This document shows positions 1 to 64,000 of a DNA stretch of 64,000 nt, piece by piece. This DNA is from Mnemiopsis leidyi (taxonomy: Eukaryota). The position numbers and the translations under genes were made by a program. The notes beneath the pieces are model-generated. The model made no database searches. It was not told where the DNA came from and was given only the letters and a program-made list of their open reading frames with translations. How positions within the stretch are numbered: the stretch's first letter is position 1; each line of letters starts with the position of its first letter. The stretch covers positions 19,009,034 through 19,073,033 of the forward strand of contig CM108484.1 in the NCBI GenBank assembly GCA_048537945.1. Reading direction: 5' to 3'.

Positions 1-1510
1 CCATGGTTAGTGTACCTATTTCGAGACATTTTCTTGTGTTTGAAGTTGCATCTCGAAAACTAACTCATAGGCCCCTACTTTTTTCGGAGTTATGATTGCA
101 ATTGTTATAGAATATAAATTGGTTCGACAAGCAAAAATAATCGACGGCGTATGTATGACATTTAGAGTGTAAAACGTTTGATATGTTCAATGCGCGGCGC
201 ATATTAGAATGTTAACAATATTTGACTAGTATTTGGCCGCACAGGTGAAAACGCGAGTATTATCCGCAGACCGAGGATATCGACTAGTAGTCAAAAAGCG
301 CGCAAAAAATATCCGCGGACTAAGGATAATGGCAATTCGGTGCAGAAAAACTATTTCAAATGTAACGCGCGTTAAACAATATGACTAAATATAAGCACTC
401 AGTAAAATGCGCGTCACGCGCGCGGCTTTAGGAACGCGCGCGCGAGAAAGGATCAGGATTTTATTTAACAGAAACAGCGTTAGACATTATTTAGTCGTCA
501 AAAACCAATTTTTGAACAAATTTCCGTAGTATTTTTGCGGACTCAAAAGTTGACTAAGGATAATATCCTCAAATCCTCGGAGTTCTGGATCAGGGTCATC
601 CTGTCTCCCCTGAGCCCAGATGTCCCACCTCTGCCAGAAAGCCAAGTATTTGTGTATGAAGTTTGTGTAGCAAAGAATTTTAGGTGAAAGGGGAGCTTAC
701 CTGTTGCACCTGATCCACTGCATTGGAGACAACCCTCACTACTTTACATGGTCTTAGGACTGTCAACATGTCTAGAACAAAAGTTAGAGGCATGCAGGCA
801 AGTTTACACATGCACAATGAAATTATAATAAATAGATATATGACAAAGCATCATCAGGACTAATCTTCCAAAGTATCTAAAAAAGTTAATTGTTCAATCA
901 TCAAAAAATACTAGGTCTGCCTAAACTTAAGTTACCTTAGGCTTAATTTTCTGGGCCTGTTCAGGTCCAATCATCCTGTTATGGAAAAATTCGGGAATAA
1001 TTTTTAAATTTCGCAAATTCAGATTGCTTAAAAGCAATTTTGTAATAGAAGTTATTGAAATTATGGAGCGAGGAGCAAATGATACCTTGGCCCTCATCCA
1101 ATTTCCGGGAGAGCTTTGCCCCCTGTCTTTCTTTTCAAATCATAATTTCAACGAAATTTGAAAGCTTCTCTACTTTATTAGAACAAAAAGCCATCTGGAA
1201 GCAGCTATAAATCTTAAGACCAGTTCAAAATAGCAAGTTACTTGATTCATCGAGAAGGTTTATAAATCCATGTTAAGGCATTCAAAGTCCTACTGTATTT
1301 TAAAAGTGTCAGTCTATTGTATGGCTCACGCTGTCCAACAAATTTACTCAAACTAATGTGAGGACATTACCGTCTATGTACTTTTATAGTTGTTAAATAA
1401 ACTGCTGGTCATAAAGTCAAGTTGTGTGGATACCTTATGTTTACCAGCCAATATAACTTTCTATATCAGTTCTTTTTATTCAGGATGTTGAGTTGTGTAA
1501 AGTGAGGAGA

Positions 1511-1562
1511 ATGTTGACTCTATTCGTCCTGTACATTTTGTGGATTTCTGCCCTCAGTCAAG
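1511..1562 (+). CDS. TGF-beta/activin type I receptor (ALK4/5/7-like), coding exon 1 (signal peptide MLTLFVLYILWISALSQ)
   Basis: ATG at 1511 followed by a hydrophobic signal peptide. Donor CAAG|GTGAGT at 1562/1563 (phase 1). An acceptor-like ttttattcag at 1474-1483 suggests the exon begins at 1484 with an upstream 5'UTR exon. The track's start at 1493 uses TTG; I prefer the ATG. Confidence 0.75.
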
Positions 1563-1827
1563 GTGAGTCTATTTATTTTGGTTCATGGATGTACCATGGA
1601 TTTGTAAAAATTGATCATTTGAATCATATTGCGAAAGTGTTAAAACAAAACTACTTCATTTTATTGCTTATGATAATGAAAAAGCAGTGCACAATATTGC
1701 CAATTATGTGTGCATTTAAACTTTATCGACGCCTCTCTTCTTTTTCCCCTCAAATTCAACCCTGCCAGTAAAATATGGTAAATAAATCTAGATTTCGAAT
1801 TGATTGTCGATCTTCCAATAACTGCAG

Positions 1828-2023
1828 TTACCACACACTCAGAGGACAACACGAGAAAGGATTCTATGAGGATATGTCAGTGCGATACTTGCCAAACCGG
1901 GACTTGTATGATCGACATCTTGAACAACAACACCCGGTGTTTCGTCAAGTTCAGTCTGGATGACGACAACAAGCAGTACACTTACAGGAGCTGCACTAAC
2001 CAAGCCATCCTGGCGTGTAACTC
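1828..2023 (+). CDS. type I receptor exon 2 (ectodomain, Cys-rich three-finger fold)
   Basis: Acceptor ctgcag| at 1826-1827. Translates VTTHSEDNTRKDSMRICQCDTCQTGTCMIDILNNNTRCFVKFSLDDDNKQYTYRSCTNQAILACNS. Donor AACTC|GTGAGTA at 2024 (phase 2). The Cys spacing is typical of the TGF-beta type I receptor ectodomain. Confidence 0.85.
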
Positions 2024-2192
2024 GTGAGTATTTACTTTGCATAAACTGTCATACACATGTTTTCTTACCAAACTTGTACTTAAATATTACTGAAACTTCA
2101 TACTTACTAATACTCTTAGATATGATACACTGCTGGTTAGGTCACGTTAATTTGGAGTAAAGATACCTGAGGCTTAAACTTTTCTCTTTCAG

Positions 2193-2338
2193 GCAAATGA
2201 CGGACCGACCATTCAAAGTGCAATGCTGCAGTGAGAATTACTGTAACAGTGACGACAAGATACCTGACGACCACGTTATATTGTCGGAAATGCAAAGCAA
2301 GTCCATCGACGACAAAATCACCTTCGAAACTGCCGACG
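2193..2338 (+). CDS. type I receptor exon 3 (ectodomain, CCxxxxCN box)
   Basis: Acceptor tttctctttcag| at 2191-2192. Translates SQMTDRPFKVQCCSENYCNSDDKIPDDHVILSEMQSKSIDDKITFETAD. KVQCCSENYCN is the canonical receptor serine/threonine-kinase ectodomain box. The donor is ambiguous: GACG|GTTCGT at 2339 is used here, and an alternative TTAA|GTACGA at 2348 has the same phase and would add GSLN. Confidence 0.7.
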
Positions 2339-3129
2339 GTTCGTTAAGTACGATTTCGAGGTGCACTGCACCGTCTGTAATTCTGATTTTGGTAAAGTAT
2401 TTTCAGAATTGGCAGACAATATTTTTTCGATTTTCTCTCCCTCCCATTCCGCGTCCCTTTAAGAATCTCTATATTCAAGTAGTCTGGATCTAACATCGTT
2501 ATTTAACCTGATTACACTGGCCGCGACCAATATGTATGAGACAATGAAGCTGTAGAAAGAGGATTTTTCTATCAGTAGTAAGGCTGAGAGCTGTCAGTTT
2601 CGTCTCCCTGTCCAAATATGGAATAATCGAGGTGTCTGGTTTTGAAAGTACGCAAGGAAGCCGGCTTTGCTCGTGTAGCAACGTGTAGTCCTCGTGTAAA
2701 TACCTCCCTGTACATCTGTACACACGTGTGTACGTGGGGTGCCTGTGTGTTTGTGTCTCAGGAAGTGTGTGTAAAGTGGGGTAGAAGAGTCGCACAATCA
2801 AATTGTTGTAGAATTAGAGGAGCTGTCACTGGGAGTTAAAAGTGAGGAAGTGACTGGAGATGACTGGTGTGATCCTATCTCGTGACTGGGGATGACTGGA
2901 TCTTAAGATGTGGGAATAAGGTTGTACGGCTTGACGTTCTGGTGTGCGATATGTTCCTCGTAACGCCTGACTGCCGAATTTATCACATATTCTTAAATTT
3001 AATTACAGCTTAAATTGCACTGAATCTTCTTGGCATTCCGGTTTTCATGAAAGTTTTGAAACAGAAACCTATAAACGTAAAATACGCCCTTCCCGAATAA
3101 CAAAATGAAAGCAGTTCTATTTCTTACAG

Positions 3130-3249
3130 ATTTTGACAATAAAGGAACATATTTGGACAACAACAGTTCAACGACTGAAGATGAGCTCGGTCTTATATAC
3201 ATCCTTGTGGGATCTGTAACAGTTCTCTTTGCAATATCTCTATTGCTGG
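3130..3249 (+). CDS. type I receptor exon 4 (juxtamembrane and transmembrane helix)
   Basis: Acceptor ttcttacag| at 3128-3129. Translates (D)FDNKGTYLDNNSSTTEDELGLIYILVGSVTVLFAISLLL. There are N-glycosylation sites and then a roughly 20-residue hydrophobic TM segment. Donor CTGG|GTGAGT at 3250 (phase 1). Confidence 0.85.
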
Positions 3250-3414
3250 GTGAGTTTTCTTTTTGTGTACCTCTATTATCACTGCTATATGTAAGTCGAC
3301 ACAACTTTTCTGCCCAGTAATAAGTACTAAGTGTGAAAGTAGAAAGTATAAGCACTTATATAAAAGTGCTTTACTTACCCTTAATAAAAGTAAAATTGTA
3401 ACACTCCCCCTCAG

Positions 3415-3555
3415 TGTTAGTCTACAAGAGATGTAACTACCCGCAACCCCACAAGGACTACACGCTAACCCCCCACACTGACTACCCCTTTACGGGGGTC
3501 AAGGGTGCTCCCTTCCCTCCTCAGCAACCTGATCTTTCCAGCAGTTTCGGCAGTG
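3415..3555 (+). CDS. type I receptor exon 5 (cytoplasmic juxtamembrane, start of GS box)
   Basis: Acceptor ccccctcag| at 3413-3414. Translates VLVYKRCNYPQPHKDYTLTPHTDYPFTGVKGAPFPPQQPDLSSSFGS, with the KRC stop-transfer directly after the TM helix. Donor AGTG|GTTCGT at 3556 (phase 1). The heptamer GGTTCGT is identical to the candidate exon 3 donor. Confidence 0.7.
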
Positions 3556-3717
3556 GTTCGTACTTTCTCTTTCAGTTTCTACTCCTACTTTATCTTTTAC
3601 TACACATTTTACCTACTTTCCGTTAAGGCGGAAGCACTATGCAACTTTACTTAGGACAGCACTGTGCATCTTATAGAAAGATCTAGAAGATTGAATGTTA
3701 CCATACATGACCGTCAG

Positions 3718-3812
3718 GTTCAGGATACAATAGCGAGAGGAGAATGAACCAGAGAACTATAGCTAGACAGATAACTCTCATTGAGACCATTGGGAAAGGA
3801 AGATTTGGAGAG
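3718..3812 (+). CDS. type I receptor exon 6 (GS box, L-P-like segment, kinase glycine loop)
   Basis: Acceptor ccgtcag| at 3716-3717. Joined to exon 5 it gives SSFGSGSGYNSERRMNQRTIARQITLIETIGKGRFGE. SGSGSG is the GS box, TIARQI matches the ALK5 TIARTI, and GKGRFGEV is the kinase glycine loop. Donor GAG|GTATGT at 3813 (phase 0). A second in-phase AG sits 6 nt downstream at 3722-3723. Confidence 0.8.
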
Positions 3813-4524
3813 GTATGTGATTTGTTGTTTTATCTTTGATCTACTGTTCAGGGGAAAGGTAAGGCTCTGGCCATGACCCTCTGATAACATGTTTAATTTT
3901 CATGCTTCAGTAATTTCTTTACCAGCTGTTGGTGAAAATGTCATGGTGGTTGGTCCCTGTTTGAGACTGATGACATTCCGACTAAATTTAAACTCAATAT
4001 TTGACGTTTCTGGTGGATTTCCCCGTTATAACCTGATAAGAAACCGGATTGTTGTCTGATTTTAAAACTGATGTGGTGTTTCTATAAATAGAACTAGACG
4101 TTTATTGTTGCATAACTTACTTTTAAACATGAGACCTCAATCTAGCTCGATTTTAAAGAGCAGTTGCATTCATATAAAATAACTTTAAGTTTATCTACAA
4201 ATGTGGTCAAATTCTACCCGTATGCCTACTTGCCATTCCATTTAATATTTGCGTCACTCGTCAGGTCCGACCTCTGCTGAATCAAAGATTTCTTAAATGC
4301 CACTTTGTACTTGCCTTTCTAACCTAAAAAACTGCGGCTTTAAACGAAAATTTAGTTCGTCATATGCTCACGACACTGTTTTAGTTAACAGTAAACAGTT
4401 AGCATATCACTGTTAACAGTGCATAGATAACAGTTAACATTTAACAGCGAAGATATTTGTAAATAGTCAACAGTATATAGTTTAAATGTAACAGTTTACA
4501 GTTAACAGTCGATCCCTCACGCAG

Positions 4525-4681
4525 GTACACAGAGGTAGCTTCAGAGGGGACAACGTGGCTGTGAAGATATTCGCGTCACATGACGAGAAGAGCTGGTCAC
4601 GTGAGATGGACATCTACAGGACTGCTCTCATGAGAAACGAGAATATCCTCGGTTTTATCGCTGCCGACAACAAGGACAGAG
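4525..4681 (+). CDS. type I receptor exon 7 (kinase N-lobe)
   Basis: Acceptor cacgcag| at 4523-4524. Translates [52 protein letters not shown], matching the vertebrate [50 protein letters not shown]. Donor AGAG|GTAATG at 4682 (phase 1). Confidence 0.9.
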
Positions 4682-4682
4682 G

Positions 4683-4752
4683 TAATGTTTATAGTACTTT
4701 TATAGTACTTTTATAGTATTTTTGTAGTACTTTTGTAGTACTTTTATTATTT
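4683..4752 (+). repeat. 11-13-bp unit x5 (GTACTTTTATA) starting at the GT of the receptor exon 7 donor
   Basis: G|GTAATGTTTATA GTACTTTTATA GTACTTTTATA GTATTTTTGTA GTACTTTTGTA GTACTTTTATTA. Every unit begins with a donor-like GTA. Confidence 0.8.
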
Positions 4753-5682
4753 TAGTTATCTTTTGCTTTATTGAAAGAAAACACTTTACGCTAATCGCCA
4801 TATCAAAGTGGGCGCGTCTTACCCAAATCAGGCAGCATGCTATCTTTCTTGGTGTATTCGAATTACATTTCACTGTCATTATATGTGTACCAAATGTATG
4901 CTGCCTAAGGTTGACTGACAAAAGTTGACTATGTTTATATGTTATGCTGTATCAATTTGCTAGACCTGTAAACTGTACCAGAAATTGTAATATGATATTC
5001 CCTAACAAAAATGACCCTTGAATAAGTAATATGATAATATGGGTACATACAACTACTCAATGCTCAGTTCCATATTTGTTAGTAACAAAATTCGTGTAGT
5101 ATTTTACTCAGTACACACGTGGCAAGTATTATTGTTTACTATTGAGGACGTTGTAAGAACTCCTTTACTGAGCCGCATGACGTCTTGTTAGTGATCTCGA
5201 TATATTTTGTTTTATTCAGGAAATACCATAGAGTCTGAGTCCATGAATTCCATTTGTCAAATATTAGACAAATAACTGACTGTATTGCGAACAAAATTCA
5301 GTAACCCCTCAAAATACATTGAACGAGATTTGGTTGAATGCGGTGTTGTGATTGGCTGCCAACAAATCACGTGCTATCATAACGTGTTCACACAGTCACG
5401 TGTTCTTATGGGAACCGGGTAAACTCGAGTTCAGTTCGTGTCTGATGTATTGAATGGCTATTGTTTGAAAATAGAGTTAGTTTTCAGTAATGACATTAGT
5501 AATGCTACGGCACGAGAATTAGAGTCAAGTCAGAGAAGTTCTCACACTACCCTGAATTAGGACGTTCTGATGAAACTACACAGGCTGACACCTTTAAACT
5601 ACACCTTACACCTTTAACCACTCAACGTGTATAAGTTTATACTCTTCAGATATAGCCAACCTAGGAGTATATTTCCACTCTT

Positions 5683-6003
5683 AACAGGTAAAGTGTCTAA
5701 ACCCAGATAATCCCAGGTAAAGTGTCTAAACCTAGATAATCCCAGAAAAGTGTCTAAACCCAGATAATCCCAGGTAAAGTATCTAAACCCCGCTATTCTC
5801 AGCTAAAGTATCTAAACCCAGATAATCCCAGGTAAAGTATCTAAACCCCGCTGTCCCAGGTAAAGTGTCTAAACCCCGCTATCCCCAGGTAAAGTATCTA
5901 AACGCAGATAATCCCAGGTAAATTGTCTAAACCCAGATAATCCCAGCTAAAGTATCTACACCCCGATATCCCCAGGTAAAGTATCTAAACCCCGCTATCC
6001 CAG
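5683..6003 (+). repeat. 30-bp tandem array, about 10 units (CCCAGATAATCCCAGGTAAAGTGTCTAAAC), ending exactly at the receptor exon 8 acceptor
   Basis: Each unit contains TCCCAG|GTAAAGT. The last unit, ...CGCTATCCCAG|GTAACTGGACCGAAC, is the real acceptor plus the exon start at 6003/6004. Confidence 0.9.
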
Positions 6004-6207
6004 GTAACTGGACCGAACTCTGGCTGATAACGGAGTACCACGAGCTCGGCTCTCTCTACGACTTTCTCTCTCAAAACACGCTAAACAACTACGACATGTT
6101 GATATTCGCGCTGTCCATCGCTAACGGTCTGACATTCCTGCACAGCGAGATCAGGGGAACAAGCGGAACTTTGAACGCTAACGGAAACAACTACCACTGT
6201 ACTTCAG
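6004..6207 (+). CDS. type I receptor exon 8 (L45 loop and kinase hinge, with an unusual C-terminal extension)
   Basis: Acceptor ctatcccag| at 6002-6003. Translates GNWTELWLITEYHELGSLYDFLSQNTLNNYDMLIFALSIANGLTFLHSEIRGTSGTLNANGNNYHCTS. The L45 loop [14 protein letters not shown] matches the ALK4/5/7 (Smad2/3-type) ADNKDNGTWTQLWL. Donor TTCAG|GTGTGTG at 6208 (phase 1) is the only GT giving an open join to exon 9. This implies a 14-aa insertion (TLNANGNNYHCTSG) relative to the vertebrate [12 protein letters not shown]. Confidence 0.7.
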
Positions 6208-8051
6208 GTGTGTGTGTTTACTTTCTAGATAACACAGGATTAGGTGTAAAGTGTCAACATGTGTATTTGAAGAGAAAAGTTGAAGAGAAAATTTGGATTT
6301 GTGATGGGAAATTTCCGCGAGTTCCTGATTATTGCTACACAAGTTTGTCGTGTTGTGGCTTTACAATTTAAAATTTTTAGCTCAGCCCTCAAAAATGACC
6401 TACCTTATCCAAGTTACTTGTTATTTCTCAATATAAACTAATTTATATAATTGTAACATACCCGTACAAAGTTGTAAAAGAGTAACAAGTTCAGTTTCAC
6501 ATGTGCGCATTCTTCGTGTACATTGAACATTGCTACAAGTTACAATTCAGTAAATTGTACACCATAATATACTATCTAGCTACCTACAAGTTACAATCCA
6601 GTAAATTGTACACCATATTATCTAGCTACCTACCCAAGACACAAACACTCCTACCGCCTCTCTGAATATATCAATTTAAATGTGTATTTGTCTGTTAGGA
6701 TCGCTTTGTAGTACCGCATTGCACTTGCTTCGCTCGATAGATACGGAGTCAGTATGGGAACTCTTCCAGAGTATTCTTTTATTAATTGGATAATTGGTCC
6801 AGGGATCGTACCGGTATTCCATGGATTTACAATGCACCGCACCATACCACTTTACTATTCCTCTAAACGTGTAAACGTCAGGTTTATCATCAAGATTGGA
6901 GATATATATAGTGAATACATGTTTAGCGCTTACTAGAGGAAAGATGTCGTATATTTGTTAAGGCCGTGTGATAGCTATCTACTATTGTGAATAATAAGAC
7001 AAACAATTTCCATAGCTAGGGCCTGGGATACACGAATACGTGTCTAAGTTACGTTACACATTACTGAGAATCTCAAATTTTATTGTGACCAAATATACGG
7101 ATCTAACGTCACATTTCAGTGATTTAAGTTAACCTGACTTCATGAACTCTAATCACATGATATTGATAAACCCAATTATCCGGTATCCCATAACTTTAAC
7201 GTATCTCCGTTGACAGGATTGACGCTAGTTTGTGGGGCCAAAATTCTCTTTTTCTCTTTTTCTCTACGTACCCCATAACACACTACGGATCTACCCCCAG
7301 TCACTGACTCTCGTGCCCAATTAAACAGTAAAAGTATTATGTTGATATTGAATTTAGTTTGCAGGTTGAAGATAATATCTAGTTCTCCTATAACCGCCTA
7401 CAGTTGATATTGAATGGGATCCTCCTAACTCCTCTCTAATCCGCGTCGCTACAATTAATTCCCAAACAGTATTGTCCCGTCTCACAGCTCAATGAGTCTG
7501 ACGCTCCTGCCCCATCTTTATAACTTCCATGTGATTAGTGACACAGTCAATGTCTCAAAGTAACGATGCGGGACAAGGACAATGCTGCGTTTAGCCGTCA
7601 GTTTGTGTTCGGGACGTGTCTAATTGTGGGGCTCACTGTTACAAGTTTCTAATTAGTGAGAGTTTGTGTCACGGTTATTAGTGGTGGTTAGCAACTGTAG
7701 ATGTTTCCATTGTGAAGGGGAGAGCAACATTGAGATTTGGGAGGAGAGCGACAGTGTCGAGATAGTCAGAACTGTACTGTAGCTGCTATTCATCTAAAGG
7801 ACTGAGTCATGTGTAGACATGTTATTGGTAGAGGAATGGTGGTTGAATTGTCGATATACAGACTTGTCAGATGCCATCCTGGCTAGAATTACACATCTGC
7901 CACTCTAACTCGACTATATCGGCCGGATCCGGCCGTAATTCTCTCTCAAATTTATAATACTCAGTCCTCCCCGCTTGTAATGATCTCTACTTAGTCCGGC
8001 CTACCCCGATTAGCCCAGTAATCAGTCCCGCCAATGCCCGGTCACCCTCTA

Positions 8052-8135
8052 GTCACGTGCATTCAGCTGACCAATCAGCGCTGCTCGAGTTGTGTCACGT
8101 GCTCTTTGATAGCCAATCAGTGCTCGTCACGCCAG
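8052..8135. promoter_or_regulatory. promoter-like composite module: 2 E-boxes (CACGTG) plus 2 CCAAT boxes (GACCAATCAG, AGCCAATCAG)
   Basis: GTCACGTGCATTCAGCTGACCAATCAGCGCTGCTCGAGTTGTGTCACGTGCTCTTTGATAGCCAATCAGTGCTCGTCACGCC lies in receptor intron 8, about 120 bp downstream of the perfect 16-bp palindrome CGGCCGGATCCGGCCG at 7920-7935. Similar E-box plus CCAATCA modules occur at 5348-5405, 15724-15790 and 15901-15940. Confidence 0.3.
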
Positions 8136-9045
8136 GTCACGCCATCATTACTGACCTATTAGATTATTGCTTTTAATTCATGAGGCTTTCAAAGCATTTT
8201 CTCTAGCCTAATTAGTCTGGAAATCTGTAGTCTGTACAAAGGGATGTGCTGGCATTTCGGTCTGGGATCCCTGTATGGGGGAAGATGTGAAGGAGGAGAA
8301 GGGGAAGAAGAAGAAGAAGAAAGGAAAGGGGAGCAGATCAAATAGCAGATGAAGAGTGGTTAGGGGAAGGGAGAAGTAGAAGGAAGGGGTGAAGGTTGTA
8401 TGTTTACAGCCTAGTTTCTATGGAGAACACAGCTACAGGGTGCGGGTTGGTCAGCAGGAGCGATAGCAGACTAGCTGAGTAGTACACTAGTGATCCTAGC
8501 TTGTTAGAACTCATAGCTTCAGACAGTTAGAGAAGTTTATATTCGCTTTGTCATTCGACCATTCAGAATAAGTATATGCATTCTGAAGCATGCATTATAT
8601 TAACTTCTTAGAGTGCACATTCTTAAAATGCCAACATTTCAAGACTCGAGATTCTATAAATTCTAAAATTTTTATCTCGAAACCTATCATGCGAGAGTGG
8701 CTTGGTTTTAACGTTACTCTGGAAGAGTTAATCCTGCTGGGTGAAGTAGCCAATGATCATGTGGGGAGACACTGAACAGTACTTAATTTCAAGGCAGGTG
8801 TGGTGTCAGACAGTTAACGTCCAGATTATTAACATAAACAGTACTTAATTAACATAATTCTGTCCACCCAGCTCCATCTTACTATGGGTTATTGTTATCG
8901 GTAATTCCGCTATCGGAATATTGGCTAGACCGCCAACTCCGGCACACCTGGACATATTATAGTCTACAGTTCCATAGTACTAGTACTATAATATTTATAG
9001 TAGTCTAACCGTACCAGTCTACGCCTAGAAGTCAGATAAAGTAAA

Positions 9046-9932
9046 GAACATGTTACAGAGACCATGTTACAGGGACCAAGTTACAGAGACCACGTTACAG
9101 AGACCATGTTACAGAGACCATGTTACAGAGAACATGTTACTGATACCATGTTACATAGACCATGTTGTAGAGACCATGTTACAGAGACCATGTTACAGAG
9201 AACATGTTACAGAGACCATGTTACAGAGACCATGTTACAGAGACCATGTTACAGAGACTAGTTACAGAGGCCATGTTACAGAGACCATGTTACAGAGACC
9301 ATGTTACAGAGACCACGTTACAGAGACCATGCTACAGGGACCATGTTACAGAGACCATGTTACAGGGACCATGTTACAGAGACCATGTTACAGAGACCAT
9401 GTTACAGAGACCATGTGTTACAGAGACCATGTTACAGAGACCATGTTACAGAGACCATGTTACAGAGACCATGTTACAGAGACCATGTTGTAGAGACCAT
9501 GTTGTAGAGACCATGTTACAGAGACCATGTTACAGAGACCATGTTACAGAGACCATGTTACTGAGACCATGTTACAGAGACCACGTTACAGAGACCATGT
9601 TACAGAGACCATGTTACAGAGACCAAGTTACAGAGACCATGTTACAGAGACCATGTTACAGAGACCATGTTACAGAGACCATGTTACAGAGACCATGTTA
9701 CAGAGACCATGTTACAGAGACCATGTTACAGAGACCATGTTACAGAAACCATGTTACGGAGACCATGTTACAGAGACCATGTTACAGAGACCATGTTACA
9801 GAGACCATGTTACAGAGATCATGTTACAGAGACCATGTTACAGGGACCATGTTGTAGAGACCATGTTAAAGAGACCATGTTACAGAGACCATGTTACAGA
9901 GATCAAGTTACAGAGACCATGTTACAGGGACC
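9046..9932. repeat. 14-bp minisatellite (GACCATGTTACAGA), about 63 units, in receptor intron 8
   Basis: Direct periodicity. Every unit carries an acceptor-like TGTTACAG motif. The ORFs listed here by the track are repeat artefacts. Confidence 0.95.
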
Positions 9933-10975
9933 AATAGACTACATTTTATTGCATTTCTAATCGTCACGTGTTTTGCATCATGAATATTGAATATGTACAG
10001 CTTGTTGTTACAAACTGTTTAGCGTGTCCTTGTTTAAAGTGTAAAGTACAATGCCATGTGGATGTATAATGTATAATGTACTGTAACTTATATAAAGTCA
10101 TTACACTACACGCCCCCTCCTTGTGTTACAGTAGATCTAGCTCAACATTAGGCCCCCAATGACTAGGGAGCTAAAAGAGCTTAAAGAGCCTAAGTAGACA
10201 TGAAGAATGGGGAAATGTGGCTCGCTAGACTGTAGTTTTGTAATTATCTAGAAGAAACTTTTGCGGCGTCGTAACATGGGTTTCTTGGTGGTGCAGAAAA
10301 AAGTAACTCAAGAGACATTAGTATCAGTCGTAGTATTGGTTACTTTGCAGTTAAGAGTTTGCATTGATATTGATTTACAGGATAATTTAAGACAAAGTAG
10401 TGGAAGCATTGAATTAAAAGAACCATGGTTACCATGGTAACTATGGTAGCGATAGTTACCATTCCAGCTTACAATAAGTAACTAAGCGAGACTTGTTCTG
10501 GCTGAAGAACTGTTACAACTTACAGTCTAATACAGTCTAATTAGGATTTCGCGAACGTTTGTCATAAGTAACACTATCTCTCGTAGTTTCGAAGTTACTA
10601 ACGACAAAATACTGTCTAAAGCAACCGTGACGACTATTGAGTTTCAGATTATTCAACATTAGCTTCCCTCATTATCAACTTACAGGGCTACCCGCTCTTT
10701 CTCAGATGCTTTATTTACATGAGGGTTGTAAATTAACCGCTGTATGCCTATCCGATTTGAATGAAAGAATATTGACCAAGGAAATTTTGACAATAGATAT
10801 TATTGTGGCAGTGTGCTTTAATATGTTACGTATTTAATGCGCTATACGTTCAATTTGGTTATTGTGTACATTGGTCACAGCAGCTAAACCTTTATTCTTT
10901 GTAAGCACACATCCCAATGAAAACTAATCACTTATTTCCTTTATATCAGTTCCCTTTCTAACACATCTCTTGCAG

Positions 10976-11135
10976 GATACAAACCAGCGATAGCGCACCG
11001 GGACGTGAAGAGTAAGAACATTCTAGTGAAGAGTAACATGGAGTGTTGTATCAACGACCTGGGTCTGGCAGTCCGACACGACAGTAAAAACGACGAGGTG
11101 GAGCGACCCCCGGACCACAGAGTCGGCACCAAGAG
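10976..11135 (+). CDS. type I receptor exon 9 (catalytic loop and activation segment)
   Basis: Acceptor tctcttgcag| at 10974-10975. Translates (G)[52 protein letters not shown](R). HRDxKSKN and DLGLAVRH are diagnostic of TGF-beta-family receptor kinases. Donor AAGAG|GTGGGG at 11136 (phase 2). Confidence 0.9.
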
Positions 11136-12907
11136 GTGGGGTTTTCTTTTACACCGTCACATGAGTCACTGTTATGTTTACACAGAGTCGGCACCAAGAG
11201 GTGGGGTTTTCTACACGAGTTTTTGTTTCTTTTACACCGTCACATGAGTCACTGTTTTGTTGACACAGAGTCGGCACCAAGAGGTGGGGTTTTCTACTCG
11301 AGTTTTTGTTTCTTTTACACCGTCACATGAGTCACTGTTATGTTTACACAGAGTCGGCACCAAGAGGTGGGGTTTTCTACACGAGTTTTTGTTACTTTTA
11401 CACCGTCACATGAGTCACTGTTATGTTTACACAGAGTCGGCACCAAGAGGTGGGGTTTTGTACAGGAGTTTTTGTTTCTTTTACACCGTCACATGAGTCA
11501 CTGTTATGTTTACACAGAGTCGGCACCAAGAGGTGGGGTTTTCTACACGAGTTTTTGTTTCTTTTACACCGTCACATGAGTCACTGTTTTGTACACAGAG
11601 TCGGCACCAAGAGGTGGGGTTTTCTACACGAGTTTTTGTTTCTTTTACACCGTCACATGAGTCACTGTTATGTTTACACAGAGTCGGCACCAAGAGGTGG
11701 GGTTTTCTACACGAGTTTTTGTTACTTTTACACCGTCACATGAGTCACTGTTATGTTTACACAGAGTCGGCACCAAGAGGTGGGGTTTTCTACAGGAGTT
11801 TTTGTTTCTTTTACACCGTCACATGAGTCACTGTTATGTTTACACAGAGTCGGCACCAAGAGGTGGGGTTTTGTACAGGAGTTTTTGTCTCTTTTACACC
11901 GTCACATGAGTCACTGTTATGTTTACACAGAGTCAGCACCAAGAGGTGGGGTTTTGTACAGGAGTTTTTGTCTCTTTTACACCGTCACATGAGTCACTGT
12001 TATGTTTACACAGAGTCGGCACCAAGAGGTGGGGTTTTGTACAGGAGTTTTTGTTTCTTTTACACCGTCACATGAGTCACTGTTATGTTTACACAGAGTC
12101 GGCAACAAGAGGTGGGGTTTTGTACAGGAGTTTTTGTTTCTTTTACACCGTCACATGAGTCACAGTTATGTTTACACAGAGTCGGCACCAAGAGGTGGGG
12201 TTTTCTACACGAGTTTTTGTTTCTTTTACACCGTCACATGAGTCACTGTTATGTTTACACAGAGTCGGCACCAAGAGGTGGGGTTTACTTTTACACCGTC
12301 ACATGAGTCACTGTTATGTTTACACAGAGTCGGCACCAAGAGGTGGGGTTTTCTACAGGAGTTTTTGTTACTTTTACACCGTCACATGAGTCACTGTTTT
12401 GTTTACACAGAGTCGGCACCAAGAGGTGGGGTTTTCTACACGAGTTTTTGTTTCTTTTACACCGTCACATGAGTCACTGTTATGTTTACACAGAGTCGGC
12501 ACCAAGAGGTGGGGTTTTCTACACGAGTTTTTGTTTCTTTTACACCGTCACATGAGTCACTGTTATGTTTACACAGAGTCGGCACCAAGAGGTGGGGTTT
12601 TCTACACGAGTTTTTGTTTCTTTTACACCGTCACATGAGTCACTGTTATGTTTACACAGAGTCGGCACCAAGAGGTGGGGTTTTCTACACGAGTTTTTGT
12701 TTCTTTTACACTGTCACATGAGTCACTGTTATGTTTACACAGAGTCAGCACCAAGAGGTGGGGTTTTCTACACGAGTTTTTGTTTCTTTCACACCGTCAC
12801 ATGAGTCACTGTTATGTTTACACAGAGTCGGCACCAAGTGGTGGGGTTTTCTACACGAGTTTTTGTTTCTTTTACACCGTCACATGAGTCACTGTTATGT
12901 TTACACA
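11117..12907 (+). repeat. 83-bp tandem array, about 21 units; each unit contains the last 20 nt of receptor exon 9 plus its 5' splice site
   Basis: Unit CACAGAGTCGGCACCAAGAG|GTGGGGTTTTCTACACGAGTTTTTGTTTCTTTTACACCGTCACATGAGTCACTGTTATGTTTA. The first unit is the genuine exon/intron junction at 11135/11136. Confidence 0.95.
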
Positions 12908-14756
12908 TGAGTTTTTGTCATGTTTTTCGTTATACACGATACGAGTTCTTGTCATTTTTAACGTCTGCTTAACTCTAAATCGCAATCCACCATCTCTCAT
13001 TAAACTTAAACATTTAAACTGGAGCCTACTGAGGAATCCCTCTAAACTCAACACGGCTTGTCTAGATCTCGCCGTATCTTCAACTAAAGTTAAAGTAAAA
13101 CAACAAGAAGCCTCGCTAGAAACTCCACTCTGTCGTGTAGTATTATAGACGGCTGTTTTCTCGCTTTAAAACCACTAGACTTTCTCTCTACGTGAGGTGT
13201 CCTGTCTAGACGTCGGGCTGCTGCACTTATCTGTCTCCGTCCTAAGTCAGCTGGTCTCCTTTTGTAGTGTGACGTCATCTCGTGTGGTGTGACGTCATCT
13301 CGTGTGGTGTCATGGCAACTTGTATAGTGTGAACAACACCACGAACATGCTTTACGCCGGGATCTCACGATTTTCGAATTAACTCGGATCTGGGTTACTT
13401 TTTTTACAATTCTTTATTTAAACAGGAAGATATAATTCCTGTAATAATTCGCTATAAGTCAGGACTGGCCGGGACATAGTTATCGTAAAAACGCACGTCA
13501 GACCGCCTTGGTATTATGTATTAAGTCCAGTAATAATATTCAAATATTCACGGCAGAGTGTGACCGGTGAGAACACAAATTAAATGAAAGAAGGCCGCTA
13601 AGTCCGGAGGGAGATATGTAGACCGATAAAGCGGGGGTGTTCCCCCCACAACCTCTCACTCAGCTATCATCCTGACCAGCTTCCTTGTCACAGCTAACCT
13701 CCTCCCTTCTACAGTCAGTCTAGCTGCTAGTTCTCTGGGTGTAATTTAGTGGGGTCTGGTCAGTGGGGTCTGGGGTTAATGTGACACCACTGTAGACGTA
13801 ACACCACTTCCTGTGTTGTGAAATGACGTAACACATGTACAGGGGGACGCTAATTGGTAACGTAGGTTCCAATTTTCAGCTACAACCCAACCAGACGTAG
13901 AAAAAGTGGTATCGTGTTTCACGGTTCTCATTGGCCACATTTCTCACTCACCCTCTTTTCTCCTCCCCCCATTGGTGGTATTGGTCGTGCTCTCTCTCCC
14001 CATTGGTCAGATTATCTCGTGTTTCACTCCTTATTGGTTACCCACCCATCTAGACCTCCTTGACAGAATTTCCTTTAAATTAACTTTAAACAGGTCAGTC
14101 TACACAGTGCTTCAGGTGAGAATTCGGTGTCTCTAGCGTTTCAACACAGTGTCTATTATAAGAATAGGATGAGATCGATGTAGCCGTGGTGGAATTAGTT
14201 GTTTTGTCTTCGCGCGACTAAACAACGCGTGAATGGAGGAACTAAAGTTAACAGCTGTGTGCTGTGTAGTAACCAACAGAAATCCGACCTACTCAAACAC
14301 CCAGGAATATTGTATTTACTTATTTACTACTGAACTTTAAACCTTGAGCGTGAGTCTCACTTTCAGCTTTGGAGTGTTGCCAATGTGAACTTATTTTAAA
14401 AGTGCCTTACTCAACTAGCGAAATATCCGGGTTAATTTGGCCTGGTCTTAGTTGTATAAAAGTAGAAACACTGAGTAGAAAACGGTTACAAGACTTGTTT
14501 ACCTTCTGTACATTGGTCATTCCTGTTGGAACCAAACACCTAGGCTCACTTCACACTTCACCTCTAGCTGACGAAGATTAGTACACATGTTTCTTGAAAG
14601 CTTCTGTAACAACAAACTCATATCTATTTATGTCTATTAACCCCCCTCGAAAGACAAACACCTGTGTATAAGACTGTTTATGGATCAGAAATAAACAAAT
14701 TACGAAAACAATGTAATATCAATTTGTCACATCTTCTAATCTATTTCGATTTCCAC

Positions 14757-14851
14757 CTCTTTTACTCAATAGTGATTGGCTGATGAATCTTTTACTCAAT
14801 TCTGATTGGGTGATGAATATTTTACTCAATTCTGATTGGCTTATTACTCCC
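14757..14851 (+). repeat. 30-bp unit x3 (TTTTACTCAATTCTGATTGGCTGATGAATCT) abutting the receptor exon 10 acceptor
   Basis: Three tandem copies end at ...CTGATTGGCTTATTACTCCCAG|GTACATGG. Each carries a CCAAT-box reverse complement (ATTGG). Confidence 0.85.
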
Positions 14852-14853
14852 AG

Positions 14854-14978
14854 GTACATGGCTCCAGAAGTGCTAGACGACACATTAAACCCCCGCTCCT
14901 TTGACAGCTACTGTAAAGCTGACATCTACTCATTTGGACTTGTTCTATGGGAGATCGCTTCCAGAACTGTCAACGCAA
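14854..14978 (+). CDS. type I receptor exon 10 (P+1 loop YMAPEVLDD, kinase C-lobe)
   Basis: Acceptor ttactcccag| at 14852-14853. Translates (R)[41 protein letters not shown]. Donor GCAA|GTACGT at 14979 (phase 1). Confidence 0.9.
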
Positions 14979-16515
14979 GTACGTTCTTCTTCACTCCTAA
15001 TCAGTAATCTACTGCTTCTACATTTTTAGAGATGTATAATTCTTCTTTATAAACTAGAGCTATATTTCGTACTTTGTACTTGTAGAGCATCGTGCTTTGA
15101 TGTAATTTAATTGACGATGGAATTCAATTGAAGCTGAAATTCTTTCTTTTTCTGTACACGCAGCTTTATGCACATGTCACGTGTCAGTGTGTGTGTGTGC
15201 CAGGCAGATGACACAACAGATAGCGATACACTAGTATGTGTTAACAGTTACTCTCACAGCCTTGGTCCTTCCTTAACAGACTTATGGTATTTCATCATTG
15301 CTATAACGCCCATTACCTGGCCAAGGAGTTGCTGCCCCTGAATTTTATATTGTCCGATGATTTAATAAAAAGCCCAGACCTGCCATAGTTTAGACCGTAT
15401 TTTCTGGTCCGCTGTCCCCCCTGTTCATATTGGATGATCCTTAGCATCTCGTTCTTTGTGCTCATTGGTCAAGCCGTGCCACGAGGAGAAAATCTTACGT
15501 TTTCATTGGTCGGTTTTGAGAATATTCCTCCTTCAGACTAGAGAGGAAACCTGTTCCTAAAGTTCTAAGGATTTGTAGCATTGAGTATTGAAAGATAAGG
15601 AAAGAGCTGAGGTTACCCATATAGAAAACAGTGAGGTTTATTTGCCGGAATTAGAAGTCTTGGCTTCCCAATGCTCGGGGCCTGTAAATGGTGTTAATAA
15701 GCTAAGTCGCTTACTCCAGACGAACACGTGACCTTTACAAGCCAATCACCGAGCTCCTATACACTGAACCAACCAATCACCGAGCGTTAATTCTACCTCT
15801 GATACCTCCGCTGGAGTTCAGCAAAAATACCAACCTGAAATGCACACTATTTAAATGTATCCTTATAGAAGTCGTCTTGCATCACGACTGGGTTTCTGGC
15901 ATCACGTGACTTGATCCTGGCATTGTGATTGGTCGGTTGCTTTTAGCGTTTCTCTACTCGATTATACGCGTTTATACCCGTTTTGGTCACCTGTTCGAGC
16001 AAACGAATTTATCGGGACACTAAAATTTAATATGGGTTTTAATAAAATACATGGGTTTTAATAAGATGTATGTGCCTAGTTATAATAAAGAGAGATGGTG
16101 CACAATATGTTAATATAGAGGTAACTGTTTTAAGGTACGTAGTGCTCTGCAGAGACCATCAAATAGTTTTCATGCAATCACATAGTATACAACGTTTCAT
16201 TAACATATCATGTAATCCTAGCAATCCTACAAGAAGTATGTGGGTCTTGTCACGATACATTAGAGTTCATCAGTACAGATGTCACTGTAACACTTCTATT
16301 TCTGTAACGATACTGATTTCGGAACATTTTCAATATACCAATCCTTGATGATAATTATTCTTCAGAAATTGAGAACACTTATCCGCCGATTTTAAAGAGT
16401 AACTTACTCCGGTCGTTACCATGGATCACAGATTTAGTTATATAAAAGCAACAGCACCTTCACTTTGATCGGTAGAAAGTGAAAAATGAGAAGTTTTCTT
16501 CGTCTTAATGGCTAC

Positions 16516-16833
16516 ATCTATCAATGCATCCATGAACACTCGCAGTAAGAGTAACTAGAGTACTAATCCCGACACTTACACTATTAATGCATCCATGAAC
16601 ACTCGCAGTAAGAGTAACTAGAGTACTAATCCCGACACTTACACTATTAATGCATCCATGAACACTCGCAGTAAGAGTAACTAGAGTACTAATCCCGACA
16701 CTTACACTATTAATGCATCCATGAACACTCGCAGTAAGAGTAACTAGAGTACTAATCCCGACACTTACACTATTAATGCATCCATGAACACTCGCAGTAA
16801 GAGTAACTAGAGTACTAATCCCGACACTTACAG
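16516..16833 (+). repeat. 59-bp tandem array, 5.3 units, terminating exactly at the AG of the receptor exon 11 acceptor
   Basis: Unit CTATTAATGCATCCATGAACACTCGCAGTAAGAGTAACTAGAGTACTAATCCCGACACTTACA. Internal unit boundaries read ...CTTACA|C, and the final one reads ...CTTACAG|GTGCTCC. Confidence 0.9.
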
Positions 16834-16970
16834 GTGCTCCAATAGTAGACGAGTACAGACAGCCGTACCACGAGTACGTAGCTCCAGATCCCTCCGTCGA
16901 GGAGATGAGGAAAGTTGTCGTTGTAGACAGATGTCGTCCTGCTATCTCCAGACATTGGAACAACGATGAG
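16834..16970 (+). CDS. type I receptor exon 11 (kinase C-lobe)
   Basis: Acceptor cacttacag| at 16832-16833. Translates (S)[45 protein letters not shown], matching the vertebrate [45 protein letters not shown]. Donor GAG|GTTTGT at 16971 (phase 0). Confidence 0.9.
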
Positions 16971-17875
16971 GTTTGTACTGAGAAAGTGTTGTCGTTGTTG
17001 TTGCCGTTGTTGTGATTAGTGTGATTTGGGATAAACGGGATTTGTTTTGCAATTTCTTTGACTCTTTGAGATATTCTCTCGTTTAAGATTGGTCTGCTTA
17101 TTTATTTGTAGATAAAATGACGTGCCATTCACGACATGCCATTCATGTTTAATTAGTGACATGGTTTACAGATAGCTTTAGTAATCAGACCTATTAGAGA
17201 GTACTTCAGCAATTCAGACACATAATTGGACATGACTAACTTATCTTGATAAGTTGGGATCTTTTCATCTTTCGCTCACGTGGCACAATTTTTCATTTGT
17301 CCTTAGTCTGCCACTTGTGGCAATCAGAAAATATAAGTCTTAACTTTTCTTGTATGACATACAGATAAACAGACAGATAAACAGACAGATAAACAGACAC
17401 GCAAACATTTTCTTTTTGTCAAAATCTTCAACCATGCACAATGAGCAAATGCATTGTTTGAGTGTTGTCTATTTGAAATGCTATTGTGTCTAAAAACCTA
17501 GACTGACTTAAGTCATACTCTGTCAGCTGTAATCCTATCATCCGCTATGGCACGTTTTTGAATGACAAAAAGGGAGTGAGCCCAACCAATCCACCAGTCT
17601 GTAACTTGAGCTCCGTTTTTTCGCGTCCCTGCTGCCATGTGACAGTGTCACATTGGTGTGACACACAACACGACACCATGTGGCATCCTAATTTGTGGCA
17701 CTAATTTGCCTCAACCTTGCACACAACACGACCCCCACTACTGCTTTTCTATCCAAGGTGCATGACAACAGTTGAGCCCGGTTTTATTGCTTACTACTAA
17801 CTTATAAACATTACTAGACTTCCTACGGCTTATGTAGTGGGATTTCTAAACACTTTTAAAGTGCTTCACAAGTCC

Positions 17876-18094
<219 letters not shown>

Positions 18095-19006
18095 GCTATA
18101 CACACTCGTAAACCTGTACATATGTATCAAATATGGGTACGGATATCAGAGACAAAGTGAGTAGACCGACAAAGCCACATCAATGATGTGTGTGCATGTT
18201 GTCTGAGACGGCGGTAAATGGCAGGCATTAGGGAGGGTGGCAGTGAAGTCATTGTCTGGCCGGGTCCAGCCCACAGCCATCAGCGACCCTATAATTGCAC
18301 TCAGGGCCTTGACCGGGGATTAGTCACGGTCGAAGCGTAACAATATGCGCCATGGTTTGTGCGTAAAACCAGTCGCTCGATTCGTCCTCAGTTTAGACAT
18401 TAAGAAGCTCCTCTAATTTACTCAGATGGTGTCTTGTGCGACTGTCTATTTGAGAGACAAAAGAGTGTTATGTTTGGAACGCGCCGAAACACAGCTGCAT
18501 TGATGATGAGGAATTTTGCGCAGAAATTGCCGCGCGTTGCGCGCAATATTGTGCAGCAGACACGAGCCAGACTTGCAAATTTCAAGTTTCCTTGATGCGT
18601 CAGACAACCTATTACTCATTATTTCTACCCTTCTTCTTCACACAGTGTTCCTCACAATTTCCTACTAATGGCGACAATTCTCTTCTGATTAGTCCAAGAA
18701 ACTAGTTAAATCTGACATATAGGACGATTGTGATCCTTGTTTCATTTTAACTAACCCTAAAGACGAGAAAGTGTACAATAAAGGTCCTGTGCTCCGTGGA
18801 CATTTCACGGAAATTGTTTAACGACGTTAAGGGCTTGGACGTCTGCCAGGCAGTGTCACATGTCAGTCATGTGACCTTTATGTACATTCCCCAATTAAAC
18901 TTGTACTACGTGTAAAATGTACACTTATTTACCTTAGTGCTATACAGGGTGGTCAGTTTTTCTCTCATTAAACAGTTCTCTAAATTCTTATCGTAATATA
19001 TTTCAG

Positions 19007-19138
19007 TATTTGAGGCTGATGGAGAAGTTGGTTCAAGAATGTTGGTACCATGACCCAGGAGCCAGACTCACTGCGCTACGCGTCAAGAAATCTTTAGTGG
19101 CATTCAGAGACTCCCTTAATAACGAAGTCAAAGTATAG
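19007..19138 (+). CDS. type I receptor terminal coding exon, with TAG stop at 19136-19138
   Basis: Acceptor atatttcag| at 19005-19006. Translates [43 protein letters not shown], matching the vertebrate [33 protein letters not shown]. An AATAAA lies about 90 bp downstream, around 19224. Confidence 0.9.
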
Positions 19139-19218
19139 TCGACCTCATTCTACCCTTTAGTAGCAGGGTTTAACAAAGAACACAATCTCTAAGATAAGCC
19201 AACGAAATACTGTAATCA

Positions 19219-19230
19219 GAAATCTGAGAG
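19219..19230 (+). terminator. candidate polyadenylation signal (AATAAA) for the receptor gene
   Basis: AATAAA sits about 85-90 bp downstream of the TAG stop. No EST or poly(A) evidence is available. Confidence 0.3.
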
Positions 19231-20652
19231 AAAATAAAAAGGCACACCCTGATCCCTCATGTTGTCAACTATGTACTGAGTAAATCCTTGATTGGAATCA
19301 CGAATAGGACCAAGACTCAAGCTAACGAACTATCCGATTTTGTCGCGAGGTCTCATCTAAATACTAGTTTATAAATTTAATTCATTCAATCTGATTAAAT
19401 AATCGATTTACCAAGCATTCTGCCAGATTTTTATTCATCCTTTGGTGAAATTTGGTAAAATTTTACATTTTGGATAAGATAAAGCATTTAACAGCAAGAG
19501 GCTTGGTATATCGAAAATAAACGTTATATTTAAGTTTAACAGCAAAGTAGTAAAAGCTATAACCATACCTTCATAGTTACCCTTCTAGTTTATGCAACTT
19601 TAGAACCTCTTGACTTAAGTTATGTAAAATGTGCATGATTGAATTGTGCTGTTTTGACATTTAAGCGTAAACTACCACATGTATAATATTTATTACAACC
19701 CGCTTCTAGCTGATGAGTGATTACTGTAGGTCAATGTGTTTTTATACGCTTTTTAACTTATTGAACTGTTTTAAAAGAAACACGTGTATTTGTGTGCTCG
19801 TCTTAACAGTGCAATAATTTCAGTGTTGCTTCCGTTTTAACATGTGCGATAATGTCCGATTTTTGTATTCACGTGAACTTTTTGATACATCATGACAGTT
19901 TCCATAATGGTCGGCGTGTTCGATAAAATGTAAAGTCGTAAAACGTAGACTTCTATCCTGTTCCCTGCTGTATTTTCAAGTCTGTTTCCATTGATGTCAC
20001 TGAATAACCGATATTGGTTTGTGAGAGATTATGTTTTGAGTTTTGAGTTACCTGAACCGTTTAAGGTAAAATCGTTGTTTATACGAAAAATTTTAATCAT
20101 TATCTTTAAAAATACAAAACCTAAATCTGCAGCCATTTTATTTTTCATTTACTTGATATATTGATTGCATACATCATAAAATTAAAGTAAAGAAGTATTT
20201 GCTTTTGTATTCTGTCAGTAATCAAGTCGTTTTATTTCGATTACAACTCAAAATCATTTATCTTTTCATAACAACGAACAAATAGTTACCACTACTGCTA
20301 CTACTACTGATGGTACTATGAAAGTCAGAGCTAAGTCTGGTCTATTGCAGATATCGACGTCCAATCCTCCATAAGTCCCTGTCTGGATGCTTATGCAGTG
20401 TCCCGCCAGTTTTAATCTTCTGCTACTTAGCTCATGACATTGTCTGATAGTTTCACATGTAGAACGTCATTGTCCCTCCATAAGAAGTTCAGCAGGTAGC
20501 ATCTTAGTGTTTCAGGACGAGTAACAGAAGGAGGATAGAAGTTCCGCATCATTGTAACAGAAGGGGGATCACTGCTATTCCGTACGAATTGTCTGTCCCA
20601 GGCTCTATTGATAACTTTGTCGACCTATTTATAACGAGAGTTTGAATCCAAG

Positions 20653-20890
20653 CTATAAGAAAGTTGTCCTATTCCGTACAAGAGTTCTGACTCTGGGGGC
20701 TGGTGTTGGCTGGGCAGGTTTGTCAGGCGAGGGGGGTCTAATTGATCTGATAGCAGAGTAATGTACTGGGTTCGGGATAAGGACGCTCCCAGATTTCTTG
20801 CTCTTGTAGTACATCAGATCTTCGAATTTGTCCTTTACTGGCTCCTCACTTTTTTCATTTCCCTCGCTCTCAGACTTGTCTGCCTCGTCT
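20653..20890 (-). CDS. terminal coding exon of an unidentified minus-strand gene (acidic then Pro-rich tail: DEADKSESEGNEKSEEPVKDKFEDLMYYKSKKSGSVLIPNPVHYSAIRSIRPPSPDKPAQPTPAPRV...)
   Basis: An 87-aa minus ORF preceded by a good acceptor, cttcctttcag| at plus 20891-20901. It lies between the receptor 3' end and the MVP 3' end. I could not recognise a family, and upstream exons are not confidently placed. Candidates are minus-strand segments at 22260-22320 and 22500-22650 with donor and acceptor consensus. Confidence 0.35.
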
Positions 20891-23618
20891 GAAAGGAAGT
20901 GAGATGAAGTTATCATCAGGGCATGAGCATTTTATAGGTAAGACAGTCCCAAGAGCTGCATGGCAATAGACATTCAAAACTGGAAAACTTTAGATTTACA
21001 TTTCTTTGGCGTTTTTAATATTTCATCATCAAAATACTATGCCAAATATTTCAAAAATCTTCTCTTCATATGATCTTCTAATTCTGTTGCAAGATGGCAA
21101 AGTACAAACTCACCGAAACTCTTGTTTTGGGATCCAGGTTTTCTGGGAGAAGTACTTCTACTTTTTTCCCTGGAAAGAACTTGCTGCCTACTGTTTGTAG
21201 GCCCCCCTACTTTTTGAGCTTGTATTTTACTTAGGCCGCCCTCAATCTTAGTTTTTGTTCGCATCAAGAAAGGGAAAAACTTGGGGTCCCAACGTTTGTT
21301 GTTGGAATTTGCCAGAAAATTGATGGTTGAATTGTTGCCTGACCTTGGCTCCTCCATACTTGTTTTCGACCTGAGGAAGTCAAATGTAGGCCCGAGTTTT
21401 ATCCCATGAATCCAGCTACAAGTACAGCTAATCAAGTTAGTCGTTATCCGTTATGCCGGGTTACCCCTGTTTAGTGTTTAAAGCAAAATTGAGCCGGTAA
21501 AATTTGTCTCGTCAATCTGAGACACTCTGATTAACTAAGCTTTAGAGTGGATTAACTAAAATATAAGCTTTACTTTTAGCAGACCAATTTAAGTTAAGTT
21601 AGATTTCAATTTAATTATGAAAGTGGGCATAATGGCTAAACGAGAAACTTTCACCTGCTGAATATACAAGAAGAGGGAATATGGACTCTTTTTGAGGTTC
21701 CAAGGAAAGTTCTAGAAGGAGCAGTAACACTGCCTCGCTGTCCTCCCGTCTCTTCCTCTACTATTGCTACTAGTCCCGCATCCATCCTAAAATTGAAGTC
21801 TTTGATTTTTGAGACGACTTAAAGGAAATACGGTTGCAAAGTTCAAAGTTTTTGAATAGAATGTAACCTTAATTACTAAGTCTTAAATCTTAACTGATAA
21901 CTTTTAGTTATTGTGTGAGCCCAATAATATTTTTACCTTGTCTTATAGCTGAAGAAAGTTTTAGACCGTTCCATCATGATCCCATAATTCGTTATACTCC
22001 AAGCTCGCAAACTTTCCAAACTTTCTGTATCATTTTCTTTTTCAATCTGTGAAGAGACGGAGTGTCAACACGACAAAGTTTTTTGTTATCGTCCTCAATC
22101 GACCAGATTGACATTGATCTGGTAGATTGATGACAATAACTAAAACATAAGAAGGCTTATAGATCTAGAAGTATAAGAGATCAACCTTGGTTATTTCCTT
22201 GTCAGAAAGCAAAGTAGTACTTTCAGCAGCTTTTCGTTCAAGAGTTTCTCTGGTGCACCTCAGTTTCTTCATCTGGGGGAAGAAACAGCATTTCATATGT
22301 ATCAAGATGATATATCAAAATTCTTTTTCACCCATTGATCATGATAATTTGATCGCTTCAAACTCAACAGGCCTCTGTAGGAATATTTGAAAAAAACACC
22401 CTGTTTTGGGCTGCTTTTCTGCTCGACTCTACCATAACAGACCACCGCGTCTAGAGTCTTTTACTTCGCAGAATTAAACTGTTATTGGAGGCTAGGTTAG
22501 ATGAACAAACCTCCGAGTTGATCTCCTTGAGGCGAAAGACCCTGCTTTGTTCTACACAACTGTTGTACCGACTTTGCTCAAGCTGGAGGGATCTCCGTCT
22601 CTGGAGAAACTTTCTGTCGCTTGGCATCATCTTGAGGGCGCTTCTTTTCAATCACACCGATCTATAGAGCTGTCAAACTGGGAGACGACTTGATATTATT
22701 AAAGTCAGATAATTGTCTTGACAAGCTTGTTCTCAAACTCCAAGGAGAGGAGCTGACCGGAGATAGAGGGCTGTTGGTCTTGACGTCAAGTTTTACCACG
22801 GTGCAAGAACTTTCCTGTGATCTGACGAAACTGCTGAACTGCATCTACACAAATCATTAGTTTTTAGAGCGGAACTAAAGCACACAATCTGCACTTTAAT
22901 CAATTGCAAAGCTTACAAGCCATGCTCAGCTCTCTATCTCTCGGACCTGCGGGTGTGAGCATGTTGTGCTAATTGAACACCTTGCACTCGCTATATTTCA
23001 CATTTTCACTTCATTTCGAGGTCAGGTTAGGCATCTTTCCAGGTAAAATCAAGCAATTTTCTATTTTCCTGCTTCCGCGTCCAATGTGGATTTGTTTTGA
23101 CGATATGACATAATTTCAAGAAGAAAAACAGGTGGTTAAACGGAACATTTGTTCAAAACCGTCAGCATCTACAATATGCAAATTGTAATATTAATGATAG
23201 AAGTTAATACACTACAAGCTAATATATCATAACGTATATCTATAAATCATCAAAATTTAACCTTACAAAAGAAAGTTGGGTGCAAGTGATTGACTCATAA
23301 AAGTTTAAATGTAAATCAAAAAATAATCTAATGTTATTTATATAATCTAATGATTATGTAAAACGATCAACTACAAGATCTGGAAATCGCAGACAGAAAA
23401 CACAGAACTTTTTTAAAACAATCTTCACAACATAATCATAATTCTTACACAACAACTAAAAATACTATACCTCACAATAAAGGTTTACACTTGATTATAG
23501 AAATCTCAAATCATTGAGCAGCCAGTATTCTTTTATTAAACGAGCGCGATAAAAGTGTTCTAGTTGACCCTGTCAACTGATAGTTCCCTCTCAGCCCCTG
23601 TTACTCGGATAACAAGTT

Positions 23619-23738
23619 CTACTGGCCAGGTGAGGGGAGGGCTCCAACAAATCCTTTAGCAGTGCTGAACAGGTTGAGCGGAGTTGAACCGTCTGTGATC
23701 AGAGTGGACTGTAGTCCTAGAGCTTGTAGCATTGCCAG
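23619..23738 (-). CDS. MVP: MVP terminal coding exon: [39 protein letters not shown]
   Basis: Acceptor cactttcag| whose AG is at plus 23739-23740. The stop TAG is plus cta at 23619-23621. Matches the vertebrate [33 protein letters not shown] minus-strand AATAAA lies about 80 bp downstream, around 23533. The predicted total is about 848 aa. Confidence 0.7.
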
Positions 23739-23878
23739 CTGAAAGTGGGGGGTTGTTGGAGAGTGGAACAATGAACAGTCAAGTTGGAGAAGTTAAAACT
23801 TACGATTCATTCTGAGTTTATCTGCAATCATCCTCTCTTTAAACACAACAAATCATTCAGTATCTTGTGATAACTAAC

Positions 23879-24067
23879 CTGGTTGTCATGACCAGAAGTG
23901 GCGATCTTGGCGATATTTTCGGGACCAAGAGTCGAGACCATGTCCTTGAACTTGCTCGTCTCAATTTCTGACATTTTTAGGGCCTTCTCAACCTCTAGAC
24001 TGTTAGTAGCACTGATGTAGTCCAATTCTCCTTTACGAGCATCGTTAATTCTTTTGAGTTCGTTTTC
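23879..24067 (-). CDS. MVP: MVP exon 13: ENELKRINDARKGELDYISATNSLEVEKALKMSEIETSKFKDMVSTLGPENIAKIATSGHDNQ
   Basis: Acceptor tttctag| and donor CAG|GTTAGT. Matches the vertebrate [61 protein letters not shown]. Confidence 0.85.
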
Positions 24068-24246
24068 CTAGAAATTTTTTTAGAGAATAATGTATAATTA
24101 TTTAATCATCAATTTTAGTTATACAGTTGCAAATTTAGACGGTCAACAATGCAAATTGCAAACAAAACGAGATTTAATATCAATTTATTTGAAAACAAAA
24201 AGTGCTCCAGAGTCCAGAGTTCAGTCTTCAGATGTTTTTTACTCAC

Positions 24247-24490
24247 AGCTTCGATGTTTTGAGCCTCGGCTTTAAGTTGAGCTTGCTCGACAGCAGCTTG
24301 TCCCTCGATCTTGAGAGATTCAGCTCTGGATTGAGCCTCAGCCTTGGCTTGACCAGTGCTCTCTACAGCAGCAGACAGAGACTGCAGTTTCAACAGTTCT
24401 GTCCTGGCTTTTTCTGCTTCAGCTTCGTCGTGAATCTTCTGTCGCTCGAGTTTTCCTTTAGCTTGTTGCTCCAGGCGCTCAGCTTCGTGC
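24247..24490 (-). CDS. MVP: MVP exon 12 (C-terminal coiled coil): (R)[81 protein letters not shown]
   Basis: Acceptor catttccag| and donor GCT|GTGAGT. Matches the vertebrate [84 protein letters not shown]. Confidence 0.9.
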
Positions 24491-24892
24491 CTGGAAATGT
24501 TAAAAGAATGGAAAGGCTTATTTGAGATATCCAGCTCATTGAAAATGTGCAAAAGCAATTCACAAAATGAATCAGTGGAATGAGCGATATTGACTATTGG
24601 GAACGGCTCGAGACACTGAAACTGATGTCCTTACAAATAAGGAGAGGAAGATATTTGATCATACATCTGTGGAAGATGCAATGTTGAATGACAAGGCTCT
24701 GAACAACATCGATCTAAAATTCTATAGTTCCTCTAGACTTGGGATTAGAATATCCATCCACAAGTTCAGTCATCAGGCACAGAGGTTATACTCAACGGAG
24801 TATGACGACTCATTCGGGATTAAAGCTGCCGATCATGGAACCTCCTACCAAAACATGTCAACAGCAACACATCATTAGAGCGCTTAAAAGGT

Positions 24893-25193
24893 GCACTTGG
24901 CAGTGGCGTAACGTTGTAGGTCTAGCCAATATGGCGCCCCTCGGCGATGAAAATGCGCCCCTAAGTGGCGCCCCTGGTGTAAGGGCTTACTGGGAGCAAA
25001 TTGTGAAAAAATGGCAGAAAAATCTAAATAAAAAGTGAAGTTATTAAACCAAACACGCGATTTTGCTAGTCGCGCAGTTGATCTTGCAAAATTGTCCCAT
25101 ATTTCTATGACGATTTGGCGCCCCCTTATGACGGCGCCCCCCGGCGTAGCCGGGGTGGCCGGGGCATTGTTACGCCGCTGGCACTTGGCGATT
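24893..25193. mobile_element. small GC-rich inverted-repeat element with GGCGCCCC motifs, in an MVP intron
   Basis: CACTTGGCAGTGGCGTAACG at 24893 is an imperfect inverted match of GTTACGCCGCTGGCACTTGG at about 25170. The interior holds at least five copies of TGGCGCCCC/CGGCGCCCC, which is compositionally foreign to the AT-rich surroundings. Confidence 0.3.
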
Positions 25194-25832
25194 TTATGAG
25201 TCAGTTTTCGGATAGGCCGCCGGTGCATTCCTCCAGACAGCAACTCGCTACTTGAATGGCTTGCTAGGGGGAAGTGGATTTTGCGCTGACGGCAGGTCCG
25301 CACTTGTCTCACTCTCACGTTGTTATCGCCGCCTCCGGACGCTGCCGCAATGCCGCTAAGCAGCAGCAGGGGCAGATAACGTCTGGCGAGTCCGTACGTG
25401 AAATATATTATATAAGCGCGTCCATCAAAATATCAGGCGCGCCTTCCGCTCATAATTCAAGCTTGCATTAACATAAACATTTCACAAAAATTTTCCTTGC
25501 GATTAGGATTAACCTAGGCGGTTTGCGATACCCTTACTTCAACTGTTGACACGAAGCTGCTTTAAGGCTGAATTAAGGCCGTTTAAAACACTAAGATCCG
25601 AGATCAGAGTACCTAAGTCCACGTGAAAGCAATAAAACACGTGTGAGAGGCCAGGTGCGAAACTAAGCAATATGATACGGCCCGGCTCCCGAACAAAAAC
25701 GATTTAGATTTACAGAAGTGTGAAGGGAGCTTGGTGATCTCATACAACATCTTAGTAGTATTGTATAGCTGTATGTAACTGGAACTGGAACCCGCTAATT
25801 AGACTTTAACACGCTTAAGGAAGATAACCCAC

Positions 25833-25990
25833 CTGGCTGAAGCCTCCTGAGAGTTTGTTGTAATCTCTATAGCAAGCTGTACAGACTTCTGTAGGGAATC
25901 TCTGGTCCTCTGGTCTACTGGCTCCACTGACTGTATGTCCACATTTGTTATCACCAGACGGTTTGCGGCAAACTTGAAGTTTTCCTTCAC
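25833..25990 (-). CDS. MVP: MVP exon 11: [52 protein letters not shown]
   Basis: Acceptor ctctttaag| and donor CCAG|GTGGGT (phase 2). Matches the vertebrate [41 protein letters not shown]. Confidence 0.85.
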
Positions 25991-26168
25991 CTTAAAGAGA
26001 TTGAATGTCTGTAGAGCGTTAGAGTTTGGGGAAGAAAAGAAGGGAAGTTTAAGTGAGAATCAGTATATAAGAACTAAGAATTTTGTAAGCTAAAAAGTGC
26101 AAAGAAAAAGGATAAAGAGTAAAAGGTGAAAATAGCAATATAATGAGCGCTTATTGTAGAATAAAAAC

Positions 26169-26222
26169 CTTCATGTTTTCGTCGAGTCCAAATACTGAAG
26201 TTCTGATAATCCTTGCAGAATT
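26169..26222 (-). CDS. MVP: MVP exon 10 (micro-exon): NSARIIRTSVFGLDENMK
   Basis: Acceptor tttcttcag| and donor AAG|GTTTTT. Matches the vertebrate NSARIIRTAVFGFETSEAK. This exon is missing from the ORF track because it is only 54 nt, and it is needed to restore colinearity. Confidence 0.75.
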
Positions 26223-26343
26223 CTGAAGAAATTGCTTGTTAAATGTTTATATTGAAAAATAAATCAAAATTATTACCACTAAAATCAATGTTTATCTAAG
26301 AAGTGTCGATATTAAAGTTTCCGGTAATATGTAAGTATCTTAC

Positions 26344-26683
26344 CCTGTGGAAGTCGTCGAAAGGCACTGCAGCTACAGCACCTCTGATGCGAGAGGCAAG
26401 GGCTTTACACGCATCGCCAACAAAATCAGGAACAGCGAACAGAGCGGACGCGTGCTCCGCATTATCCTGAGTATAATCGAAGTGCCAGTTGTAGGAAAGC
26501 TGGAGCGCGAGACGCGCGTGGTCGCTTGTCTCCACTGTGATGATGTCTGTCATGAAGTCAGGACCAAGAAGGAGACAGAGAGAGCGAATACAGTTGGGAC
26601 GTTTGGGTTTCCCGCCGGACAGGGAAAGTTGGGTGAAGTGTTCGTCTGGAGCCAACATCACTAGGTCGGGTCCAAACACAACC
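26344..26683 (-). CDS. MVP: MVP exon 9: (R)[113 protein letters not shown]
   Basis: Acceptor ctattcag| whose AG is at plus 26684-26685. Donor AGG|GTAAGA. Near-colinear with the vertebrate [71 protein letters not shown]...FDDFHK. Confidence 0.9.
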
Positions 26684-26830
26684 CTGAATAGGGAACAGGG
26701 ATTAAACTATAGATCTCAATCACTAGGTCGGGTCCAAACACAACCCTAAATAGGGAACAGGGATTAACGTATAGTTCTCAATCACTAGGTCAGGTCGAAA
26801 CACAACCCTAAATAGAGAATAGGGATTAAA
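26650..26830 (-). repeat. 62-bp triplication that copies the acceptor and first 28 nt of MVP exon 9
   Basis: The genuine junction (minus) is attcag|GGTTGTGTTTGGACCCGACCTAGTGATG. Two more copies lie upstream in the intron with tttag|GGTTGTGTTTGGACCCGACCTAGTGATTGAGA and tttag|GGTTGTGTTTCGACCTGACCTAGTGATTGAGA. Confidence 0.9.
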
Positions 26831-27041
26831 CTATAGTTCTTAATCCAAATTTTAAATAGTGATGTATTGTTATAGTTATTTGTTAAATGAAGAAATGATT
26901 TAACTATACTAAATACAGAAATAGTAAAAGCAACATTTATTTAGTCAGCAATCTTACATAACTATTTTCAACACATATTTAAAAGATTTGAGCAACACAA
27001 ATTTAAACACAAATTTTAGATTTTAGCAAGTTCTATCTCAC

Positions 27042-27280
27042 CTAGCCTTCTTAGCCTTGTAGTCGTAGATCTGCGCAGCTGCATTGTGCGGAACTCTGTA
27101 AGACACAACCATGTGTTTGACACGAGACTTTGAGTCGCCCTTGTTGTGTGCGCGCGCAGTCCTGTCAGCCAAAGGGTCAACCTCAGCAGAAAGAAGTTTC
27201 TCGATCTGCTCTGGTAGAGGCTTATCCCACAGTTCCTCGTCTTGGTTAAGGACGTAGGTCTGTCCTACTACTGCTCTTAC
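27042..27280 (-). CDS. MVP: MVP exon 8: [79 protein letters not shown]
   Basis: Acceptor cccag| and donor GCTAG|GTGAGA (phase 2). Matches the vertebrate [81 protein letters not shown]. Confidence 0.85.
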
Positions 27281-27830
27281 CTGGGTAAGTTGGAAACTTG
27301 GTTATTGTGGGCAGCCGACATATCTAACTCTTTACAGCTTTACACAGTTTATACATTTATACAATTTATACATTTATACATTCTGCAATCTTGGCAGTGT
27401 GATCTACACCAGCTACACAGAAAGAAAATAATCTGATTGGGAGTAACAAAATTTCATTTATACAGTATACACTCCACACACTATATCTACATTCTACACA
27501 TTAAGTCTCAGCTCCTTGGGCAACGGAATGATTGGAATTTTCATTAGTAGCTATGGACGCTACATTGTTGTGTGTGATATCATGTTTGCATTCTTCCGAC
27601 AAGGTAAACTTTGAATGTAACGCTTTTTGAGTTGAAATATGAGTTAGATTAACTATGGATAGATATAAATATAGATTAAATAGGATTAATAATTTACGTT
27701 AGTTGAACTGTGGGAAAGGAAAGATGGTTAATTTAATGGCTGTTCACTGTTCAGTATTCAGAAGTAAAAACCTGCAATAAGAAAATATCTAAACCATAGT
27801 TTAAATAACCCTAACAGACAAAAAAACAAC

Positions 27831-27980
27831 CTTTCCAGTTTTGATGTCCCTGACGTAGATACCCTCGTTCTCATCGAGAGGCATGGCCTTCCTCCTGTCA
27901 ATAATCTCCATCTCTACAGTTGGGATGAACTCGCACGCTCCTCTTACCATCCACAAGTTTCCGGGCTGTCTCTCTACTCC
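27831..27980 (-). CDS. MVP: MVP exon 7: [50 protein letters not shown]
   Basis: Acceptor cgatttcag| and donor AAG|GTTGTT. Matches the vertebrate [42 protein letters not shown]. Confidence 0.85.
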
Positions 27981-28862
27981 CTGAAATCGAAAACTTTGTC
28001 AGAACGTAATTCGTTTTTTTGTGAGACAGTGATCTTCTTGTGTATCTGACTTACAATGAGATAGTGCACCATACCATTGCGGTGGTATTTCTCGGCAAGT
28101 TCCTTCTCAATTCCAAATTTAAAATTGAGTTGTTGTTAAATACGTAAGTTCGAACGACTTTCTTATTAAAAGTAGTTTCTAAGGCGTTCAAAGGAAACTA
28201 GGATAAACAACTTTTATCGCAATAACTCAATAAGGAAATGGGATGTAGCCGAGGTCTGACCAGGATTGTTTTATGGAAGCCAAATTATGAATGTAAATCT
28301 ACGTCACATAACATTGATACATAGCGCTGACTGATTAGGCTTCCCATTCTCAAGGGACTTGTACAGTGTATACTGTACATACAACTGCAAGCCCCAAGAT
28401 AAAGTTTACATAATAATACATATCATTATACTATCTTTTCGAAGATTTTGTTAAAGATAAAGGTACCAGGTATATTGTGTAAAGGTACCAGGTATATTGT
28501 GTAAACTGTTTCCGACCCAGAAGATGCATCAAATATAATTCGTACACAGTAGGGTTGAGAAGTTATCACAACACCCAACAACAATAATTTAATGATTATT
28601 TATTACTAGTATATCATATTTTAGGTCTTAGCGGGGTTGGCTACTAACAGTCAATTTGACTGACTTGCCAATCCCTCACAGCAATTTTGAAGCTCCACAT
28701 GTTATTTTTATGATTATTTATGTATTGCTGTGTAAATTTTAATCAAAATTCAAAAAATTTCTAGCTCTTAATCTGACTCGATAACATATTATTCTGCACT
28801 GTTATCTCAAGAGACGAAGTGTATGGGAACACTTTGTAGGTATTACACAGACCACAGGTGAC

Positions 28863-29693
28863 AGGATGTTGAATACCTTACAAGACATTTTTATAACGTA
28901 CGAAATGCGACGGTTTTCCCGAAATTTCGCCATATTTTCGGACCGCCAAAATTTCGGTCGTCGTAATAGAATCCGTCGCATTATTTTTAGTTTATTCCAA
29001 TAATTGTGGCGTCATCGATTCATTTTGTTCTTAAAAAGTTAGTGATATGATGGTGGGACAAATAAACAAAATATTCCATGATGAATTGAATGTCAAGTAA
29101 CAAGTTTTAAATTAACAATAAATTACATTCCTGTGCTAACATAAACGTTTTATAAGAGAATAAGTCAAGATAAACAATTTAATGCCAAACTCAATAAGTC
29201 ATGCGATGCAGATATACCGTCATTTATCAGTGGACTAAAATTTAGATTTTGAAATACTAAAATCAGCCAGTTATATACTAACCAGTTATCATCTTATTAC
29301 TCAAGTCAAAGGTTACTATCCATCGGGAAACTAACGATGTGTCTCTTCAACATGATCGGTATATGCGTGAGCCGTAAACGTGAAGCGGATAAAGGACGGA
29401 AGAGTATGCTGAGTCCCACAGTTGGTAACCGTGGGACATATTCCGTTAGAAGTTAGTAAATATTGTCACTATTTCACTATGTGCCACGGTGGCGAAATTA
29501 ATGGAGTTGTTGATTTTACCGATATTTAGAAAATTTTGAATTTACTTTGTGTCAGAAAACAAAATGATAAAAATAGCCTTATTTTCTGTGACGTCCGAAA
29601 TGTGACGGTTTTCATTCAATTTCGCCATATTTTCGGACCGCCAAAATTTCGGTCGTCGCAAATTGGTCCGCCACAAAAATGTCTTGTAAGGTA
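28863..29693. mobile_element. putative non-autonomous DNA element in an MVP intron (17-bp terminal inverted repeat plus 70-bp subterminal direct repeats)
   Basis: ACCTTACAAGACATTTTT at 28863 pairs with AAAAATGTCTTGTAAGGT at about 29676. Inside each end sits a copy of TTCGCCATATTTTCGGACCGCCAAAATTTCGGTCGTCG. Confidence 0.45.
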
Positions 29694-30306
29694 TTAAAGG
29701 TAAGAACTTTGTAGATTTAAGTTGTTGTGATGGCAACCAGAACCCCACAATGTAATGAGAGAGTTACTAATGACATTTCAGTACATCGGCCGATATACTC
29801 TACCTTCTAGAACATTCCATAGTTCCTGAAACAATGCTCTTACACAGACATTACACGCAGTTCATGAATTCTGTTCATCAGCAGGAGTGTGAGGTGTGTA
29901 ACACAGATCAGTTTGTTGTCAACTGTGTGGGTTGATTGTCGTTGTCATGGCAACGATCATTAGCTAAATGGAGGCCTGCATGAAAAGCAGTCTGAATTCA
30001 TGTACTCACTGCAATGTAACGGAGAAATCAGCAAAATAAGAGAATCTGCAGACATTACGTAAAGCCAATAAGATATTTCATGTTTTAACCTAGCCAGGTT
30101 GTTTGTGAATACAACAGATGTGCCTGTCCTTAAGTTGCTTTTACTTATTTTTCATAATTCAAAGATAAGTCCTCATCTGACGCAATTGTAACACATTTGT
30201 TAATTACTTGAGCTGCTGTTCAATTAGCCATAAACAGCTGAATCACAAAAGTAGGTCTTTATAATAAGTATATTCATTCAGATCACTACATATCAGGGAA
30301 ACTCAC

Positions 30307-30573
30307 ATTATCAGTGAAAGACAAGACCGCCTTGACGATGATAGCCTCGTCCTCCCCTAGAATGTGAACATCCTGAATTCCAGCCTCCAAACTCTCTCCG
30401 GGCTGGAGGAAGAAACTCTTCTCTCCCTTGATGAGCTTCCTCTGTCCCAGCTTGTTCTTGCCGTCGTCTCCCATGGGGTCCAGGATCACACAGTACTGTC
30501 GGTTTGTCAGGGTCGAGATGTTCACAACTTGGATCACGTTCTCGTGTACGTCCGGGATAAACGCTTCTGAGTC
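30307..30573 (-). CDS. MVP: MVP exon 6: [89 protein letters not shown]
   Basis: Acceptor cacctacag| and donor AAT|GTGAGT. Matches the vertebrate [76 protein letters not shown]. Confidence 0.85.
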
Positions 30574-30746
30574 CTGTAGGTGGATGGATTTATGAAGGAG
30601 CAGCCATGTTACGGCATTCTAGTAAAGTTTTTGAGAGATTTGAGTAAGCAAGATTTTAAAAGATATCTTATCACAGTAGAGAAAATTGAGATAAGAAGAA
30701 ATGACTAAAGACAATATCTACATTCTAGAACTGCTGCAGTCCAAAC

Positions 30747-30959
30747 CTTGATAGTGATAAGCCACTGTTCTCCGCTTTTCCTGTTCACTCCAAACCTATC
30801 TTTGTAGCTCTGGAGCGCCTCGAGGTGCAGGGCGATGTTCTCTGTCAGGATGTACGCGGAGATGAACCCGACAACTTGCTCGTACGCGCCGGGGAGGTAC
30901 GCGCCGGTCTTGTTGACCAGCCATTCCTCGCCACAAACACGGTCTTTGCCTTGCTGGTC
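30747..30959 (-). CDS. MVP: MVP exon 5: DQQGKDRVCGEEWLVNKTGAYLPGAYEQVVGFISAYILTENIALHLEALQSYKDRFGVNRKSGEQWLITIK
   Basis: Acceptor cctgcag| and donor AAG|GTTTGG. Matches the vertebrate [71 protein letters not shown]. Confidence 0.85.
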
Positions 30960-31087
30960 CTGCAGGTAATATGTACAGGAATGTGGAGTGTGAGTGTTGG
31001 GATTAGTGTCAGACACCGCGGTCATTATAAAAGAATTTACGTACACGCTGTGCAGCGATAGTATTTGGTTTACAAGAGAGTACATAC

Positions 31088-31191
31088 CTTGCAGGCTTTA
31101 AGAGCTCGGAGTCTGAGGGCCTGGTTTGGACTGATAATGCTGGCTCTGATTGTCTCTACAACTTCCACAAACTTGTGAGGGAGGTAGGTTC
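31088..31191 (-). CDS. MVP: MVP exon 4: (G)[34 protein letters not shown]
   Basis: Acceptor tatcttcag| whose AG is at plus 31192-31193. Donor AAG|GTATGT. Matches the vertebrate [34 protein letters not shown]. The 6.6 kb minisatellite begins 10 bp upstream of this acceptor. Confidence 0.8.
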
Positions 31192-31200
31192 CTGAAGATA

Positions 31201-34200
31201 GGTAACAGTTAGCTCTACCTCACTGCTCTAGCTCTATTCTGTTGTCATGTACTAACTACTTAGTTACCTAGCTCTACCTCACTGCTCTAGCTCTATTCTG
31301 TTGTCATGTACTGACTACTAAGTTACCTAGCTCTACCTCACTGCTCTAGCTCTATTCTGTTGTCATGTACTGACTACTTAGTTAGCTAGCTCTACCTCAC
31401 TGCTCTAGCTCTATTCTGTTATCATGTACTGACTTCTTAGTTACCTAGCTCTACCTCACTGCTCTAGCTCTATTCTGTTGTCATGTACTGGCTGCTTAGT
31501 TAGCTAGCTCTACCTCACTGCTCTAGCTCTATTCTGTTATCATGTACTGACTACTTAGGTAGCTAGCTCTACCTCACTGCTCTAGCTCTATTCTGTTGTC
31601 ATGTACTGACTACTTAGTTACCTAGCTCTACCTCACTGCTCTAGCTCTATTCTGTTGTCATGTACTGACTACTTAGTTACCTAGCTCTACCTCACTGCTC
31701 TAGCTCTATTTTGTTATCATGTACTGACTACTTAGTTAGCTAGCTCTACCTCACTGCTCTAGCTCTATTCTGTTATCATGTACTGACTACTTAGTTAGCT
31801 AGCTCTACCTCACTGCTCTAGCTCTATTCTGTTATCATGTACTGACTACTTAGTTAGCTAGCTCTACCTCACTGCTCTAGCTCTATTCTGTTGTCATGTA
31901 CTGACTACTTAGTTACCTAGCTCTACCTCACTGCTCTAGCTCTATTCTGTTATCATGTACTGACTACTTAGTTAGCTAGCTCTACCTCACTTCTCTAGCT
32001 CTATTCTGTTGTCATGTACTGACTACTTAGTTAGCTAGCTCTACCTCACTGCTCTAGCTCTATTCTGTTGTCATGTACTGACTACTTAGTTACCTAGCTC
32101 TACCTCACTGCTCTAGCTCTATTCTATTATCATGTACTAACTACTTAGTTAGCTAGCTCTACCTCACTGCTCTAGCTCTATTCTGTTGTCATGTACTGAC
32201 TACTTAGTTACCTAGCTCTACCTCACTGCTCTAGCTCTATTCTGTTATCATGTAGTGACTACTTAGTTACCTAGCTCTACCTCACTGCTCTAGCTCTATT
32301 CTGTTATCATGTACTGACTACTTAGTTACCTAGCTCTACCTCACTGCTCTAGCTCTATTCTGTTATCATGTAGTGACTACTTAGTTACCTAGCTCTACCT
32401 CACTGCTCTAGCTCTATTCTGTTATCATGTACTGACTACTTAGTTACCTAGCTCTACCTCACTGCTCTAGCTCTATTCTGTTATCATGTACTGATTACTT
32501 AGTTAGCTAGCTCTACCTCACTGCTCTAGCTCTATTCTGTTATCATGTACTGACTACTTAGTTACCTAGCTCTACCTCACTGCTCTAGCTCTATTCTGTT
32601 GTCATGTACTGACTACTTAGTTAGCTAGCTCTACCTCACTGCTCTAGCTCTATTCTGTTATCATGTACTGACTACTTAGTTAGCTAGCTCTACCTCACTG
32701 CTCTAGCTCTATTCTGTTATCATGTACTGACTACTTAGTTAAATAGCTCTACCTCACTGCTCTAGCTCTATTCTTTTATCATGTACTGACTACTTAGTTA
32801 GCTAGCTCTACCTCACTGCTCTAGCTCTATTATGTTATCATGTACTGACTACTTAGTTACCTAGCTCTACCTCACTGCTCTAGCTCTATTCTATTATCAT
32901 GTACAGACTACTTAGTTAGCTAGCTCTACCTCACTGCTCTAGCTCTATTCTGTTGTCATGTACTGACTACTTAGTTAGCTAGCTCTACCTCACTGCTCTA
33001 GCTCTATTCTGTTGTCATGTACTGACTACTTCGTTACCTAGCTCTACCTCACTGCTCTAGCTCTATTCTGTTGTCATGTACTGACTACTTAGTTAGCTAG
33101 CTCTACCTCACTGCTCTAGCTCTATTCTGTTGTCATGTACTGACTACTTAGTTAGCTAGCTCTACCTCACTGCTCTAGCTCTATTCTGTTGTCATGTACT
33201 GACTACTTAGTTAGCTAGCTCTACCTCACTGCTCTAGCTCTATTCTGTTGTCATGTACTGACTACTTAGTTAGCTAGCTCTACCTCACTGCTCTAGCTCT
33301 ATTCTGTTGTCATGTACTGACTACTAAGTTAGCTAGCTCTACCTCACTGCTCTAGCTCTATTCTGTTGTCATGTACTGACTACTTAGTTACCTAGCTCTA
33401 CCTCACTGCTCTAGCTCTATTCTGTTATCATGTACTGACTACTTAGTTAGCTAGCTCTACCTCACTGCTCTAGCTCTATTCTGTTGTCATGTACTAACTA
33501 CTTAGTTAGCTAGCTCTACCTCACTGCTCTAGCTCTATTCTGTTGTCATGTACTGACTACTAAGTTAGCTAGCTCTACCTCACTGCTCTAGCTCTATTCT
33601 GTTGTCATGTACTGACTACTTAGTTACCTAGCTCTACCTCACTGCTCTAGCTCTATTCTGTTGTCATGTACTAACTACTTAGTTACCTAGCTCTACCTCA
33701 CTGCTCTAGCTCTATTCTGTTGTCATGTACTGACTACTTAGTTACCTAGCTCTACCTCACTGCTCTAGCTCTATTCTGTTGTCATGTACTAACTACTTAG
33801 TTACCTAGCTCTACCTCACTGCTCTAGCTCTATTCTGTTGTCATGTACTGACTACTTAGTTAGCTAGCTCTACCTCACTGCTCTAGCTCTATTCTGTTGT
33901 CATGTACTGACTACTTAGTTAGCTAGCTCTACCTCACTGCTCTAGCTCTATTCTGTTGTCATGTACTGACTACTTAGTTAGCTAGCTCTACCTCACTGCT
34001 CTAGCTCTATTCTGTTGTCATGTACTGACTACTAAGTTAGCTAGCTCTACCTCACTGCTCTAGCTCTATTCTGTTGTCATGTACTGACTACTTAGTTACC
34101 TAGCTCTACCTCACTGCTCTAGCTCTATTCTGTTATCATGTACTGACTACTTAGTTACCTAGCTCTACCTCACTGCTCTAGCTCTATTCTGTTGTCATGT

Positions 34201-37200
34201 ACTAACTACTTAGTTAGCTAGCTCTACCTCACTGCTCTAGCTCTATTCTGTTGTCATGTACTGACTACTAAGTTAGCTAGCTCTACCTCACTGCTCTAGC
34301 TCTATTCTGTTGTCATGTACTGACTAATTAGTTAGCTAGCTCTACCTCACTGCTCTAGCTCTATTCTGTTGTCATGTACTGACTACTTCGTTACCTAGCT
34401 CTACCTCACTGCTCTAGCTCTATTCTGTTGTCATGTACTGACTACTTAGTTAGCTAGCTCTACCTCACTGCTCTAGCTCTATTCTGTTGTCATGTACTGA
34501 CTACTTAGTTACCTAGCTCTACCTCACTGCTCTAGCTCTATTCTATTATCATGTACTAACTACTTAGTTAGCTAGCTCTACCTCACTGCTCTAGCTCTAT
34601 TCTGTTGTCATGTACTGACTACTTAGTTACCTAGCTCTACCTCACTGCTCTAGCTCTATTCTGTTATCATGTAGTGACTACTTAGTTACCTAGCTCTACC
34701 TCACTGCTCTAGCTCTATTCTGTTATCATGTACTGACTACTTAGTTACCTAGCTCTACCTCACTGCTCTAGCTCTATTCTGTTATCATGTAGTGACTACT
34801 TAGTTACCTAGCTCTACCTCACTGCTCTAGCTCTATTCTGTTATCATGTACTGACTACTTAGTTACCTAGCTCTACCTCACTGCTCTAGCTCTATTCTGT
34901 TATCATGTACTGATTACTTAGTTAGCTAGCTCTACCTCACTGCTCTAGCTCTATTCTGTTATCATGTACTGACTACTTAGTTACCTAGCTCTACCTCACT
35001 GCTCTAGCTCTATTCTGTTGTCATGTACTGACTACTTAGTTAGCTAGCTCTACCTCACTGCTCTAGCTCTATTCTGTTATCATGTACTGACTACTTAGTT
35101 AAATAGCTCTACCTCACTGCTCTAGCTCTATTCTTTTATCATGTACTGACTACTTAGTTAGCTAGCTCTACCTCACTGCTCTAGCTCTATTATGTTATCA
35201 TGTACTGACTACTTAGTTAGCTAGCTCTACCTCACTGCTCTAGCTCTATTCTATTATCATGTACAGACTACTTAGTTAGCTAGCTCTACCTCACTGCTCT
35301 AGCTCTATTCTGTTGTCATGTACTGACTACTTAGTTAGCTAGCTCTACCTCACTGCTCTAGCTCTATTCTGTTGTCATGTACTGACTACTTCGTTACCTA
35401 GCTCTACCTCACTGCTCTAGCTCTATTCTGTTGTCATGTACTGACTACTTAGTTAGCTAGCTCTACCTCACTGCTCTAGCTCTATTCTGTTGTCATGTAC
35501 TGACTACTTAGTTAGCTAGCTCTACCTCACTGCTCTAGCTCTATTCTGTTGTCATGTACTGACTACTTAGTTAGCTAGCTCTACCTCACTGCTCTAGCTC
35601 TATTCTGTTGTCATGTACTGACTACTTAGTTAGCTAGCTCTACCTCACTGCTCTAGCTCTATTCTGTTGTCATGTACTGACTACTTAGTTACCTAGCTCT
35701 ACCTCACTGCTCTAGCTCTATTCTGTTATCATGTACTGACTACTTAGTTACCTAGCTCTACCTCACTGCTCTAGCTCTATTCTGTTGTCATGTACTAACT
35801 ACTTAGTTAGCTAGCTCTACCTCACTGCTCTAGCTCTATTCTGTTGTCATGTACTGACTACTAAGTTAGCTAGCTCTACCTCACTGCTCTAGCTCTATTC
35901 TGTTGTCATGTACTGACTACTTAGTTAGCTAGCTCTACCTCACTGCTCTAGCTCTATTCTGTTGTCATGTACTGACTACTTCGTTACCTAGCTCTACCTC
36001 ACTGCTCTAGCTCTATTCTGTTGTCATGTACTGACTACTTAGTTACCTAGCTCTACCTCACTGCTCTAGCTCTATTCTGTTGTCATGTACTGACTACTTA
36101 GTTACCTAGCTCTACCTCACTGCTCTAGCTCTATTCTGTTGTCATGTACTAACTACTTAGTTAGCTAGCTCTACCTCACTGCTCTAGCTCTATTCTATTA
36201 TCATGTACTAACTACTTAGTAACCTAGCTCTACCTCACTGCTCTAGCTCTATTCTGTTATCATGTACTGACTACTTAGTTACCTAGCTCTACCTCACTGC
36301 TCTAGCTCTATTCTGTTGTCATGTACTAACTACTTCGTTAGCTAGCTCTACCTCACTGCTCTAGCTCTATTCTGTTGTCATGTACTGACTACTTAGCTAG
36401 CTCTACCTCACTGCTCTAGCTTTATTCTGTTGTCATGTACTGACTACTTAGTTAGCTAGCTCTACCTCACTGCTCTAGCTCTATTCTGTTATCATGTACT
36501 AACTACTTAGTTAACTAGCTCTACCTCACTGCTCTAGCTCTATTCTGTTATCATGTACTGACTACTTAGCTAGCTCTACCTCACTGCTCTAGCTCTATTC
36601 TGTTGTCATGTACTAACTACTTGGTTAGTTAGCTCTACCTCACTGCTCTAGCTCTATTCTGTTGTCATGTACTGACTACTTAGTTACCTAGCTCTACCTC
36701 ACTGCTCTAGCTTTATTCTGTTGTCATGTACTGACTACTTAGTTACCTAGCTCTACCTCACTGCTCTAGCTCTATTCTGTTGTCATGTACTGACTACTTA
36801 GTTACCTAGCTCTACCTCACTGCTCTAGCTCTATTCTGTTATCATGTACTGACTACTTAGTTAGCTAGCTCTACCTCACTGCTCTAGCTCTATTCTGTTG
36901 TCATGTACTGACTACTTAGTTACCTAGCTCTACCTCACTGCTCTAGCTCTATTCTGTTATCATGTACTAACTACTTAGTTAGTTAGCTCTACCTCACTGC
37001 TCTAGCTCTATTCTGTTATCATGTACTAACTACTTAGTTAGCTAGCTCTACCTCACTGCTCTAGCTCTATTCTGTTTCATGTACTGACTACTTTGTTACC
37101 TAGCACTACCTCACTGCTCTAGCTCTATTCTGTTGTCATGTACTGACTTCTTAGTTACCTAGCTCTACCTCACTGCTCTAGCTCTATTCTGTTGTCATGT

Positions 37201-37865
37201 ACTGACTACTTAGTTACCTAGCTCTACCTCACTGCTCTAGCTCTATTCTGTTATCATGTACTAACTACTTAGTTAGTTAGCTCTACCTCACTGCTCTAGC
37301 TCTATTCTGTTATCATGTACTAACTACTTAGTTAGCCAGCTCTACCTCACTGCTCTAGCTCTATTCTGTTTCATGTACTGACTACTTTGTTACCTAGCTC
37401 TACCTCACTGCTCTAGCTCTATTCTGTTATCATGTACTGACTACTTAGTTAGCTAGCTCTACCTCACTGCTCTAGCTCTATTCTGTTGTCATGTACTGAC
37501 TACTTAGTTAGCTAGCTCTACCTCACTGCTCTAGCTCTATTCTGTTGTCATGTACTGACTACTTAGTTACCTAGCTCTACCTCACTGCTCTAGTTCTATT
37601 CTGTTGTCATGTACTGACTACTTCGTTACCTAGCTCTACCTCACTGCTCTAGCTATATTCTATTATCATGTACTAACTACTTCGTTAGCTAGCTCTACCT
37701 CACTGCTCTAGCTCTATTCTGTTGTCATGTACTGACTACTTAGTTAGCTAGCTCTACCTCACTGCTCTAGCTCTATTCTGTTGTCATGTACTGACTACTT
37801 AGTTAGCTAGCTCTACCTCACTGCTCTAGCTCTATTCTGTTGTCATGTACTGACTACTTAGTTAC
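31201..37865. repeat. 60-bp minisatellite, about 110 units (AGTTACCTAGCTCTACCTCACTGCTCTAGCTCTATTCTGTTGTCATGTACTGACTACTT) inside an MVP intron
   Basis: Near-identical units with variants such as G/A in TGTTG/ATCATG and TTACC/TTAGC. The array starts 10 bp from the acceptor of MVP exon 4. Confidence 0.95.
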
Positions 37866-38566
37866 TGGTGTACAAACTGGAAATTGTAGCGTGGAAACTT
37901 TGTGGGAAGTCATGCTTCTTAGTTGTATGAATAGAGTTTTTAAAAGGAACCTTGCGATATTGCAGCAGTAGACTATACGACGAATCTCATGCTTGTGATT
38001 ATTTCGTCAACTGCTGATCATGGGCAGAGAAACAAGTTTTGACGTCGACCGAATACGGGATATACACACACTTGATTATTGAAGTGTTAAATATGCTTTT
38101 ACTCCATGTTTCAATTTAACTAAGGTTATTTTAAAGGGAGTATGGTTAATGAAGCAGGAAGCGTATTATCCTGTTTTCGACATGTTCGCATTAAACCATC
38201 AAAAGTACAGAGCATCCACCGAAATTTGCTCAGTATTGGCAAACAGCCAATATGATTGTGGAGTGAAGACATCTCATAAACAAGAGTAATACCGTTTTAA
38301 GAACAAGATGTGAATTGCGATGAGATCATCGCAGCACAAAACAATTAGATCACTGTTTTAACACTTCGATGAGATCATCATGAGATCACTCAGCTTCTCG
38401 GCGGTGTGGAACACTCATATAACGTAGTGTGACGTCACAATCACACACAGCAAGAAAAGGCACGTTATTCTGAGCCGTTCAACTTGAGCACATTACTAGT
38501 TAAATGTATTGTGTTTAAGATTAACGAATGTATAAACACGCGAAGAAAGCAATTTCTGAAACCCAC

Positions 38567-38771
38567 CAGGTCCGGTGAAGAGCCACTCATCATGAGCCCA
38601 TCGCTTAGTTCCATCGGTTTCAGTGAAATCTGCACTAGCGCGAAGGCGGAGTGCCGTGTTGGTGGGAACGGCGCGCAGTTTCGTGACCTTCACATCCAGT
38701 GTCTCTCCCGGATACAAGGGGAAAGGCTCTTGTGTTAGTCTGACCTCTTGGTCGGCGTGCAGCAGTTTAGC
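38567..38771 (-). CDS. MVP: MVP exon 3: [68 protein letters not shown](G)
   Basis: Acceptor tttcccag| and donor CTG|GTGGGT (phase 1). Matches the vertebrate [69 protein letters not shown]. Confidence 0.85.
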
Positions 38772-39784
38772 CTGGGAAAAGAGAGAGTTTAATGTGCGTG
38801 TAGGTTTGTGTGTGTAGCTGAGTGTAAAGCAGGTAATGTGCTAATATTTTGTCACGGTCACCCTCTCCCATATGTACACAGGAAATATTTATTGATAAAC
38901 TTCCTCTTGTAAAAATTGCACTCGGGTAAGTCTATACATTTATATTCTGCGAAGCACGCATTAAGTTAGACACGGTGTGAATATTTCACGGAATCAGTAA
39001 TTCACACGTAGAATTATTCCATACTGCTTTCAATAGAATGTATATTCTTAGCAAAATCTTACTTATTGAGGAGTTCTGAGCGTAATCAAATCTCAGATTA
39101 CACACAATTCTGAAAGGTCGACAATAAAAATTATCCTTCCTGGCCGAAGTAAAAAATTGCTTTGGTAGGATGATAAGGTTGATGCCTGACATTCTGATAG
39201 GGTGTTTCTTTCTTCGTTAGAGCCAAAGAGAATAAACAAATTGAATTTGCTGTCCAGCAACTATCTTTGAGTTCCTTATCTTATCTTTGTAAGAGTCTCG
39301 TTACAACTCTGGATTCTTTTCCTTTATACAGGTCGTATTACCGGTATTCAAGCCATTCCTTACATGGTACATTTTAGATCGAGTTGTACAGTCTCCAACG
39401 ACAGCTAAAAAGAGCCTTTTTTAAAGGCTAGTAACCTAAGCTGCGTGTACATATGTATACAATGACCAGGAAAAAGGGCTACTTGCTACCGTACTGCTAG
39501 CAGCTCCACAATTATGTAATTACCACAGCATTCCATTACAGAGAAATAGAGTGACCTAGGAACGTGCAAATTTGTTTTTAATTGTCCTAGATTAATTACA
39601 AAGTTACAAGATATGGTCGGACTGTGTATCTTACTGTGTAACAGTTCTTACAGTCGGGACCGTGACAGCCAGACAGACAATCAAATATTAGCTACAATGT
39701 AGAGATAGCAGGGTAATGTATGCAAATAATTAAACCTAAAAGGATCATGCTCCTTCAGAAAATTAACAAATAGTCGGTACGGAC

Positions 39785-39910
39785 CTGCCCGTACTGGTCG
39801 AACTGCACCTCCCCCTCCTCGTCTCTCATGACGGGGTTAGCAACAACACAGTAGTGGTTGGGCGGGATTATTACCATCTTTGTGGGCCCTTCTACAACTT
39901 TCTCATTGTC
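39785..39910 (-). CDS. MVP: MVP exon 2: DNEKVVEGPTKMVIIPPNHYCVVANPVMRDEEGEVQFDQYGQ
   Basis: Acceptor tgtttcag| and donor CAG|GTCCGT. Matches the vertebrate MVP [42 protein letters not shown]. Confidence 0.85.
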
Positions 39911-40246
39911 CTGAAACATAACCGGTTGGCAGGCGGAAAATGTCACCGAAATTCTCAAGTCCTTTATATGGGGATCGTGAGGTCTTAATGATGATTTGCA
40001 ATCTGAATAATTTTCAGCACCCACTTTGCTGCAAAAAAGTGATTTTCTAAGGCAACTGGCAAGCTGCATCGTGAGGTTGAATGTTTGTTTAGCTATAATA
40101 ACAAAGCACTGGATTGTTTGGTTTGGAACAGGAAGCTTAAAGCCACACAACTGTGACCTGAAACTTAACTGTGTTCAATGGTATCCAATGTAAATGTTAT
40201 GAAAAATATAAATGGCACAACACAAGATATCGAGATGTCCCATTAC

Positions 40247-40384
40247 CTGTCTGACAAAGGTCTCAGGTCCAATAATCGTTTTTGTGACATTGGTCTTGAG
40301 GTCAAGGACATGGATGTAGTAGTGAGGAGGGATCCTGATGACGGTCTCATCACTCGCCCCAGCTTTGTTGCCTCTGCCTGACAT
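40247..40384 (-). CDS. MVP: major vault protein (MVP) exon 1: MSGRGNKAGASDETVIRIPPHYYIHVLDLKTNVTKTIIGPETFVRQ
   Basis: Minus-strand ATG at 40384. IRIPPxxYIHVLD matches the MVP N-terminus [38 protein letters not shown]. Donor CAG|GTAATG (phase 0). Confidence 0.85.
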
Positions 40385-41212
40385 GCTACCCTATGTAATA
40401 GAGCATTCAATATGAAAATAATCAATTCTGCAACATGGCTTGTAAACAGAGATTGTTCATTTGGAGATGGTCCATGTAGGCCTGCTCCACGCTTTCAGCT
40501 ACAAGATAGTAGATTAATGATCAATGAATATGAAGTGTAAAATGGTTTTGAGAGAACCAATTTGTAATGGCCAACCCTGGGGGAGATGTGATCATGGGGG
40601 TAACAGTTCTGCAAAAGGTACAAATACGACAATTTGGTTGTAATTATTAAACGATTTTTTAAAGAAATAATACATAAGTCATAAAAAATTTCTGTGTGTA
40701 AAATTGATTAAAACCATTAAAAAGCTTTAAAAACCAAAATCATTTAATTGCATACTTTCAATAGTATGTAATAAGAACTCGTTTAGATTCTACTTAAAGA
40801 ATCTTATTTGCAAAAACATGTTGGTTAGTTAGCACAAGGTACAATCAAGTGTTAAAAGAAAATTGAATGAGCAGTTATTGTAACACCTAGCTTCCTCTGA
40901 CAACAACCTTCCTGTTGGCATTCTAAGTGAACAAGTGCACACAATATGCAATTTTAACAATTTTGCACGGAATGATATATTTATTTCTGATATTTTTGTG
41001 AAAAGCAGAAGGATATATTACTATCTTATTGTATAACATTTCAAACAAGATAATAAAAATTATTAAAGTTTAAAAACATGTTAACCTCATAATCAACAGC
41101 ATCAAAAACAGATCTATCAATATAAATCAATATAATATGAACATGTAAATCTGTAAAAATCTGTTAAAAATCCCACTGAATTTTAGTGAACATTTAAGTT
41201 GGTTGTTAAATC

Positions 41213-41399
41213 TTAGTTATCCTGATTTTTCCTTATCTCTGCAATTGTTGACCCATTTTTACCGATATGAGTAGGTTCAGGAGATGAGAAGTACACCACA
41301 ACTCTCTCAGTAGCGACACCAAGATCTCTATTTATCAGCTCAGCAAACTTAGCAGAGTAATGTGCATGGTCAGAAATTGACATTCCTAATGATGTAAAC
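41213..41399 (-). CDS. MIF-family exon 3: FTSLGMSISDHAHYSAKFAELINRDLGVATERVVVYFSSPEPTHIGKNGSTIAEIRKNQDN*
   Basis: Acceptor ccactccag|. Aligns to MIF [53 protein letters not shown]. The stop is plus tta at 41213-41215. The total is about 120 aa, the typical MIF size. Confidence 0.75.
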
Positions 41400-41630
41400 C
41401 TGGAGTGGAGATCGATTCTCTATTAAACTCACACAAACAGGGAGAAATTGTTGGAACTTAAAGCTCTGTCACTTAACATACTACATCTTGCCCATAGATA
41501 ACTGTGCTGATAAAATTCTGAATTGAAATCATATGCCCATATTAATGTTAACCTTTACAAGGCTGCGAAAACTTCACCAAAAAGTGTAAAACTATCTACT
41601 TGAAAGATTTCAGGAGCTTTAGAATCAAAC

Positions 41631-41704
41631 CTTATGTGTGCCAATGGAGCCTCAGAGTCATCGTACCACATTTCATAATTGAAATTGTGCATTACTACTA
41701 CCGC
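41631..41704 (-). CDS. MIF-family exon 2: AVVVMHNFNYEMWYDDSEAPLAHI(R)
   Basis: Acceptor gatttcag| and donor TAAG|GTTTGA (phase 2). Aligns to MIF [25 protein letters not shown]. Confidence 0.7.
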
Positions 41705-42124
41705 CTGAAATCAATCAAAATGAAATTCAAATAACGAGGTAACACATTAAATTCTTTTGGTGTCAGTTTCGGTGTCACTGTCTGGTCTGTGTTGATTACC
41801 TTGTCAATAATGGAATTCACTTGAGGGGGTCCTCTAAATTTTACTCATTAAAAGTTATGCATGACTGCTCAAGGGGAAGGACTCTGGTTGAAAACATTAT
41901 CAATGCATAAATTACCCCATTTTACCAATTTTTTGTCTACAGAATAAGGTGACCTGACAGATATCAGGATTGCTATACAATGAACTACAGTAAGGAACTT
42001 AGGCTGTTTATTGAAGTCAACATCAGTAAATGTAACAGCTATTGAGGCCTTTATAATGTTTTTACTGTTTGAGAGGTAAAGCCATGACTGCATTTGAATA
42101 ATAAAAGCAGACCCCTGAATATGT

Positions 42125-42475
42125 CACTAGTATATAGAGAACGGTATTCTTGGGGAAGTATCTCAAATTTTCGATACTTAAACACCTCATTCCTCAAAAT
42201 TTATGGGCCCTACCTTAGGTCTCGGTAGTGAAATACTCCCAAATTGTCCATTGGACACAGATTGACCTCCAAAAACAAAGGTGGGAGCATTACAATTAGA
42301 GAAATGTTACATACATGTTACATGTTACATGGCGAGATCTCCATCCAAAAGGATTAGTCTGCCTCTGCTGTATCATTTGTTGGTATCATACAGCTAAGGC
42401 GAGTAGAGTTTCTCCATCCCTTTAGAGAAATGGGGTTTGAAATTTCGAGACACCTCCCCACGAATACCGTTCTCT
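42125..42475. mobile_element. MITE-like element flanked by roughly 40-bp inverted repeats
   Basis: TATAGAGAACGGTATTCTTGGGGAAGTATCTCAAATTT at about 42125 and its reverse complement AAATTTCGAGACACCTCCCCACGAATACCGTTCTCTATTG at about 42440 are inverted repeats about 300 bp apart. The element is adjacent to the SINE. Confidence 0.5.
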
Positions 42476-42733
42476 ATTGTATTTGTATTTGTTACACCTG
42501 TACCCATGCTTTTTGCAGTTATACTGAAGGGGCTCCTGGAAGATTCTACATCTTTTAACCGAGACCCTCCTCATTTAACCCTCAATCACGGTTTCCCGGT
42601 CATTCGGCTGAGTCAACTACAGAAGATTGCATAGGCAGGTGCCCTTAGCGCAATCCTCTAGGATTGGCGGATCTGGGAATCGAACCCCTGATCTTCTGCG
42701 TAGAAAAAAAGATACAACTACACCACCAACCCA
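42440..42733 (-). mobile_element. tRNA-derived SINE copy (same family) in MIF intron 1
   Basis: The reverse complement carries the tRNA-like head GGGTTGGTGGTGTAGTTG...GGTTCGATTCCCAGATCCGCC plus the same core as the copy at 53379. Confidence 0.7.
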
Positions 42734-42856
42734 TTAAGCAACATAGTGAGCAACATAGTAATCGAACTGTGTAGATCTTGGTCAGTGTTGATTGAAACTG
42801 CCACAAAATAATTTGTTTATTGTTGAATGGTGGTAAAAGTGAAAACTTTGATCAAC

Positions 42857-42961
42857 CTTTTCTGGTTTATTAGTCATTTCAGCAACCATTCTTGTAACAT
42901 TCTTTAAAAACGGCGATCCCAGTCTTTTACCGATGTTTGTAGCAATCTGCACGATTGGCAT
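42857..42961 (-). CDS. MIF/D-dopachrome tautomerase family exon 1: MPIVQIATNIGKRLGSPFLKNVTRMVAEMTNKPEK
   Basis: Minus-strand ATG at 42961, with Pro-2 becoming the catalytic N-terminal Pro. Matches MIF [36 protein letters not shown]. Donor AAG|GTTGAT. Confidence 0.7.
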
Positions 42962-43382
42962 GACTGAAATTATTTTATCATTTACCTACTGCAATTAGAA
43001 AGAACAAGAATCTTTCAAATGATAAATATAATTTAAGCCTTGACTGGAAAAGATGAGAGTAAAATCTATCTTGATAAAAAGTAATATAAACAAGAGTTTA
43101 CAAATGAAATGTATTTGATAGGATAGAAAGGTATAAAGAAAACTAACAAAGGGTATAGTGAGAAACTGAGTCAAAAGCTACAAATATAATCAGAAATATT
43201 CCGATACTGTAAACTATGTAAAAAAGAGTGTTCGCTTCTACTTGCTGAAAACCTGCTTCATTGCGAAAGAGGGAGAACAAGATAAAGCTTAACAGTTTTC
43301 TAAAAGATAACCCTTTGGTTGCTAAAAAGAAGTTTATTCACATCTATAAGTTCATTTTGACCTGAGTGTTTGCTTAAATTAC

Positions 43383-44700
43383 ATTTCATTTTGACGAGAT
43401 TATCTCCGTCTACCGTTCTAACGAAACGATAGCTTTAGCTGCGTGAGTCTGGAGTCGGGTATCACCGTGACAAATTAAATTAAGAGTATTGTAGGCTTAC
43501 AACCTACCGTCATCGCTTCGCGCGCGTCACACCTGCTCCTCGAGCGAAGCGTAATGACTAAGATGACTAAGATTCAAAGAATCGTGGACGCGCATCGCCC
43601 GTTAATTAAGAGTAGTAATTATCTTATTTAGAGTTTTAAAGATATTTTCTGCAGGGTTTAGGTTTGATGATGCTGGCGTCATTATAAATGATTTATTTAT
43701 TTATTTATTATTGGTTCAAAGATTAGACCCCTTAATATAGATCATCTAAATGTCATATTAATTTCTATTTGTTTTTCTTAACTTCGTTGCAGCAGGGCTA
43801 GGCGTAGGTAACGTGTAGCAAGTATGTGGAGCAGTCTATTTGCTATTATTTATTTTAGTTCTATACTGTTTTACTGAATTCATTATATTTGAATTATATT
43901 TGCTTAGCCAACATAGCCGGATTATCAGGACGCTTTTGCTGAGCCAACATAGCCCTGTAGCTCGCGCTGAGCGCACCCTATCGGGACGTTGTCAGACGTT
44001 GCCTGACCTGCTGCCACGAAGCGCGCGGCGCGGCAGCGAAAATGGGCTGCAACGCAAGGCAATCGGGAGACACATAGGTGTGTGAGCTTTTGCGTTGTGC
44101 ACAAGGATGTACATGTTTAGCCAAGGGACGCTTTTGCTTGCGTGCCCTGGGGACCTCAGTTGTTGTAAGTTGATAACCTACTGTCGCGGCCATCACGCGC
44201 TGTCACGCATTTCTGGCCTGGCGACATGAATTTCGGAGAAATTTCGGAGAAATTCTAGACGCGCATCGCCCGTTGACTCAGTTGCAGTTTTGTCGCAGTG
44301 ATACCTTAACGGGCGATGCGTTGTATGTTGATAACCTACTGTCGCGGCCATCACGCGCTGTCACGCATTTCTGGCCTGGCGAAGAAATTCTAGACGCGCA
44401 TCGCCCGTTGAGCGATGCGCGTCTAGAAATGCGTAAAAGCGCGTGATGGCCGCGACAGTATGTTTGTACGGCAGCGCGCACCCTCCTGTCATTTTATTCC
44501 TCTATTCGCTTCGAATGAGGGTCGGACGAAGTCAGACAACATTAACGGGCGATGCTTCGCTCGAGGAGCAGGTGTGACGCGCGCGAAGCGATGACGGTAG
44601 GTTGTAAGCCTACAAAGACAACAGTATGTTTGTCGCGGTGATGCCCGACTCACGCAGCTAAAGCTGAACGAGAGTCGGGCGAAATACGATTGTTTTACGG
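43383..44700. mobile_element. composite foldback-type element: 230-bp terminal inverted arms plus internal nested palindromes
   Basis: The arms at 43383-43610 and 44470-44700 are reverse complements. They share CCGTCTACCGTTCTAACGAAACGATAGCTTTAGCTGCGTGAGTC...GGCTTACAACCTACCGTCATCGCTTCGCGCGCGTCACACCTGCTCCTCGAGCGAAGC. The interior has a perfect palindrome TCTAGACGCGCATCGCCCGTTGAGCGATGCGCGTCTAGA and a 60-bp direct repeat at 44160 and 44325. Confidence 0.7.
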
Positions 44701-46494
44701 CACAAAAGTGCCGCGATTCATTATTGGTCGAGGGGTTACCACGTGCCGCGCGCCACGTGATTCTTTCTCCAACGTTAAAGTATCAAAATCACGTGTTAAT
44801 TTGATGACGCAAGCACCCACCTGACCGCGCGCAGTAGCTCAGCTTTCCTTCGTCGGTAGAATCGAGCGTAAAATTTTGTCGGTTTAGTATAAAACGTGGT
44901 GCTGGTCTCATTTCAGAGGTTGAATGTTTCTTGTTTGTTTGTTGGGCATTCGAAAGTTTTTACCTCTTTCAGTCATGATTTTCAATTCTAGCTTAAATAG
45001 TGACTCCTCCATTGCTTGTTGTTTCAGCTGGCAATCAATTTCGTGGTTTTACCTAGAAAAACGATGGATTGCTGCTAATCATCAATCATAATTCAATCAT
45101 TGCGCTGTGGCCGCATACGGGGTTTTCGAGCTAACTAGCAGCATCTCGATCTGACAGCAGTACTCAGAAGAAAGTTGTACACATACAGTCCACCAAATCT
45201 TTTGCCATTTTACTACATGAACAGTGTTGACTTAAGTACCTGTAGAATTTTCAATTCAAGCGTTCAAGTTAGGGTTCAAGTTAGGGTTAAATCCCGTATC
45301 GGTATGAAATAAATCTCAAACAGTTCAATTCCCCTGTTGGCTTGAATAGAATTTCGTCACGACCTTCTTCAATTCAGAGTAAAAAAGACATGAATGTCGT
45401 TAGTTTGATTATAGCCAGAGTTGCAGTTTGACATAATAGCTACACCGATCTCCGACCTATTTTGTTGCTGTTGCTATTCACACTGACAGTTGACAAATCT
45501 TAGAAAAGTTTCAATTATACTAGTAAGCAGTACACTTGGCTGTTTTTGACGGTGGTAAGCAAGTGGTACTGTCCTCATTTCTGTAAATTTTTGTTCTGTC
45601 AGATCCATTACTGTGTCGATCTATGAGCCTACCAAATAATTCTGTCAAAACTTGGTTCTTGCTCGCTTTACTTTTAGCTTGACTTGTGTGATTGGTTTTG
45701 TTGCACGGATTTAAATGCTGACCTATAATTAGTTGTGTTGGGGTTTTCAGACACAGGCAAAATGTTATATCCCAATCGAATTTGTGTGGCATCAAGTGGC
45801 GCTCTCGGCCACGTGTATGGAAGGACTAGATACCGATTTTATAATCACAGATATCAACTCACCCTCAGTTACGAGCTCTGTTATTTACTATCCAAAGTTT
45901 TACGTTACTGTTGATACGGAGTCTTAACGGTACGTTGAGTTCCAGAGCTGTGACTTGTGGCTTTATAAAACGTATCTCACATTTTCGTCTTATTATAGGA
46001 GACAGGGCCGAAACCGAACGGCAGGGAGAAGGTGATATCTCACATTTTGACTTTTTCGAAAAGTTTTTTAAAGCCTCAGCCTTCACATCAAGTCATACTG
46101 CGACCTATATACTACTGCTATAAATATTCTCATATTCTATTAATAATGTAAGTTATAGTCGAAATTACACCGCTTAAAAGCAGCTGTCAATATCGGCTTC
46201 TTCCGCAATCCTTCTCATTCACCTTAAGCTGATCTTTGACGCCCGACTCCCTTTTCTTCACACTTTCTGATGAGTTTTGCCTGAACTCACCAGTCTAAAC
46301 AGCATCATTACAGTTGGTTACTGACAAAATACGCAAAACGAAGCCGGTTGACCGGACCGACAGACCGGACGGGCGTGCCTATATCAGTTGAAAAGTAGGT
46401 CCAAACTTTAGAAGTTTTACGTTTAGACGTCTTTAGCGAAAGAACAGTTAAACTGTCTGGGACACGTTAAGATTCCTCATTTCGGGCATTTCTC

Positions 46495-46612
46495 AATTTG
46501 GGCACTGAGTGGTAAAGTTTGAGCACTAAGTGGTTCAGTTTGGGTACTGAGAGGTTCGGTTAGGGTACTGGAGGTTCAGTCTGGGTACTGAGAGGTTCAG
46601 TTTGGGCACTGG
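46495..46612. repeat. 20-bp tandem repeat x6 (GGTTCAGTTTGGGTACTGAGA)
   Basis: Direct periodicity, mirrored at about 62760-62880. Confidence 0.85.
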
Positions 46613-48448
46613 CCTAATAAATCTGGTTAAAGATCACATGCAACATGCTCACTGAGCCAGCCCAGGGCTACGAATATCAAGTGCATTACCTGACAAGTGA
46701 ATAATAAGCGAGAACTAAAAATTTAGAGAATTTCCCGATCTGGTATATTTTGGAAATAAAACTAGACCGGACGGACCGGTCGGCTCCGAAGTTTAGACAT
46801 GTTGTGTGCACAGTACTAAGTTGATCGAGATTTTATTTCTGCTAATCGTTGAAAAGCTTATAACAATAAAGAAATACGACAGACAATTACGTTAGCCTAA
46901 ATCCAGAGGGCGAATTTGTGGCGAGTTTTAAAATGATGGGTTACCAGGCTTTAAGGCTAAAATCACAATTCATTTTTCGCCTTGTCCAACTTTTTCTTTC
47001 AATTATTTGTTTAGAGTTGCGCTAGAATCGTTGGTGGCATATTTGCAGTCTATACTTTAGTTGTATTATTGCTAATTCATTGGTATGTATATACAGATAT
47101 CCCGATGTGGCAATATTTAATTGCTCAAGTTTTAACTGTATTCACTTTAAAAAGTCAATACTATTAACTTTTATTATTCCTTCTCTTGAATATCTACTTT
47201 GGATATTAGTTGTAACATTTTATTCCTGGTAACAATTGTATGTTGTAGAGGCTTTTAAATTGTCGTTAATAGATACTCAACAACTGTTGAACGTTGATAT
47301 ATATGTAGTTTATGATAGATTATATCCGATTCAGTTCAAAATCTCTTCCTTTTAGGATTTCATGGTGACGAAGTGTGTGTGAATCCAAACCACTCCAACA
47401 ACTTTTATAAGATTGAAAGAAGACCTCCTAAAGGAACACTCAGGACCTTTGCAGTTCGCCAGTTCTATGAGATATCGTGTGGATGACTGTCTATCTATAA
47501 GCACGCTAAGGGATCAAGAAGAACTGTGCTCCAGTGTATCAGGTACTTATTAACAAGTCAACTTAACATAAAAGCTCTCAAGCTTAAAGTTATAATAATG
47601 TTTACATATCAGTGCTTAGATATTTGTAGTGCTGTAGCGGAAAAGTCACGCTATCGGATTTGAATAATAATATTTTTAAGTACCATGGTCAGAACAACCT
47701 TTGTATTGGAATTATGTAAAAGTTTTATCAGGAGTAGAATCATTTTTGACCCTCACCAGATACGAGAAGGTATCCGTAAAGATATGGGAGATGGTACTGC
47801 CATTAATACACGCGGTTAATATGGAAACGTAGTAGAGCGAGACACGCTGTTACCATGGCAACGCAGCAAAACGAGACAGCCAGTTACCATTGCAACCTAG
47901 CGGTCGACACACACGGTTATTGAATGGTAACGTAGCAGAACGAGTCACCGTTGTCACCATGGCAGTGCAGACGATTGATGTACAGACAGAAGGCCGACAG
48001 AAGACGGTGCTGTGATGAAAACTATCAGATTAGATTTATACAAGCAGACTGGTTGGTGACCTTTTTTCTTTTTAGATTTTAAATATAGATTAAGTCTTAG
48101 AGTGCAACTGAGCAACCGTTAAATCATATTTACACAGATCATATTAGCATATACAGTACATTTATGATCCGGCTGCCGATTTAAGGATGCAGATTTCACT
48201 ATTCATGACTAAAAATAGTAATCGCAGATAACGTTACATCGATCTCAGCTTGATCCTCGCTCATTTCGATTTGACGTCCTGAAAGATTTCACCAATGAGC
48301 TGTATAGTAGGTAAGATTGGCTAATGTATAAAAGTAAGAAATTTTATAAAACTTGTTATTTCATTACGTGCTTTTCTTATTTAATTTAAGGAATCCTTTA
48401 AATTTCGGACTTGCCCAATCTATAGAATAACCTGCACACATACCCACA

Positions 48449-48476
48449 AACTCTCTCTCTTTCTCTATCTCTCTCT

Positions 48477-48563
<87 letters not shown>

Positions 48564-48575
48564 CTCTCACTCACT
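48449..48575. repeat. (CT)n microsatellite (left palindrome arm)
   Basis: Dinucleotide run, mirrored by (GA)n at 61083-61255. Confidence 0.95.
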
Positions 48576-48954
48576 CTGTGTCTCACACTTGAGCACTTGG
48601 TTGGGTAAATGTATTAATTGGAATTCGCAGCTAAATATCGAGCATAATCACTTCCACTATCTCGCGACATCAGAATTCGGAATGTTCGATAGGTATATAA
48701 TCGATCAGTGCAACACTTTATCTGTTGTCGTATGAATTGAATTTTAGTTGAACTTAGAACATTTCTCGTAATTACACCGACCACTATCTCACAGCCATGG
48801 AATGTTCGAGTCTTTCACTGCTCACTTATTATAACTGTGCCCGGTACGGCGGCGCCAACGTGCTCTTCTGATCACGCCTCATCGATAAGTTTCCATGCCG
48901 GCTCGGTAGTTCTACTTCCATTATAGGCAACGATGGTCTTCTGAATAACGGTGA

Positions 48955-49105
<151 letters not shown>

Positions 49106-50439
49106 AGAGACACTAGTTAAACCAAAATTAATTCCTGTTTAAGTTTTCTTTGCTAAACTGTTTAAGTTTTCCTTTTTTAAACTGGAGCTGTCATTCAAAT
49201 TTACTATCAGCTAGTGTGTGTATTCAGTATTTACGGAAGTTGGCACCAAATCCAAAGTTGATCCAAACAGTGCCACCAGTGACTCAAAGGGGACCACTTG
49301 CAATGATACAATATCTGTACAAGTCAAAACTTTTAACTAATTTGGTCTACAGCGAGTTCTGGACGAATCGGCTAAATCGGCGTTGCAGAACATGCTGTGG
49401 CAAAATTTTATGTTTTAAAACATGCTCGGATCGGGCAAATATATTGAATATTGATTCCAGTAGTAATGCTAAAAAGTTTTGGGATGATTGGCCGTCTGAA
49501 AGTGTGGTACTGTGGTCAATCTGGGCCATATTTCTCTCTTGTGACGTCACACGTGTCTTGTCATACACAATGACAGAAATTGACATTTTCAAAGCATGCT
49601 CGGATTTGTCCGGAATCCAGAATAACAATATTGGACCAACTGACGCGATCTGTGATTTTATCGTAACATTTTATCATTTCCCATAGCAACTCTGTGTTTG
49701 GGCTAAACTCAGTGTAAGGTAAATTCTAGAACTTGATTTCAATTTTAATGATCAATCGTGAAATTTAACTTGCACGTCGGACATGGCTTACTGCTCCGTG
49801 AACCTAAGGAATTTTAAGAAGAACTGTAGATGAACTTCTTAAACCACGTGGTTTATCTTACATGCTAAGCAATTAGTCTACTCTCCAGGCAGATCATGTA
49901 CATAGCAAGATTCGATATGAGGCATGACCTCTGTTATGGGAATCCGCTTTTGGTTTCTCTTTTGAGTACTGTCTCCCTACGATTATGGTTATGCTACTTT
50001 TCGCGTGTTTGAACATAAGATGCTTCAGGCACTCGTCTACGGTCTAACTCGATGCCCGAATATAAATAATTGATGGCCGCTCGGAAAAACATTTTCGCTG
50101 GTACAGTAGAAACTTCTAGACTCACGGTGCACGTGGGCGAGCCGCGCTAGTTTCCCATGGGTCGTTCGATAACGGCGCCACCACATACCAATCTGATAAT
50201 GGTCTATTCTTCAAATCTTGGACATTTTAGCAGTACAAATTAGTTACATGATCTCGATAGATCTTACACTCAGCTAGACTTCTTATTTATTTGTCAAATC
50301 AATGTTGGATAACAGAAATAGATAATCATGTCCAGCCGTTCAAATGATGTCGACACGAAACAGTAAACTTATTGAATATATCCAGCCCCTTATTGTTCCG
50401 AACTACATAATTTCAAATTTGGCGGCACGGTGCTATTCG

Positions 50440-53040
50440 CTCAAATGTTTTCGAGGAGTAAAATCGAAGTAATAATTATCAAGCAGTTACAGTGTTACAA
50501 GCAGTTACAATCACGTTTTAGCAACCTTATGTTTGTAACAAGCATGCTTAATGAGTTGCTTCAATTTCGTCACAGCAAGTTAAGATGTGGAACAAGCATG
50601 GTTAACGAGTTGTTAAAATTACGTCACAGCGGGCTTATGTTTTGAACAAGCATAGTTAGCGGCTTGTTACAATTAAGTTACACAAGCTTTGGTGTCGAAC
50701 AAGCATGGTTAACGAGTTATTAAAATTACGTTACAGCAAGTTTTTGTGTGTAACTAGGATGGTTAACGAGTTGTGACAATTATGTTACAGCAAGCTTATG
50801 TTTGGAATAAGCATGATTAGCGGGTTGATACATTAACGTTAAACAAGTTTTGGTGAGGAACAAGCATGATTAGCAAGTTGTTACATTAGCATTAAACAAG
50901 TTTTGGTGTGGAACTAGCATGGTTGACGAGTTGTAACAAATACGTTGCATAGGTTTTTGTGTGAAACAAGGATGGTTGACGAGTTGTAACTATGACGTTA
51001 CAGCAAGCTTATATTTACAAAAGCATTTTCAGCGAGTTGTGATATTATAAATTATGTTCAGAACAAGCATGGTTGGCGGGTTGTCACAATTATGTTGCAG
51101 CAAGTTTTTATATAGAACAAGCATGGTTAGCGAGTTTTTACTATTACGTTAAGGCGAGCTTATGGCTTATGTATGGAACAAGCACTAAGCAGTTGTTACA
51201 ATTAAGTTACACAAGCTTTGGTGTCGAACAAGCATGGTTGGCTAGTGGCTACAATTAAATTACAGCAAGTTTTCGTGTGGAAAAAGTATGGTTGACGAGT
51301 TGTAACTATTACGTTACAGCAAGCTTATATTTGGAACAAGCATGTTAAGCGAGTTGATACATTTTCGTTACAGCAAGTTTTGGTGTGGAACACGCATGGT
51401 TAACGAGTTGTAACTATAACATTACAGCAAGCTTATGTTTGAAACAAGCATTTTAAGCGAGTTGTTACAATTACGTTACAGCAAGTTTTTGTGTCGAACA
51501 AGCATGATTAACGAGTTGTAACTAATACGTTACAGCAAGCTTATGTTTGGAACAAGCATAGTTCACGAGTTGTAACTATTACGTAATAGCAAGCTTATGT
51601 TTGGAACAAGCATGGTTAACGAGTTATTAAAATTGCGTTACAGCAAGTTTTGATATGGAACAAGCATGGTTAGCGAGTTTTTACTATTACGTTTAGGCAA
51701 GCCTATGACTTATGTTTGGAACAAGCATAGTTAGCGGCTTGTTATATTTAAGTTACACAAGCTTTCGTGTCGAACATGCATGGTTGGCTACAATTACATT
51801 ACAGCAAGTTTTTGTGTGTAACTAGCATGGTAAACGCGTTGTAACTATTACGTTACAGCAAGCTTATGTTTGGAACAAGCATGTTTAGCGAGTTCATACA
51901 TTTACGTTACAGCAAGTTTTGGTATGGAACAAGCATGATTAGCAAGTTGTTACAAATACGTTACACAAATTTTTGTGTGAAACTAGGATGGTTTTTACAT
52001 TCACGTTACACAATTTTTTGTGTAGAACAAGCATGATTAACGAGTTGTAACAGTTACAGCAAGCTTAAGTTTGGAACAGGCATGGTTAGCGAGTTGCTAG
52101 AATTACGTTTAAGCAAGTGCCAAGTTGAGGTGTGAAACAAGCATCGTTAGCGAGTTGTTACAATTACGTTACAGCAAGTGCTAAGATTAGGTGTAGAACA
52201 AGCATTTTTAGCGAGTTGTTATATTAACGTTACACAAGTTTTGGTGCTGAACGAGCATGGTAAACGAGTTGTAACTATAACGTTACAGCAAGCTTATGTT
52301 TGAAACACGCATTTTTAGCGAGTTGTTATATTAACGTCACACCAAGTTTTGGTGTGGAACAAGCATGGCTAGCGAGTTCTTACAATTACGTTACAGCAAG
52401 TGTTCGTTGGGCCAGGCATTTTTTAGCGAGTTGTTATATTACCGTTACACCAAGTTTTGGTGTGGAACAAGCATAATTAACGAGTTGTAACTAAGCTTAT
52501 GTTTGAAACAAGCATGATTAGCGGGTTGATACATTAACGTCAAACAAGTTTTCGTGTGGAACAAGCATGATTAGCAAGTTGTTACATTATCGTTAAGCAA
52601 GTTTTGGTGTGGAACTAGCATGGTTGACGAGTTGTTACTATGACGTTACAGCAAGCTTATATTTAAAAAAGCATTTTCAGCGAGTTGTAATATTAACGTT
52701 ACAGCAAGTTTTTATGTGGAACAAGCATGGTTACCGAGTTGTTACATTCACGTTACACAAGTTTTCATGTGGAACAAGCATGGTTTATAGCGAGTTGTTA
52801 CATCCACGTTACACAAGTTTTGTGTGGAACAAGCATGGTTAACGAGTTGTAACTATAACGTTACAGCAAGCTTATGTTTGGAACAGACATGGTTAGTGAG
52901 TTGTTAAAATTACGTTACAGCAAGTGCCAAGTTTAGGTGTGAAACAAGCATGGTTAGAGAGTTGTTACAATTACGTTACAGCAAGTGCCTAGTTTAGGTG
53001 CGGAACAAGCATGATTGTGAGTTGTTACAATTTCGATGTG
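50440..53040. repeat. 55-bp satellite array, about 47 units (ACAAGCATGGTTAACGAGTTGTAACTATTACGTTACAGCAAGCTTATGTTTGGA)
   Basis: Direct visual periodicity. The units are diverged by about 10-20%. Confidence 0.9.
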
Positions 53041-53378
53041 GTATAAAACGATGTAGGTAGTGAAAATGTCATGTTGTTGCAATAGCGTGGCGAAAATCCC
53101 GAACAAAATATTAAATACACACTGTTAAGACTACTTTTAGAGACAAAAACTACTGGTACAATTTAAGTATGCTATTGTACAAATAATTTGAGCTACGAAC
53201 ATGAAAAATGGAATATTTTTCGAAACGTCAGATTAAATGCGATTTAGTTTTTTAACAACAAAGTGATCATCTCGACTTTCATTGTCCTTTTTATCATAAA
53301 AGTTTCAAAGTAGGCCATATTTACAACACCGTACCACTGTTGATTCTAGAGCTTTATCAATTTTGTTTTATGTCTTAT

Positions 53379-53718
53379 GGGCTGGTGGTGTAGTGGTTTG
53401 CTTCTCGGCTCCCACGCAGGAGGTCGGTGGTTCAAATCCCGTATCCGCCAGTCCTAGAGAAGTGCGCTAAGGGCATTTGCCTATGCAACCTTCTTCGGTC
53501 GACTCAGCCGAATGATCGGGAAACCGTGATTGAGGGTTAAATGAGTAGCTGCCCATTGCAGCGAAGTCTCGGGCGATAAAAGTATGGTACACAGTACCTT
53601 AACCGTCACTGGCGTGTATGTATAATTGTACATTCGGCCTCCTGTAATTGGCCGTTACACTTGTGTAACATGTGGCTGTTGGAGTGTCCGAATTAAAATA
53701 AGTATGAGATATATTAAG
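53379..53718 (+). mobile_element. tRNA-derived SINE copy
   Basis: 5' tRNA-like head GGGCTGGTGGTGTAGTGGTT...GGTTCAAATCCCG with Pol III box A/B-like motifs. It is followed by the core CTCAGCCGAATGATCGGGAAACCGTGATTGAGGGTTAAATGAG, which is shared with the copy at 42440-42733. This copy is absent from the homologous position of the opposite palindrome arm (about 56395), so it inserted after the duplication. Confidence 0.75.
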
Positions 53719-54839
53719 GTCCCGACTGCAGGATCTTGGTCGTTGTTATACTGTTAACCCAAAATCTAACATCCATTTTTTTCAGATTTGACGGACTTCC
53801 CGAATTATCACAGTAGACTGTAGACTGTAGTCGATGTTCCCTCAACTGTACGTGTTGCATTACATCGGTTGTTGCTATCGTCACGATGACACTTCATGTA
53901 TGTTGGCGATAAGTGTGTGGGTCTGCAATTGTTACGACTATTTATGTGACTATGTACGACTAGGAAATGCGATCTTTTAGGGAACTTTTTACTCAAAATA
54001 ATTTCGAACAGAAACGTTGGTATTCATTCTGAAAACAAACAATGAATATCTTCATGAACTTCTTATAGTATTATGCAAACGAGGTTGTAATCGTATTACC
54101 ATTGTTATCTATAGTGCTTCTAAGTCTACATCGATGTTTTTTATTGTTACTTTATATTGTTGACTCATTTTCATTTATTGCTGTAAGTTACATAAATGGA
54201 CGACGGAATTCTTGGGGAGGAGTCGGAAATGGTTTATCACGTGACGGCGTATATAAAGATTGATTGTTCGCATCTTGCTTCTAAGCTTCTTGTTTAGAAG
54301 CTGACACATGATATCATGATGGGAAAAATTTTCATCTCTTCTACAAGAGTTCTGACGCCCCTGGTCCATAACTTTGCATATTAATTGTAGATTGTGTTAA
54401 AACTGACAAATGTAAACTTTATTGTTATCTACGATAGTCGATATCTCCAATTTGAAAGTAACTATAATAAAAGATTGACTTGCTAGTTATTCTGTTTTTT
54501 TCAGTTCACAGTTACACTGATAAGAAATTCGTTTCAATTTACGATTACTATACTACTGATATTACTGTGTTACTGATAAGACGTTATATTTATATTCCTC
54601 CAAGTCCAAGGATATATATCGCCTAGATCATAGATCTTAATATAGCTGCAGAATACTGAAAGCTTAGTAAATTTCACCCTTACGCTTTTCCGGGGACATT
54701 TATTGGCAACGGCCAATAAATGTGTAATGTGTGTAAGATTAAAACGTGCTCTTCAGTTTTCGTACGTTACCTGCAAGCTCTAGCTTGTAGCTCTCATACT
54801 TTAACTTAGTACGGCGGTCGCCGTACAAACTTAGTAATA

Positions 54840-55260
54840 AATTATCACGTGACCAAACGCGCGCATTTATGCTGCGCGCGCCCGCATATTTCGTCCGTCT
54901 ATCGTTTCGTTAGAACGTTAGACGGATATAATCTCGTCAACAGTATGTTCAATGTTATCAACCTAAAAGGTGATACCCGACGCGACTCACACAGCTAAAG
55001 CTGAACGAGATCGTTTCGTTAGAACGGTAGACGCGACGGATATAATCTCGTCAATTGCAGTTTTGTTTGCTACACGTTGCATAGCCCTGCTGCGCTGCCG
55101 CGAAAACAAGTTTTTGTTGCTTTGTCGGAAAGTTGACGAGATGATATCCGTCTACCGTTCTAACGAAACGATAGACGGACGAAATATGCGGGCGCGCGCA
55201 GCGTAAATGCGCGCGTTTAGTCACGTGATACATTTATTACTAATTTTGTACGGCGACCGC
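54840..55260. mobile_element. foldback element at the centre of the giant palindrome (same family as 43383-44700)
   Basis: The arms ACTTAGTACGGCGGTCGCCGTAC...CGTCTATCGTTTCGTTAGAACG...GATATAATCTCGTCAAC end at 54941 and their reverse complement starts at 55132. The 190-bp spacer GGTGATACCCGAC...CAGCTAAAGCTGAACGAGATCGTTTCGTTAGAACGGTAGACG is homologous to the terminal arms of the 43383-44700 element. Confidence 0.7.
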
Positions 55261-56754
55261 CGTACTAAGTTAAAGTATGAGAGCTTGCAGGTAACGTACG
55301 AAAACTGAAGCACGTGTGAAGTGCACGTTTAAATCTAACAGACATTACACATTTATTGGCCATAATTGGGCATTATCCCCGGAAAAGTGTAAAGGTGAAA
55401 TTTACTAAGCTTTCAGTATTCTGCAGTTATATTTAGATCTAGGCGATATATATCCTTGGACTTGGAGGAATATAAATATAATGTCTTATCAGTAACACAG
55501 TAATATCAGTAGTACAGTAATCGTAAATTGAAACGAATTTCTTATCATTGTTACTGAAATAACACAATAACTAGCAACTCAATCTTTCATTATAGTTACT
55601 TACAAATTGGAGATATCGACCATCGTAGGGTCTAAGTCAAAAGATGATAAAGTTTACAATTGTCAGTTTTAACAAAATCTACAATTAATATACAAAGTTA
55701 TGGACCAGGGGCGTCAGAACTCTTGTAGAAGAGATGAAAATTTTTCCCATCATGTGTCAGCGATTAACCAACAAGAAGCTTAGAAGCAAGATGCGAACAA
55801 TCAATCTTTATTGTTTATAATTATATACGGCGTCACGTGATAAAAGTTTTATTAAAACATTTCCGAGAAGAATTCCGACGTCCATTTATGTAACTTACAG
55901 CAACAAATGAAATTGAGTCAACAATATAAAGTAATAATAAAAAACATCGATGTAGACGATATAGATTATAGAAGCACTATAGTTAACAATGGTAATACGA
56001 TTACAACCTCGTTTTCTAGATTTGTGGTCACAACAATTCAAATTCATTCAGATGCATAATACTATAAGAAGTTCATAAAGATACTCATTGTTTGTTTTCA
56101 GAATGAAGACCAACGTTTCTGTTTGAAATTATTTCGAGCAAAAAGTTCCCTAAAAGATCGCATTTCCTAGTCGTACATAGTCACATAAATAGTCGTAACA
56201 ATTGCAGACCCACGCACTTATCGCCAACATACATGAAGTGCCATCGTGACGATAGCAACAACCGATGTAATGCAACATGTACAGTTGAGGGAACATCGAC
56301 TCTACAGTCTACTGTGATAATTCGGTAAGTCCGTCAAATCTGAAAAAAATGGATGTTAGATTTTGGGTTAACAGTAGAACAACGACCAAGATCCTGCAGT
56401 CGGGACCTTAATGTTGAGACCTAAAACAAAATTGATAAAGCTCTAGAATCAACAGTGGTACGGTGTTGTAAATATGGCCTACTTTGAAACTCCATTATAA
56501 AAAGGACAATGAAAGTCGAGATGATCATTTTGTTGTTACAAAAGGTAAAAATCGCATTTAATCTGACGTTTCGAAAAATATTCCATTTTTCATGTTCGTA
56601 GCTCAAATTATTTGTATAATAGCATACTTAAATTGTACCAGTAGTTTTCGTCTCTAAAAGTAGTCTAAACAGTGTGTATTTAATATTTTGTTCGGAATTT
56701 TCGCCACACTATTGCAACAACATGACATTTTCACTGACTACATTGTTTTATACC

Positions 56755-59100
56755 ACATCGAAATTTTAACAACTCACTAACCATGCTTGTTCCGCACCTA
56801 AACTTGGCACTTGCTGTAACGTAATTCTAACAACTCACAAACCATGTCTGTTCCAAACATAAGCTTGCTGTAACGTTATAGTTACAACTCGTTAACCATG
56901 CTTGTTCCACGCAAAAACTTGCATAATGTGAATGTAATAACTCGCTAACCATGCTTGTTCCACATGAAAACTTGCTGTTACGTAAATATTACAACTCGCT
57001 GAAAATACTTTTTTAAATATAAGCTTGCTGTAAGGTCATAGTTACAACTCGTCAACCATCCTTGTTTCACACAAAAACCTATGCAACGTATTTGTAACAA
57101 CTCGTCAACCATGGTAGTTCCACACCAAAACTTGTTTAACGTTAATGTAACAACTTGGTAATCATGCTTGTTCCACACCAAAACTTGTTTAACGTTAATG
57201 TATCAACCCGCTAATCATGCTTGTTCCAAACATAAGCTTGCTGTAACATAATGGTTACCACTCGTTAACCATGCTAGTTACAGTAGTTACACACAAAAAC
57301 TTGCTGTAATGTAATTGTTACCACTAGCCAACCATGCTTGTTCGACACCAAAGCTTGTGTAACTTAATTGTAACAAGCCGCTTACTATGCTTGTTCCCTA
57401 TCAAAACTTGCTGTAACGTAATTTTAATAACTCGTTAACCATGCTTGTTCCAAACATAAGCTTGCTGTAAAGTATTAGTTACAACTCGTTGATCATGCTT
57501 GTTTCACACCAAAACTTGGTGTAACGTTAATAAAAATGCCTGTTCCAAACAAACACTTACTGTAACGTAATTGTAACAACTCGCTAGCCATGCTTGTTCC
57601 ACACCAAAACTTGGTGTAACGTTAATATAACAACTCGCTAAAAATGCTTGTTTCAAACATAAGCTTGCTGTAACGTTATAGTTACAACTCGTTAACCATG
57701 CTCGTTCAACACCAAGACTTGTGTAACGTTAATATAACAACTCGCTAAAAATGCTTGTTTACACCTAAACTAGGCACTTGCTGTAACGTAATTGTAACAA
57801 CTCACTAACCATGCTTGTTTCACACCTAAACTTGGCACTTGCTGTAACGTAATTCTAGCAACTCACTAACCATGCCTGTTCCAAACATAAGCTTGCTGTA
57901 ACGTTATAGTTACAACTCGTTAATCATGCTTGTTCCACACAAAAACTTGTGTAACGTGAATGTAACAACTCGCTAACCATGCTTGTTCCACATGAAATCT
58001 TGCTGTAACGTTAATGTAACAACTCGCTGAAAATGCTTTTTTAAACATAATCTTGCTGCAACGTCATAGTTACAACTCGTCAACCATCCTTTTTTCACAC
58101 ACAAACTTGTGTAACATATTTGTAACAACTTGCTAATCATGCTTGTTCCATACCAAAACTTGCTGTAATGTAAATGTATGAACTCGCTAAACATGCTTGG
58201 TCCAAACATAAGCTTGCATAAGTTACAACTCGTTTACCATACTTTTTCCACACGAAAACTTGCTGTAATTTAATTGTAACCACTAGCCAACCATGCTTGT
58301 TCGACACCAAAGCTTGTGTAACTTAATTGTAACAACTGCTTAGTGCTTGTTCCATACATAAGCCATAAACTAGCCTTAACGTAATAGTAACAACTAGCTA
58401 ACCATGCTTGTTCCATATAAAAACTCGCTAAATATAAGCTTGCTGTAATGTAATTGTAAGCTTGCTGTAATGTAATTGTAACCACTAGCCAACATAAGCT
58501 TGTTCCAAACATAAGCTTGCTATTACGTAGTAGTTACAACTTGTTAACCATGCATGTTCCAAACATAAGCTTGCTGTAACGTAATAGTTACAACTCGTCA
58601 ACCATGCTAGTTACACACAAAAACTTGCTGTAATGTAATTGTAACCACTAGCCAACATAAGCTTGTTCCAAACATAAGCTTGCTATTACGTAATAGTTAC
58701 AACTCGTTAACCATGCTTGTTCCAAACATAAGCTTGCTGTAACTCCACTAGCCAACATAAGCTTGTTCCAAACATAAGCTTGCTATTACGTAGTAGTTAC
58801 AACTTGTTAACCATGCATGTTCCAAACATAAGCTTGCTGTAACGTAATAGTTACACACTTGCTGTAATGTAATTGTAACCACTAGCCAACCATGCTTGTT
58901 CGACACCAAAGCTTGTGTAACTTAATTGCAACAGGCCGATAACTATGCTTGTTCCAAACATAAGCCCGCTGTGACGTAAATTTAACAACATGCTTGTTCC
59001 ACACCTTAACTTGCTGTGACGAAATTGTAGCAACTCATTAGGCATGCATGTTACAAACATAAGGTTGCTAAAACGTGATTGTAACTGCTTGTATCATTGT
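56755..59100. repeat. the same 55-bp satellite in inverse orientation (right palindrome arm)
   Basis: Reverse complement of the 50440-53040 array. Confidence 0.9.
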
Positions 59101-60460
59101 AACTGCTTGATAATTATTACTTCGATTTTACTCTTCGAAAGCATTTGAGCGAATAGCACCGTGCCGCCAAATTTGAAATTATGTAGTTCGGAACGATAAG
59201 GGGCTGAATATATTCAATAAGTTTACTGTTTCGTGTCGACATCATTAGAACGGCTGGACATGATTACCTATTTCTGTTATCCAACATTGATTTGACAAAT
59301 AAATAAGAAGTCTACCTGAGTGTAAGATCTATGGAGATCAAGTAACTAATTTGTACTGCTAAAATGTCCAAGATTTGAAGAATAGACCATTATCAGATTG
59401 GTATGTGGTGGCGCCGTTATCGAACGACCCATGGGAAACTGGCGCGGCTCGCCCACGTGCACCGTGAGTCTAGAAATTTCTACTGTACCAGCGATTTCCA
59501 GCGAAAATGTTTTTCCGAGCGGCCATCTATTATTTATATTCGGGCATCGAGTTAGACCGTAGACGAGTGCCTGAAGCATCTTATGTTCATACACGCGAAA
59601 AGTAGCTTACCCGTACATGCATAACCATGATCGTAGGGTGACAGTACTCAAAAGAGAAACTATAAGTGGATTCCCATAACAGAGCTAATGCCTTATATCG
59701 AATTTGGCTATGTACATAATCTGCCTGGAGAGTCGACTTATTGCTTAGTATGTAAGATAAACCACGTGGTTTGAGAAGTTGATCTACAGTTCTTCTCAAA
59801 ATTCCTTTGGTTCACGGAGCAGTAAGCCATGTCCGATGTGCAAGTTAAATTTTACGATTAATCATTAAAATTGAAATCAAGTTCCAGAATTTACCTTACA
59901 CTGAATTTAGCCCAAACACAGAGTTGCTATGGGAATTGATAAAATGTCACGATAAAAAACACAGATCGCGTCAGTTGGTCCAATAAATTGTTATTCTAGA
60001 TTCTGGACAAATCCCTGCATGCTTTGAAGATGTAAATTTTTGTCAGTTTGTATGACAACACACGTGTGACGTCACAAGAGAGAAATATGGCCCAGATTGA
60101 CCACAGTACCACACTTTCAGACGGCCAATCATCCCAAAAATTTTTTAGCATTACTACTGGAATCAATATTCAATACCGAACAAATGCGACCTATATTTGC
60201 CCGATCCGAGCATGTTTTATAACATAAAATTTTGCCACAGCATGTTCTGTAACGCCTATTCAGCAGATTCGTCCAAAAACTCGCTGTAGACCAAATTAGT
60301 TAAAAGTTTTGACTTGTTGTACAGATATGGTATCATTGCAAGTGGTTAATGAAGTCCCCTTTGGGTCACTGGTGGCACTGTTCGGATTAACTTTGGATTT
60401 GGTGCCAACTTCCGTGAATACACCTAGTAGCTGATAGTAAATTTGAACGACAGCTCCAGT

Positions 60461-60700
<240 letters not shown>

Positions 60701-61082
60701 TTATTCAGTAGACCATGATCATTGCCTATAATGGAAGTATAACTACCGAGCCGGCATGGAAACTTATCGATGAGGCGTGATCAGAAGAGCACATAGGCGC
60801 CGCTGTACCGGGCACAGTTATAATAAGTGAGCAGTGAAAGACTCGAACATTCCATGGCTGTGAGATAGTGGTCGGTGTAATTACCGGAAATGTTCTAAGT
60901 TCAACTAAAATTCAATTCATACGATAACAGATAACAGATAAAGTGTTGCACTGATCGATTATATACCTATCGAACATTCCGAATTCTGATGTCGTGAGAT
61001 AGTGGAAGTGATTATGCTAGATATTTAACTGCGAATTTCAATTGATACATTTACCCAGCCGAGTGCTCAAGTGTGAGACACA

Positions 61083-61092
61083 GAGTGAGAGA

Positions 61093-61132
<40 letters not shown>

Positions 61133-61164
61133 GAGAGAGAGAGAGAGAGAGAGAGAGAGGGCTA

Positions 61165-61215
<51 letters not shown>

Positions 61216-61255
61216 CTAGAGGGAGAGAGAGAGGGCTAGAGGGAGAAAGAGACAG
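61083..61255. repeat. (GA)n microsatellite with GGGCTAGAGG interruptions (right arm)
   Basis: Dinucleotide run. Confidence 0.95.
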
Positions 61256-64000
61256 CGAGAGAGAGTTTGTGAAAAAAGGTCACCAACCAGTCTGCTTGAA
61301 TAAATCTAACCTGATAGTTTTCATCACAGCACCGTCTTCTGTCGGCCTTCTGTCTGTACATCAATCTTCTGCACTGCCATGGTGACAAGGGTGACTCGTT
61401 CTGCTATGTTGCCATGCAATAACCGTGTGTGTAGACCGCTAGGTTGCAATGGTAACTGGCTGTCTCGTTTTGCTGCGTTGCCATGGTAACAGCGTGTCTC
61501 GCTCTACTACGTTTCCATGGTAACCGCGTGTATTAATGGCAGTACCATCTCTGGTGAGGGTCAAAAATGATTCTACTACTGATAAAACTTTTACATAATT
61601 CCAATACAAAGGATGTTCTGACCATGGTACTTAAAAATATTATTATTCAAATCCGATTGCGTGACTTTTCCGCTACAGCACTAAAAATATCTAAGCACTG
61701 ATATGTAAACATTATTATAGATGAGAGCAGACTGCAGAGGGAGCTTTTATGTTTATGTTAAGTTGAATTATTAATAAGTACCTGATACACTGGAGCACAT
61801 TTCTTCTTGATCCCTTAGCGTGCTTATAGATAGACAGTCATCCACACGATATCTCATACATCATAGAAGTACAAAGGTCCTGAATGTTCCTTTATGGAGG
61901 TCTTCTTTTAATTTTATAAAAGTTGTTGGAGTGGTTTGTTTTCACACACACTTGTCACCATAATATCCTAAAAGGAAGAGATTTTGAACTGAATCGGATA
62001 TATTCTATCATAAACTACATATATATCAACGTTCAACAGTTGTTGAGTATCTATTTACGACAATTTAAAAGCCTCTACAAGTTACCAGGAATAAAATGTT
62101 ACAACTATAAGATCCAAAGTAGATATTCAAGAGAAGGATTAATAAAAGTCAGCTATCGGAATTTCTTAACATATGGCTATTTTTCTTAATACCTGTACGA
62201 AGTATGATTAAAACGATTGAGCAATTAAATATTGCCACATCGGGATATCTGTATATATATCTGTATATATGTATGTATATATACATACGAATGAATTAAC
62301 AATAATACAACTAAAGTTTAGACTGCAAATATGCCACCAACGACTCTAGCGCAACTCTAAACAAACAAACAAATAATTGAAAGAAAAAGTTGGACAAGGC
62401 GAAAAATGAATTGTGATTTTAGCCTTGAAGCCTGTTAACCCATCATTTTGAAACTCCCCACTAATTAGCCTTCTGGATTTAGGCTAACGTAATTGTCTGT
62501 TGTATTTCTTTATTGTTATGAGCTTTTCAACGATTAGCAGAAATAAAATTTCGATCAACTTGGAACTGTGCACACGACTTGTCTAAACTTCGGAGCCGAC
62601 CGGTCCAGTTTTATTTCCAAAATATACCAGATTGGGAAATTCTCTAAATTTTCAGTTCTCGCTTATTATCCACTTGTCAGGTAATGCACTTGATATTCGT
62701 AGCCCTGGGCTGGCTCAGTGAGCATGTTGCATGTGATCTTTAACCAGACTTATTAGGCCAGTGCCCAAACTGAACCTCTCAGAACCCCTACTGAACCCCT
62801 CAGTCATCAAACTGAACCTCTCAGACCCTAACTGAACCTCTCGGTACCCAAACTGAACCACTTAGTGCTCAAACTTTATCACTCAGTGCTCAAAATGAGA
62901 AATGCCCGAGATGAGGCATCTTAACGTGTCTCAGACGTCTAAACGTAAAACTTCTAAAGTTTGGAACTACTTTTCAACTGATCCAGGCACGCCCCCCGTA
63001 ACCAACTGTAATGATGCTGTTAAGACTCATGAGATCAGGCAAAACTCATCAGAAAGTGCGAAGAAAAGGGACTCGGGCGTCAAAGATCAGCTTGAGGTGA
63101 ATGAGAAAGATTGCAGAAGGAGCCGATATTGACAGCTGCTTTTAAGCGGTGTAATTTCGACTATAACTTACATTATTAATAGAATATTAGAATATTTATA
63201 GCAGTAGTATATAATAGGTCACAGTATGACTTGATGAGAAGGCTGAGGCTTTAAAAAACTTTTCGAAAAAGTCAAAATGTGAGATATCACCTTCTCCCTG
63301 CCGTTCGGTTTCGGCCCTGTCTCCCCAAAAAATAAGACGAAAATGTGAGATACGTTCTATAAAGCCACAAGTCACAGCTCTGCAACTCAACGTACCGTTA
63401 AGACTCCGTATCAACAGTAACGTAAAACTTTAGATAGTAAATAACAGTAAATGTAACTGTCATCAAAATAGAGAGCTCGTAACTGCAAGGGTGAGTTGAT
63501 ATCTGTGATTATAAAGATCTAGTCCATCCATACACGTGGCCGAGAGCGCCACTTGATGCCACACAAATTCGATTGAGATGTAACTTTTTGCCTGTGTCTG
63601 AAAACCCCAACGGCCAACACAACTAATTATAGGTCAGCATTTAAATCCGTGCAACAAAACCAATCACACAAGTCAAGCTAAAGCGAGCAAGAACCAAGTT
63701 TTGACAGAATTATTTGGTAGGCTTATAGATTGACACAGTAATGGATCTGACAGAACAAACATTTACAGAAATGAGGACAGTACCACTTGCCTACCACGGT
63801 CAAAAACAGCCAAATGTACTGCTTATAGTATTGAAGTGTACTGCTTATAGTATTGAAACTTTTCTAAGATTCGTTCAACTGTCAGTGTGAATAGCAAGAG
63901 CAACAAAATAGGTCGGAGATCAGCAGGTCAAACTGCATCTCTGGCTATAATCAAACTGACGAATGTCTCTTTTACCGAAGAATTGAAGAAGGTCGTGACT

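Follow-up and report, generated by a model that had tools for sequence, protein, structure and literature searches.

The window analysed, a 64-kb stretch of Mnemiopsis leidyi DNA, contains two neighbouring genes, one for a TGF-beta type I receptor (forward strand) and one for the major vault protein (MVP; reverse strand). Their coding exons are as follows.

1511..19138, forward strand: TGF-beta type I receptor gene, 12 coding exons
1511-1562, 1828-2023, 2193-2338, 3130-3249, 3415-3555, 3718-3812, forward strand: receptor exons 1-6
4525-4681, 6004-6207, 10976-11135, 14854-14978, 16834-16970, 19007-19138, forward strand: receptor exons 7-12
23619..40384, reverse strand: MVP gene, 14 coding exons
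40384-40247, 39910-39785, 38771-38567, 31191-31088, 30959-30747, 30573-30307, 27980-27831, reverse strand: MVP exons 1-7
27280-27042, 26683-26344, 26222-26169, 25990-25833, 24490-24247, 24067-23879, 23738-23619, reverse strand: MVP exons 8-14

The hand-spliced receptor matches the M. leidyi protein KAL5258003.1 with 100% identity over 100% coverage, each intron has a single GT-AG solution that reproduces this protein, and the RACE-derived cDNA protein AEP16397.1 has junctions identical to those spliced here. MVP exons have GT-AG borders throughout, and the product aligns with rat MVP (2qzv) over query positions 8-846 (E=0), with gap-free joins between exons 3 and 4 and between exons 8 and 9. 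The start of MVP exon 11 was set at 25990 on the basis of transcripts P0368 and P0371, replacing a start at 26008; this site is not adjacent to any array. The original prediction had allowed that revised exon boundaries could move the junctions away from the edges of nearby tandem arrays. When the boundaries were checked no array-adjacent junction shifted, and revised boundaries that would separate junctions and arrays are excluded by the exact protein matches of the receptor and its unique GT-AG solutions.

Tandem arrays at splice junctions

Arrays were delimited with TRF (strict and lenient) and by direct reading of the sequence. As predicted, eight of them lie at or beside real splice sites of the two genes, a result that holds with both the TRF calls and the validated junctions.

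4383-4509 (TRF), forward strand: degenerate (A)GTTAAC / TTAACAG heptamers at the 3' end of receptor intron 6, edge 15 nt before exon 7
4682-4755 (TRF), forward strand: 11-bp array of six units, each starting GTA, flush with the start of the exon 7 donor
5685-6007 (TRF), forward strand: 29-bp x11.2 array at the exon 8 acceptor, unit CAGGTAAAGTRTCTAAACCC...
11116-12925 (TRF), forward strand: 83-bp array at the exon 9 donor, motif CACAGAGTCGGCACCAAGAG|GTGGGGTTTTCT x22
14758-14841 (strict TRF) or 14849 (lenient TRF), forward strand: 30-bp x3.1 array at the exon 10 acceptor
16513-16832 (TRF), forward strand: 63-bp x5.1 array with 99% matches at the exon 11 acceptor
26657-26845 (TRF and direct reading), reverse strand: 62-bp x3 array at the MVP exon 9 acceptor
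31207/31210-37864 (TRF), reverse strand: 59-bp x113 minisatellite of 6.65 kb with 96% matches in MVP intron 3

Three of the eight copy the junction outright (83 bp x22, 62 bp x3 and 29 bp x11). The 83-bp unit holds the final 20 nt of exon 9 together with the donor GTGGGG and ~63 nt of intron, so that CACAGAGTCGGCACCAAGAG|GTGGGG occurs 22 times; the first copy is the real exon 9 donor and the other 21 are decoys. The 62-bp unit copies 34-35 nt of MVP intron 8 together with the first 27 nt of exon 9, and places two decoys (TTTAG|G) upstream of the real acceptor (TTCAG|G). In the 29-bp array, the final partial unit is formed by the real CAG of the exon 8 acceptor and the four exon bases that follow it (GTAA), and the units carry the motif CAG|GTAAAGT because they descend from the real exon 8 start, CAG|GTAAC.

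The other five arrays adjoin their junctions at 0-18 nt and copy no exon sequence. The TTAACAG array reaches 4520, 4 nt before exon 7, if it is extended by homology to the 28-bp unit (..TTAACATCTCAC) of a close relative. At the exon 7 donor, the repeats do start at the donor as predicted, with a unit of 11 bp rather than 13: unit 1 is the real donor, and the array reads GTAATGTTTATA, then GTACTTTTATA and variants. Strict TRF puts the edge of the 30-bp array 12 nt upstream of exon 10, and lenient TRF puts it 4 nt upstream. The array at exon 11 had been described as 59-bp units, the last of which supplies the acceptor AG; the unit is 63 bp, and the array terminates in TACA 1 nt before the exon, contributing only the A of the AG. 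Its last unit contains a branch-point-like ACTAAT. The MVP minisatellite occupies 90% of intron 3 (6.6 kb of 7.4 kb), with its 5' edge ~700 nt from the exon 3 donor and its 3' edge 15-18 nt upstream of exon 4 (31191), rather than 10 bp as first given; a proposed likeness between the TAGTCAG of its units and TATCTTCAG is weak.

In all eight arrays, one edge lies from -20 to +27 nt relative to a junction, and the acceptor side is favoured (6/8). The claim that edges fall exactly at junctions holds for two arrays, which are in exact register with intron ends (at +1 of the donor of exon 7 and at -1 of the acceptor of exon 11); the remaining six edges are scattered at -20, +4, +27, -4, -15 and -16. 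Placement was compared with a null of random positions within introns, with overlap into exons by 30 nt permitted; the test is post hoc and covers one window, flagged beforehand for its junction arrays. An edge within 20 nt of a junction was found for 7/17 arrays with a TRF score of at least 50, against 1.5 expected (P~1e-4), and for 7/11 arrays scoring at least 90. Among arrays specific to M. leidyi, six of 11 lie within 12 nt of a junction, against 0.9 expected (P~2e-5). Non-random placement within the window, as had been proposed, is supported.

Direct repeats of 3-7 nt are found at each array edge, including CAGGTAA (29-bp array), TACA (63-bp array), CACA.GAG (83-bp array) and GAT (62-bp array). 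Two causes suggested originally fare poorly. The junction arrays have no consistent sense-strand G skew and thus give no support to an R-loop cause, of which a G-rich sense strand would be the signature, and spliceosome-coupled template switching is not favoured by edges scattered from -20 to +27, while the edge microhomology is also expected from ordinary slippage. A transposon origin was also rejected, since self-BLAST of the 64-kb window revealed no dispersed copies of the junction-array units and the three junction-spanning units hold local exon sequence.

Comparison with a close relative and use of decoy sites

In the relative, exons are 87% identical to those of M. leidyi and every intron position is retained. 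Its introns are 77-91% alignable, and the M. leidyi arrays fall in junction-proximal alignment gaps. Six of the eight arrays are absent at the orthologous junctions. The relative lacks the 11-bp exon 7 donor array, the 29-bp exon 8 acceptor array, the 30-bp exon 10 acceptor array and the 63-bp exon 11 acceptor array; the exon-9-end and donor motif of the 83-bp array is present in one copy, and MVP intron 8 measures 163 nt with a single-copy junction. The two remaining sites are arrayed in both species. At the exon 7 acceptor, where the M. leidyi array is degenerate, the relative has an orthologous 28-bp x17 array with its edge 6 nt before the exon; its MVP intron 3 is 842 nt long, with both flanks homologous and a 14-bp x4.8 array 26 nt from the exon 4 acceptor. 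Copy number at these shared sites is very different between the species. Other arrays differ between the relative's two contigs (53-bp x62 vs x44; 44-bp x3 vs x10), which gives indirect support to length instability.

The genome-wide habit suggested originally goes beyond the two adjacent genes covered here. The same two genes of the relative show no junction enrichment (1/15 arrays, P=0.8), and none was found in more distant MVP loci. Lineage-specific arrays lie at junctions in 6/11 cases in M. leidyi vs 0/9 in the relative (Fisher P=0.012). In this window the junction excess is genuine, and it is confined to the lineage of M. leidyi. The absence of six arrays from the relative agrees with the prediction of lineage-specific expansions and indicates that they are recent; as judged from the sequences of the two species compared, the junction arrays represent a recent burst specific to the M. 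leidyi lineage, reflecting either gain here or clean loss in the relative. For the MVP exon 9 array, a more distant locus (L003) also has no array, which points to a gain in M. leidyi.

A null model in which the ancestral introns were short (150 nt), so that any array born in them would necessarily be close to a junction, is ruled out for receptor introns 6-11, which are 1.1-4.8 kb in the relative too.

In AEP16397.1 and five annotated isoforms only exon-contiguous sites are joined, and no use of a decoy site was found among these six isoform or cDNA proteins. For MVP, exon-contiguous splicing is based on homology and on transcripts of related species. Splice sites were scored with a small local matrix, in which the real acceptor outscored the decoys in all five acceptor arrays scored. 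At the exon 8 acceptor the difference is small (decoys 7.1-8.3, real 8.9), and it is larger at exon 11 (in-unit decoy CGCAG|T 6.7, real 10.7) and at MVP exon 9 (decoys 4.0-4.2, real 7.7). Decoy GTs at the exon 7 donor score at most 0.6, compared with 6.7 for the real site, and at the exon 9 donor all decoys have the score of the real donor (10.0). The 29-bp units (..CCCAG|GTAAAGT) combine acceptor halves of 7.1-8.3 with weakly scoring donor halves, only one of which reaches 5.0; real donors average 8.9.

Origin of the junction arrays

These observations are probably best explained if the arrays are junction-spanning and junction-abutting intronic minisatellites of the amphioxus 'mirage' type, carried as near-neutral passengers and not as functional devices. 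The three junction-spanning arrays are members of the mirage class, and the five abutting arrays are neighbours of that class. A short stretch at or across an exon-intron boundary would have been tandemly duplicated by slippage or unequal exchange between direct repeats of 3-7 nt, and the copy number of the array would then have expanded. The mRNA uses only the exon-contiguous copy, that is, the 5'-most donor or the 3'-most acceptor, as cDNA and annotated proteins show. Decoys may be silent for several reasons: most acceptor decoys are weaker sites, identical sites may be disfavoured by position as in the human F7 VNTR, and decoy use could break the reading frame (65/83- and 62-nt units), with degradation of the product.

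Tolerance of this kind accounts for the existence of arrays, not for their approximately five-fold excess over deep-intronic arrays.

The excess could be a product of chance and ascertainment, if arrays are everywhere in a repeat-rich region and the window was flagged as several fell near junctions. Tandem repeats make up 34% of the window (lenient TRF), the orthologous genes of the relative are consistent with random placement, and the P values, which refer to a single window selected for its junction arrays, are uncorrected for the number of windows screened. However, those values remain at ~1e-4 to 2e-5 even with a null that allows 30 nt of exon overlap, three arrays copy the junction itself, and several amphioxus genes were independently noted for the same pattern, so that we regard chance as unlikely. 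Possible, though still doubtful, is junction-targeted mutation, in which tandem duplications in the M. leidyi lineage start preferentially no more than ~30 nt from an exon edge; candidate causes are breaks or stalled replication forks linked to nucleosome phasing over exons, pausing of RNA polymerase II at splice sites, or conflict between transcription and replication. The local excess is strong and includes the young, lineage-specific arrays. Short introns do not explain it, since those affected had already reached at least 1.1 kb in the common ancestor; longer survival of arrays beside junctions is likewise disfavoured, as the small, old, shared arrays are mostly interior and 6/8 junction arrays are new. 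Amphioxus, independently, has the same pattern. Against targeting, the evidence comes from two adjacent genes, neither the relative nor the more distant MVP loci show enrichment, and no sequence feature, G skew included, points to a process; moreover, 6/8 arrays lie within one 12-kb stretch of one gene, which makes a regional burst an alternative. An active hot zone for tandem duplication within ~30 nt of junctions in this lineage, acceptor-biased (6/8) and convergent with the amphioxus mirages, is something we would propose only tentatively, as an unlikely variant.

Selection on functional arrays, acting as repeated branch points, pyrimidine tracts, intronic splicing enhancers or silencers, or efficiency-tuning decoys, appears improbable as a general account. 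The superior scores of the real acceptors would fit it, as would the fact that, where an array reaches an acceptor, the branch point must come from the last unit. Its best case is the TTAACAG array, which adjoins the exon 7 acceptor in both species and in which TTAAC fits the branch-point consensus yUnAy; because this array has been kept, a function there as multiple branch points is conceivable. However, 6/8 arrays are absent from the relative despite the same protein and junctions, the unit sequences are mutually unrelated, copy number varies greatly both between the species and between the relative's contigs, and the amphioxus and human F7 counterparts are reported to be silent. We consider an RNA-mediated origin very improbable indeed. 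Excised intron or pre-mRNA copies would have been reverse-transcribed and recombined back, spliceosome-associated template switching included, and the two arrays in exact register with intron ends are consistent with this; but the other six edges are off the junction, which makes the boundary a region rather than an exact point, three arrays contain exon sequence, unlike an excised intron, and the microhomology at array ends fits slippage at the DNA level.

If the junction bias proves to be genome-wide in M. leidyi, two animal lineages as distant as ctenophores and cephalochordates would share an unexplained tendency to build minisatellites on splice junctions. An amphioxus curiosity would then become a tractable question of how exon edges affect DNA instability, for which assemblies and annotation are public and the introns of a close relative can be aligned. 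A hot zone, if real, would imply that DNA breakage or slippage is generally linked to exon-edge chromatin or co-transcriptional splicing, and would steadily supply raw material from which introns could slide and alternative splice sites and new exons could form. Site choice by a non-bilaterian spliceosome has two natural test beds here, the exon 9 array with its 21 perfect decoys of the donor and the exon 8 array with ~8 decoys nearly equal to the real acceptor. Junction arrays also mislead gene predictors and inflate intron length, as in MVP intron 3, most of which is one array.

Relation to known systems

The pattern was not originally recognised as a described one, but it is already known from the amphioxus mirages and from the 37-bp VNTR in intron 7 (IVS7) of human F7. 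According to the passages describing them, mirages are junction-spanning minisatellites in the amphioxus Adh3, globin, TnC and PGBD5 genes (PMC3087553, PMC3902484), including the globins BflGb6/9 (Ebner et al. 2010, PMC3087553) and PGBD5 (Pavelitz et al. 2013, PMC3902484). They are described there as duplicating splice sites with splicing undisturbed, as unstable in copy number and as having an unclear mechanism (PMC3087553, PMC3902484). By TRF, the arrays reported here are likewise head-to-tail minisatellites, with units of 7, 11, 29, 30, 59, 62, 63 and 83 bp in 3-113 copies. As in the mirages so described, units span the junction and copy the AG/GT signal with part of the exon in the 83-, 62- and 29-bp arrays, both 5' and 3' boundaries are hit, several genes per genome are affected, and only exon-contiguous sites are joined in the cDNA and annotated isoforms; unit sizes are 29-83 bp for these three, compared with 10-160 bp given for amphioxus. 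Unlike the mirages of these accounts, the present arrays belong to Ctenophora rather than Cephalochordata, and five of eight only abut the junction. An enrichment test and a sister-species comparison were carried out here; the passages on mirages mention neither. Junction minisatellites are thus a known kind, and a literature search of incomplete coverage found no report of them in Mnemiopsis or other ctenophores.

The exon 9 array also resembles the F7 VNTR, in which unit 1 lies across the donor of exon 7 (Borensztajn et al. 2006, PMC1557585) and the pseudo-donors are silent despite being identical to the real donor, with upstream-site selection shown by mutagenesis (PMC1557585). Here too, unit 1 straddles the boundary between exon and donor, every later unit has a pseudo-donor identical to the real one, and only the most upstream is used in the mRNA. 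The array differs in its 21 decoys in 83-bp units, and upstream-site choice, for which 5'-to-3' scanning would be a candidate mechanism, is inferred from cDNA and annotation.

Introns can be created or moved by tandem duplication of an AG|GT-containing segment, as in the Rogers model and internal gene duplications (cited in PMC3087553) and in a potato RdRp case (PMC4974935), as far as these papers' passages on the subject go. Each duplication in our arrays similarly contains AG|GT and hence extra potential splice sites, and the acceptors of receptor exons 7, 8, 10 and 11 and of MVP exon 8 read CAG|GT. Unlike in that model, the extra copies lie inside pre-existing introns and no new intron has formed; all intron positions are common to the relative. 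Recursive splice sites, or ratchet points, are juxtaposed 3' and 5' splice sites (AG|GTAAGT). The 29-bp units, with an acceptor directly followed by donor-like sequence, resemble these in appearance only; splicing to the acceptor of such a unit would recreate a donor and be invisible in the mRNA, as at recursive splice sites.

Gene models and splice junctions

The window is eukaryotic DNA with a GC content of ~0.40 and very abundant tandem repeats. Genes were located by tblastn with probe proteins that served for location only: the + strand holds a TGF-beta type I receptor-like gene, and the gene for major vault protein (MVP) lies on the - strand. Receptor exons were spliced by hand, starting at the GS-domain exon, and the product matches KAL5258003.1 (hypothetical protein ACHWQZ_G012826, Mnemiopsis leidyi) with 100% identity and 100% coverage. 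When this 554-aa protein was mapped onto the window, twelve coding exons were obtained, with exactly one GT-AG solution per intron. AEP16397.1 (TGF-beta type I receptor, Mnemiopsis leidyi), a member of the same 90% cluster that comes from a study isolating these receptor genes by RACE PCR, has its exon joins 6/7, 7/8, 9/10 and 10/11 precisely where the hand model puts them. The MVP model comprises fourteen GT-AG exons (848 aa), with the start of exon 11 reset from related species' transcripts; it aligns with rat MVP over residues 8-846 and is gap-free where exon 3 meets exon 4 and exon 8 meets exon 9. The original prediction numbered the exons correctly.

Many acceptors are followed by GT (a slash marks the junction): CAG/GTACAC, CAG/GTAACT, CAG/GTACAT and CAG/GTGCTC at receptor exons 7, 8, 10 and 11, and CAG/GTAAGAG at MVP exon 8 (27280). 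These are AG/GT proto-splice-site or recursive-like junctions, and duplication across any of them would yield units that are potential acceptors and donors at once. The receptor also carries, relative to human TGFBR1, an insertion of ~15 aa (TLNANGNNYHCTSGY) directly before the catalytic-loop HRD motif (window 6168-6207 and 10976-10980).

Tandem arrays and splice-site use

All eight arrays of the original prediction are present, as determined with TRF and by reading each array in register with its junction.

Arrays at junctions of the receptor gene (+ strand, 1511-19138) and the MVP gene (- strand, 23619-40384)
Receptor exon 7 acceptor: degenerate TTAACAG array, stops 4-15 nt before the exon
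Receptor exon 7 donor: 11-bp array, begins at the first base of the donor
Receptor exon 8 acceptor: 29-bp x11 array, unit starts CAG/GTAAAGT; the final, incomplete copy consists of the real CAG and the exon's GTAA
Receptor exon 9 donor: 83-bp array, last 20 nt of exon plus donor, CACAGAGTCGGCACCAAGAG/GTGGGGTTTTCT, x22; the real site is the first copy
Receptor exon 10 acceptor: 30-bp x3 array, stops 4-12 nt before the exon
Receptor exon 11 acceptor: 63-bp x5.1 array, stops one base short of the exon
MVP exon 4 acceptor: 59-bp x113 array of 6.65 kb, stops 15-18 nt before the exon
MVP exon 9 acceptor: 62-bp x3 array, unit of 34-35 nt intron plus 27 nt exon; real site TTCAG/G, decoys TTTAG/G

Three of the eight (83, 62 and 29 bp) copy the junction itself, and the other five adjoin it without exon sequence in their units. 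The arrays consist of local sequence, since each of the three units that span a junction includes sequence of the neighbouring exon. Each array closes with 3-7 nt of an incomplete unit, matching the flank (CAGGTAA, TACA, CACA.GAG, GAT). A transposon origin was rejected, as no dispersed copies were found in the window. Some details of the original prediction required adjustment: TRF and direct reading change unit sizes slightly (13 to 11, 59 to 63 and 60 to 59 bp), and the likeness of the 59-bp unit to the MVP exon 4 acceptor is weak. The arrays had also been placed exactly at junctions; all eight do lie at or near them, but their edges scatter from -20 to +27.

The splice-site copies within the units are termed decoys here. 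Annotated proteins and cDNA show that mRNAs join the exon-contiguous site only. No decoy use is seen among the annotated receptor isoforms, which differ at exon 2, at exon 3/4 and by an alternative donor past exon 10, and arrays are not involved in any of these differences.

Annotated receptor isoforms
P0361 and cDNA protein P0365: alternative acceptor 15 nt into exon 2
P0362: intron 10 retained
P0363: alternative exon 3/4 junction
P0364: alternative donor TCA/GTAATC, 26 nt beyond that of exon 10 (window 14979-15004), frameshifted

Splice sites were scored with a small local matrix, to which the two genes of M. leidyi and of a close relative contributed 47 real sites. By this matrix, the 21 decoy donors of the exon 9 array score 10.0, equal to the real donor, the decoy acceptors of exon 8 reach 7.1-8.3 where the real acceptor has 8.9, and the remaining decoys are clearly weaker than real sites. 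Decoy use would shift the frame, given unit lengths of 65/83 and 62 nt.

Arrays were also seen away from these junctions. In the interior of receptor intron 8 lies a 14-bp x63 array (window 9045-9933; unit AGACCATGTTACAG) with an acceptor-like TTACAG in each copy. Further along the window lies a large inverted duplication (45356-54077 versus 63999-56053) with arms of ~8.7 kb, 80-96% identical and centred near 55 kb. Its mirrored elements are 54-bp minisatellites (50504-53032 and 56809-59034), 21-bp arrays (46497-46612 and 62759-62886), and tracts of (CT)n and (AC)n that face (AG)n and (GT)n, respectively; this part of the window yielded no convincing ORF. GTTACAG occurs in the 54-bp units as well, and ACAG-bearing units recur among the region's arrays.

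Comparison with a close relative

The same loci in the close relative lie on two contigs of assembly ERZ25071805, which were reached through exon-level ORFs and walked in 20-kb steps. Exons share 87% nucleotide identity between the species, AG and GT are found at every intron position, and large portions of the introns align at 77-91% identity. The gene order MIF, MVP, receptor is common to both, with MVP and receptor tail to tail; the MIF-like gene lies upstream of MVP (window 41213-42961, - strand; 3226-3603 of L002, a piece of the relative's contigs). The relative retains the pre-HRD insertion of the receptor, as TLNASGNNYHCTSG.

At the receptor exon 7 donor, 8 acceptor, 9 donor, 10 acceptor and 11 acceptor and the MVP exon 9 acceptor, the relative has single-copy sequence and no array, and the M. 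leidyi arrays occupy junction-proximal gaps of the intron alignment. The absence of these six of the eight arrays bears out the predicted lineage-specific expansion. The other two junctions carry repeats in the two species alike: in the relative, a 28-bp x17 array built on the same TTAACAG motif stops 6 nt short of receptor exon 7, and a 14-bp x4.8 array lies 26 nt before MVP exon 4, with both flanks homologous to those of M. leidyi's 6.6-kb array. Two more distant MVP loci have no junction arrays. On this sequence comparison, most of the junction arrays appear to be recent.

The relative's own large arrays are interior (53 bp x62 or x44, 68 bp x10, 13 bp x103). In contrast to most of the junction arrays, several small interior arrays are kept between the species (17-mer, 20-mer, 12-mer and (AC)n). 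The 17-mer (GATGGAATTCAATTGAC), 12-mer (ACAGACAGATAA) and (AC)n arrays (window 15099-15142, 17357-17407 and 17877-18094) have the same position and unit in L007, another contig piece. The 20-bp x2.4-3.5 array of receptor intron 9 (window 13263-13332; orthologue L007 10431-10474) has a unit, TGTGGTGTGACGTCATCTCG, that holds the CRE palindrome TGACGTCA; with its tandem CREB/ATF sites, the array may represent an enhancer conserved within the intron.

The relative's two contigs also differ greatly from each other (L007 6780-10076 versus L006 16334-18666; L002 13133-14467; L005 6829-7983). The copy-number differences concern the 53-bp array (62 versus 44 copies) and a 44-bp intergenic array (3 versus 10 copies). 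One contig has an MVP intron 11 that is ~4.8 kb longer (5.5 kb versus ~0.7 kb), the extra sequence including the 13-bp x103 array, and on one contig MVP and receptor have a reverse-transcriptase ORF (RVT_1) between them. The contigs represent either haplotypes or duplicates of recent origin, and their arrays turn over very fast.

Array placement was assessed by permutation, each array being re-placed uniformly within its own intron with a generous exon overlap of up to 30 nt allowed. In the M. leidyi window, 7 of 17 arrays with a TRF score of at least 50 lie with one edge no more than 20 nt from a junction, versus 1.5 expected (P~1e-4), and this non-random placement agrees with the original prediction, although the test is post hoc on one window picked for the pattern. 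At a score of at least 90, the same post hoc test on the picked window gives 7 of 11 versus 1.0 expected. The same two genes in the relative show no junction enrichment (1/15 within 20 nt versus 1.4 expected, permutation P=0.8). Among lineage-specific arrays, 6/11 lie within 12 nt of a junction in M. leidyi (0.9 expected, P~2e-5) versus 0/9 in the relative (Fisher P=0.012). The junction pattern is not displayed by the same genes in the close relative.

Origin of the arrays and known counterparts

Short direct repeats probably gave rise to the arrays through slippage or unequal exchange, in line with the incomplete end units that match the flanks, and the arrays would persist because they are neutral for splicing. 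Spliceosome-associated template switching and R-loops had been suggested as causes. An RNA-templated process would know the exact intron ends, and the scatter of array edges is therefore evidence against it; R-loops find no support, the junction arrays having no sense-strand G skew in common. Nor can the arrays lie near junctions merely because introns were once short, since receptor introns 6-11 measure 1.1-4.8 kb in both species.

Tolerance alone predicts no excess over deep-intron positions, and three readings are therefore kept. A mutational hot zone near exon edges, specific to the lineage, is offered tentatively as one possibility. Chance together with ascertainment is a rather unlikely source of the pattern. 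Selection for function, suggested mainly by the TTAACAG array that both species retain at the exon 7 acceptor, is improbable. Overall, the interpretation in the original prediction has partial support, as it is right on the non-random pattern and on the lineage-specific expansions.

The pattern had been considered undescribed, a view that amphioxus and human examples of the same kind overturn. In the literature searched, whose coverage is incomplete, no reports from Mnemiopsis or other ctenophores were found; the phenomenon is already known outside ctenophores. Amphioxus mirages are minisatellites spanning splice junctions. They occur at 5' as well as 3' boundaries, with units of 10-160 bp and allelic copy-number differences, and leave splicing undisturbed; the mechanism behind them is called unclear (PMC3087553, PMC3902484). 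Three of the eight M. leidyi arrays fall within the definition of mirages, and the other five are junction-abutting neighbours of the class. Human F7 has a 37-bp VNTR whose first unit lies across the exon 7 donor; its pseudo-donors are identical to the real donor yet silent, since it is the most upstream donor that is selected (PMC1557585). The receptor exon 9 array has the same architecture as this F7 VNTR.

What the first reader, a model, noticed from the sequence alone, without database searches (positions are those of the whole stretch)
6150..6215. Receptor exon 8 must read through 14 extra codons (TLNANGNNYHCTSG) before the first usable GT; the extension itself looks like a branch point plus acceptor
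The vertebrate ALK4/5/7 sequence reads [12 protein letters not shown]. Here GTSG is followed by 42 nt with no GT dinucleotide before CAG|GTGTGTG, forcing a 14-aa insertion just N-terminal to the catalytic loop. The inserted DNA contains CTAAC (the branch-point consensus) 25 nt upstream of ...TACTTCAG. This may be a former intron 3' end captured into the exon (exonisation), or a lineage-specific surface-loop insertion, or a non-canonical intron that I cannot see.
Basis: inference. Interest (0 to 1): 0.55.

Follow-up and report, generated by a model that had tools for sequence, protein, structure and literature searches.

The report
Ctenophore TGF-beta receptor kinase-loop insertion
[quoted passage not shown] It is spliced at a normal GT donor at the ancestral intron position, so it is not a hidden intron or a captured branch point.

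Summary
The window is Mnemiopsis leidyi. [quoted passage not shown]

The 42 nt at 6166-6207 are in the mature mRNA:
- The RACE-derived GenBank protein AEP16397.1 contains [27 protein letters not shown].
- All five NCBI isoforms contain it.
- Intron-free transcript contigs from three other ctenophore taxa contain the same or a similar insert.

Between Mnemiopsis and two of these taxa, synonymous sites are saturated. Yet the 18-codon loop shows 9 synonymous and 0 non-synonymous changes, which indicates strong protein-level constraint.

CTAAC and TACTTCAG lie in codons and vary at synonymous positions in the orthologues, so the "branch point plus acceptor" look is coincidence.

The phase-1 intron inside the Gly codon before KPAIAHRD is shared with Lingula and Helicoverpa. 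The donor is therefore ancestral. The terminal TSG probably corresponds to vertebrate TQG, which places the insert inside the loop.

The origin of the insert remains open; a splice-junction duplication or shift is possible. Interest is low.

The parts
1511..19138 (+). MlTgfRIa (TGF-beta type I receptor) coding region. It has 12 exons: 1511-1562, 1843(or 1828)-2023, 2193-2338, 3130-3249, 3415-3555, 3718-3812, 4525-4681, 6004-6207, 10976-11135, 14854-14978, 16834-16970, 19007-19138.
   Evidence: Exact threading of NCBI proteins P0121 and P0001 onto the window, with all introns GT-AG. 100% identity to Mnemiopsis leidyi KAL5258003.1. Identified as Ml_TypeIa of Pang et al. 2011.
6004..6207 (+). Exon 8 (204 nt, phase 1 at both ends). 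It encodes (G)NWTELWLITEYHELGSLYDFLSQNTLNNYDMLIFALSIANGLTFLHSEIRGTSGTLNANGNNYHCTS(G).
6166..6207 (+). With the gap placed to the right, the inserted residues are roughly GTSGTLNANGNNYH(C), and the terminal TSG corresponds to canonical TQG. Together with GTSG and Tyr this is the expanded E6 loop (residues 349-367 of P0121).
   Evidence: Present in cDNA-derived AEP16397.1 and all isoforms. Identical in P0002 and P0003; 2 residues shorter and diverged in P0004. The 18-codon E6 loop (GTSG plus these 14 codons) shows 9 synonymous and 0 non-synonymous differences. A 15-residue gap against TbRI 1py5. AF2 models it as coil with pLDDT<50 after helix 326-348.
6208..6213 (+). Canonical donor GTGTGT of intron 8. 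It splits a Gly codon in phase 1.
   Evidence: Same position and phase as Lingula ACA CAA G|GTGAGA and Helicoverpa AAA G|GCAAGT.
6199..6200 (+). It is in phase but would create T|GA, a stop.
6178..6182 (+). CTAAC, the 'branch-point-like' motif. It is really GCT AAC (Ala-Asn).
   Evidence: Not conserved at the nucleotide level: GCT AAT in L001-L004, GCA AAC in L005, absent in L006. A second CTAAC lies at 6121.
6208..10975 (+). Intron 8 (4768 nt), at the ancestral phase-1 position before (Y)KPAIAHRD.
10976..11135 (+). Exon 9. GA completes the Gly codon. TAC (10978-10980) is an extra Tyr that belongs to the loop expansion. KPAIAHRD and the catalytic loop follow.
   Evidence: Tyr is present in all four ctenophore clusters and absent from the canonical receptors examined.

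Best explanation
The 42 nt at 6166-6207 are constitutive coding sequence of exon 8 of the Mnemiopsis leidyi TGF-beta type I receptor MlTgfRIa.

Exon 8 is spliced at an ordinary CAG|GTGTGT donor. That donor occupies the ancestral phase-1 intron position inside the Gly codon preceding KPAIAHRD.

The extra residues (14 before the intron plus one Tyr after it) lengthen the E6 loop. This loop is a family-specific insertion between helix alphaE and strand beta6/the catalytic loop of TGF-beta/BMP receptor kinases. It grows from 4 residues (GTQG) to 19 (GTSGTLNANGNNYHCTSGY).

The expansion arose in the TgfRIa lineage of ctenophores before the sampled taxa diverged, and it is maintained by purifying selection on the protein.

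Inferred, not shown: the longer loop acts as a surface element next to the GS loop and catalytic segment. There it would tune autoinhibition by the GS region and/or contacts between intracellular domains. In human ALK2 this is the region where G328 and P330 substitutions change activity or dimerisation.
For: In the mRNA:
- The GenBank protein AEP16397.1 comes from the RACE-PCR clones of Pang et al. 2011. It carries the full insert and differs from the genome-encoded protein at 5 other residues, so it is an independent sequence.
- All five NCBI isoforms keep the insert.
- Six Logan contigs of 2.0-2.9 kb from six sequencing runs carry uninterrupted 543-552-codon ORFs, whereas the Mnemiopsis gene has 11 introns. 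They are therefore spliced transcripts of three other ctenophore taxa (96, 92 and 74% identity).
- They read GTSGTLNANGNNYHCTSGY (two taxa) or GGTLQGYSASYHTTSGY (one taxon).

Selection:
- Mnemiopsis against L001 and L005 gives pS 0.75-0.77 (saturated) and pN 0.02-0.06 over 335 codons.
- In the 18 loop codons there are 9 synonymous and 0 non-synonymous differences in each comparison.

Splicing:
- All 11 introns are GT-AG and the model reproduces the annotated protein exactly.
- No alternative in-frame GT, GC or AT donor exists without creating a stop, except a poor GC at 6163.

Ancestral intron:
- Lingula has ACA CAA G|gtgaga...ag|GG AAA CCT.
- Helicoverpa has AAA G|gcaagt...ag|GC AAG CCG.

Location:
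- The best solved relatives are TbRI 1py5 and 1b6c (E about 3e-114), with one 15-residue gap between GTQG and KPAIAHRD.
- The AF2 model has helix 326-348 followed by low-confidence coil 349-378.
- The E6 loop is named as a family-defining insertion. ALK2 G328 in it abuts the GS loop (PMC3481300), and P330 affects dimerisation of the intracellular domain (PMC10212922).
Against: - No functional data exist for the loop, and the AF2 model gives no confident conformation (pLDDT<50), so the regulatory role is inference by position only.
- The loop is more variable than the rest of the kinase at the deepest comparison (pN 0.29 against 0.17 versus P0004). Part of it may therefore be only loosely constrained.
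- The species behind the Logan runs were not identified.
- That the contigs are transcripts is inferred from their intron-free ORFs.
- Whether the earliest-branching ctenophores have the insert is unknown.
Confidence: 0.92

Rival explanations
1. Origin by exonisation at the splice junction. The ancestral exon ended ...GTSG|gt. A tandem duplication spanning the exon end and donor, a donor shift, or a cassette exon later fused to exon 8 then moved the working donor 42 nt downstream. This would leave a second copy of TSG at the new exon end. It concerns origin only and is compatible with the best explanation for present-day function.
For: - The insert is bracketed by TSG...TSG in Mnemiopsis and lobate-like taxa.
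- The same gene today carries tandem arrays that copy splice junctions. There are 22 copies of GGCACCAAGAG|GTGGGG (exon 9 end plus donor) at 11125-12846, and 8 copies of CCCAG|GTAA ending in the real acceptor of exon 8.
- In Helicoverpa the homologous intron holds a 60-nt phase 1-1 cassette exon that inserts 20 residues into the same loop.
- Independent inserts at exactly this junction occur in mites, midges and bivalves.
Against: - No nucleotide trace can survive, because synonymous sites are saturated even among the close taxa.
- P0004 lacks the first TS (EIRG--GTL...), so the TSG duplication may be secondary.
- One extra codon (Tyr) lies downstream of the intron, which a pure donor shift does not explain.
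- Clustering of inserts here can equally reflect tolerance of the loop tip.
Confidence: 0.25
2. Plain in-exon insertion, by replication slippage or small duplications within the loop-coding DNA, upstream of an unchanged donor. The terminal TSG| is the original TQG| equivalent.
For: - The donor position and phase are identical to Lingula and Helicoverpa.
- The terminal T/C-TSG-Y is the part conserved in all four ctenophore clusters, whereas the first TS is missing in P0004.
- ALK2 G328, the homologous last Gly, tolerates no side chain (PMC3481300). This fits retention of the original TSG next to KP.
Against: - No significant similarity exists between the insert and any other part of the protein. 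TLNNYD against TLNANGNNYH gives shuffle P of 0.35-0.77 across the three taxa tested.
- This reading does not explain the extra Tyr in exon 9.
- It does not explain the recurrence of inserts exactly at this intron in other phyla.
Confidence: 0.45
3. The 42 nt are removed, at least in a minor isoform, by a non-canonical or alternative splice. Both a canonical [13 protein letters not shown] receptor and the long-loop receptor would then be made.
For: - A donor after 6165 would stay in frame (G|GA gives Gly).
- The supplementary alignment of Pang et al. shows Ml_TypeIa as [18 protein letters not shown], which at first sight lacks 11 residues.
Against: - The bases after 6165 are GA, not GT, GC or AT.
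- The Pang alignment was hand-trimmed for phylogenetics, as shown by other edited rows and by Tyr also being missing. No splice could produce TLNA|KP.
- The deposited protein from the same study has the full insert.
- None of 5 annotated isoforms and none of 6 transcript contigs lacks it.
- Strong amino-acid constraint on the insert.
Confidence: 0.03

Closest known systems
Human TGF-beta receptor type I / ALK5 kinase (PDB 1py5, 1b6c, 1ias) and its E6 loop
   Same: Closest solved relatives (E about 3e-114, about 55-58% identity). Shared features: a GS motif followed by QRTIAR, an ALK4/5/7-type L45 loop (ADNKDxGxWT), KPAIAHRD and the catalytic loop, and a DLG motif. The E6 loop lies in the same place, between alphaE and beta6.
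   Different: The E6 loop is 19 residues instead of 4 (GTQG). The GS region lacks the Leu-Pro of GLPLLVQRT (SGSGYNSERRMNQRT) and is 3 residues longer. The Pfam GS-motif and Activin_recp models are not matched at their cut-offs in Mnemiopsis.
Human ALK2 (ACVR1) E6 loop: G328 and P330
   Same: Homologous residues are kept: the final Gly of TSG and the Pro of (Y)KP. The literature places them against the buried GS loop and next to the catalytic segment. G328R/W/E activate the kinase, and P330S raises dimerisation of the intracellular domain (PMC3481300, PMC10212922).
   Different: Those are point substitutions in a 4-residue loop. Here 15 residues are added immediately N-terminal to, and one between, these positions. 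No functional test exists.
Helicoverpa armigera TGF-beta receptor type-1 (babo-like): 60-nt cassette exon in the homologous intron
   Same: Same phase-1 intron inside the Gly codon before KPAIAHRD. Same loop expanded (GTKG-QPGVLFSNTDQTECWRNIG-GKP, +20 residues). The insert keeps phase 1-1 and ends in a split Gly.
   Different: It is encoded by a separate small exon flanked by introns (upstream donor GC), not by contiguous exon sequence. The sequence is unrelated, so the event was independent.
Other length variants of the loop: MlTgfRIc and Nematostella 178197 (+3), type II receptors, mites (+8), chironomid midges (+15, Cys-rich), bivalves (+3)
   Same: Insertions at the same alignment position. 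This shows that the E6 loop tip tolerates extra residues across the family.
   Different: The sequences are unrelated and mostly shorter. Several come from gene predictions only. Many short database 'proteins' with inserts here are read-through of short introns, which are artefacts.

Membership tests
[quoted passage not shown] | Ser/Thr kinase domain most similar to type I receptors, with an HRD catalytic loop and a DLG motif | tested here: met
   phmmer against the PDB gives TbRI at 2.8e-114, ahead of ALK2/ALK6 and type II receptors. Foldseek top hits are ALK2 and TbRI. Pfam Pkinase scores 1e-30.
[quoted passage not shown] | GS motif (SGSGSG) immediately N-terminal to the kinase | tested here: inconclusive
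   The sequence shows SSSFGSGSG...QRTIARQ. The Pfam TGF_beta_GS model is not matched in Mnemiopsis at E<=1. It is matched in the 74% orthologue P0004 (23.3 bits against a cut-off of 21.3). The Leu-Pro of GLPLLV is absent.
[quoted passage not shown] | Cys-rich three-finger ectodomain plus a single transmembrane helix | tested here: inconclusive
   Pfam Activin_recp scores 11.9 bits against a cut-off of 20.9. The CCxxxxCN box (CCSENYCN) and a hydrophobic helix at 143-174 are visible.
[quoted passage not shown] | ALK4/5/7-type L45 loop (ADNKDNGTWTQ) rather than the BMP type (ADIKGTGSWTQ) | tested here: met
   [11 protein letters not shown] compared with the alignment rows of Pang et al..
[quoted passage not shown] | Canonical short E6 loop, G-T-x-G directly before KPAIAHRD | tested here: not met
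   19 residues instead of 4. 101 of the 122 first-search proteins that matched the loop pattern have the canonical length. This is the variant feature, not a reason to exclude the gene from the family.
Exonised intron sequence / recent splice-site shift | Orthologues without the segment whose intron still holds the homologous DNA, or isoforms with and without it | tested here: not met
   All four ctenophore clusters, the cDNA protein and all 5 isoforms contain it. No orthologue lacking it was found in two database searches.
Exonised intron sequence / recent splice-site shift | Relaxed or absent protein-level constraint on the new segment | tested here: not met
   0 non-synonymous against 9 synonymous differences in 18 codons, at saturated dS, in two comparisons.
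Non-canonical (non GT-AG) intron | Mature transcript lacks the segment | tested here: not met
   The cDNA-derived AEP16397.1 and the transcript contigs keep it. No GC or AT donor lies after 6165.
Functional branch point plus acceptor (3' splice signals) | Nucleotide-level conservation of CTAAC and the polypyrimidine-AG independent of coding | tested here: not met
   CTAAC changes to CTAAT or CAAAC, and TACTTCAG to CACCTCAG, at synonymous positions. Both are absent in L006.

The most novel reading that the evidence does not exclude
The ctenophore TgfRIa kinase has a remodelled autoinhibitory surface, with two parts that evolved together. One is the 15-residue E6-loop expansion, Ser/Thr/Tyr-rich at both ends (GTSGT...CTSGY). 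The other is the derived GS region, which has lost the FKBP12-binding Leu-Pro and gained 2-3 residues. These two elements pack against each other in TbRI and ALK2. The two length changes go together in the two lineages seen: E6 +15 with GS +3, and E6 +13 with GS +2. In addition, the expansion may have arisen by duplication or shift of the exon-8 donor junction. That process is still visible as junction-copy tandem arrays in this gene, and it has a parallel in a cassette exon in the same intron in moths.
Probability: 0.15. Interest if true: 0.45.

Novelty: new variant of a known kind. Interest (0 to 1): 0.2.

Why it matters
MlTgfRIa (ML082117a) is the ctenophore receptor closest to ALK4/5/7. 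It is the presumed target of SB431542 and A83-01 in work on comb-row patterning and on the ctenophore blastoporal organizer (PMC3169577, PMC13391361).

Three practical consequences follow from knowing that its kinase carries a conserved 15-residue E6-loop expansion and a GS region without the Leu-Pro motif:
- Homology models and inhibitor docking need to account for both features.
- Constitutively active or dominant-negative constructs designed by analogy with vertebrate receptors need to account for them too.
- Phylogenetic alignments are affected; the published one trimmed the insert.

For genome annotation the result is reassuring. The gene model is right and no exotic splicing is needed. 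The wider point is modest: the phase-1 intron in the E6 loop is a recurrent site of lineage-specific insertions in this receptor family.

Tried and rejected
1. Internal duplication. The insert TLNANGNNYH looks like TLNNYD 25 codons upstream, and CGCTAACGG occurs twice in the exon. Local alignment of the insert against the rest of the protein is no better than shuffled inserts (P 0.35-0.77 in three taxa). Rejected.

2. Alternative donors. I enumerated every in-phase exon end from 6150 to 6213. Only 6207 has a GT without creating a stop. GT at 6199 gives TGA, and GC at 6163 (GCGGAA) is a poor GC donor that no transcript uses.

3. Structure. AF2 on a 78-sequence alignment gave mean pLDDT 65.9, with the loop below 50. 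It only shows 'loop after alphaE', no conformation, and I could not measure contacts with the GS region.

4. Species of the Logan runs (ERR6349594, ERR6349589, ERR6349604, ERR6349644, SRR9648488, SRR33514628). No paper in the library cites them, so the taxa remain unnamed.

5. Gene structures of Branchiostoma (P0028), Tetranychus (P0006) and Helicoverpa isoform X2 (P0015). These were not on record. I used Lingula (P0115) and Helicoverpa X1 (P0017) instead.

6. Second homologue search, with a 116-residue profile around the loop. It returned mostly short fragments. Many apparent 'inserts' are read-through of short introns at this same junction. That is useful only as indirect evidence that the intron is widespread. 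One fragment (P0241) is a Mnemiopsis-type exon 8 read into a different intron sequence.

7. The apparent 11-residue shortfall in the Pang et al. alignment ([18 protein letters not shown]). This is explained by manual trimming, not by a transcript.

Full report
**What is there**

The window is Mnemiopsis leidyi genomic DNA. A 335-residue translation assembled from seven exons is 100% identical to NCBI protein KAL5258003.1. The annotated 549- and 554-residue proteins thread exactly onto twelve exons between 1511 and 19138 on the + strand, and every intron is GT-AG.

It ends ...GGA ACA AGC GGA ACT TTG AAC GCT AAC GGA AAC AAC TAC CAC TGT ACT TCA G|GTGTGT. Exon 9 begins at 10976 with GA TAC AAA CCA GCG..., giving ...[30 protein letters not shown].

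The gene is MlTgfRIa of Pang et al. 2011, labelled Ml_TypeIa in their supplementary alignment. It is gene model ML082117a in later work.

**Checking the observation**

One statement is wrong in detail. The 42 nt do contain a GT, at 6199-6200 in the Cys codon. It is in phase, but joining T to the GA of exon 9 makes TGA, so it cannot be used.

The expansion relative to the canonical GTQG-KP is 15 residues. One extra Tyr codon lies at the start of exon 9.

The splice-signal look is not above chance:
- CTAAC occurs 0.95 times per kb on this strand.
- It occurs a second time at 6121 in the same exon, inside SIANG.
- CAG before GT is the normal exon side of a donor.

**Is the segment in the mRNA?**

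Yes, on three lines of evidence.

1. Pang et al. isolated the pathway genes by RACE PCR and deposited the verified sequences. Their protein AEP16397.1 sits in the same 90% cluster. It contains the full [27 protein letters not shown] and differs from the genome-encoded protein at five other residues, so it is an independent sequence.

2. All five isoforms in the NCBI annotation keep the insert.

3. Three further protein clusters (96, 92 and 74% identical) come from six Logan contigs of 2.0-2.9 kb. These contigs carry uninterrupted ORFs of 543-552 codons with flanking UTR. Since the Mnemiopsis gene has eleven introns over 17.6 kb, they are spliced transcripts of other ctenophores. Two taxa have the identical insert. 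The most distant has EIRGGTLQGYSASYHTTSGYKP, two residues shorter.

The shortened row in the Pang alignment ([18 protein letters not shown]) comes from hand-trimming for phylogenetics. No splice could produce it, and the deposited protein is complete.

**Selection**

Between Mnemiopsis and the 96% and 92% taxa, synonymous sites are saturated (pS 0.75-0.77), while pN is 0.02-0.06 over 335 codons. In the 18 loop codons each comparison shows 9 synonymous and 0 non-synonymous differences.

GCT AAC becomes GCT AAT or GCA AAC, and T ACT TCA G becomes C ACC TCA G. The sequence is therefore constrained as protein, not as a splicing signal.

Against the 74% taxon the loop is more diverged than the rest (pN 0.29 against 0.17). 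It still keeps its length class and the frame G..GTL......YH.TSGY.

**Where the intron belongs**

- In Lingula the orthologous exon ends ACA CAA G|GTGAGA and the next starts GG AAA CCT.
- In Helicoverpa it ends ACT AAA G|GCAAGT and the next constitutive exon starts GC AAG CCG.

The phase-1 intron inside the Gly codon before KPAIAHRD is thus shared by a ctenophore, a brachiopod and a moth, and the Mnemiopsis donor sits at that ancestral position.

Read this way, the exon-terminal ACT TCA G (TSG) is the counterpart of ACA CAA G (TQG), and the extra residues lie upstream of it. This is supported by P0004, which lacks the first TS but keeps TTSGY. 'The exon must read on to the first usable GT' is therefore an effect of placing the alignment gap to the left.

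**What the segment is in the protein**

The nearest solved structures are TbRI 1py5 and 1b6c (E about 3e-114). They align with a single 15-residue gap between GTQG and KPAIAHRD.

The AF2 model has helix alphaE at 326-348 followed by low-confidence coil at 349-378. Foldseek returns ALK2 and TbRI kinases.

This is the E6 loop, listed in the ALK2 and BMPR2 structure papers as one of the insertions that define the receptor family:
- In ALK2, G328 (the last Gly of GTQG) lies against the buried GS loop and is a site of activating FOP mutations.
- In ALK2, P330 (the Pro of KP) influences dimerisation of the intracellular domains.

My functional statement is an inference from this position and from the strength of selection: a surface extension that tunes GS-region autoinhibition or intracellular-domain contacts. 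Nothing here tests it.

**Comparison within the family**

- MlTgfRIb has the canonical length. MlTgfRIc and one Nematostella receptor have +3. Type II receptors vary here.
- Among the first-search proteins that matched the loop pattern (122 of 125 held), 101 have the canonical loop.
- Independent inserts occur at the same point in mites (+8), chironomid midges (+15, Cys-rich), bivalves (+3) and Lepidoptera (+20).
- The Helicoverpa insert is a separate 60-nt phase 1-1 cassette exon inside the homologous intron.
- Many short database entries with 'inserts' here are read-through of short introns and should be ignored.

**Origin**

This remains open.

An origin at the junction is plausible. It could be a duplication spanning the exon end and donor, a donor shift, or a fused cassette. 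Three observations favour it:
- the TSG...TSG bracket;
- the moth cassette exon;
- this gene's own introns, which carry tandem arrays copying its splice junctions.

A plain in-exon insertion fits the conserved terminal TSG and the unchanged donor equally well or better.

Nucleotide evidence is unobtainable because synonymous sites are saturated. The internal-duplication idea (TLNNYD) failed a shuffle test.

**Verdict**

- The puzzle is resolved as ordinary splicing of a lineage-specific, conserved loop expansion in a known gene.
- The sequence has been public since 2011. The paper that described the gene does not mention the insert; the word 'insertion' occurs 0 times in its main text.
- I rate it a new variant of a known kind, of low general interest and of some practical use to people modelling or manipulating ctenophore TGF-beta receptors.

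Noticed in passing
window 11125-12912 (intron 9): An 83-nt tandem array of about 21 units. Each unit contains the last 20 nt of exon 9 (CACAGAGTCGGCACCAAGAG, coding HRVGTKR) plus its donor GTGGGG. There are 22 exact or 1-mismatch copies of GGCACCAAGAG|GTGGGG, and the first is the real junction. That makes 21 apparently equivalent decoy donors downstream of the real one.
   Followed up: partly
window 5685-6007 (intron 7, up to the exon 8 acceptor): A 29-nt tandem array of 11 units. Each unit has CCCAG|GTAA(AGT), which looks like both an acceptor and a donor. The last unit is the real acceptor of exon 8 (cccag|GTAACTGG). There are 8 exact CCCAGGTAA in 300 nt, against 0.25 expected in the whole window.
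   Followed up: partly
window 16513-16832; 14758-14841; 4688-4747: More tandem arrays abut splice sites of the same gene. A 63-nt unit x5 (99% identical) ends 2 nt before the exon 11 acceptor region. A 30-nt unit x2.8 lies just before the exon 10 acceptor. An 11-nt unit x5.5 starts 6 nt after the exon 7 donor.
   Followed up: no
window 4681/6004 (intron 7), compared with L007 and L008: Intron 7 is in phase 1 like its Lingula and Helicoverpa counterpart, but lies two codons (6 nt) further 3' in the protein alignment. Mnemiopsis has NKDR-G|NWT; Lingula and Helicoverpa have NK-D|NGTWT. This is an apparent 6-nt intron slide, next to the acceptor-copy array.
   Followed up: partly
window 3718-3760 (exon 6) and end of exon 5: The GS region reads SSSFGSGSGYNSERRMNQRTIAR instead of SGSGSGLPLLVQRTIAR. 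The Leu-Pro (the FKBP12 contact in TbRI, from established knowledge) is absent, and the segment is 3 residues longer. Pfam TGF_beta_GS is not matched in Mnemiopsis, but is matched in the 74% orthologue (SGSGYGNRQLVQRTIAR).
   Followed up: partly
window 14979 onward (intron 10): Two annotated NCBI isoforms (P0122 of 469 aa and P0124 of 513 aa) read on past the exon 10 donor (…[13 protein letters not shown]…). This gives truncated or frameshifted C-lobes. They are probably intron-retention products.
   Followed up: no
window 31210-37864: A 59-nt satellite of 113 copies at 96% identity. It accounts for the strong GC and AT skew (about -0.33) seen at 32-38 kb.
   Followed up: no
window 50504-53032 and 56809-58855: Two diverged arrays of one ~54-nt repeat family (about 70-75% matches) lie in opposite orientation, flanking about 3.8 kb.
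   Followed up: no
window 9045-9933 (intron 8): A 14-nt minisatellite AGACCATGTTACAG of 63 copies inside the intron that follows the flagged exon.
   Followed up: no
L008 5815-7465 (Helicoverpa armigera TGF-beta receptor type-1): The homologous intron uses a GC donor (AAAG|GCAAGT). It contains a 60-nt phase 1-1 cassette exon (about 6660-6719) encoding QPGVLFSNTDQTECWRNIG, which is inserted into the same E6 loop.
   Followed up: partly
P0241 (ENA fragment, 94 aa): A metagenome or assembly fragment has an exon 8 identical to Mnemiopsis. Its read-through translations of both flanking introns differ from the window (…CTSG-TCTTRYTTHVL). This suggests a divergent haplotype or a sibling lineage with the same exon.
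   Followed up: no

Follow-up and report, generated by a model that had tools for sequence, protein, structure and literature searches.

Minisatellites in which the exon-intron boundary falls inside the first monomer are documented from five or more human genes (PMC1557585). One of them is the 37-bp VNTR in intron 7 (IVS7) of F7, in which the first monomer spans the boundary and identical pseudo-5' splice sites follow (Borensztajn et al. 2006, PMC1557585). Experiments showed that these pseudo-sites are functional yet silent, since the most upstream donor is selected, and normal mRNA uses that site only. As listed in the same paper, LMNB2 (100-bp unit, 10-15 copies) and PDGF intron 4 (81-bp unit, 16-18 copies) have only the authentic donor in use. 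The authentic donor is also reiterated in IFI6 (6-16) and CBS intron 13 (25 pseudo-sites and 15-20 repeats, respectively); in these two genes, according to the same list, splicing at the two proximal pseudo-sites is constitutive and yields extra isoforms. Reiterated splice signals and a duplicate hidden by splicing are also the elements of the Rogers model of intron gain by tandem duplication across AGGT (PMC3265369, PMC4974935).

Here we describe an array of the same kind in the comb jelly Mnemiopsis leidyi, found in a 64-kb stretch of DNA (the window) across the end of exon 9 of a TGF-beta type I receptor gene. The arrangement is already known from human F7 IVS7, IFI6, CBS, LMNB2 and PDGF, and the Mnemiopsis array joins them: it is an intronic head-to-tail array whose first monomer spans the boundary, whose units reiterate the donor, and whose most upstream donor is the one seen in known mRNA. 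A sequence-only reading of this DNA had implied that such a structure is rare; the human genes speak against this, as does a chance expectation of about 0.4 junction-spanning arrays per gene in this minisatellite-rich genome. The donor is G-rich and non-consensus in both F7 (UGG/gugggu) and Mnemiopsis (GAG/gugggg). The F7 array, however, has 5-9 copies of a 37-bp unit, only 4 nt of which are exon, whereas that of Mnemiopsis has 22 copies of an 83-bp unit that includes 20 nt of exon; some F7 pseudo-sites keep the reading frame, whereas 21 of 21 Mnemiopsis copies lead to stops. For F7, experiments have established polymorphism, the competence of the pseudo-sites and oriented selection, whereas the Mnemiopsis array is known from its sequence. 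In unit size and copy number it is similar to LMNB2 and PDGF, as these are listed in PMC1557585, although both are vertebrate genes. It differs from IFI6 and CBS in that no isoform made with a downstream copy is known and none could be in-frame. The Rogers model places the duplication inside an exon, where it makes a new intron, whereas the Mnemiopsis duplicates only lengthen an old intron that is common to Mnemiopsis and Bolinopsis. As a single locus the array carries little weight; it is a clean example, from an early-branching animal, of a donor-repeating minisatellite that leaves the mRNA unaltered.

Host gene and gene model

Translation of a 12-exon model, which includes a 47-aa juxtamembrane exon, gave a product identical to KAL5258003.1. 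AEP16397.1, annotated as TGF-beta type I receptor [Mnemiopsis leidyi], belongs to the 90%-identity cluster of this protein and is 99% identical to it over 549 aa; the host gene is probably MlTgfRIb. The product was judged to have the Cys-rich ectodomain, transmembrane segment, GS-like region and Ser/Thr kinase of a TGF-beta type I receptor, and the HRDxKSKN and GTKRYMAPE motifs are visible in an alignment. The precomputed Pfam annotation of KAL5258003.1 lists kinase domains only. Exon 9 covers the stretch from the catalytic loop to the activation segment and its product ends with PPDHRVGTK(R). Its donor splits an Arg codon (AG/G), which exon 10 completes. The exact gene model confirmed that the repeat unit contains the true exon 9 end and the true donor, and the possibility that the true donor lies elsewhere, raised in the sequence-only reading, does not apply. 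The coordinates are given in Table 1.

Table 1. Features of exon 9, intron 9 and exon 10 in the M. leidyi window
Feature	Position	Strand	Basis or remark
Coding exon 9, 160 nt	10976..11135	+	Exact KAL5258003.1 translation; Bolinopsis ortholog has the exon in the same phase
Genuine 5' splice site, GAG/GTGGGG	11133..11141	+	Cut after 11135 (11135/11136), phase 2
Tandem array, 22 in-register units	11116..12903	+	TRF, 26-mer and intron 30-mer searches, unit alignment
20 decoy donors, identical 9-mer GAG/GTGGGG	11198..12759	+	Positions and outcomes listed per copy
Decoys 1-10, last exon-like nt	11200, 11283, 11366, 11449, 11532, 11613, 11696, 11779, 11862, 11945	+	
Decoys 11-20, last exon-like nt	12028, 12111, 12194, 12277, 12342, 12425, 12508, 12591, 12674, 12757	+	
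Decoy 21, GTG/GTGGGG	12838..12846	+	Weakened by -2 A>T; 6.25 bits (PWM)
CACA at right edge of array (CACA/TGAGTTTTTG...)	12904..12907	+	Opens every unit and the exon-derived part too
Unique rest of intron 9	12904..14853	+	Beyond the array
Coding exon 10, 125 nt	14854..14978	+	Encodes (R)YMAPEVLDD..., starts at 14854

A second array in intron 9 (11136-14853), of 30 bp x 2.8, occupies 14758-14841 and stops 12 nt short of the exon 10 acceptor. Minisatellites abound in the window as a whole, for which TRF gave 67 rows.

Structure of the array

Nineteen of the units are 83 nt long, two are 65 nt and one is 81 nt; these numbers come from one M. leidyi assembly and could therefore be affected by polymorphism in copy number or by mis-assembly. 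The consensus unit is CACAGAGTCGGCACCAAGAG/GTGGGGTTTTCTACACGAGTTTTTGTTTCTTTTACACCGTCACATGAGTCACTGTTATGTTTA, that is, 20 nt of exon followed by 63 nt of intron. Unit 0 (11116-11180), which is of the 65-nt form like unit 14, starts 20 nt before the donor and holds the genuine exon 9 junction; except for these first 20 nt, the array lies head to tail in intron 9. TRF reported an 83-bp period at 11143-12912 with 95-97% matches, and on average a unit has 1.5 substitutions (1.8%) relative to the consensus, in agreement with the unit identity of over 95% that had been noted from the sequence. The 26-mer CACAGAGTCGGCACCAAGAG/GTGGGG was found at 22 sites with at most one mismatch, the genuine one at 11116 and 21 downstream of it (the last at 12821), which bears out the earlier count of about 21 downstream copies. 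A 30-mer taken from the intron part of the unit found the same 22 sites in the window. Two details of the sequence-only reading needed correction. The exon end is indeed fused to the donor in the first 26 nt of the unit, but the exon-derived part is 20 nt and reaches 26 only when GTGGGG is counted; and the first decoy lies 65 nt, not 83 bp, downstream of the genuine site. ORFs inside the array are mechanical repeat ORFs, and no RNA family was recognised when 10.5-15 kb was scanned with Rfam. The unit variants have a higher-order pattern, in which units 1-4 are mirrored by units 5-8 and the 65-nt forms recur.

We find it hardly credible that the array should be a dispersed satellite of the ordinary sort or a repeat of transposon origin that abuts the exon by chance, or an assembly artefact. 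The abundance of minisatellites in the window would suit such an origin. Each unit, however, has 20 nt that encode the conserved HRVGTKR, which is ancestral exon sequence also present in Bolinopsis, and the 26-mer has no further site on either strand of the 64-kb window, where the chance expectation is 0. The 82-aa repeat ORF, which covers all three unit frames, has no match among 5.8 billion proteins, and a 53-mer spanning the unit has none in metagenome contigs. Homologous arrays at many non-junction sites had been named beforehand as the mark of a dispersed satellite; unlinked, non-junction copies were found in none of the window, the protein collection and the metagenome contigs. As for an artefact, the unit variants stand in an ordered higher-order pattern and are not identical collapsed copies.

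Decoy donors and the donor used in mRNA

Since the unit holds the last 20 nt of the exon together with the donor, 21 further copies of an intact, fairly strong 5' splice site follow within the intron. The 26-mer of the genuine site recurs unchanged in 17 of the 21 downstream copies and its 9-mer in 20. The earlier statement that the donor is reiterated therefore stands for these 20, but not for the last decoy, in which it reads GTG/GTGGGG. A PWM derived from 35 introns of the region gives GAG/GTGGGG a score of 9.17 bits, which ranks 11th among the 35 real donors and at the 99.6th percentile of intronic GTs, and the predicted dG of its duplex with U1 is -9.4 kcal/mol, with the genuine donor above the average of this gene. 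Judged by score, then, the decoys are good donors by local standards and look competent, as had been proposed.

Use of a decoy would bring a premature stop in 21 of 21 cases. The predicted product has 452 aa when the first decoy is used and 460 aa with any other, against the normal 554 aa, and every stop precedes the P+1 loop and the C-lobe; the expected stops and loss of the P+1 loop were in this way borne out. The cDNA AEP16397.1, which is RACE-derived (PMC3169577), and all five annotated isoforms read HRVGTKR/YMAPE and come from the genuine donor only, with the proviso that cloned or assembled cDNAs show the dominant isoform only and that targets of nonsense-mediated decay are under-represented among them. 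The sequence-only reading had left two outcomes side by side, decoys that are suppressed and decoys that are a built-in source of nonproductive isoforms; the known mRNAs favour silence.

It is unlikely, in our estimate, that the decoys are used at a meaningful, possibly regulated frequency, giving premature-stop transcripts that lower receptor output (regulated unproductive splicing). The decoys are strong and identical to the genuine donor, each of their stops lies upstream of at least two exon junctions, and human IFI6 and CBS do use two proximal pseudo-sites constitutively, as listed in PMC1557585. However, decoys appear in none of the five annotated isoforms and not in the cDNA, although nonproductive isoforms are annotated at this locus; these involve intron 10, not intron 9. 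In addition, no repeat-derived peptide was found in the collection of 5.8 billion proteins. The array is absent from Bolinopsis and so is not a conserved regulatory device, and the junction part of the units has no conservation excess (3/26 versus 10/57 variant types, P=0.75).

Still less probable is a function of the array as a U1 snRNP landing pad, which would strengthen exon 9 definition or shield the long intron from premature cleavage, or whose decoy exons would promote retention of intron 9. It would find 21 high-scoring U1-complementary sites within 1.8 kb, and each unit has a 3' splice site-like ...TTTACACAG/ located 15 nt upstream of the donor. This in-unit site (...TTTACACAG/AGT), however, has a score of -0.18 bits, which is exceeded by 34 of the 35 real acceptors (rank 35 against these 35) and stands at the 71st percentile of intronic AGs, so that decoy exons are unlikely. 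Moreover, the array was not kept in the sister genus, the donor part of the units is without a conservation signal, and the genuine donor already exceeds the average of this gene. The score of the in-unit acceptor also rules out the unit as a 15-nt in-frame microexon (VGTKR) and, for want of a credible paired 3' splice site, as a recursive splice site or decoy-exon element. Masking by RNA structure of the decoys only is unsupported, since the predicted accessibility of the 9-mer is uniformly low and that of the genuine site is no higher.

Origin of the array and choice of the donor

The Bolinopsis microptera ortholog has the same exon and the same donor position, and the array is absent from it; the array is therefore young. 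The end of exon 9 has three synonymous differences between Bolinopsis and Mnemiopsis. The exon-derived part of the decoys is the Mnemiopsis version; four copies each have one substitution in it, at a position other than these three. Because the same 4 nt open every unit, CACA is a microhomology at both breakpoints of the duplication. The CACA edges and the higher-order unit pattern fit an origin at the junction through replication slippage or unequal exchange, as had been suspected, and the variant pattern points to past unequal exchange.

We consider the following explanation, taken as a whole, to be likely: the array is a young, lineage-specific intronic minisatellite that was seeded at the junction, and its decoys are silent owing to choice of the first donor. 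An 83-bp segment straddling the exon 9/intron 9 junction would first have been duplicated in tandem, with breakpoints at CACA, and would then have grown to 22 units through replication slippage or unequal exchange. The spliceosome would take only the first, genuine copy, and since only this copy is spliced, the mRNA is unchanged. By analogy with human F7, the most likely cause is position, in that the donor nearest downstream of the exon 9 acceptor would be committed first, by 5'-to-3' or exon-definition selection. The later copies would then be silent passengers and not actively repressed sites, and the array is probably a neutral passenger without function. Any leaky use of a decoy would give frameshifted or stop-containing mRNA, which should be degraded. 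To our knowledge, oriented 5' splice-site selection has been demonstrated in mammalian cells only. The present locus suggests that such a preference for the first donor operates in ctenophores too; if so, it may be an ancient property of the metazoan spliceosome. There is also a practical consequence: the 22 donor contexts are identical, so that the exon 9-10 junction can be wrongly placed from short RNA-seq reads or by gene predictors. The genuine and decoy donors have the 20 nt that precede the cut in common, and differ upstream of these (...CCCGGAC/CACAGAG in the genuine case, ...GTTTA/CACAGAG in the decoys).

Junction-spanning arrays in other ctenophore introns

Further arrays of this kind were found in the same receptor gene and in the neighbouring MVP gene, in both ctenophores. 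In Bolinopsis, the TGFbRI exon 5 acceptor is reiterated by a 43 bp x 8 array (20 nt of intron and 23 nt of exon), and the exon 8 donor by a 46 bp x 3.6 array (22 nt of exon and 24 nt of intron). Mnemiopsis TGFbRI has a 29 bp x 11 array at the exon 8 acceptor and another array that stops 1 nt before the AG of exon 11. The exon 9 acceptor of Mnemiopsis MVP is covered by a 62 bp x 3 array with 27 nt of exon, and the same acceptor in Bolinopsis has an independent duplication.

Five junction-spanning arrays were observed against 1.36 expected (P=0.0095) under a permutation-type null that lets the outermost array unit span a junction, and 10 arrays lay within 25 nt of a junction against 2.43 expected (P=1.5e-4); the sample consists of three gene models from one syntenic region, and the test was designed after the pattern had been noticed. 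When the array by which the locus was ascertained is left out, the observed and expected numbers become 4 and 1.24 for spanning arrays (P=0.033), and 9 and 2.31 for arrays within 25 nt (P=1.5e-4). The excess near exon boundaries is roughly 3-4 times the random null and hints that the origin of these arrays may not be purely random.

It is possible, though we hold the idea only tentatively, that junction-spanning arrays are preferentially made or kept at splice junctions in lobate ctenophores, a proposal that concerns origin and not function. The additional spanning arrays in TGFbRI and MVP of both ctenophores, and an excess over a fair null that persists without the ascertained array, argue for it. 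The small and post hoc sample argues against it, and the Bolinopsis MVP segment adds little. Moreover, tandem repeats make up about a quarter of the intron sequence, so that chance would give about 1.2-1.4 spanning arrays. Candidates for a systematic process, of which the exon 9 array would be one product, are splicing- or transcription-associated breakage and protection of exon-adjacent DNA from deletion. In a literature search, we found no ctenophore or genome-wide report of junction-enriched minisatellites.

With the same reserve, reiterated donors and acceptors may be a common, fast-evolving feature of lobate ctenophore genes, doubtful as this still is. If they are, these genomes would be a large-scale natural test of how the spliceosome chooses among identical sites (first donor, last acceptor), and they would point to a junction-associated mechanism of duplication or of protection from deletion. 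If the excess holds genome-wide, ctenophore genomes would contain natural experiments by the hundred that bear on splice-site choice and on the tolerance of tandem duplications at junctions. Parallel evidence at the RNA level for the choice by position proposed above comes from Bolinopsis, where the exact receptor protein is found in nine independent RNA-seq assemblies; this protein requires that, of the four reiterated donors of exon 8, the first be used and, of the eight reiterated acceptors of exon 5, the last.

Structure of the exon 9 array

A receptor serine/threonine kinase gene lies complete within the window, on the plus strand. Its 12-exon model translates exactly to M. leidyi KAL5258003.1, the match from homology search, and the 90%-identity cluster of this protein includes AEP16397.1, translated from a cloned cDNA and named 'TGF-beta type I receptor [Mnemiopsis leidyi]'. 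The cDNA was obtained by RACE (PMC3169577) and, from sequential accession numbers, we infer that it is JN380196, MlTgfRIb. By this model the exon adjoining the array is coding exon 9, as the sequence-only reading had numbered it.

Tandem Repeats Finder placed an 83-bp-period array at 11143-12912 (95-97% matches). The 26-mer CACAGAGTCGGCACCAAGAG/GTGGGG matches 22 sites when one mismatch is allowed, one at 11116 and the other 21 downstream of it (last at 12821), and is absent elsewhere in the window on both strands (chance expectation, none). A 30-mer from the intron-only portion of the unit picks out the identical 22 units. In register, the array comprises 22 whole units (11116-12903), 19 of 83 nt, two of 65 nt and one of 81 nt; the two 65-nt units, unit 0 with the genuine junction and unit 14, have an identical 18-nt gap. 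Mean divergence of the units from the consensus is 1.5 substitutions (1.8%). Because the exon 9 donor cut falls after 11135, the unit pairs the terminal 20 nt of exon 9 with the 63 nt that open intron 9. Thus, the claim that the repeated unit carries the exon 9 end with its real donor holds, with 22 in-register copies and an exon model that gives the annotated protein exactly.

The right edge of the array is CACA/TGAGT and CACA also begins each unit; therefore, both duplication breakpoints show a 4-nt microhomology. The variant pattern of units 1-4 recurs in units 5-8, and further variants occur in blocks (units 9-12). From the sequence, this is the product that would be expected of unequal exchange in multi-unit register.

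Coordinates of exon 9 features and of arrays at exon boundaries (window positions, except L001, the Bolinopsis microptera ortholog locus in GCA_026151205.1; slash, splice junction; MVP, major vault protein gene)
Feature	Position	Strand	Description
Receptor coding exon 9	10976-11135	+	12-exon model
Genuine exon 9 donor	cut after 11135	+	GAG/GTGGGG, phase 2
Receptor exon 10	starts 14854	+	(R)YMAPEVLDD
Bolinopsis receptor exon 5 acceptor array	L001 12297-12647		eight 43-bp copies, ending on real exon 5
Bolinopsis receptor exon 8 donor array	L001 14911-15077		four 46-bp copies, starting at real exon 8 end
Mnemiopsis receptor exon 8 acceptor array	5685-6007		29-bp x11, CCCAG/GTAAAGT... units
Mnemiopsis receptor exon 11 acceptor array	16513-16832		63-bp x5, 99% identical
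11-bp x5.5 array	4688-4747		starts 6 nt past receptor exon 7 donor
30-bp x2.8 array	14758-14841		ends 12 nt before receptor exon 10
Mnemiopsis MVP exon 9 acceptor array	26657-26845	-	62-bp x3; 35 nt intron + 27 nt exon
Bolinopsis MVP exon 9 acceptor duplication	L001 about 33950-34000		acceptor + 11 nt exon, period 43
MVP intron 3 array	31210-37864		59-bp unit x113, 6.6 kb, 96% matches

Age and selection

The Bolinopsis microptera ortholog shares the 12-exon structure. Its exon 9 terminates in ...CACAGGGTCGGAACTAAGAG/gtcagt, and no such array is present in its intron 9. Over the final 20 nt of exon 9, the M. leidyi and B. microptera sequences differ at three sites, all synonymous. At these sites the decoys, the 21 downstream copies of the exon 9 donor, have the Mnemiopsis sequence, and four copies carry single substitutions at other positions. 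The lack of the array in Bolinopsis intron 9, together with the Mnemiopsis-type decoys, places the origin of the array, or its homogenisation, well after the Mnemiopsis/Bolinopsis split. Variant types were 3/26 in the junction part and 10/57 in the rest of the unit, with no difference in density (P=0.75), and there is no sign that the decoy donors have been under selection for either retention or loss.

Strength and use of the decoy donors

The 9-mer donor is identical in 20/21 decoys, the last decoy being GTG/GTGGGG. The duplex energy of the shared 9-mer site with the U1 5' end, -9.4 kcal/mol, is among the stronger of the receptor gene's 11 donors (range -2.8 to -10.7). On a weight matrix from 35 introns modelled across two ctenophores, this site scores 9.17 bits, which places it eleventh among the 35 real donors and at the 99.6th percentile of intronic GTs. 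Genuine and decoy donors could not be told apart by predicted local RNA accessibility. A 3' splice site-like sequence, ...TTTACACAG/, lies 15 nt upstream of each donor and scores -0.18 bits, below 34/35 real acceptors, and a reading of the unit as a microexon, recursive site or decoy exon is therefore rejected.

Splicing at decoy 1 would add 65 nt and reach a stop in exon 10 (predicted 452 aa), and each later decoy would meet a stop within the second unit (predicted 460 aa; normal receptor, 554 aa). All predicted products lack the kinase P+1 loop, as had been proposed, and the C-lobe. The cDNA and 5/5 annotated isoforms read HRVGTKR/YMAPEVLDD; the two truncated isoforms diverge past exon 10 via intron 10 read-through, not at intron 9. 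The 82-aa repeat ORF, which takes in all three unit frames, had no match among 5.8 billion predicted proteins, and therefore the repeat-derived peptide is in no called product. The annotated isoforms vary at exon 2 (15-nt alternative acceptor, VTTHS present or absent; 1828-1842), at exon 3 (9-nt alternative donor, GSL inserted; 2339-2347) and at the exon 10 donor, where read-through yields truncated products (14979-15010).

Comparison with known junction minisatellites

The arrangement is already documented in human genes. In F7 intron 7, the first monomer of a 37-bp minisatellite lies across the exon 7/IVS7 boundary (Borensztajn et al., PLoS Genet 2006, PMC1557585). The identical pseudo-5' sites of F7 are functional yet silent, the most upstream site being selected in a 5'-to-3' oriented process, and pseudo-site U1 complementarity of up to 91% leaves this selection unchanged (PMC1557585). 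Of the 25 pseudo-sites of IFI6 the two proximal are used, CBS intron 13 has 15-20 repeats with two used, LMNB2 (100 bp x10-15) uses the authentic site alone, and PDGF intron 4 has 81 bp x16-18 (PMC1557585). The Mnemiopsis array has the structure of this class and, in known mRNAs, behaves like it. Our literature search found no report of such arrays in the ctenophore phylum.

The array is probably a young, neutral minisatellite seeded at the exon 9/intron 9 junction, in which the first donor would be chosen and the reiterated donors thereby bypassed. Its anatomy and origin are nearly certain; analogy with F7 is what suggests both the positional mechanism and the neutrality. The sequence-only observation is confirmed, and its structural and evolutionary interpretation is supported.

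Arrays at other exon boundaries

Arrays that contain a splice junction recur in this region of both species (Table). In the Bolinopsis receptor gene, the 43-bp unit joins 20 intronic nt, acceptor included, to 23 nt from the start of exon 5, and the 46-bp unit joins the final 22 nt of exon 8 to the donor GTAAAT and 24 intronic nt. Nine independent RNA-seq assemblies encode the exact Bolinopsis receptor protein, so the first exon 8 donor and the last exon 5 acceptor are used. In Mnemiopsis, the 29-bp array ends exactly on the exon 8 acceptor (6003/6004), taking in the first 4 nt of exon 8, and each unit is acceptor-like with a near-consensus donor (CAG/GTAAAGT). The 63-bp array falls 1 nt short of the AG of the exon 11 acceptor, its copies having ACAC and the real site ACAG. 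In MVP, a neighbouring gene on the minus strand, the Bolinopsis duplication is independent of the Mnemiopsis array at the same junction. The 59-bp array takes up the greater part of MVP intron 3, its end lying 18 nt short of the exon 4 acceptor.

Tandem repeats make up approximately a quarter of intron sequence in the region (about 25% in the receptor gene introns). Therefore, roughly 0.4 junction-spanning arrays per gene are expected by chance, and a single one is unremarkable in this genome. There may be an additional 3-4-fold excess of arrays near exon boundaries in this one syntenic region. In a post hoc permutation test on three gene models and 31 arrays, with a null that permits an array's outermost unit to cross a junction (barring arrays from exons exaggerates the effect), five arrays spanned junctions against 1.36 expected (P=0.0095) and ten lay <=25 nt from a boundary against 2.43 (P=1.5e-4). 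With the exon 9 array left out, four arrays spanned junctions (1.24 expected; P=0.033) and nine lay within that distance (2.31 expected; P=1.5e-4).

Other features of the window

Receptor intron 8 holds a 14-bp unit x63 (AGACCATGTTACAG, 92% matches) at 9045-9933. A third gene on the minus strand (20650-22640), between the receptor gene and MVP, is conserved and syntenic with Bolinopsis, with five conserved coding blocks. A large palindrome or inverted duplication (about 46100-54100 and 56050-63200, spacer about 2 kb) has arms of colinear blocks, 93-98% complementary, each with a 54-bp minisatellite, a 21/41-bp array and dinucleotide runs.

Follow-up and report, generated by a model that had tools for sequence, protein, structure and literature searches.

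How does a gene accommodate three tandem copies of one of its own 3′ splice sites, each followed by the start of the same exon, and which of the three is used? The question is raised by a 62-bp array at the boundary between intron 8 and exon 9 of the major vault protein (MVP) gene of the ctenophore Mnemiopsis leidyi, located in a 64,000-nucleotide stretch of DNA (hereafter the window) that was analyzed as a whole. Tandem repeats across exon-intron boundaries have been called “mirages” in amphioxus, where they occur in Adh3, troponin C, the globin genes BflGb6/9 and PGBD5 (PMC3087553, PMC3902484), and our definition of a mirage is taken from the same two papers. We consider it likely that the MVP array is a lineage-specific minisatellite of this type, and that splicing to its two upstream TAG pseudo-acceptors is rare or absent.

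The gene had been named as MVP and the exon as exon 9 in an earlier reading made from the sequence alone, and both assignments were borne out. A tblastn search with a vertebrate MVP probe located a complete gene that runs on the minus strand between about 40384 and 23631, and stitching the hits at GT-AG sites gave a model of 14 exons in which all introns are GT-AG. With the exon 11 acceptor set at 25990, the spliced model is identical to the M. leidyi protein KAL5258009.1 (845/845). Although an initial protein search with MVP returned only fragments, a full-length search found marine transcript-derived proteins of 95, 93, 85, 83 and 82% identity, and KAL5258009.1 sits in the 90% cluster of the best full-length match. 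Named animals, including Branchiostoma, are 63–67% identical to the MVP in the window. An amphioxus origin of the window is ruled out, since Branchiostoma MVP shares 64% identity with the encoded protein as against 100% for the M. leidyi protein. A search of the 64 kb against Rfam gave no family at its gathering score. The 13 MVP donors include several that are degenerate after the GT (GTTTGG, GTTGTT, GTTTTT and GTCCGT).

Exon 8 (239 nt, 27042..27280, minus strand) ends in ...AAGAAGGCTAG/gtgaga, where the slash marks a splice junction or its counterpart in a repeat unit. It is followed on the same strand by the GT-AG intron 8 (358 nt, phase 2, 26684..27041), and both are placed by the spliced model and a cDNA contig, L011. 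Exon 9 (340 nt, 26344..26683, minus strand), which encodes ...FDDFHR, is placed by the model, by KAL5258009.1 and by nucleotides 322–663 of L011. Across the intron 8/exon 9 boundary, TRF reports an array on the minus strand at 26657..26845 with a period of 62 bp, 3.0 copies, 91% matches and a score of 315. A repeat search placed three head-to-tail copies in register, with spacings of 62 and 62, which show 100% (26657-26718), 94% (26719-26780) and 89% (26781-26842) identity to the reference copy. In transcript sense each 62-nt unit consists of 35 nt from the 3′ end of intron 8 followed by 27 nt from the start of exon 9. Two of the units, 124 nt in total, thus lie within the 358-nt intron.

We number the copies in the direction of transcription. 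Copy 1, the distal decoy (26781..26842), reads taagaactatagtttaatccctattctctatttag/GGTTGTGTTTCGACCTGACCTAGTGAT, with its TAG at 26810-26808 and its exon-like part starting at 26807. Copy 2, the middle decoy (26719..26780), reads tgagaactatacgttaatccctgttccctatttag/GGTTGTGTTTGGACCCGACCTAGTGAT, with its TAG at 26748-26746 and its exon-like part starting at 26745. Both were delimited by reading the sequence and by the repeat search, and copy 3, the functional one (26657..26718), by L011 and the annotated protein. Copy 3 reads tgagatctatagtttaatccctgttccctattcag/GGTTGTGTTTGGACCCGACCTAGTGAT and continues into GTTGGCTCCAGAC; its intronic part (26718-26684) ends in a CAG at 26686-26684, and its exonic part (26683-26657) consists of the 27 nt with which exon 9 opens. 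The intronic parts end in ...ccctattcag/GGTTGTGTTTGGACCCGACCTAGTGAT in copy 3, ...ccctatttag/GGTTGTGTTTGGACCCGACCTAGTGAT in copy 2 and ...ctctatttag/GGTTGTGTTTCGACCTGACCTAGTGAT in copy 1, and the AG is kept in both upstream copies. The sequence-only reading had therefore correctly recognized two extra 62-bp copies with valid AGs upstream of the acceptor; the interval that it gave (26650-26830) falls slightly short of the array at the distal end.

The copies are 6–11% divergent from one another, and the divergence is graded. Between copies 2 and 3 there are 4 differences over 62 positions, every one of them intronic, and the exon-like part of copy 2 equals the real exon 9 start at 27 of 27 bases. 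Copy 1 differs from either of the others at 7 of 62 positions, 2 of which fall within the 27 exon-like bases, and the translation that had been offered for the decoys needs amending for this copy, which would read VVFRPDLVIE. A pyrimidine tract of 86% is found in all three units. So is TTAAT, a branch-point-like motif by the general metazoan branch-site consensus (yUnAy), which precedes the real AG by about 19 nt (26701..26705, minus strand) and at the equal offset in the two decoy units (26763-26767 and 26825-26829). The 35-nt intronic half of the unit has no further match in the 64-kb window at ≤3 mismatches, and none was obtained in 100 shuffles; the array is therefore local, and chance is excluded as its source. 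The same search bears on the idea that the unit belongs to a dispersed mobile element that carried an acceptor and was inserted beside exon 9. The window is indeed repeat-rich, with pieces of dispersed repeats elsewhere, but 27 nt of every unit are MVP exon 9 itself and the copies are strictly head-to-tail at a spacing of 62 nt. A dispersed-repeat origin of the unit is effectively refuted within the window, and we give the mobile-element explanation almost no credence.

It is evident from the transcripts at hand that the copy next to exon 9 is the one that is spliced. KAL5258009.1 reads YKAKKAR/ at the junction, a reading that requires exon 8 to be spliced to the exon-proximal acceptor, 26683. 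L011 is a spliced cDNA from the same species (a Logan contig from run SRR26183979, 1467 nt), covers exons 7–14 at 98.5–100% nucleotide identity, and reads ...AAGAAGGCTAG/GGTTGTGTTTGGACCCGACCTAGTGATGCTGGC..., a direct join of exon 8 to exon 9 at 26683 without an insert of 62 or 124 nt. Five transcripts of related ctenophores show KAK[KR]AR/V[VATE]FGPDL across the same junction. The proximal junction alone is present in L011 and KAL5258009.1, and no decoy junction is found in either. The concern that the junction had been misassigned to the wrong copy is thereby answered in the negative. On this limited evidence, which for M. leidyi consists of a single cDNA contig, from an assembler of the kind that reports the major isoforms, and a single deposited gene model, the dominant MVP mRNA uses the exon-proximal CAG alone. 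The suggestion in the sequence-only reading that the decoys could compete as acceptors finds no support in these transcripts. L011 differs from the window by 3 SNPs in exon 8 and 5 in exon 9, while exons 7 and 10–14 are 100% identical; a divergent haplotype block around the array could account for this distribution.

What would follow if a decoy were used can be computed. Joining exon 8 to 26745 adds 62 nt and joining it to 26807 adds 124 nt, in agreement with the insertions anticipated by the sequence-only reading. That reading had also described the exon sequence in the decoys as in-frame, which holds for about nine codons; the frame is lost afterwards, because neither 62 nor 124 is a multiple of 3, and it is shifted in both products. 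Both stop at codon 509 of the 848-codon open reading frame, with five introns downstream, and the +124 product ends in ...KKARVVFRPDLVIENYTLIPVPYLGLCLDPT followed by the stop. By the general exon-junction rule, a stop codon upstream of introns leads to nonsense-mediated decay (NMD), and decoy-spliced RNAs would be expected to be NMD substrates. Low-level use of the decoys is compatible with the steady-state cDNA, since NMD would remove the products.

The same computation opens the possibility that the decoys are functional “poison” acceptors, whose frameshifted NMD substrates tune MVP output by regulated unproductive splicing. Both decoys keep the AG, the 86% pyrimidine tract and TTAAT, the 27 exon-like nucleotides of copy 2 are unchanged, and splicing to either decoy gives an early stop with introns downstream. 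We nevertheless regard such regulation as unlikely: there is no decoy-spliced transcript in the available cDNA or annotation, and the features of the decoy sites, of related genomes and of the neighboring gene described below also argue against it.

The sole consistent difference between the real site and the two decoys is position −3, which is C (CAG) in the former and T (TAG) in both of the latter. Among the 19 confirmed acceptors in the window, whose positions follow from cDNA or strong homology, CAG occurs 17 times and TAG and AAG once each. At three related ctenophore genomic loci the orthologous acceptor reads CAG, and the T in the decoys is therefore the derived state. We scored the sites with a position weight matrix (PWM) built leave-one-out from the 19 local sites, which is small and noisy and gives a direction rather than a measurement: the real site scores 3.4 bits, copy 2 scores −0.7 and copy 1 scores −2.0. 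Both decoys fall below all 19 confirmed sites, and the median of 283 background intronic AGs is −3.4. Two points speak for use of the decoys: TAG is an effective competitor of CAG in other animals, and the order of transcription, in which the upstream sites come first, would by itself favor them. Because the decoys are weaker at −3 and lie farther from the signals that define exon 9, they can be expected to be silent or rarely used. Masking of the decoys by RNA structure was also considered and rejected, as intron 8 with its flanks folds with z = −1.6 and without convincing sequestration. With regard to poison acceptors, the derived C>T change at −3 in the decoys and the decay of copy 1, which affects its tract as well as its exon-like part, are what neutral sequence would show.

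Related ctenophore contigs (L001, L002 and L003/L004) keep the position and phase of intron 8 and have a single CAG acceptor without a duplicated exon start. Exon 9 in L001 is 93% identical in protein to that in the window, and the 85 nt of intron visible in this contig suffice to exclude one adjacent unit. The single acceptor in the relatives indicates that the triplication arose in the Mnemiopsis lineage. The absence of the array from three relatives also means that the decoys are not a conserved regulatory device.

An array known from one genomic copy of M. leidyi could in principle have been produced by the assembly, with a single junction expanded to three by the long-read assembler or by haplotype merging. 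Exact look-ups of the exon 9 reading frame and of KAL5258009.1 yielded no second genomic copy, and scans of JGI metagenome contigs with the exon-like 27-mer of the array and with a SNP-free 31-mer from exon 9 gave no hits in a collection without M. leidyi sequence at this locus; these zeros carry no information on the array. Tandem repeats are error-prone in assemblies, and one amphioxus mirage was mis-assembled in the draft genome (PMC3087553). Artefactual expansions are near-identical, however, whereas the copies here differ at 4–7 of 62 positions in a pattern unlike read error, and the same graded divergence is seen in many other arrays in the window. The graded divergence thus speaks against an assembly expansion, which we judge very unlikely, and indicates an event old enough for substitutions to have gathered.

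The conserved intron position is equally relevant to whether the array marks the beginnings of a new intron or exon, in which the exon-like part of a decoy would become a new mini-exon or the intron would be shifted, by mirage intron gain or by a Rogers-type duplication. A model of this kind was proposed for the amphioxus globin mirages (PMC3087553), donors in the window are degenerate (GTTTGG, GTTGTT, GTTTTT), and CTA/GTGATT in each unit is conceivable as a donor. Such a reading would need a 22-nt exon and a 40-nt intron, but 22 is not a multiple of 3, the extra residues occur in no transcript or protein examined, and the intron is at the same position as in the relatives. A 22-nt mini-exon with a 40-nt intron is ruled out by frame, intron size and absence from transcripts, and we hold intron or exon creation at this array to be highly improbable.

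Returning to the mirage-type minisatellite, its history may be pictured as follows. A 62-bp segment spanning the boundary would have undergone two tandem duplications, for which slippage or unequal exchange at a GAT microhomology of 3 nt is the probable cause. GAT stands immediately before copy 1 (26843..26845, minus strand; context ..GTGAT/t[ag]agaac, the slash here marking the start of the unit) and forms the last 3 nt of every unit, and TRF counts these 3 nt as part of the array. Tandem duplications of the slippage type typically show microhomology of this kind. The copy contiguous with the remainder of exon 9 would still have yielded a normal mRNA, and the duplication would have been tolerated because this geometry guarantees normal mRNA from the exon-proximal copy. 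The two upstream units would thereby have turned intronic, each with 27 nt of former exon sequence behind a complete-looking acceptor module of TTAAT branch-like motif, pyrimidine tract and AG. The proximal site may be preferred for its stronger CAG and its nearness to the definition signals of exon 9, and any mis-spliced RNA would probably be cleared by NMD.

We then asked whether the MVP array stands alone. The neighboring gene, on the plus strand, encodes a TGF-beta type I-like receptor kinase and carries several arrays at or near its splice junctions. The largest is an 83-bp array of about 21 copies at 11143-12925 (region 11116-12925), which spans a junction on the donor side and repeats the last 21 nt of the exon (..HRVGTKR) together with the donor, CACAGAGTCGGCACCAAGAG/GTGGGG, i.e., AAGAG/GTGGGG. 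Counting the real donor at 11135, there are 21 copies of this junction, 18 of them exact, and 17 of the 20 decoy donors are exact. This array is a donor-side mirage far larger than that in MVP. A 29-bp array of 11 copies (5685-6007, plus strand) repeats CCCAG/GTAA through the real acceptor at 6004, and nine copies keep CAG/GTAA; CAG/GTAAAGT in this array also resembles a near-consensus donor. A 63-bp array of 5 copies (16513-16832, plus strand) stops one base ahead of the G in an acceptor AG. Another receptor array, of 30 bp, ends 12 nt short of an acceptor, and an 11-bp receptor array starts 6 nt past a donor. In MVP itself, a 59-bp array of 113 copies in intron 3 (6.6 kb, 31210-37864) ends 18 nt before exon 4; CTAAC branch-like motifs were noticed in this array. 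The arrays near junctions described here include those at 4688-4747 and 14758-14841. The statement in the sequence-only reading that the receptor decoys had lost the AG was imprecise, as the 63-bp array stops one base short of that G, and splice dinucleotides are kept in two other receptor arrays. Its proposal that exonic sequence is copied into introns holds and forms part of a wider pattern across the arrays in the window.

This pattern is quantitative. We considered the 15 TRF arrays of period ≥7 and score ≥60 within the modelled introns of both genes (3813-19006 and 23739-40246), with uniform placement of each array within its own intron as the null. Seven of the 15 intronic minisatellites lie ≤20 nt from an intron end, against 0.69 expected (P = 5×10−7, Poisson-binomial), and the excess also holds at 10, 30 and 50 nt. 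These seven include three arrays that span a junction, with units of 83, 29 and 62 nt, all of which are 2 mod 3 in length, so that use of their decoys would always shift the frame. The occurrence of like arrays in a neighboring gene suggests a mutational process rather than a gene-specific regulation of MVP by poison acceptors. At two places in the receptor gene model, homology alone leaves two candidate sites on the plus strand: acceptor 16834 (TTACAG/GT) versus 16846 (CAATAG/TA), and donor 6166 versus 6207, which give GTSG/YKP and a 14-residue insertion, respectively.

Elsewhere in the window we noticed a large palindrome (~46100-54077 / ~56053-63213), with two arms of ~8 kb, a spacer of ~2 kb and blocks that are 93–98% complementary. 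The arms carry mirrored fields of a 54-bp minisatellite and runs of (CT)n/(AC)n. The palindrome is either a real inverted duplication or a foldback or haplotype mis-join. In an older M. leidyi MVP entry of 859 aa (P0243, MetaClust UPI0004EA63A5), the 11 residues NGVVNMAFFET are inserted after ..TETDGT; the insertion site is at ~38606 in MVP exon 3, where the window lacks them. Nine of ten residues (GVVNMAYFET) are encoded in both arms of the palindrome, at 53301-53330 (minus strand) and 56462-56491 (plus strand). This resemblance suggests that the extra residues may come from a piece of a dispersed repeat that was inserted, or wrongly modelled, in a different haplotype or assembly.

Taken alone, the MVP array is a small structural variant that is probably neutral. 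The strong local association between minisatellites and splice junctions in M. leidyi is a more interesting lead than the MVP array itself. It is possible, although we put this forward tentatively, that across the genome of M. leidyi, and perhaps of ctenophores generally, intronic minisatellites tend to arise at splice junctions or to grow from them. If so, the tendency would have evolved independently of amphioxus, and a mutational process would be coupled to exon-intron boundaries, for example through breaks or stalled forks where splicing takes place co-transcriptionally, or through polar growth from boundary hotspots. There would then be thousands of natural tandem decoy sites, which could serve as a test bed for exon-proximal site choice. 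Two adjacent genes in the window already offer natural experiments on the choice of splice sites, in the form of acceptors and donors repeated in near-identical tandem copies (3, 9 and 21). The clustering of arrays hints at a mutational mechanism linked to boundaries, and it points to a route by which exon sequence can be intronized and introns lengthened. In practice, tandem decoy sites in ctenophore genomes are a pitfall for gene prediction and for the alignment of RNA-seq reads. As for ctenophore repeats in general, 13% of the Hormiphora genome is tandem repeats, according to a ctenophore genome paper, and in the literature that we searched we found no report of junction-spanning or junction-clustered minisatellites in ctenophores.

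Several known systems can be compared with the MVP array. NAGNAG acceptors lie 3 nt apart, share one branch point and one pyrimidine tract, and give in-frame isoforms. The MVP array resembles them in having closely spaced competing AGs at a single exon start; a NAGNAG arrangement is nonetheless ruled out, as the sites are 62 nt apart, have their own tracts, and shift the frame by +62 or +124. Rogers in 1989 and Gao and Lynch in 2009 reportedly described internal duplications that span splice junctions, with intron gain by duplication of AGGT. The MVP array is likewise a small intragenic tandem duplication that includes a splice signal, in which the redundant copy is intronized and the frame is rescued by the proximal site. 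It differs in that the duplication lies within a pre-existing conserved intron, which it lengthens by 124 nt. Intron gain of the Rogers type is ruled out, since the intron position is common to three related loci and no new intron is present in the cDNA.

A closer parallel is the 37-bp VNTR in intron 7 of human F7, which spans the exon 7 donor and whose pseudo-sites, although capable of function in principle, normally stay silent (Borensztajn et al. 2006, PMC1557585). The exon-proximal 5′ splice site is chosen there by 5′-to-3′ scanning from the exon (PMC1557585). The direct counterpart of the F7 VNTR in the window is the 83-bp × 21 donor array of the receptor gene. In MVP the arrangement is found in mirror image, on the acceptor side, with an exon-side element that spans the junction and near-identical pseudo-sites in the intron. 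Whereas 5′ sites are duplicated in F7, MVP duplicates a 3′ site and the chosen copy is transcribed last, so that another logic of selection is needed, such as exon definition or scanning from the branch point to the AG.

The amphioxus mirages provide the best structural match. Their units range from 10 to about 160 bp, they are found at either boundary, and AG or GT is kept in many units (PMC3087553, PMC3902484). RT-PCR showed normal splicing, haplotypes differ in copy number, and somatic instability has been recorded (PMC3087553, PMC3902484). The MVP array has every structural feature of a mirage that we tested: a head-to-tail unit of minisatellite size (62 bp, 3.0 copies), a unit that spans the boundary and so duplicates the splice signal together with exon sequence (35 + 27 nt), and, on the limited evidence of L011 and KAL5258009.1, a regular mRNA without the duplicated sites. 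As in the window, there are several mirages per genome region, at both types of boundary, and normal mRNA is made. The window differs in also having a quantitative excess of arrays that merely abut intron ends. All described mirages come from cephalochordates, a circumstance of the host rather than of structure, and the host of the MVP array is a ctenophore, which implies an independent origin. Boundary-spanning “mirage” minisatellites are thus no peculiarity of amphioxus but are present in a non-bilaterian animal as well; such arrays had already been described in amphioxus and in human F7, a precedent that the sequence-only reading had missed, and what is new here is the ctenophore host.

Follow-up and report, generated by a model that had tools for sequence, protein, structure and literature searches.

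The block at 43391-44673 of the analysed window, a stretch of 64,000 nucleotides from Mnemiopsis leidyi, is interpreted as a nest of MITEs, small DNA transposons that are non-autonomous and belong to one superfamily, with a probability of roughly 85%, and the reading as a single foldback element is rejected. The nest is composed of at least ten separate MITE insertions or remnants, ~45-117 bp each (Table 1). Five units inside it, A1, B1, B2, J and A2, are each flanked by their own perfect 8-9-bp target-site duplication, and all five duplications are different.

The block is bracketed by an inverted repeat of 120 bp at 84% identity (43431-43550 / 44554-44665), with a perfect 62-bp core (43489-43550 / 44554-44615) and an additional 15-bp inverted arm (43592-43606 / 44541-44555). 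Predicted single-strand folding of the 1.3-kb block is strong (-330.8 kcal/mol). An earlier note on this DNA had described 230-bp inverted termini; an inverted repeat does exist, but its arms, ~175 and 125 bp long, differ by a 42-bp indel and include a non-homologous patch. The arm motif CCGTCTACCGTTCTAACGAAACGAT, quoted in the note, is found at the left end only. On the right the block ends at 44673 and lacks the motif, and CCGTCTACCGTTCTAACGAAACGAT is therefore not part of an inverted terminus. A-type and C-type MITEs make up the repeat, with two copies of each.

In foldback elements such as Drosophila FB and sea-urchin TU, the long inverted termini belong to one and the same element, which is enclosed as a whole by one duplication. 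Like them, the block is modular and non-coding, contains many inverted repeats and is associated with rearrangement. One non-autonomous element of this type, spanning 43383-44700 and transposing whole, would account for the bracketing repeat with its perfect core, for the lack of coding sequence and for the order common to both sides, namely a C-type 3' end, 14-15 bp and an A-type start. Several features nevertheless make such an element extremely unlikely. The two arms carry different perfect duplications, TTAAGAGTA at A1 and AGACAACA at A2, so the "inverted termini" are two independent, oppositely oriented insertions. The 14-15-bp stretches between the C-type and A-type sequences are unrelated, and the right one belongs to the separate J insertion. 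The 42-bp terminal unit is missing from the right end. No target-site duplication surrounds the whole 1.3-kb block, either at 43383 and 44700, where the note had proposed to look for one, or at 43391 versus 44673; the flank at 43383-43390 is unlike the sequence after 44673 or after 44700. Consistently, the C-A...A-C architecture of the whole block is repeated at none of nine other module-bearing loci in ~185 kb sampled, of which ~164 kb came from relatives and three short contigs (684-1,437 bp) from very close relatives.

The block has no coding capacity, as had been stated: no stop-free stretch exceeds 89 aa, and the ORFs have no Pfam match. Rfam and tRNA scans gave no match, and a word-indexed protein search with 1,600 aa of concatenated stop-free translations of the block returned none among the 8,000 candidates listed. 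The earlier designation as a non-autonomous foldback or MITE-like family thus holds in that the block is non-coding, transposon-derived and built from a repeat family; the single foldback unit does not survive the five internal duplications.

Table 1. Features of the MITE nest and of the large palindrome (positions in the window).
Feature	Positions	Strand	Description	Target-site duplication
C1	43391..43473	+	Complete C-type MITE, 83 bp; TTGACGAGATTATCTCCGTCTACCG ... GTCGGGTATCACCGTGACAA	No clean duplication found; flanks ATTTCATT and ATTAAATT match at 6/8
A1	43489..43605	+	A-type MITE, 117 bp; 101-bp consensus plus 16-bp internal tandem duplication; left "arm" of supposed foldback	Perfect 9-bp TTAAGAGTA, 43480-43488 and 43606-43614
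D1	43989..44062	+	Probable D-type MITE, 74 bp; TTGTCAGACGTTGCCTGACC ... GCAACGCAAGGCAA; similar to the D units of L006 and L008, which have 8-9-bp duplications	Flanks TCGGGACG and TCGGGAGA match at 6/8
B1	44163..44276	+	B-type MITE, 114 bp; TTGTAAGTTGATAACCTAC ... GACGCGCATCGCCCGTTGA	Perfect 8-bp CTCAGTTG, 44155-44162 and 44277-44284
C2 remnant	44290..44305	-	3'-terminal 16 bp of C-type unit; TTGTCGCAGTGATACC	
B3	44306..44463	-	Inverted B-type copy, internally deleted, without 5' hairpin, split by B2	None identifiable
B2	44321..44411	+	B-type MITE, 91 bp; inserted in terminal palindrome of B3	Perfect 8-bp GCGATGCG, 44313-44320 and 44412-44419
39-bp hairpin	44389..44427	.	B2 3' end, then duplicated GCGATGCG, then inverted B3 3' end	
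J	44464..44539	+	J-type MITE, 76 bp; TTGTACGGCAGCGCGCACCC ... GAAGTCAGACAA	Perfect 8-bp CAGTATGT, 44456-44463 and 44622-44629, seen after removing A2
A2	44542..44615	-	74-bp A-type MITE with an internal deletion, inserted across J 3' end; right "arm" of supposed foldback	Perfect 8-bp AGACAACA, 44534-44541 and 44616-44623
C3	44630..44673	-	3' 44 bp of C-type MITE, without 5' 42-bp unit; matches C1 3' end, inverted; no recognisable duplication	
Left palindrome arm	45356..54940	.	Minimum extent; from reverse-strand BLAST of left versus right half	
C-type 5' end, left	54899..54940	-	42 bp, innermost bases of left arm; 95% identical to 43391-43432	
Asymmetric spacer	54941..55132	.	190-192 bp; B-like 5' fragment 54941-54968 (-), nearly complete C-type copy 54969-55054 (-), 78 bp other	
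C-type 5' end, right	55133..55174	+	42 bp, innermost bases of right arm; 95% identical to 43391-43432	
Right palindrome arm	55133..63999	.	Ends at window edge; at least 8.9 kb	

The individual units are recognisable by comparison with copies elsewhere. C1 aligns end to end with C-type units at four other loci (L006, L008, L009 and L010) that have 8-bp duplications, and its first 42 bp are the unit common to the centre of the palindrome described below. The boundaries of the A-type unit are sharp in 12 aligned copies with unrelated flanks, and a solitary 101-bp copy is present at L013 (155-255). A2 is 100% identical across 62 bp both to A1 and to the A copy of L005. J has homologues with duplications at L008 (12565-12638) and L011 (9555-9625). 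The motif TTTGTCRCRGTGATRCC occurs three times in the window, always within the block, against 0.1 expected.

The segment at 44162-44464 contains nested direct and inverted repeats, in agreement with the nested internal repeats noted before. B3 becomes the reverse complement of B once B2 and one copy of its duplication are deleted. What had been taken for a perfect 39-bp palindrome is a hairpin with 16-bp perfect stems and a 7-nt loop, through which the palindrome does not continue; as read from the B2 duplication, this hairpin is the junction of a nested insertion.

Copies at other loci were found through translated repeat sequence. An exhaustive phmmer search with the 76-aa translated right arm retrieved 13 spurious ORFs sharing CR[LF]TTYRHRFAR..PAPRAK.KI.RIVD..RP, a motif that is the translation of module A. 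Ten of the 13 could be assigned to contigs, nine of them from four ENA assemblies and a short one from a fifth, so that further genomic copies, which the earlier note had made a condition of its reading, do exist. Units were resolved by flank-inclusive alignment of contigs with family modules; eight of these contigs belong to related animals and a ninth to a very close relative. On the relatives' contigs, modules A, B, C, D and J reappear in varying order, number and orientation. In these alignments homology begins and ends at identical bases and the flanks are unrelated; the neighbouring genes are animal genes that differ between contigs. The loci were located via module A, and the clustering of modules on them is therefore partly an ascertainment effect. 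Pattern scans gave no match, either in JGI metagenome contigs, for two conserved motifs, or in the early loci.

The window itself lies upstream of a major vault protein (MVP) gene and is animal DNA, as marked by MVP, by TGF-beta, SRCR, 7tm_1 and MCM neighbours and by TTAGGG-like repeats. A search for the orthologous region of a related species via MVP exon 1-2 and neighbouring ORFs matched only distant full-length MVPs, and L001 and L002, located via the C-terminal MVP exon, end before that region.

The dispersed copies also bear on an origin of the repeats without any mobile element, in which local replication errors, either template switching or inverted duplication, would have left them behind as scars where the DNA is prone to form structure. 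Nested palindromes are abundant in this region and a large palindrome adjoins it, as such an origin would lead one to expect. The same ~100-bp units, however, lie on many contigs that are not linked, and they have sharp boundaries and 8-9-bp duplications specific to each copy, which is a signature of transposition and not of local duplication. Replication scars are thus hardly credible as the source of the repeats.

Reading the nest as a collection of MITEs allows a common structural plan to be defined. Units of the family are 69-185 bp long and non-coding. A unit opens with TTG and, directly after it, a 17-nt palindrome that has a stem of 7 bp and a loop of 3 nt; it ends with CAA, the same pattern on the other strand. 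The terminal palindromes vary in sequence while their geometry is constant (GTAGGTT-GAT-AACCTAC, GACGGAT-GAT-ATCCGTC, GCCAGAC-GTT-GTCTGGC and GTCTGAC-GTT-GTCAGAC). In a noisy set, terminal stems pair at a mean of 4.5 of 7 positions versus 2.9 at control TTG sites. The two ends of a unit are alike in TTG and hairpin geometry, and their sequences agree at only ~10/19 bases. Target-site duplications were present in 22 of 35 paired units (8 bp in 14, 9 bp in 8; 20 exact and two with one mismatch) and in 0/35 when the positions were shifted by 25 bp as a control; about a third of the paired units in relatives have none. A scan with generic termini gave 23 exact duplication cases.

The family agrees with known MITEs and MITE nests in consisting of small, non-coding, multi-copy units with defined termini and copy-specific duplications, in having dispersed copies with unrelated flanks, and in being nested or clustered and hairpin-forming. 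It differs from them in that the termini are only weakly alike in sequence and share structure instead, in having several subfamilies with different palindrome sequences, and in that its units, within an AT-rich genome, have a high content of GC and CpG. By duplication length alone, hAT, P and Mutator are also compatible. The hAT superfamily has a strictly 8-bp duplication and YARNG termini; membership in it was rejected, with 8/22 duplications of 9 bp and TTG termini. Merlin elements generate 8- or 9-bp duplications and have inverted repeats of 24-462 bp with a conserved terminal 5'-GG-3' (PMC8101967). The present family is similar to Merlin in that duplication length varies between 8 and 9 bp (14 versus 8 units), and dissimilar in that its units start with TTG and have a short palindromic terminus; an IS1595-type DDE transposase was not found in the sequence sampled. 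No autonomous element or transposase was found between matching termini in ~270 kb sampled, and a literature search for the terminal sequences gave no match.

Insertion of one unit into another was observed repeatedly: B2 in B3 and A2 across the end of J in the block, a C unit in an A/B hairpin (L008), an A unit in C (L009) and a B unit in D (L006). A putative DDE-type transposase may mobilise the units in trans, cutting with an 8-9-bp stagger and recognising the terminal palindromes. New copies would settle chiefly at the ends of copies already present, inside them or next to them; such self-insertion would build GC-rich clusters, in which oppositely oriented copies yield long inverted repeats and hairpins as a by-product. 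The family itself is ordinary rather than exceptional. It seems rather improbable that it represents an undescribed group of DNA transposons whose ends are recognised by shape, which home into resident terminal palindromes and form self-growing, hairpin-rich nests able to seed kilobase-scale palindromes. Under recognition by shape, an end would be defined as TTG plus a palindrome of 7-bp stem and 3-nt loop, with the stem sequence co-varying among subfamilies, and would be accompanied by 8-9-bp duplications.

The large inverted duplication reported 10 kb from the block is a palindrome whose two arms are 84% identical with gaps and 93-97% identical in ungapped blocks, with many indels. The extent of the left arm is a minimum because its partner runs off the edge of the window. 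An assembly artefact was ruled out since the arms differ by 3-16% with many indels. Arm homology stops at 54940/55133, which is the TTGACGAG terminus of two inverted C-type ends, and the arms carry just the first 42 bp of the C unit. The asymmetric spacer between them is built in part of further MITE pieces; its nearly complete C-type copy is 81% identical to C1 (43391-43466 versus 54969-55054 (-)), and 44646-44673 in C3 is 96% identical to 54983-55010. The 17-mer CGTTCTAACGAAACGAT occurs four times against 0.01 expected, and the palindrome centre is predicted to fold strongly (z = -13.5). Sequence is thus shared between the block and the palindrome centre, as the earlier note held. Part of it recurs at a non-mirror position in the centre, so one segmental duplication cannot explain the sharing. 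No duplications were found around the three C copies of the palindrome centre, and the left-arm ORFs and a BED-like ORF had no Pfam match.

The anatomy of the centre suggests, at about an even chance, that the palindrome was nucleated by fold-back at two inverted C-type MITE ends ~190 bp apart. These ends would have supplied a short inverted repeat on which a broken or stalled strand folded back, and the folded strand would then have primed copying of the flank, yielding arms that reach at least 9 kb and begin exactly at MITE termini. Both arm boundaries coincide exactly with the repeat terminus, as fold-back annealing between inverted repeats predicts, and the arms flank a short asymmetric spacer and begin at inverted copies of a repeat that also occurs independently. 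Fold-back capping at nearby inverted interspersed repeats has been documented for Alu pairs (PMC3834830), and palindrome formation by fold-back at short inverted repeats is attributed to Tanaka et al. 2002 as cited there (PMC3834830); fold-back at short or interspersed inverted repeats is also described in PMC10164571. The present palindrome is like the documented cases in being large, with a short asymmetric centre and arms that start at inverted interspersed-repeat copies. It is unlike them in being germline, interstitial and evolutionarily old (arms 3-7% diverged, many indels), and in that its mechanism is deduced from anatomy. Other routes could yield the same palindrome anatomy.

One such route, which appears unlikely though worth serious weight, is that the MITEs at the centre did not nucleate the palindrome: it would have arisen by an unrelated break or template switch and acquired its MITE-rich spacer later, or by transposase-induced breaks during aberrant transposition. 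The spacer is indeed built of MITE pieces, and new insertions seem to favour the ends of copies already in place, so a junction of abutting C ends would attract later insertions. Against this, neither the spacer nor its pieces are bracketed by a duplication, and the exact coincidence of both arm boundaries with the repeat terminus is as fold-back annealing predicts. The arm-terminal C ends are mirror images of each other and must therefore be part of the duplication event or older.

The palindrome could alternatively consist of two head-to-head copies of an 11.5-kb element, 43391-54940, with a 42-bp terminal inverted repeat, the inverted twin continuing past the window edge, or equivalently be a giant foldback including the block. 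The sequences at 43391-43432 and 54899-54940 are 95% identical and inverted, and arm homology is still running at the window edge, where 45356 pairs with 63999, so that the left arm could include the block. A mirror of 43391-44673, ending ...CTCGTCAA, would then be predicted at ~65.9-66.0 kb, with the bases to the left of 43391 duplicated after it. However, the 42-bp unit belongs to a MITE of 83-185 bp, of which it makes up the 5' end. This MITE is present in full at 43391-43473, and its copies in relatives bear duplications of their own; for this reason the 11.5-kb element was downgraded. There is also no duplication at 43390/54941, and a transposase remnant was not found in the arm. Such an element is accordingly regarded as very unlikely.

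Nucleation of the palindrome at MITE ends touches on the earlier proposal that the element drives rearrangement. MITE termini do lie exactly at the arm/spacer junctions and the data are compatible with that proposal; a driving role would be a step beyond this anatomy.

These results correct an annotation trap, in which clusters of oppositely oriented MITEs pass for one foldback element; a MITE nest and a foldback element can be told apart by aligning copies from other loci together with their flanks. Within the MITE family, the palindromic ends and the apparent self-targeting are the features that deserve attention. An old germline palindrome whose arms reach at least 9 kb and whose axis coincides exactly with the ends of an interspersed repeat provides a concrete and testable example; its centre has the anatomy to be expected were short inverted repeats to seed large palindromes in settings other than cancer and the laboratory.

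The 1.3-kb block at 43391-44673, described in the earlier note as a foldback element, contains an inverted repeat (43431-43550 and 44554-44665; 84% over 120 bp, including a perfect 62-bp core) and direct repeats of 115 bp and 92 bp (44162-44411). It lacks coding capacity, as had been proposed, and gave no RNA family match. Arm sequence is indeed shared with the centre of the large palindrome: 43391-43432 corresponds to 54899-54940 (minus strand) and 55133-55174 (plus strand) at 95%. The longer stretch 43391-43466 is found again at 54969-55054 (minus) and 44646-44673 at 54983-55010, and a 17-mer core has four occurrences where 0.01 are expected. The inverted termini are not 230 bp; the true arms measure ~175 and ~125 bp, with a 42-bp indel. 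The quoted terminal motif occurs at the left end alone; the right end, which finishes at 44673, lacks it, and no target-site duplication (hereafter duplication) flanks the block.

Relatives were reached by treating the repeat as though it encoded a protein, albeit a spurious one. The right arm, translated to 76 aa and used as query in an exhaustive phmmer search, returned 14 predicted ORFs, 13 of which have the common clear motif CR[LF]TTYRHRFAR..PAPRAK.KI.RIVD..RP, the translation of 43490-43606; ORF P0186 additionally bears translations of other block parts. Pattern scans of JGI metagenomes gave no match. Ten ORFs were traced to contigs of five ENA assemblies, two of them short (684 and 1,437 bp) and eight long (135 kb to 1.4 Mb) with differing animal genes nearby (TGF-beta, SRCR, 7tm_1, PAP2, MCM). 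The family is therefore real and dispersed on unlinked contigs, and it survives the earlier note's own refutation test, a lack of other copies. By BLAST and module mapping, every long-contig locus contains a 1.5-4-kb GC-rich cluster of common short modules whose order, number and orientation vary between loci.

These modules are MITEs. In an alignment of 12 copies of module A with 70-bp flanks, homology starts at TTGTAGG and stops at CCCGTYAA in all copies; the flanks are unrelated, and the bases just beyond the module are duplicated copy by copy (e.g. ACTGTTTGC, TACCATGC, GCGTTGCGG, CTCAAACAT, AGTTGTAA, AGCCGCGCG). The A consensus of this lineage is 101 bp (TTGTAGGCTTACAACCTACCGTCATCGCTTCGCGCGCGTCACACCTGCTCCTCGAGCGAAGCGTAAGATTCAAAGAATCGTGGACGCGCATCGCCCGTTAA), with a solitary copy at 155-255 of contig L013. 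Module B has the ends of A and a different interior, and 9 of its 10 aligned copies carry duplications. Module C extends from TTGACGGATGATATCCGTC to GGTATCACCGCGACAA, its first 42 bp being the previously quoted arm motif, and carries 8-bp duplications in related loci L006, L008, L009, L010 and L011. A systematic scan detected duplications in 22 of 35 paired units (8 bp in 14, 9 bp in 8), and in 0/35 when both flanks were moved by 25 bp. A generic scan for TTG...CAA plus duplication added subfamilies D, J and a 67-bp type under the same rule. Another TTG...CAA unit (TTGCCTGGTTCCTCCTGGC...CAGCAA) occurs in two contigs of the related species, at L001 12041-12294 (254 bp) and L002 7277-7372 (96 bp), with the same 9-bp duplication TAGTAGATT; these contigs are probably haplotypes. 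Telomere-like (TTAGGG)n-type motifs at L008 10805-10838 and 13296-13354 lie within a different repeat, present as 274-288-bp inverted and direct copies adjoining the MITE nest.

Features of the window and units of the block (A1 to D1 and J, MITE copies of the lettered subfamilies)
Feature	Position	Strand	Remarks
14-bp minisatellite array	9045-9933		63 copies
83-bp tandem array	11143-12912		~21 copies
63-bp tandem array	16513-16832		5 copies
MVP C-terminal coiled-coil exon	within 24115-24558	-	
59-bp satellite	31210-37864		113 copies, 96% identity; very strong GC and AT skew; within MVP intron
MVP second exon	within 39755-40150	-	
MVP first coding exon	near 40178-40390	-	MSGRGNKAGASDETVIRIPPHYYIHVLD...
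C1	43391-43473	+	complete; no clean duplication
A1	43489-43605	+	duplication TTAAGAGTA
AT-rich stretch	43615-~43900		no MITE unit assigned
D1 (probable)	43989-44062	+	duplication matches 6/8
B1	44163-44276	+	duplication CTCAGTTG
C remnant	44290-44305	-	only 3' end
B3	44306-44463	-	deleted; split by B2
B2	44321-44411	+	duplication GCGATGCG
J	44464-44539	+	duplication CAGTATGT
A2	44542-44615	-	duplication AGACAACA; internal deletion
C3	44630-44673	-	only 3' 44 bp

Re-read unit by unit, the block proves to be an ordinary nest of MITEs that inserted independently and, in doing so, produced the inverted repeats as a by-product. The left arm consists of A1 and the end of C1, the right arm of A2 and C3. 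The duplications of A1 and A2 are each perfect and not alike, and the short C-to-A stretches of the two arms are unrelated, the right-hand one being part of the J insertion; the arms therefore derive from independent insertions. The perfect 62-bp A1/A2 identity extends to an unlinked A copy in locus L005, and thus points to a young, homogeneous subfamily, not to a foldback. The 39-bp "perfect palindrome" is a hairpin (44389-44427) with 16-bp stems, but it has a 7-nt loop; it comprises the B2 3' end, the duplicated GCGATGCG and the inverted B3 3' end, and is a nested-insertion junction. What the earlier note observed is for the most part real. It was right to see a non-coding, mobile, multi-copy family, but chose the wrong unit and class.

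The nest sits in a window of animal DNA (~40% GC, many satellites), 3-4.3 kb upstream of the start codon of the major vault protein (MVP) gene (24115-40390, minus strand). The MVP exon protein sequence is the same or nearly the same across several related species in metagenomes. The nearest sequences are short contigs of ENA metagenome assemblies at ~96% nucleotide identity; long contigs of a related species show 72-88% identity in alignable non-coding DNA. A separate interspersed repeat of ~230 bp lies upstream of the nest (42477-42734) and in a palindrome arm (53377-53548, minus), and recurs in the related species at L007 11934-12160 and L011 19872-19995 (76-85% identity). Just to the right of the nest, GC-rich 44700-44900 has no MITE unit assigned to it and contains several CACGTG boxes and small near-palindromes (e.g. 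CACGTGCCGCGCGCCACGTG). It may be a promoter-like region or consist of additional decayed copies of the family.

The large imperfect palindrome (45356-63999) extends past the window edge on its right arm and could take in the nest at 43.4-44.7 kb. Its arms flank a spacer (54941-55132, 190-192 bp), in which a B-like 5' fragment and a near-complete C copy (54969-55054) leave 78 bp of other sequence. Two inverted 42-bp C-type ends meet the spacer with their TTGACGAG termini at 54940 and 55133, and it is at these bases that arm homology stops. A prior pair of inverted MITE copies would have offered a short inverted repeat for fold-back annealing, from which copying of the flank would have produced the arms. 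Inverted Alu pairs and engineered short repeats have been shown to act in this way (PMC3834830; PMC10164571), and the anatomy here is as expected from such a process. We give this origin roughly even odds; the causal MITE-palindrome link is suggestive but unproven. Alternatively, the palindrome may have existed first and received MITEs at its centre later, or transposase-induced breakage may have generated it. A third proposal, that a long element with the 42-bp unit at its ends is present in two head-to-head copies, loses weight: the unit is simply one end of an 83-bp MITE, and 43390/54941 show no duplication. Divergence of 3-16% between the arms, together with many indels, makes an assembly artefact unlikely. 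A degenerate ~54-bp satellite (70-75% identity), covering ~2.5 kb of the left arm (50504-52986) and ~2 kb of the right (56809-58855), explains much of their length difference. Both arms contain a short ORF (62902-63132, plus; mirror 46311-46466, minus) with a BED-finger-like start (..SKRKTSKVWNYFS..) and no Pfam match at E <= 0.05.

The 8-or-9-bp duplication length best fits Merlin, whose ends have a conserved 5'-GG-3' (PMC8101967) that these MITEs lack; the family may instead belong to hAT, P or Mutator. The sequences sampled yielded neither an autonomous copy nor a transposase. Each subfamily end, read inward on its own strand, has TTG and then a 17-nt palindrome with a 7-bp stem and 3-nt loop, the stem varying by subfamily (GTAGGTT-GAT-AACCTAC, GTAGGTT-TAC-AACCTAC, GACGGGC-GAT-GCGCGTC, GACGGAT-GAT-ATCCGTC, GCCAGAC-GTT-GTCTGGC, GTCTGAC-GTT-GTCAGAC). 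The two ends of one unit agree at only ~10/19 bases. The terminal palindromes of resident copies, or the bases right next to them, are where many insertions fall (B2 in B3, a C unit in an A/B hairpin of L008, J next to C3, A2 across the J end), and many duplications are GC-rich whereas the genome is AT-rich. This suggests, in a sample biased to clusters, that the family targets its own resident copies. Only two features may be unusual: the palindromic ends, whose stems co-vary, and the apparent homing to resident ends.
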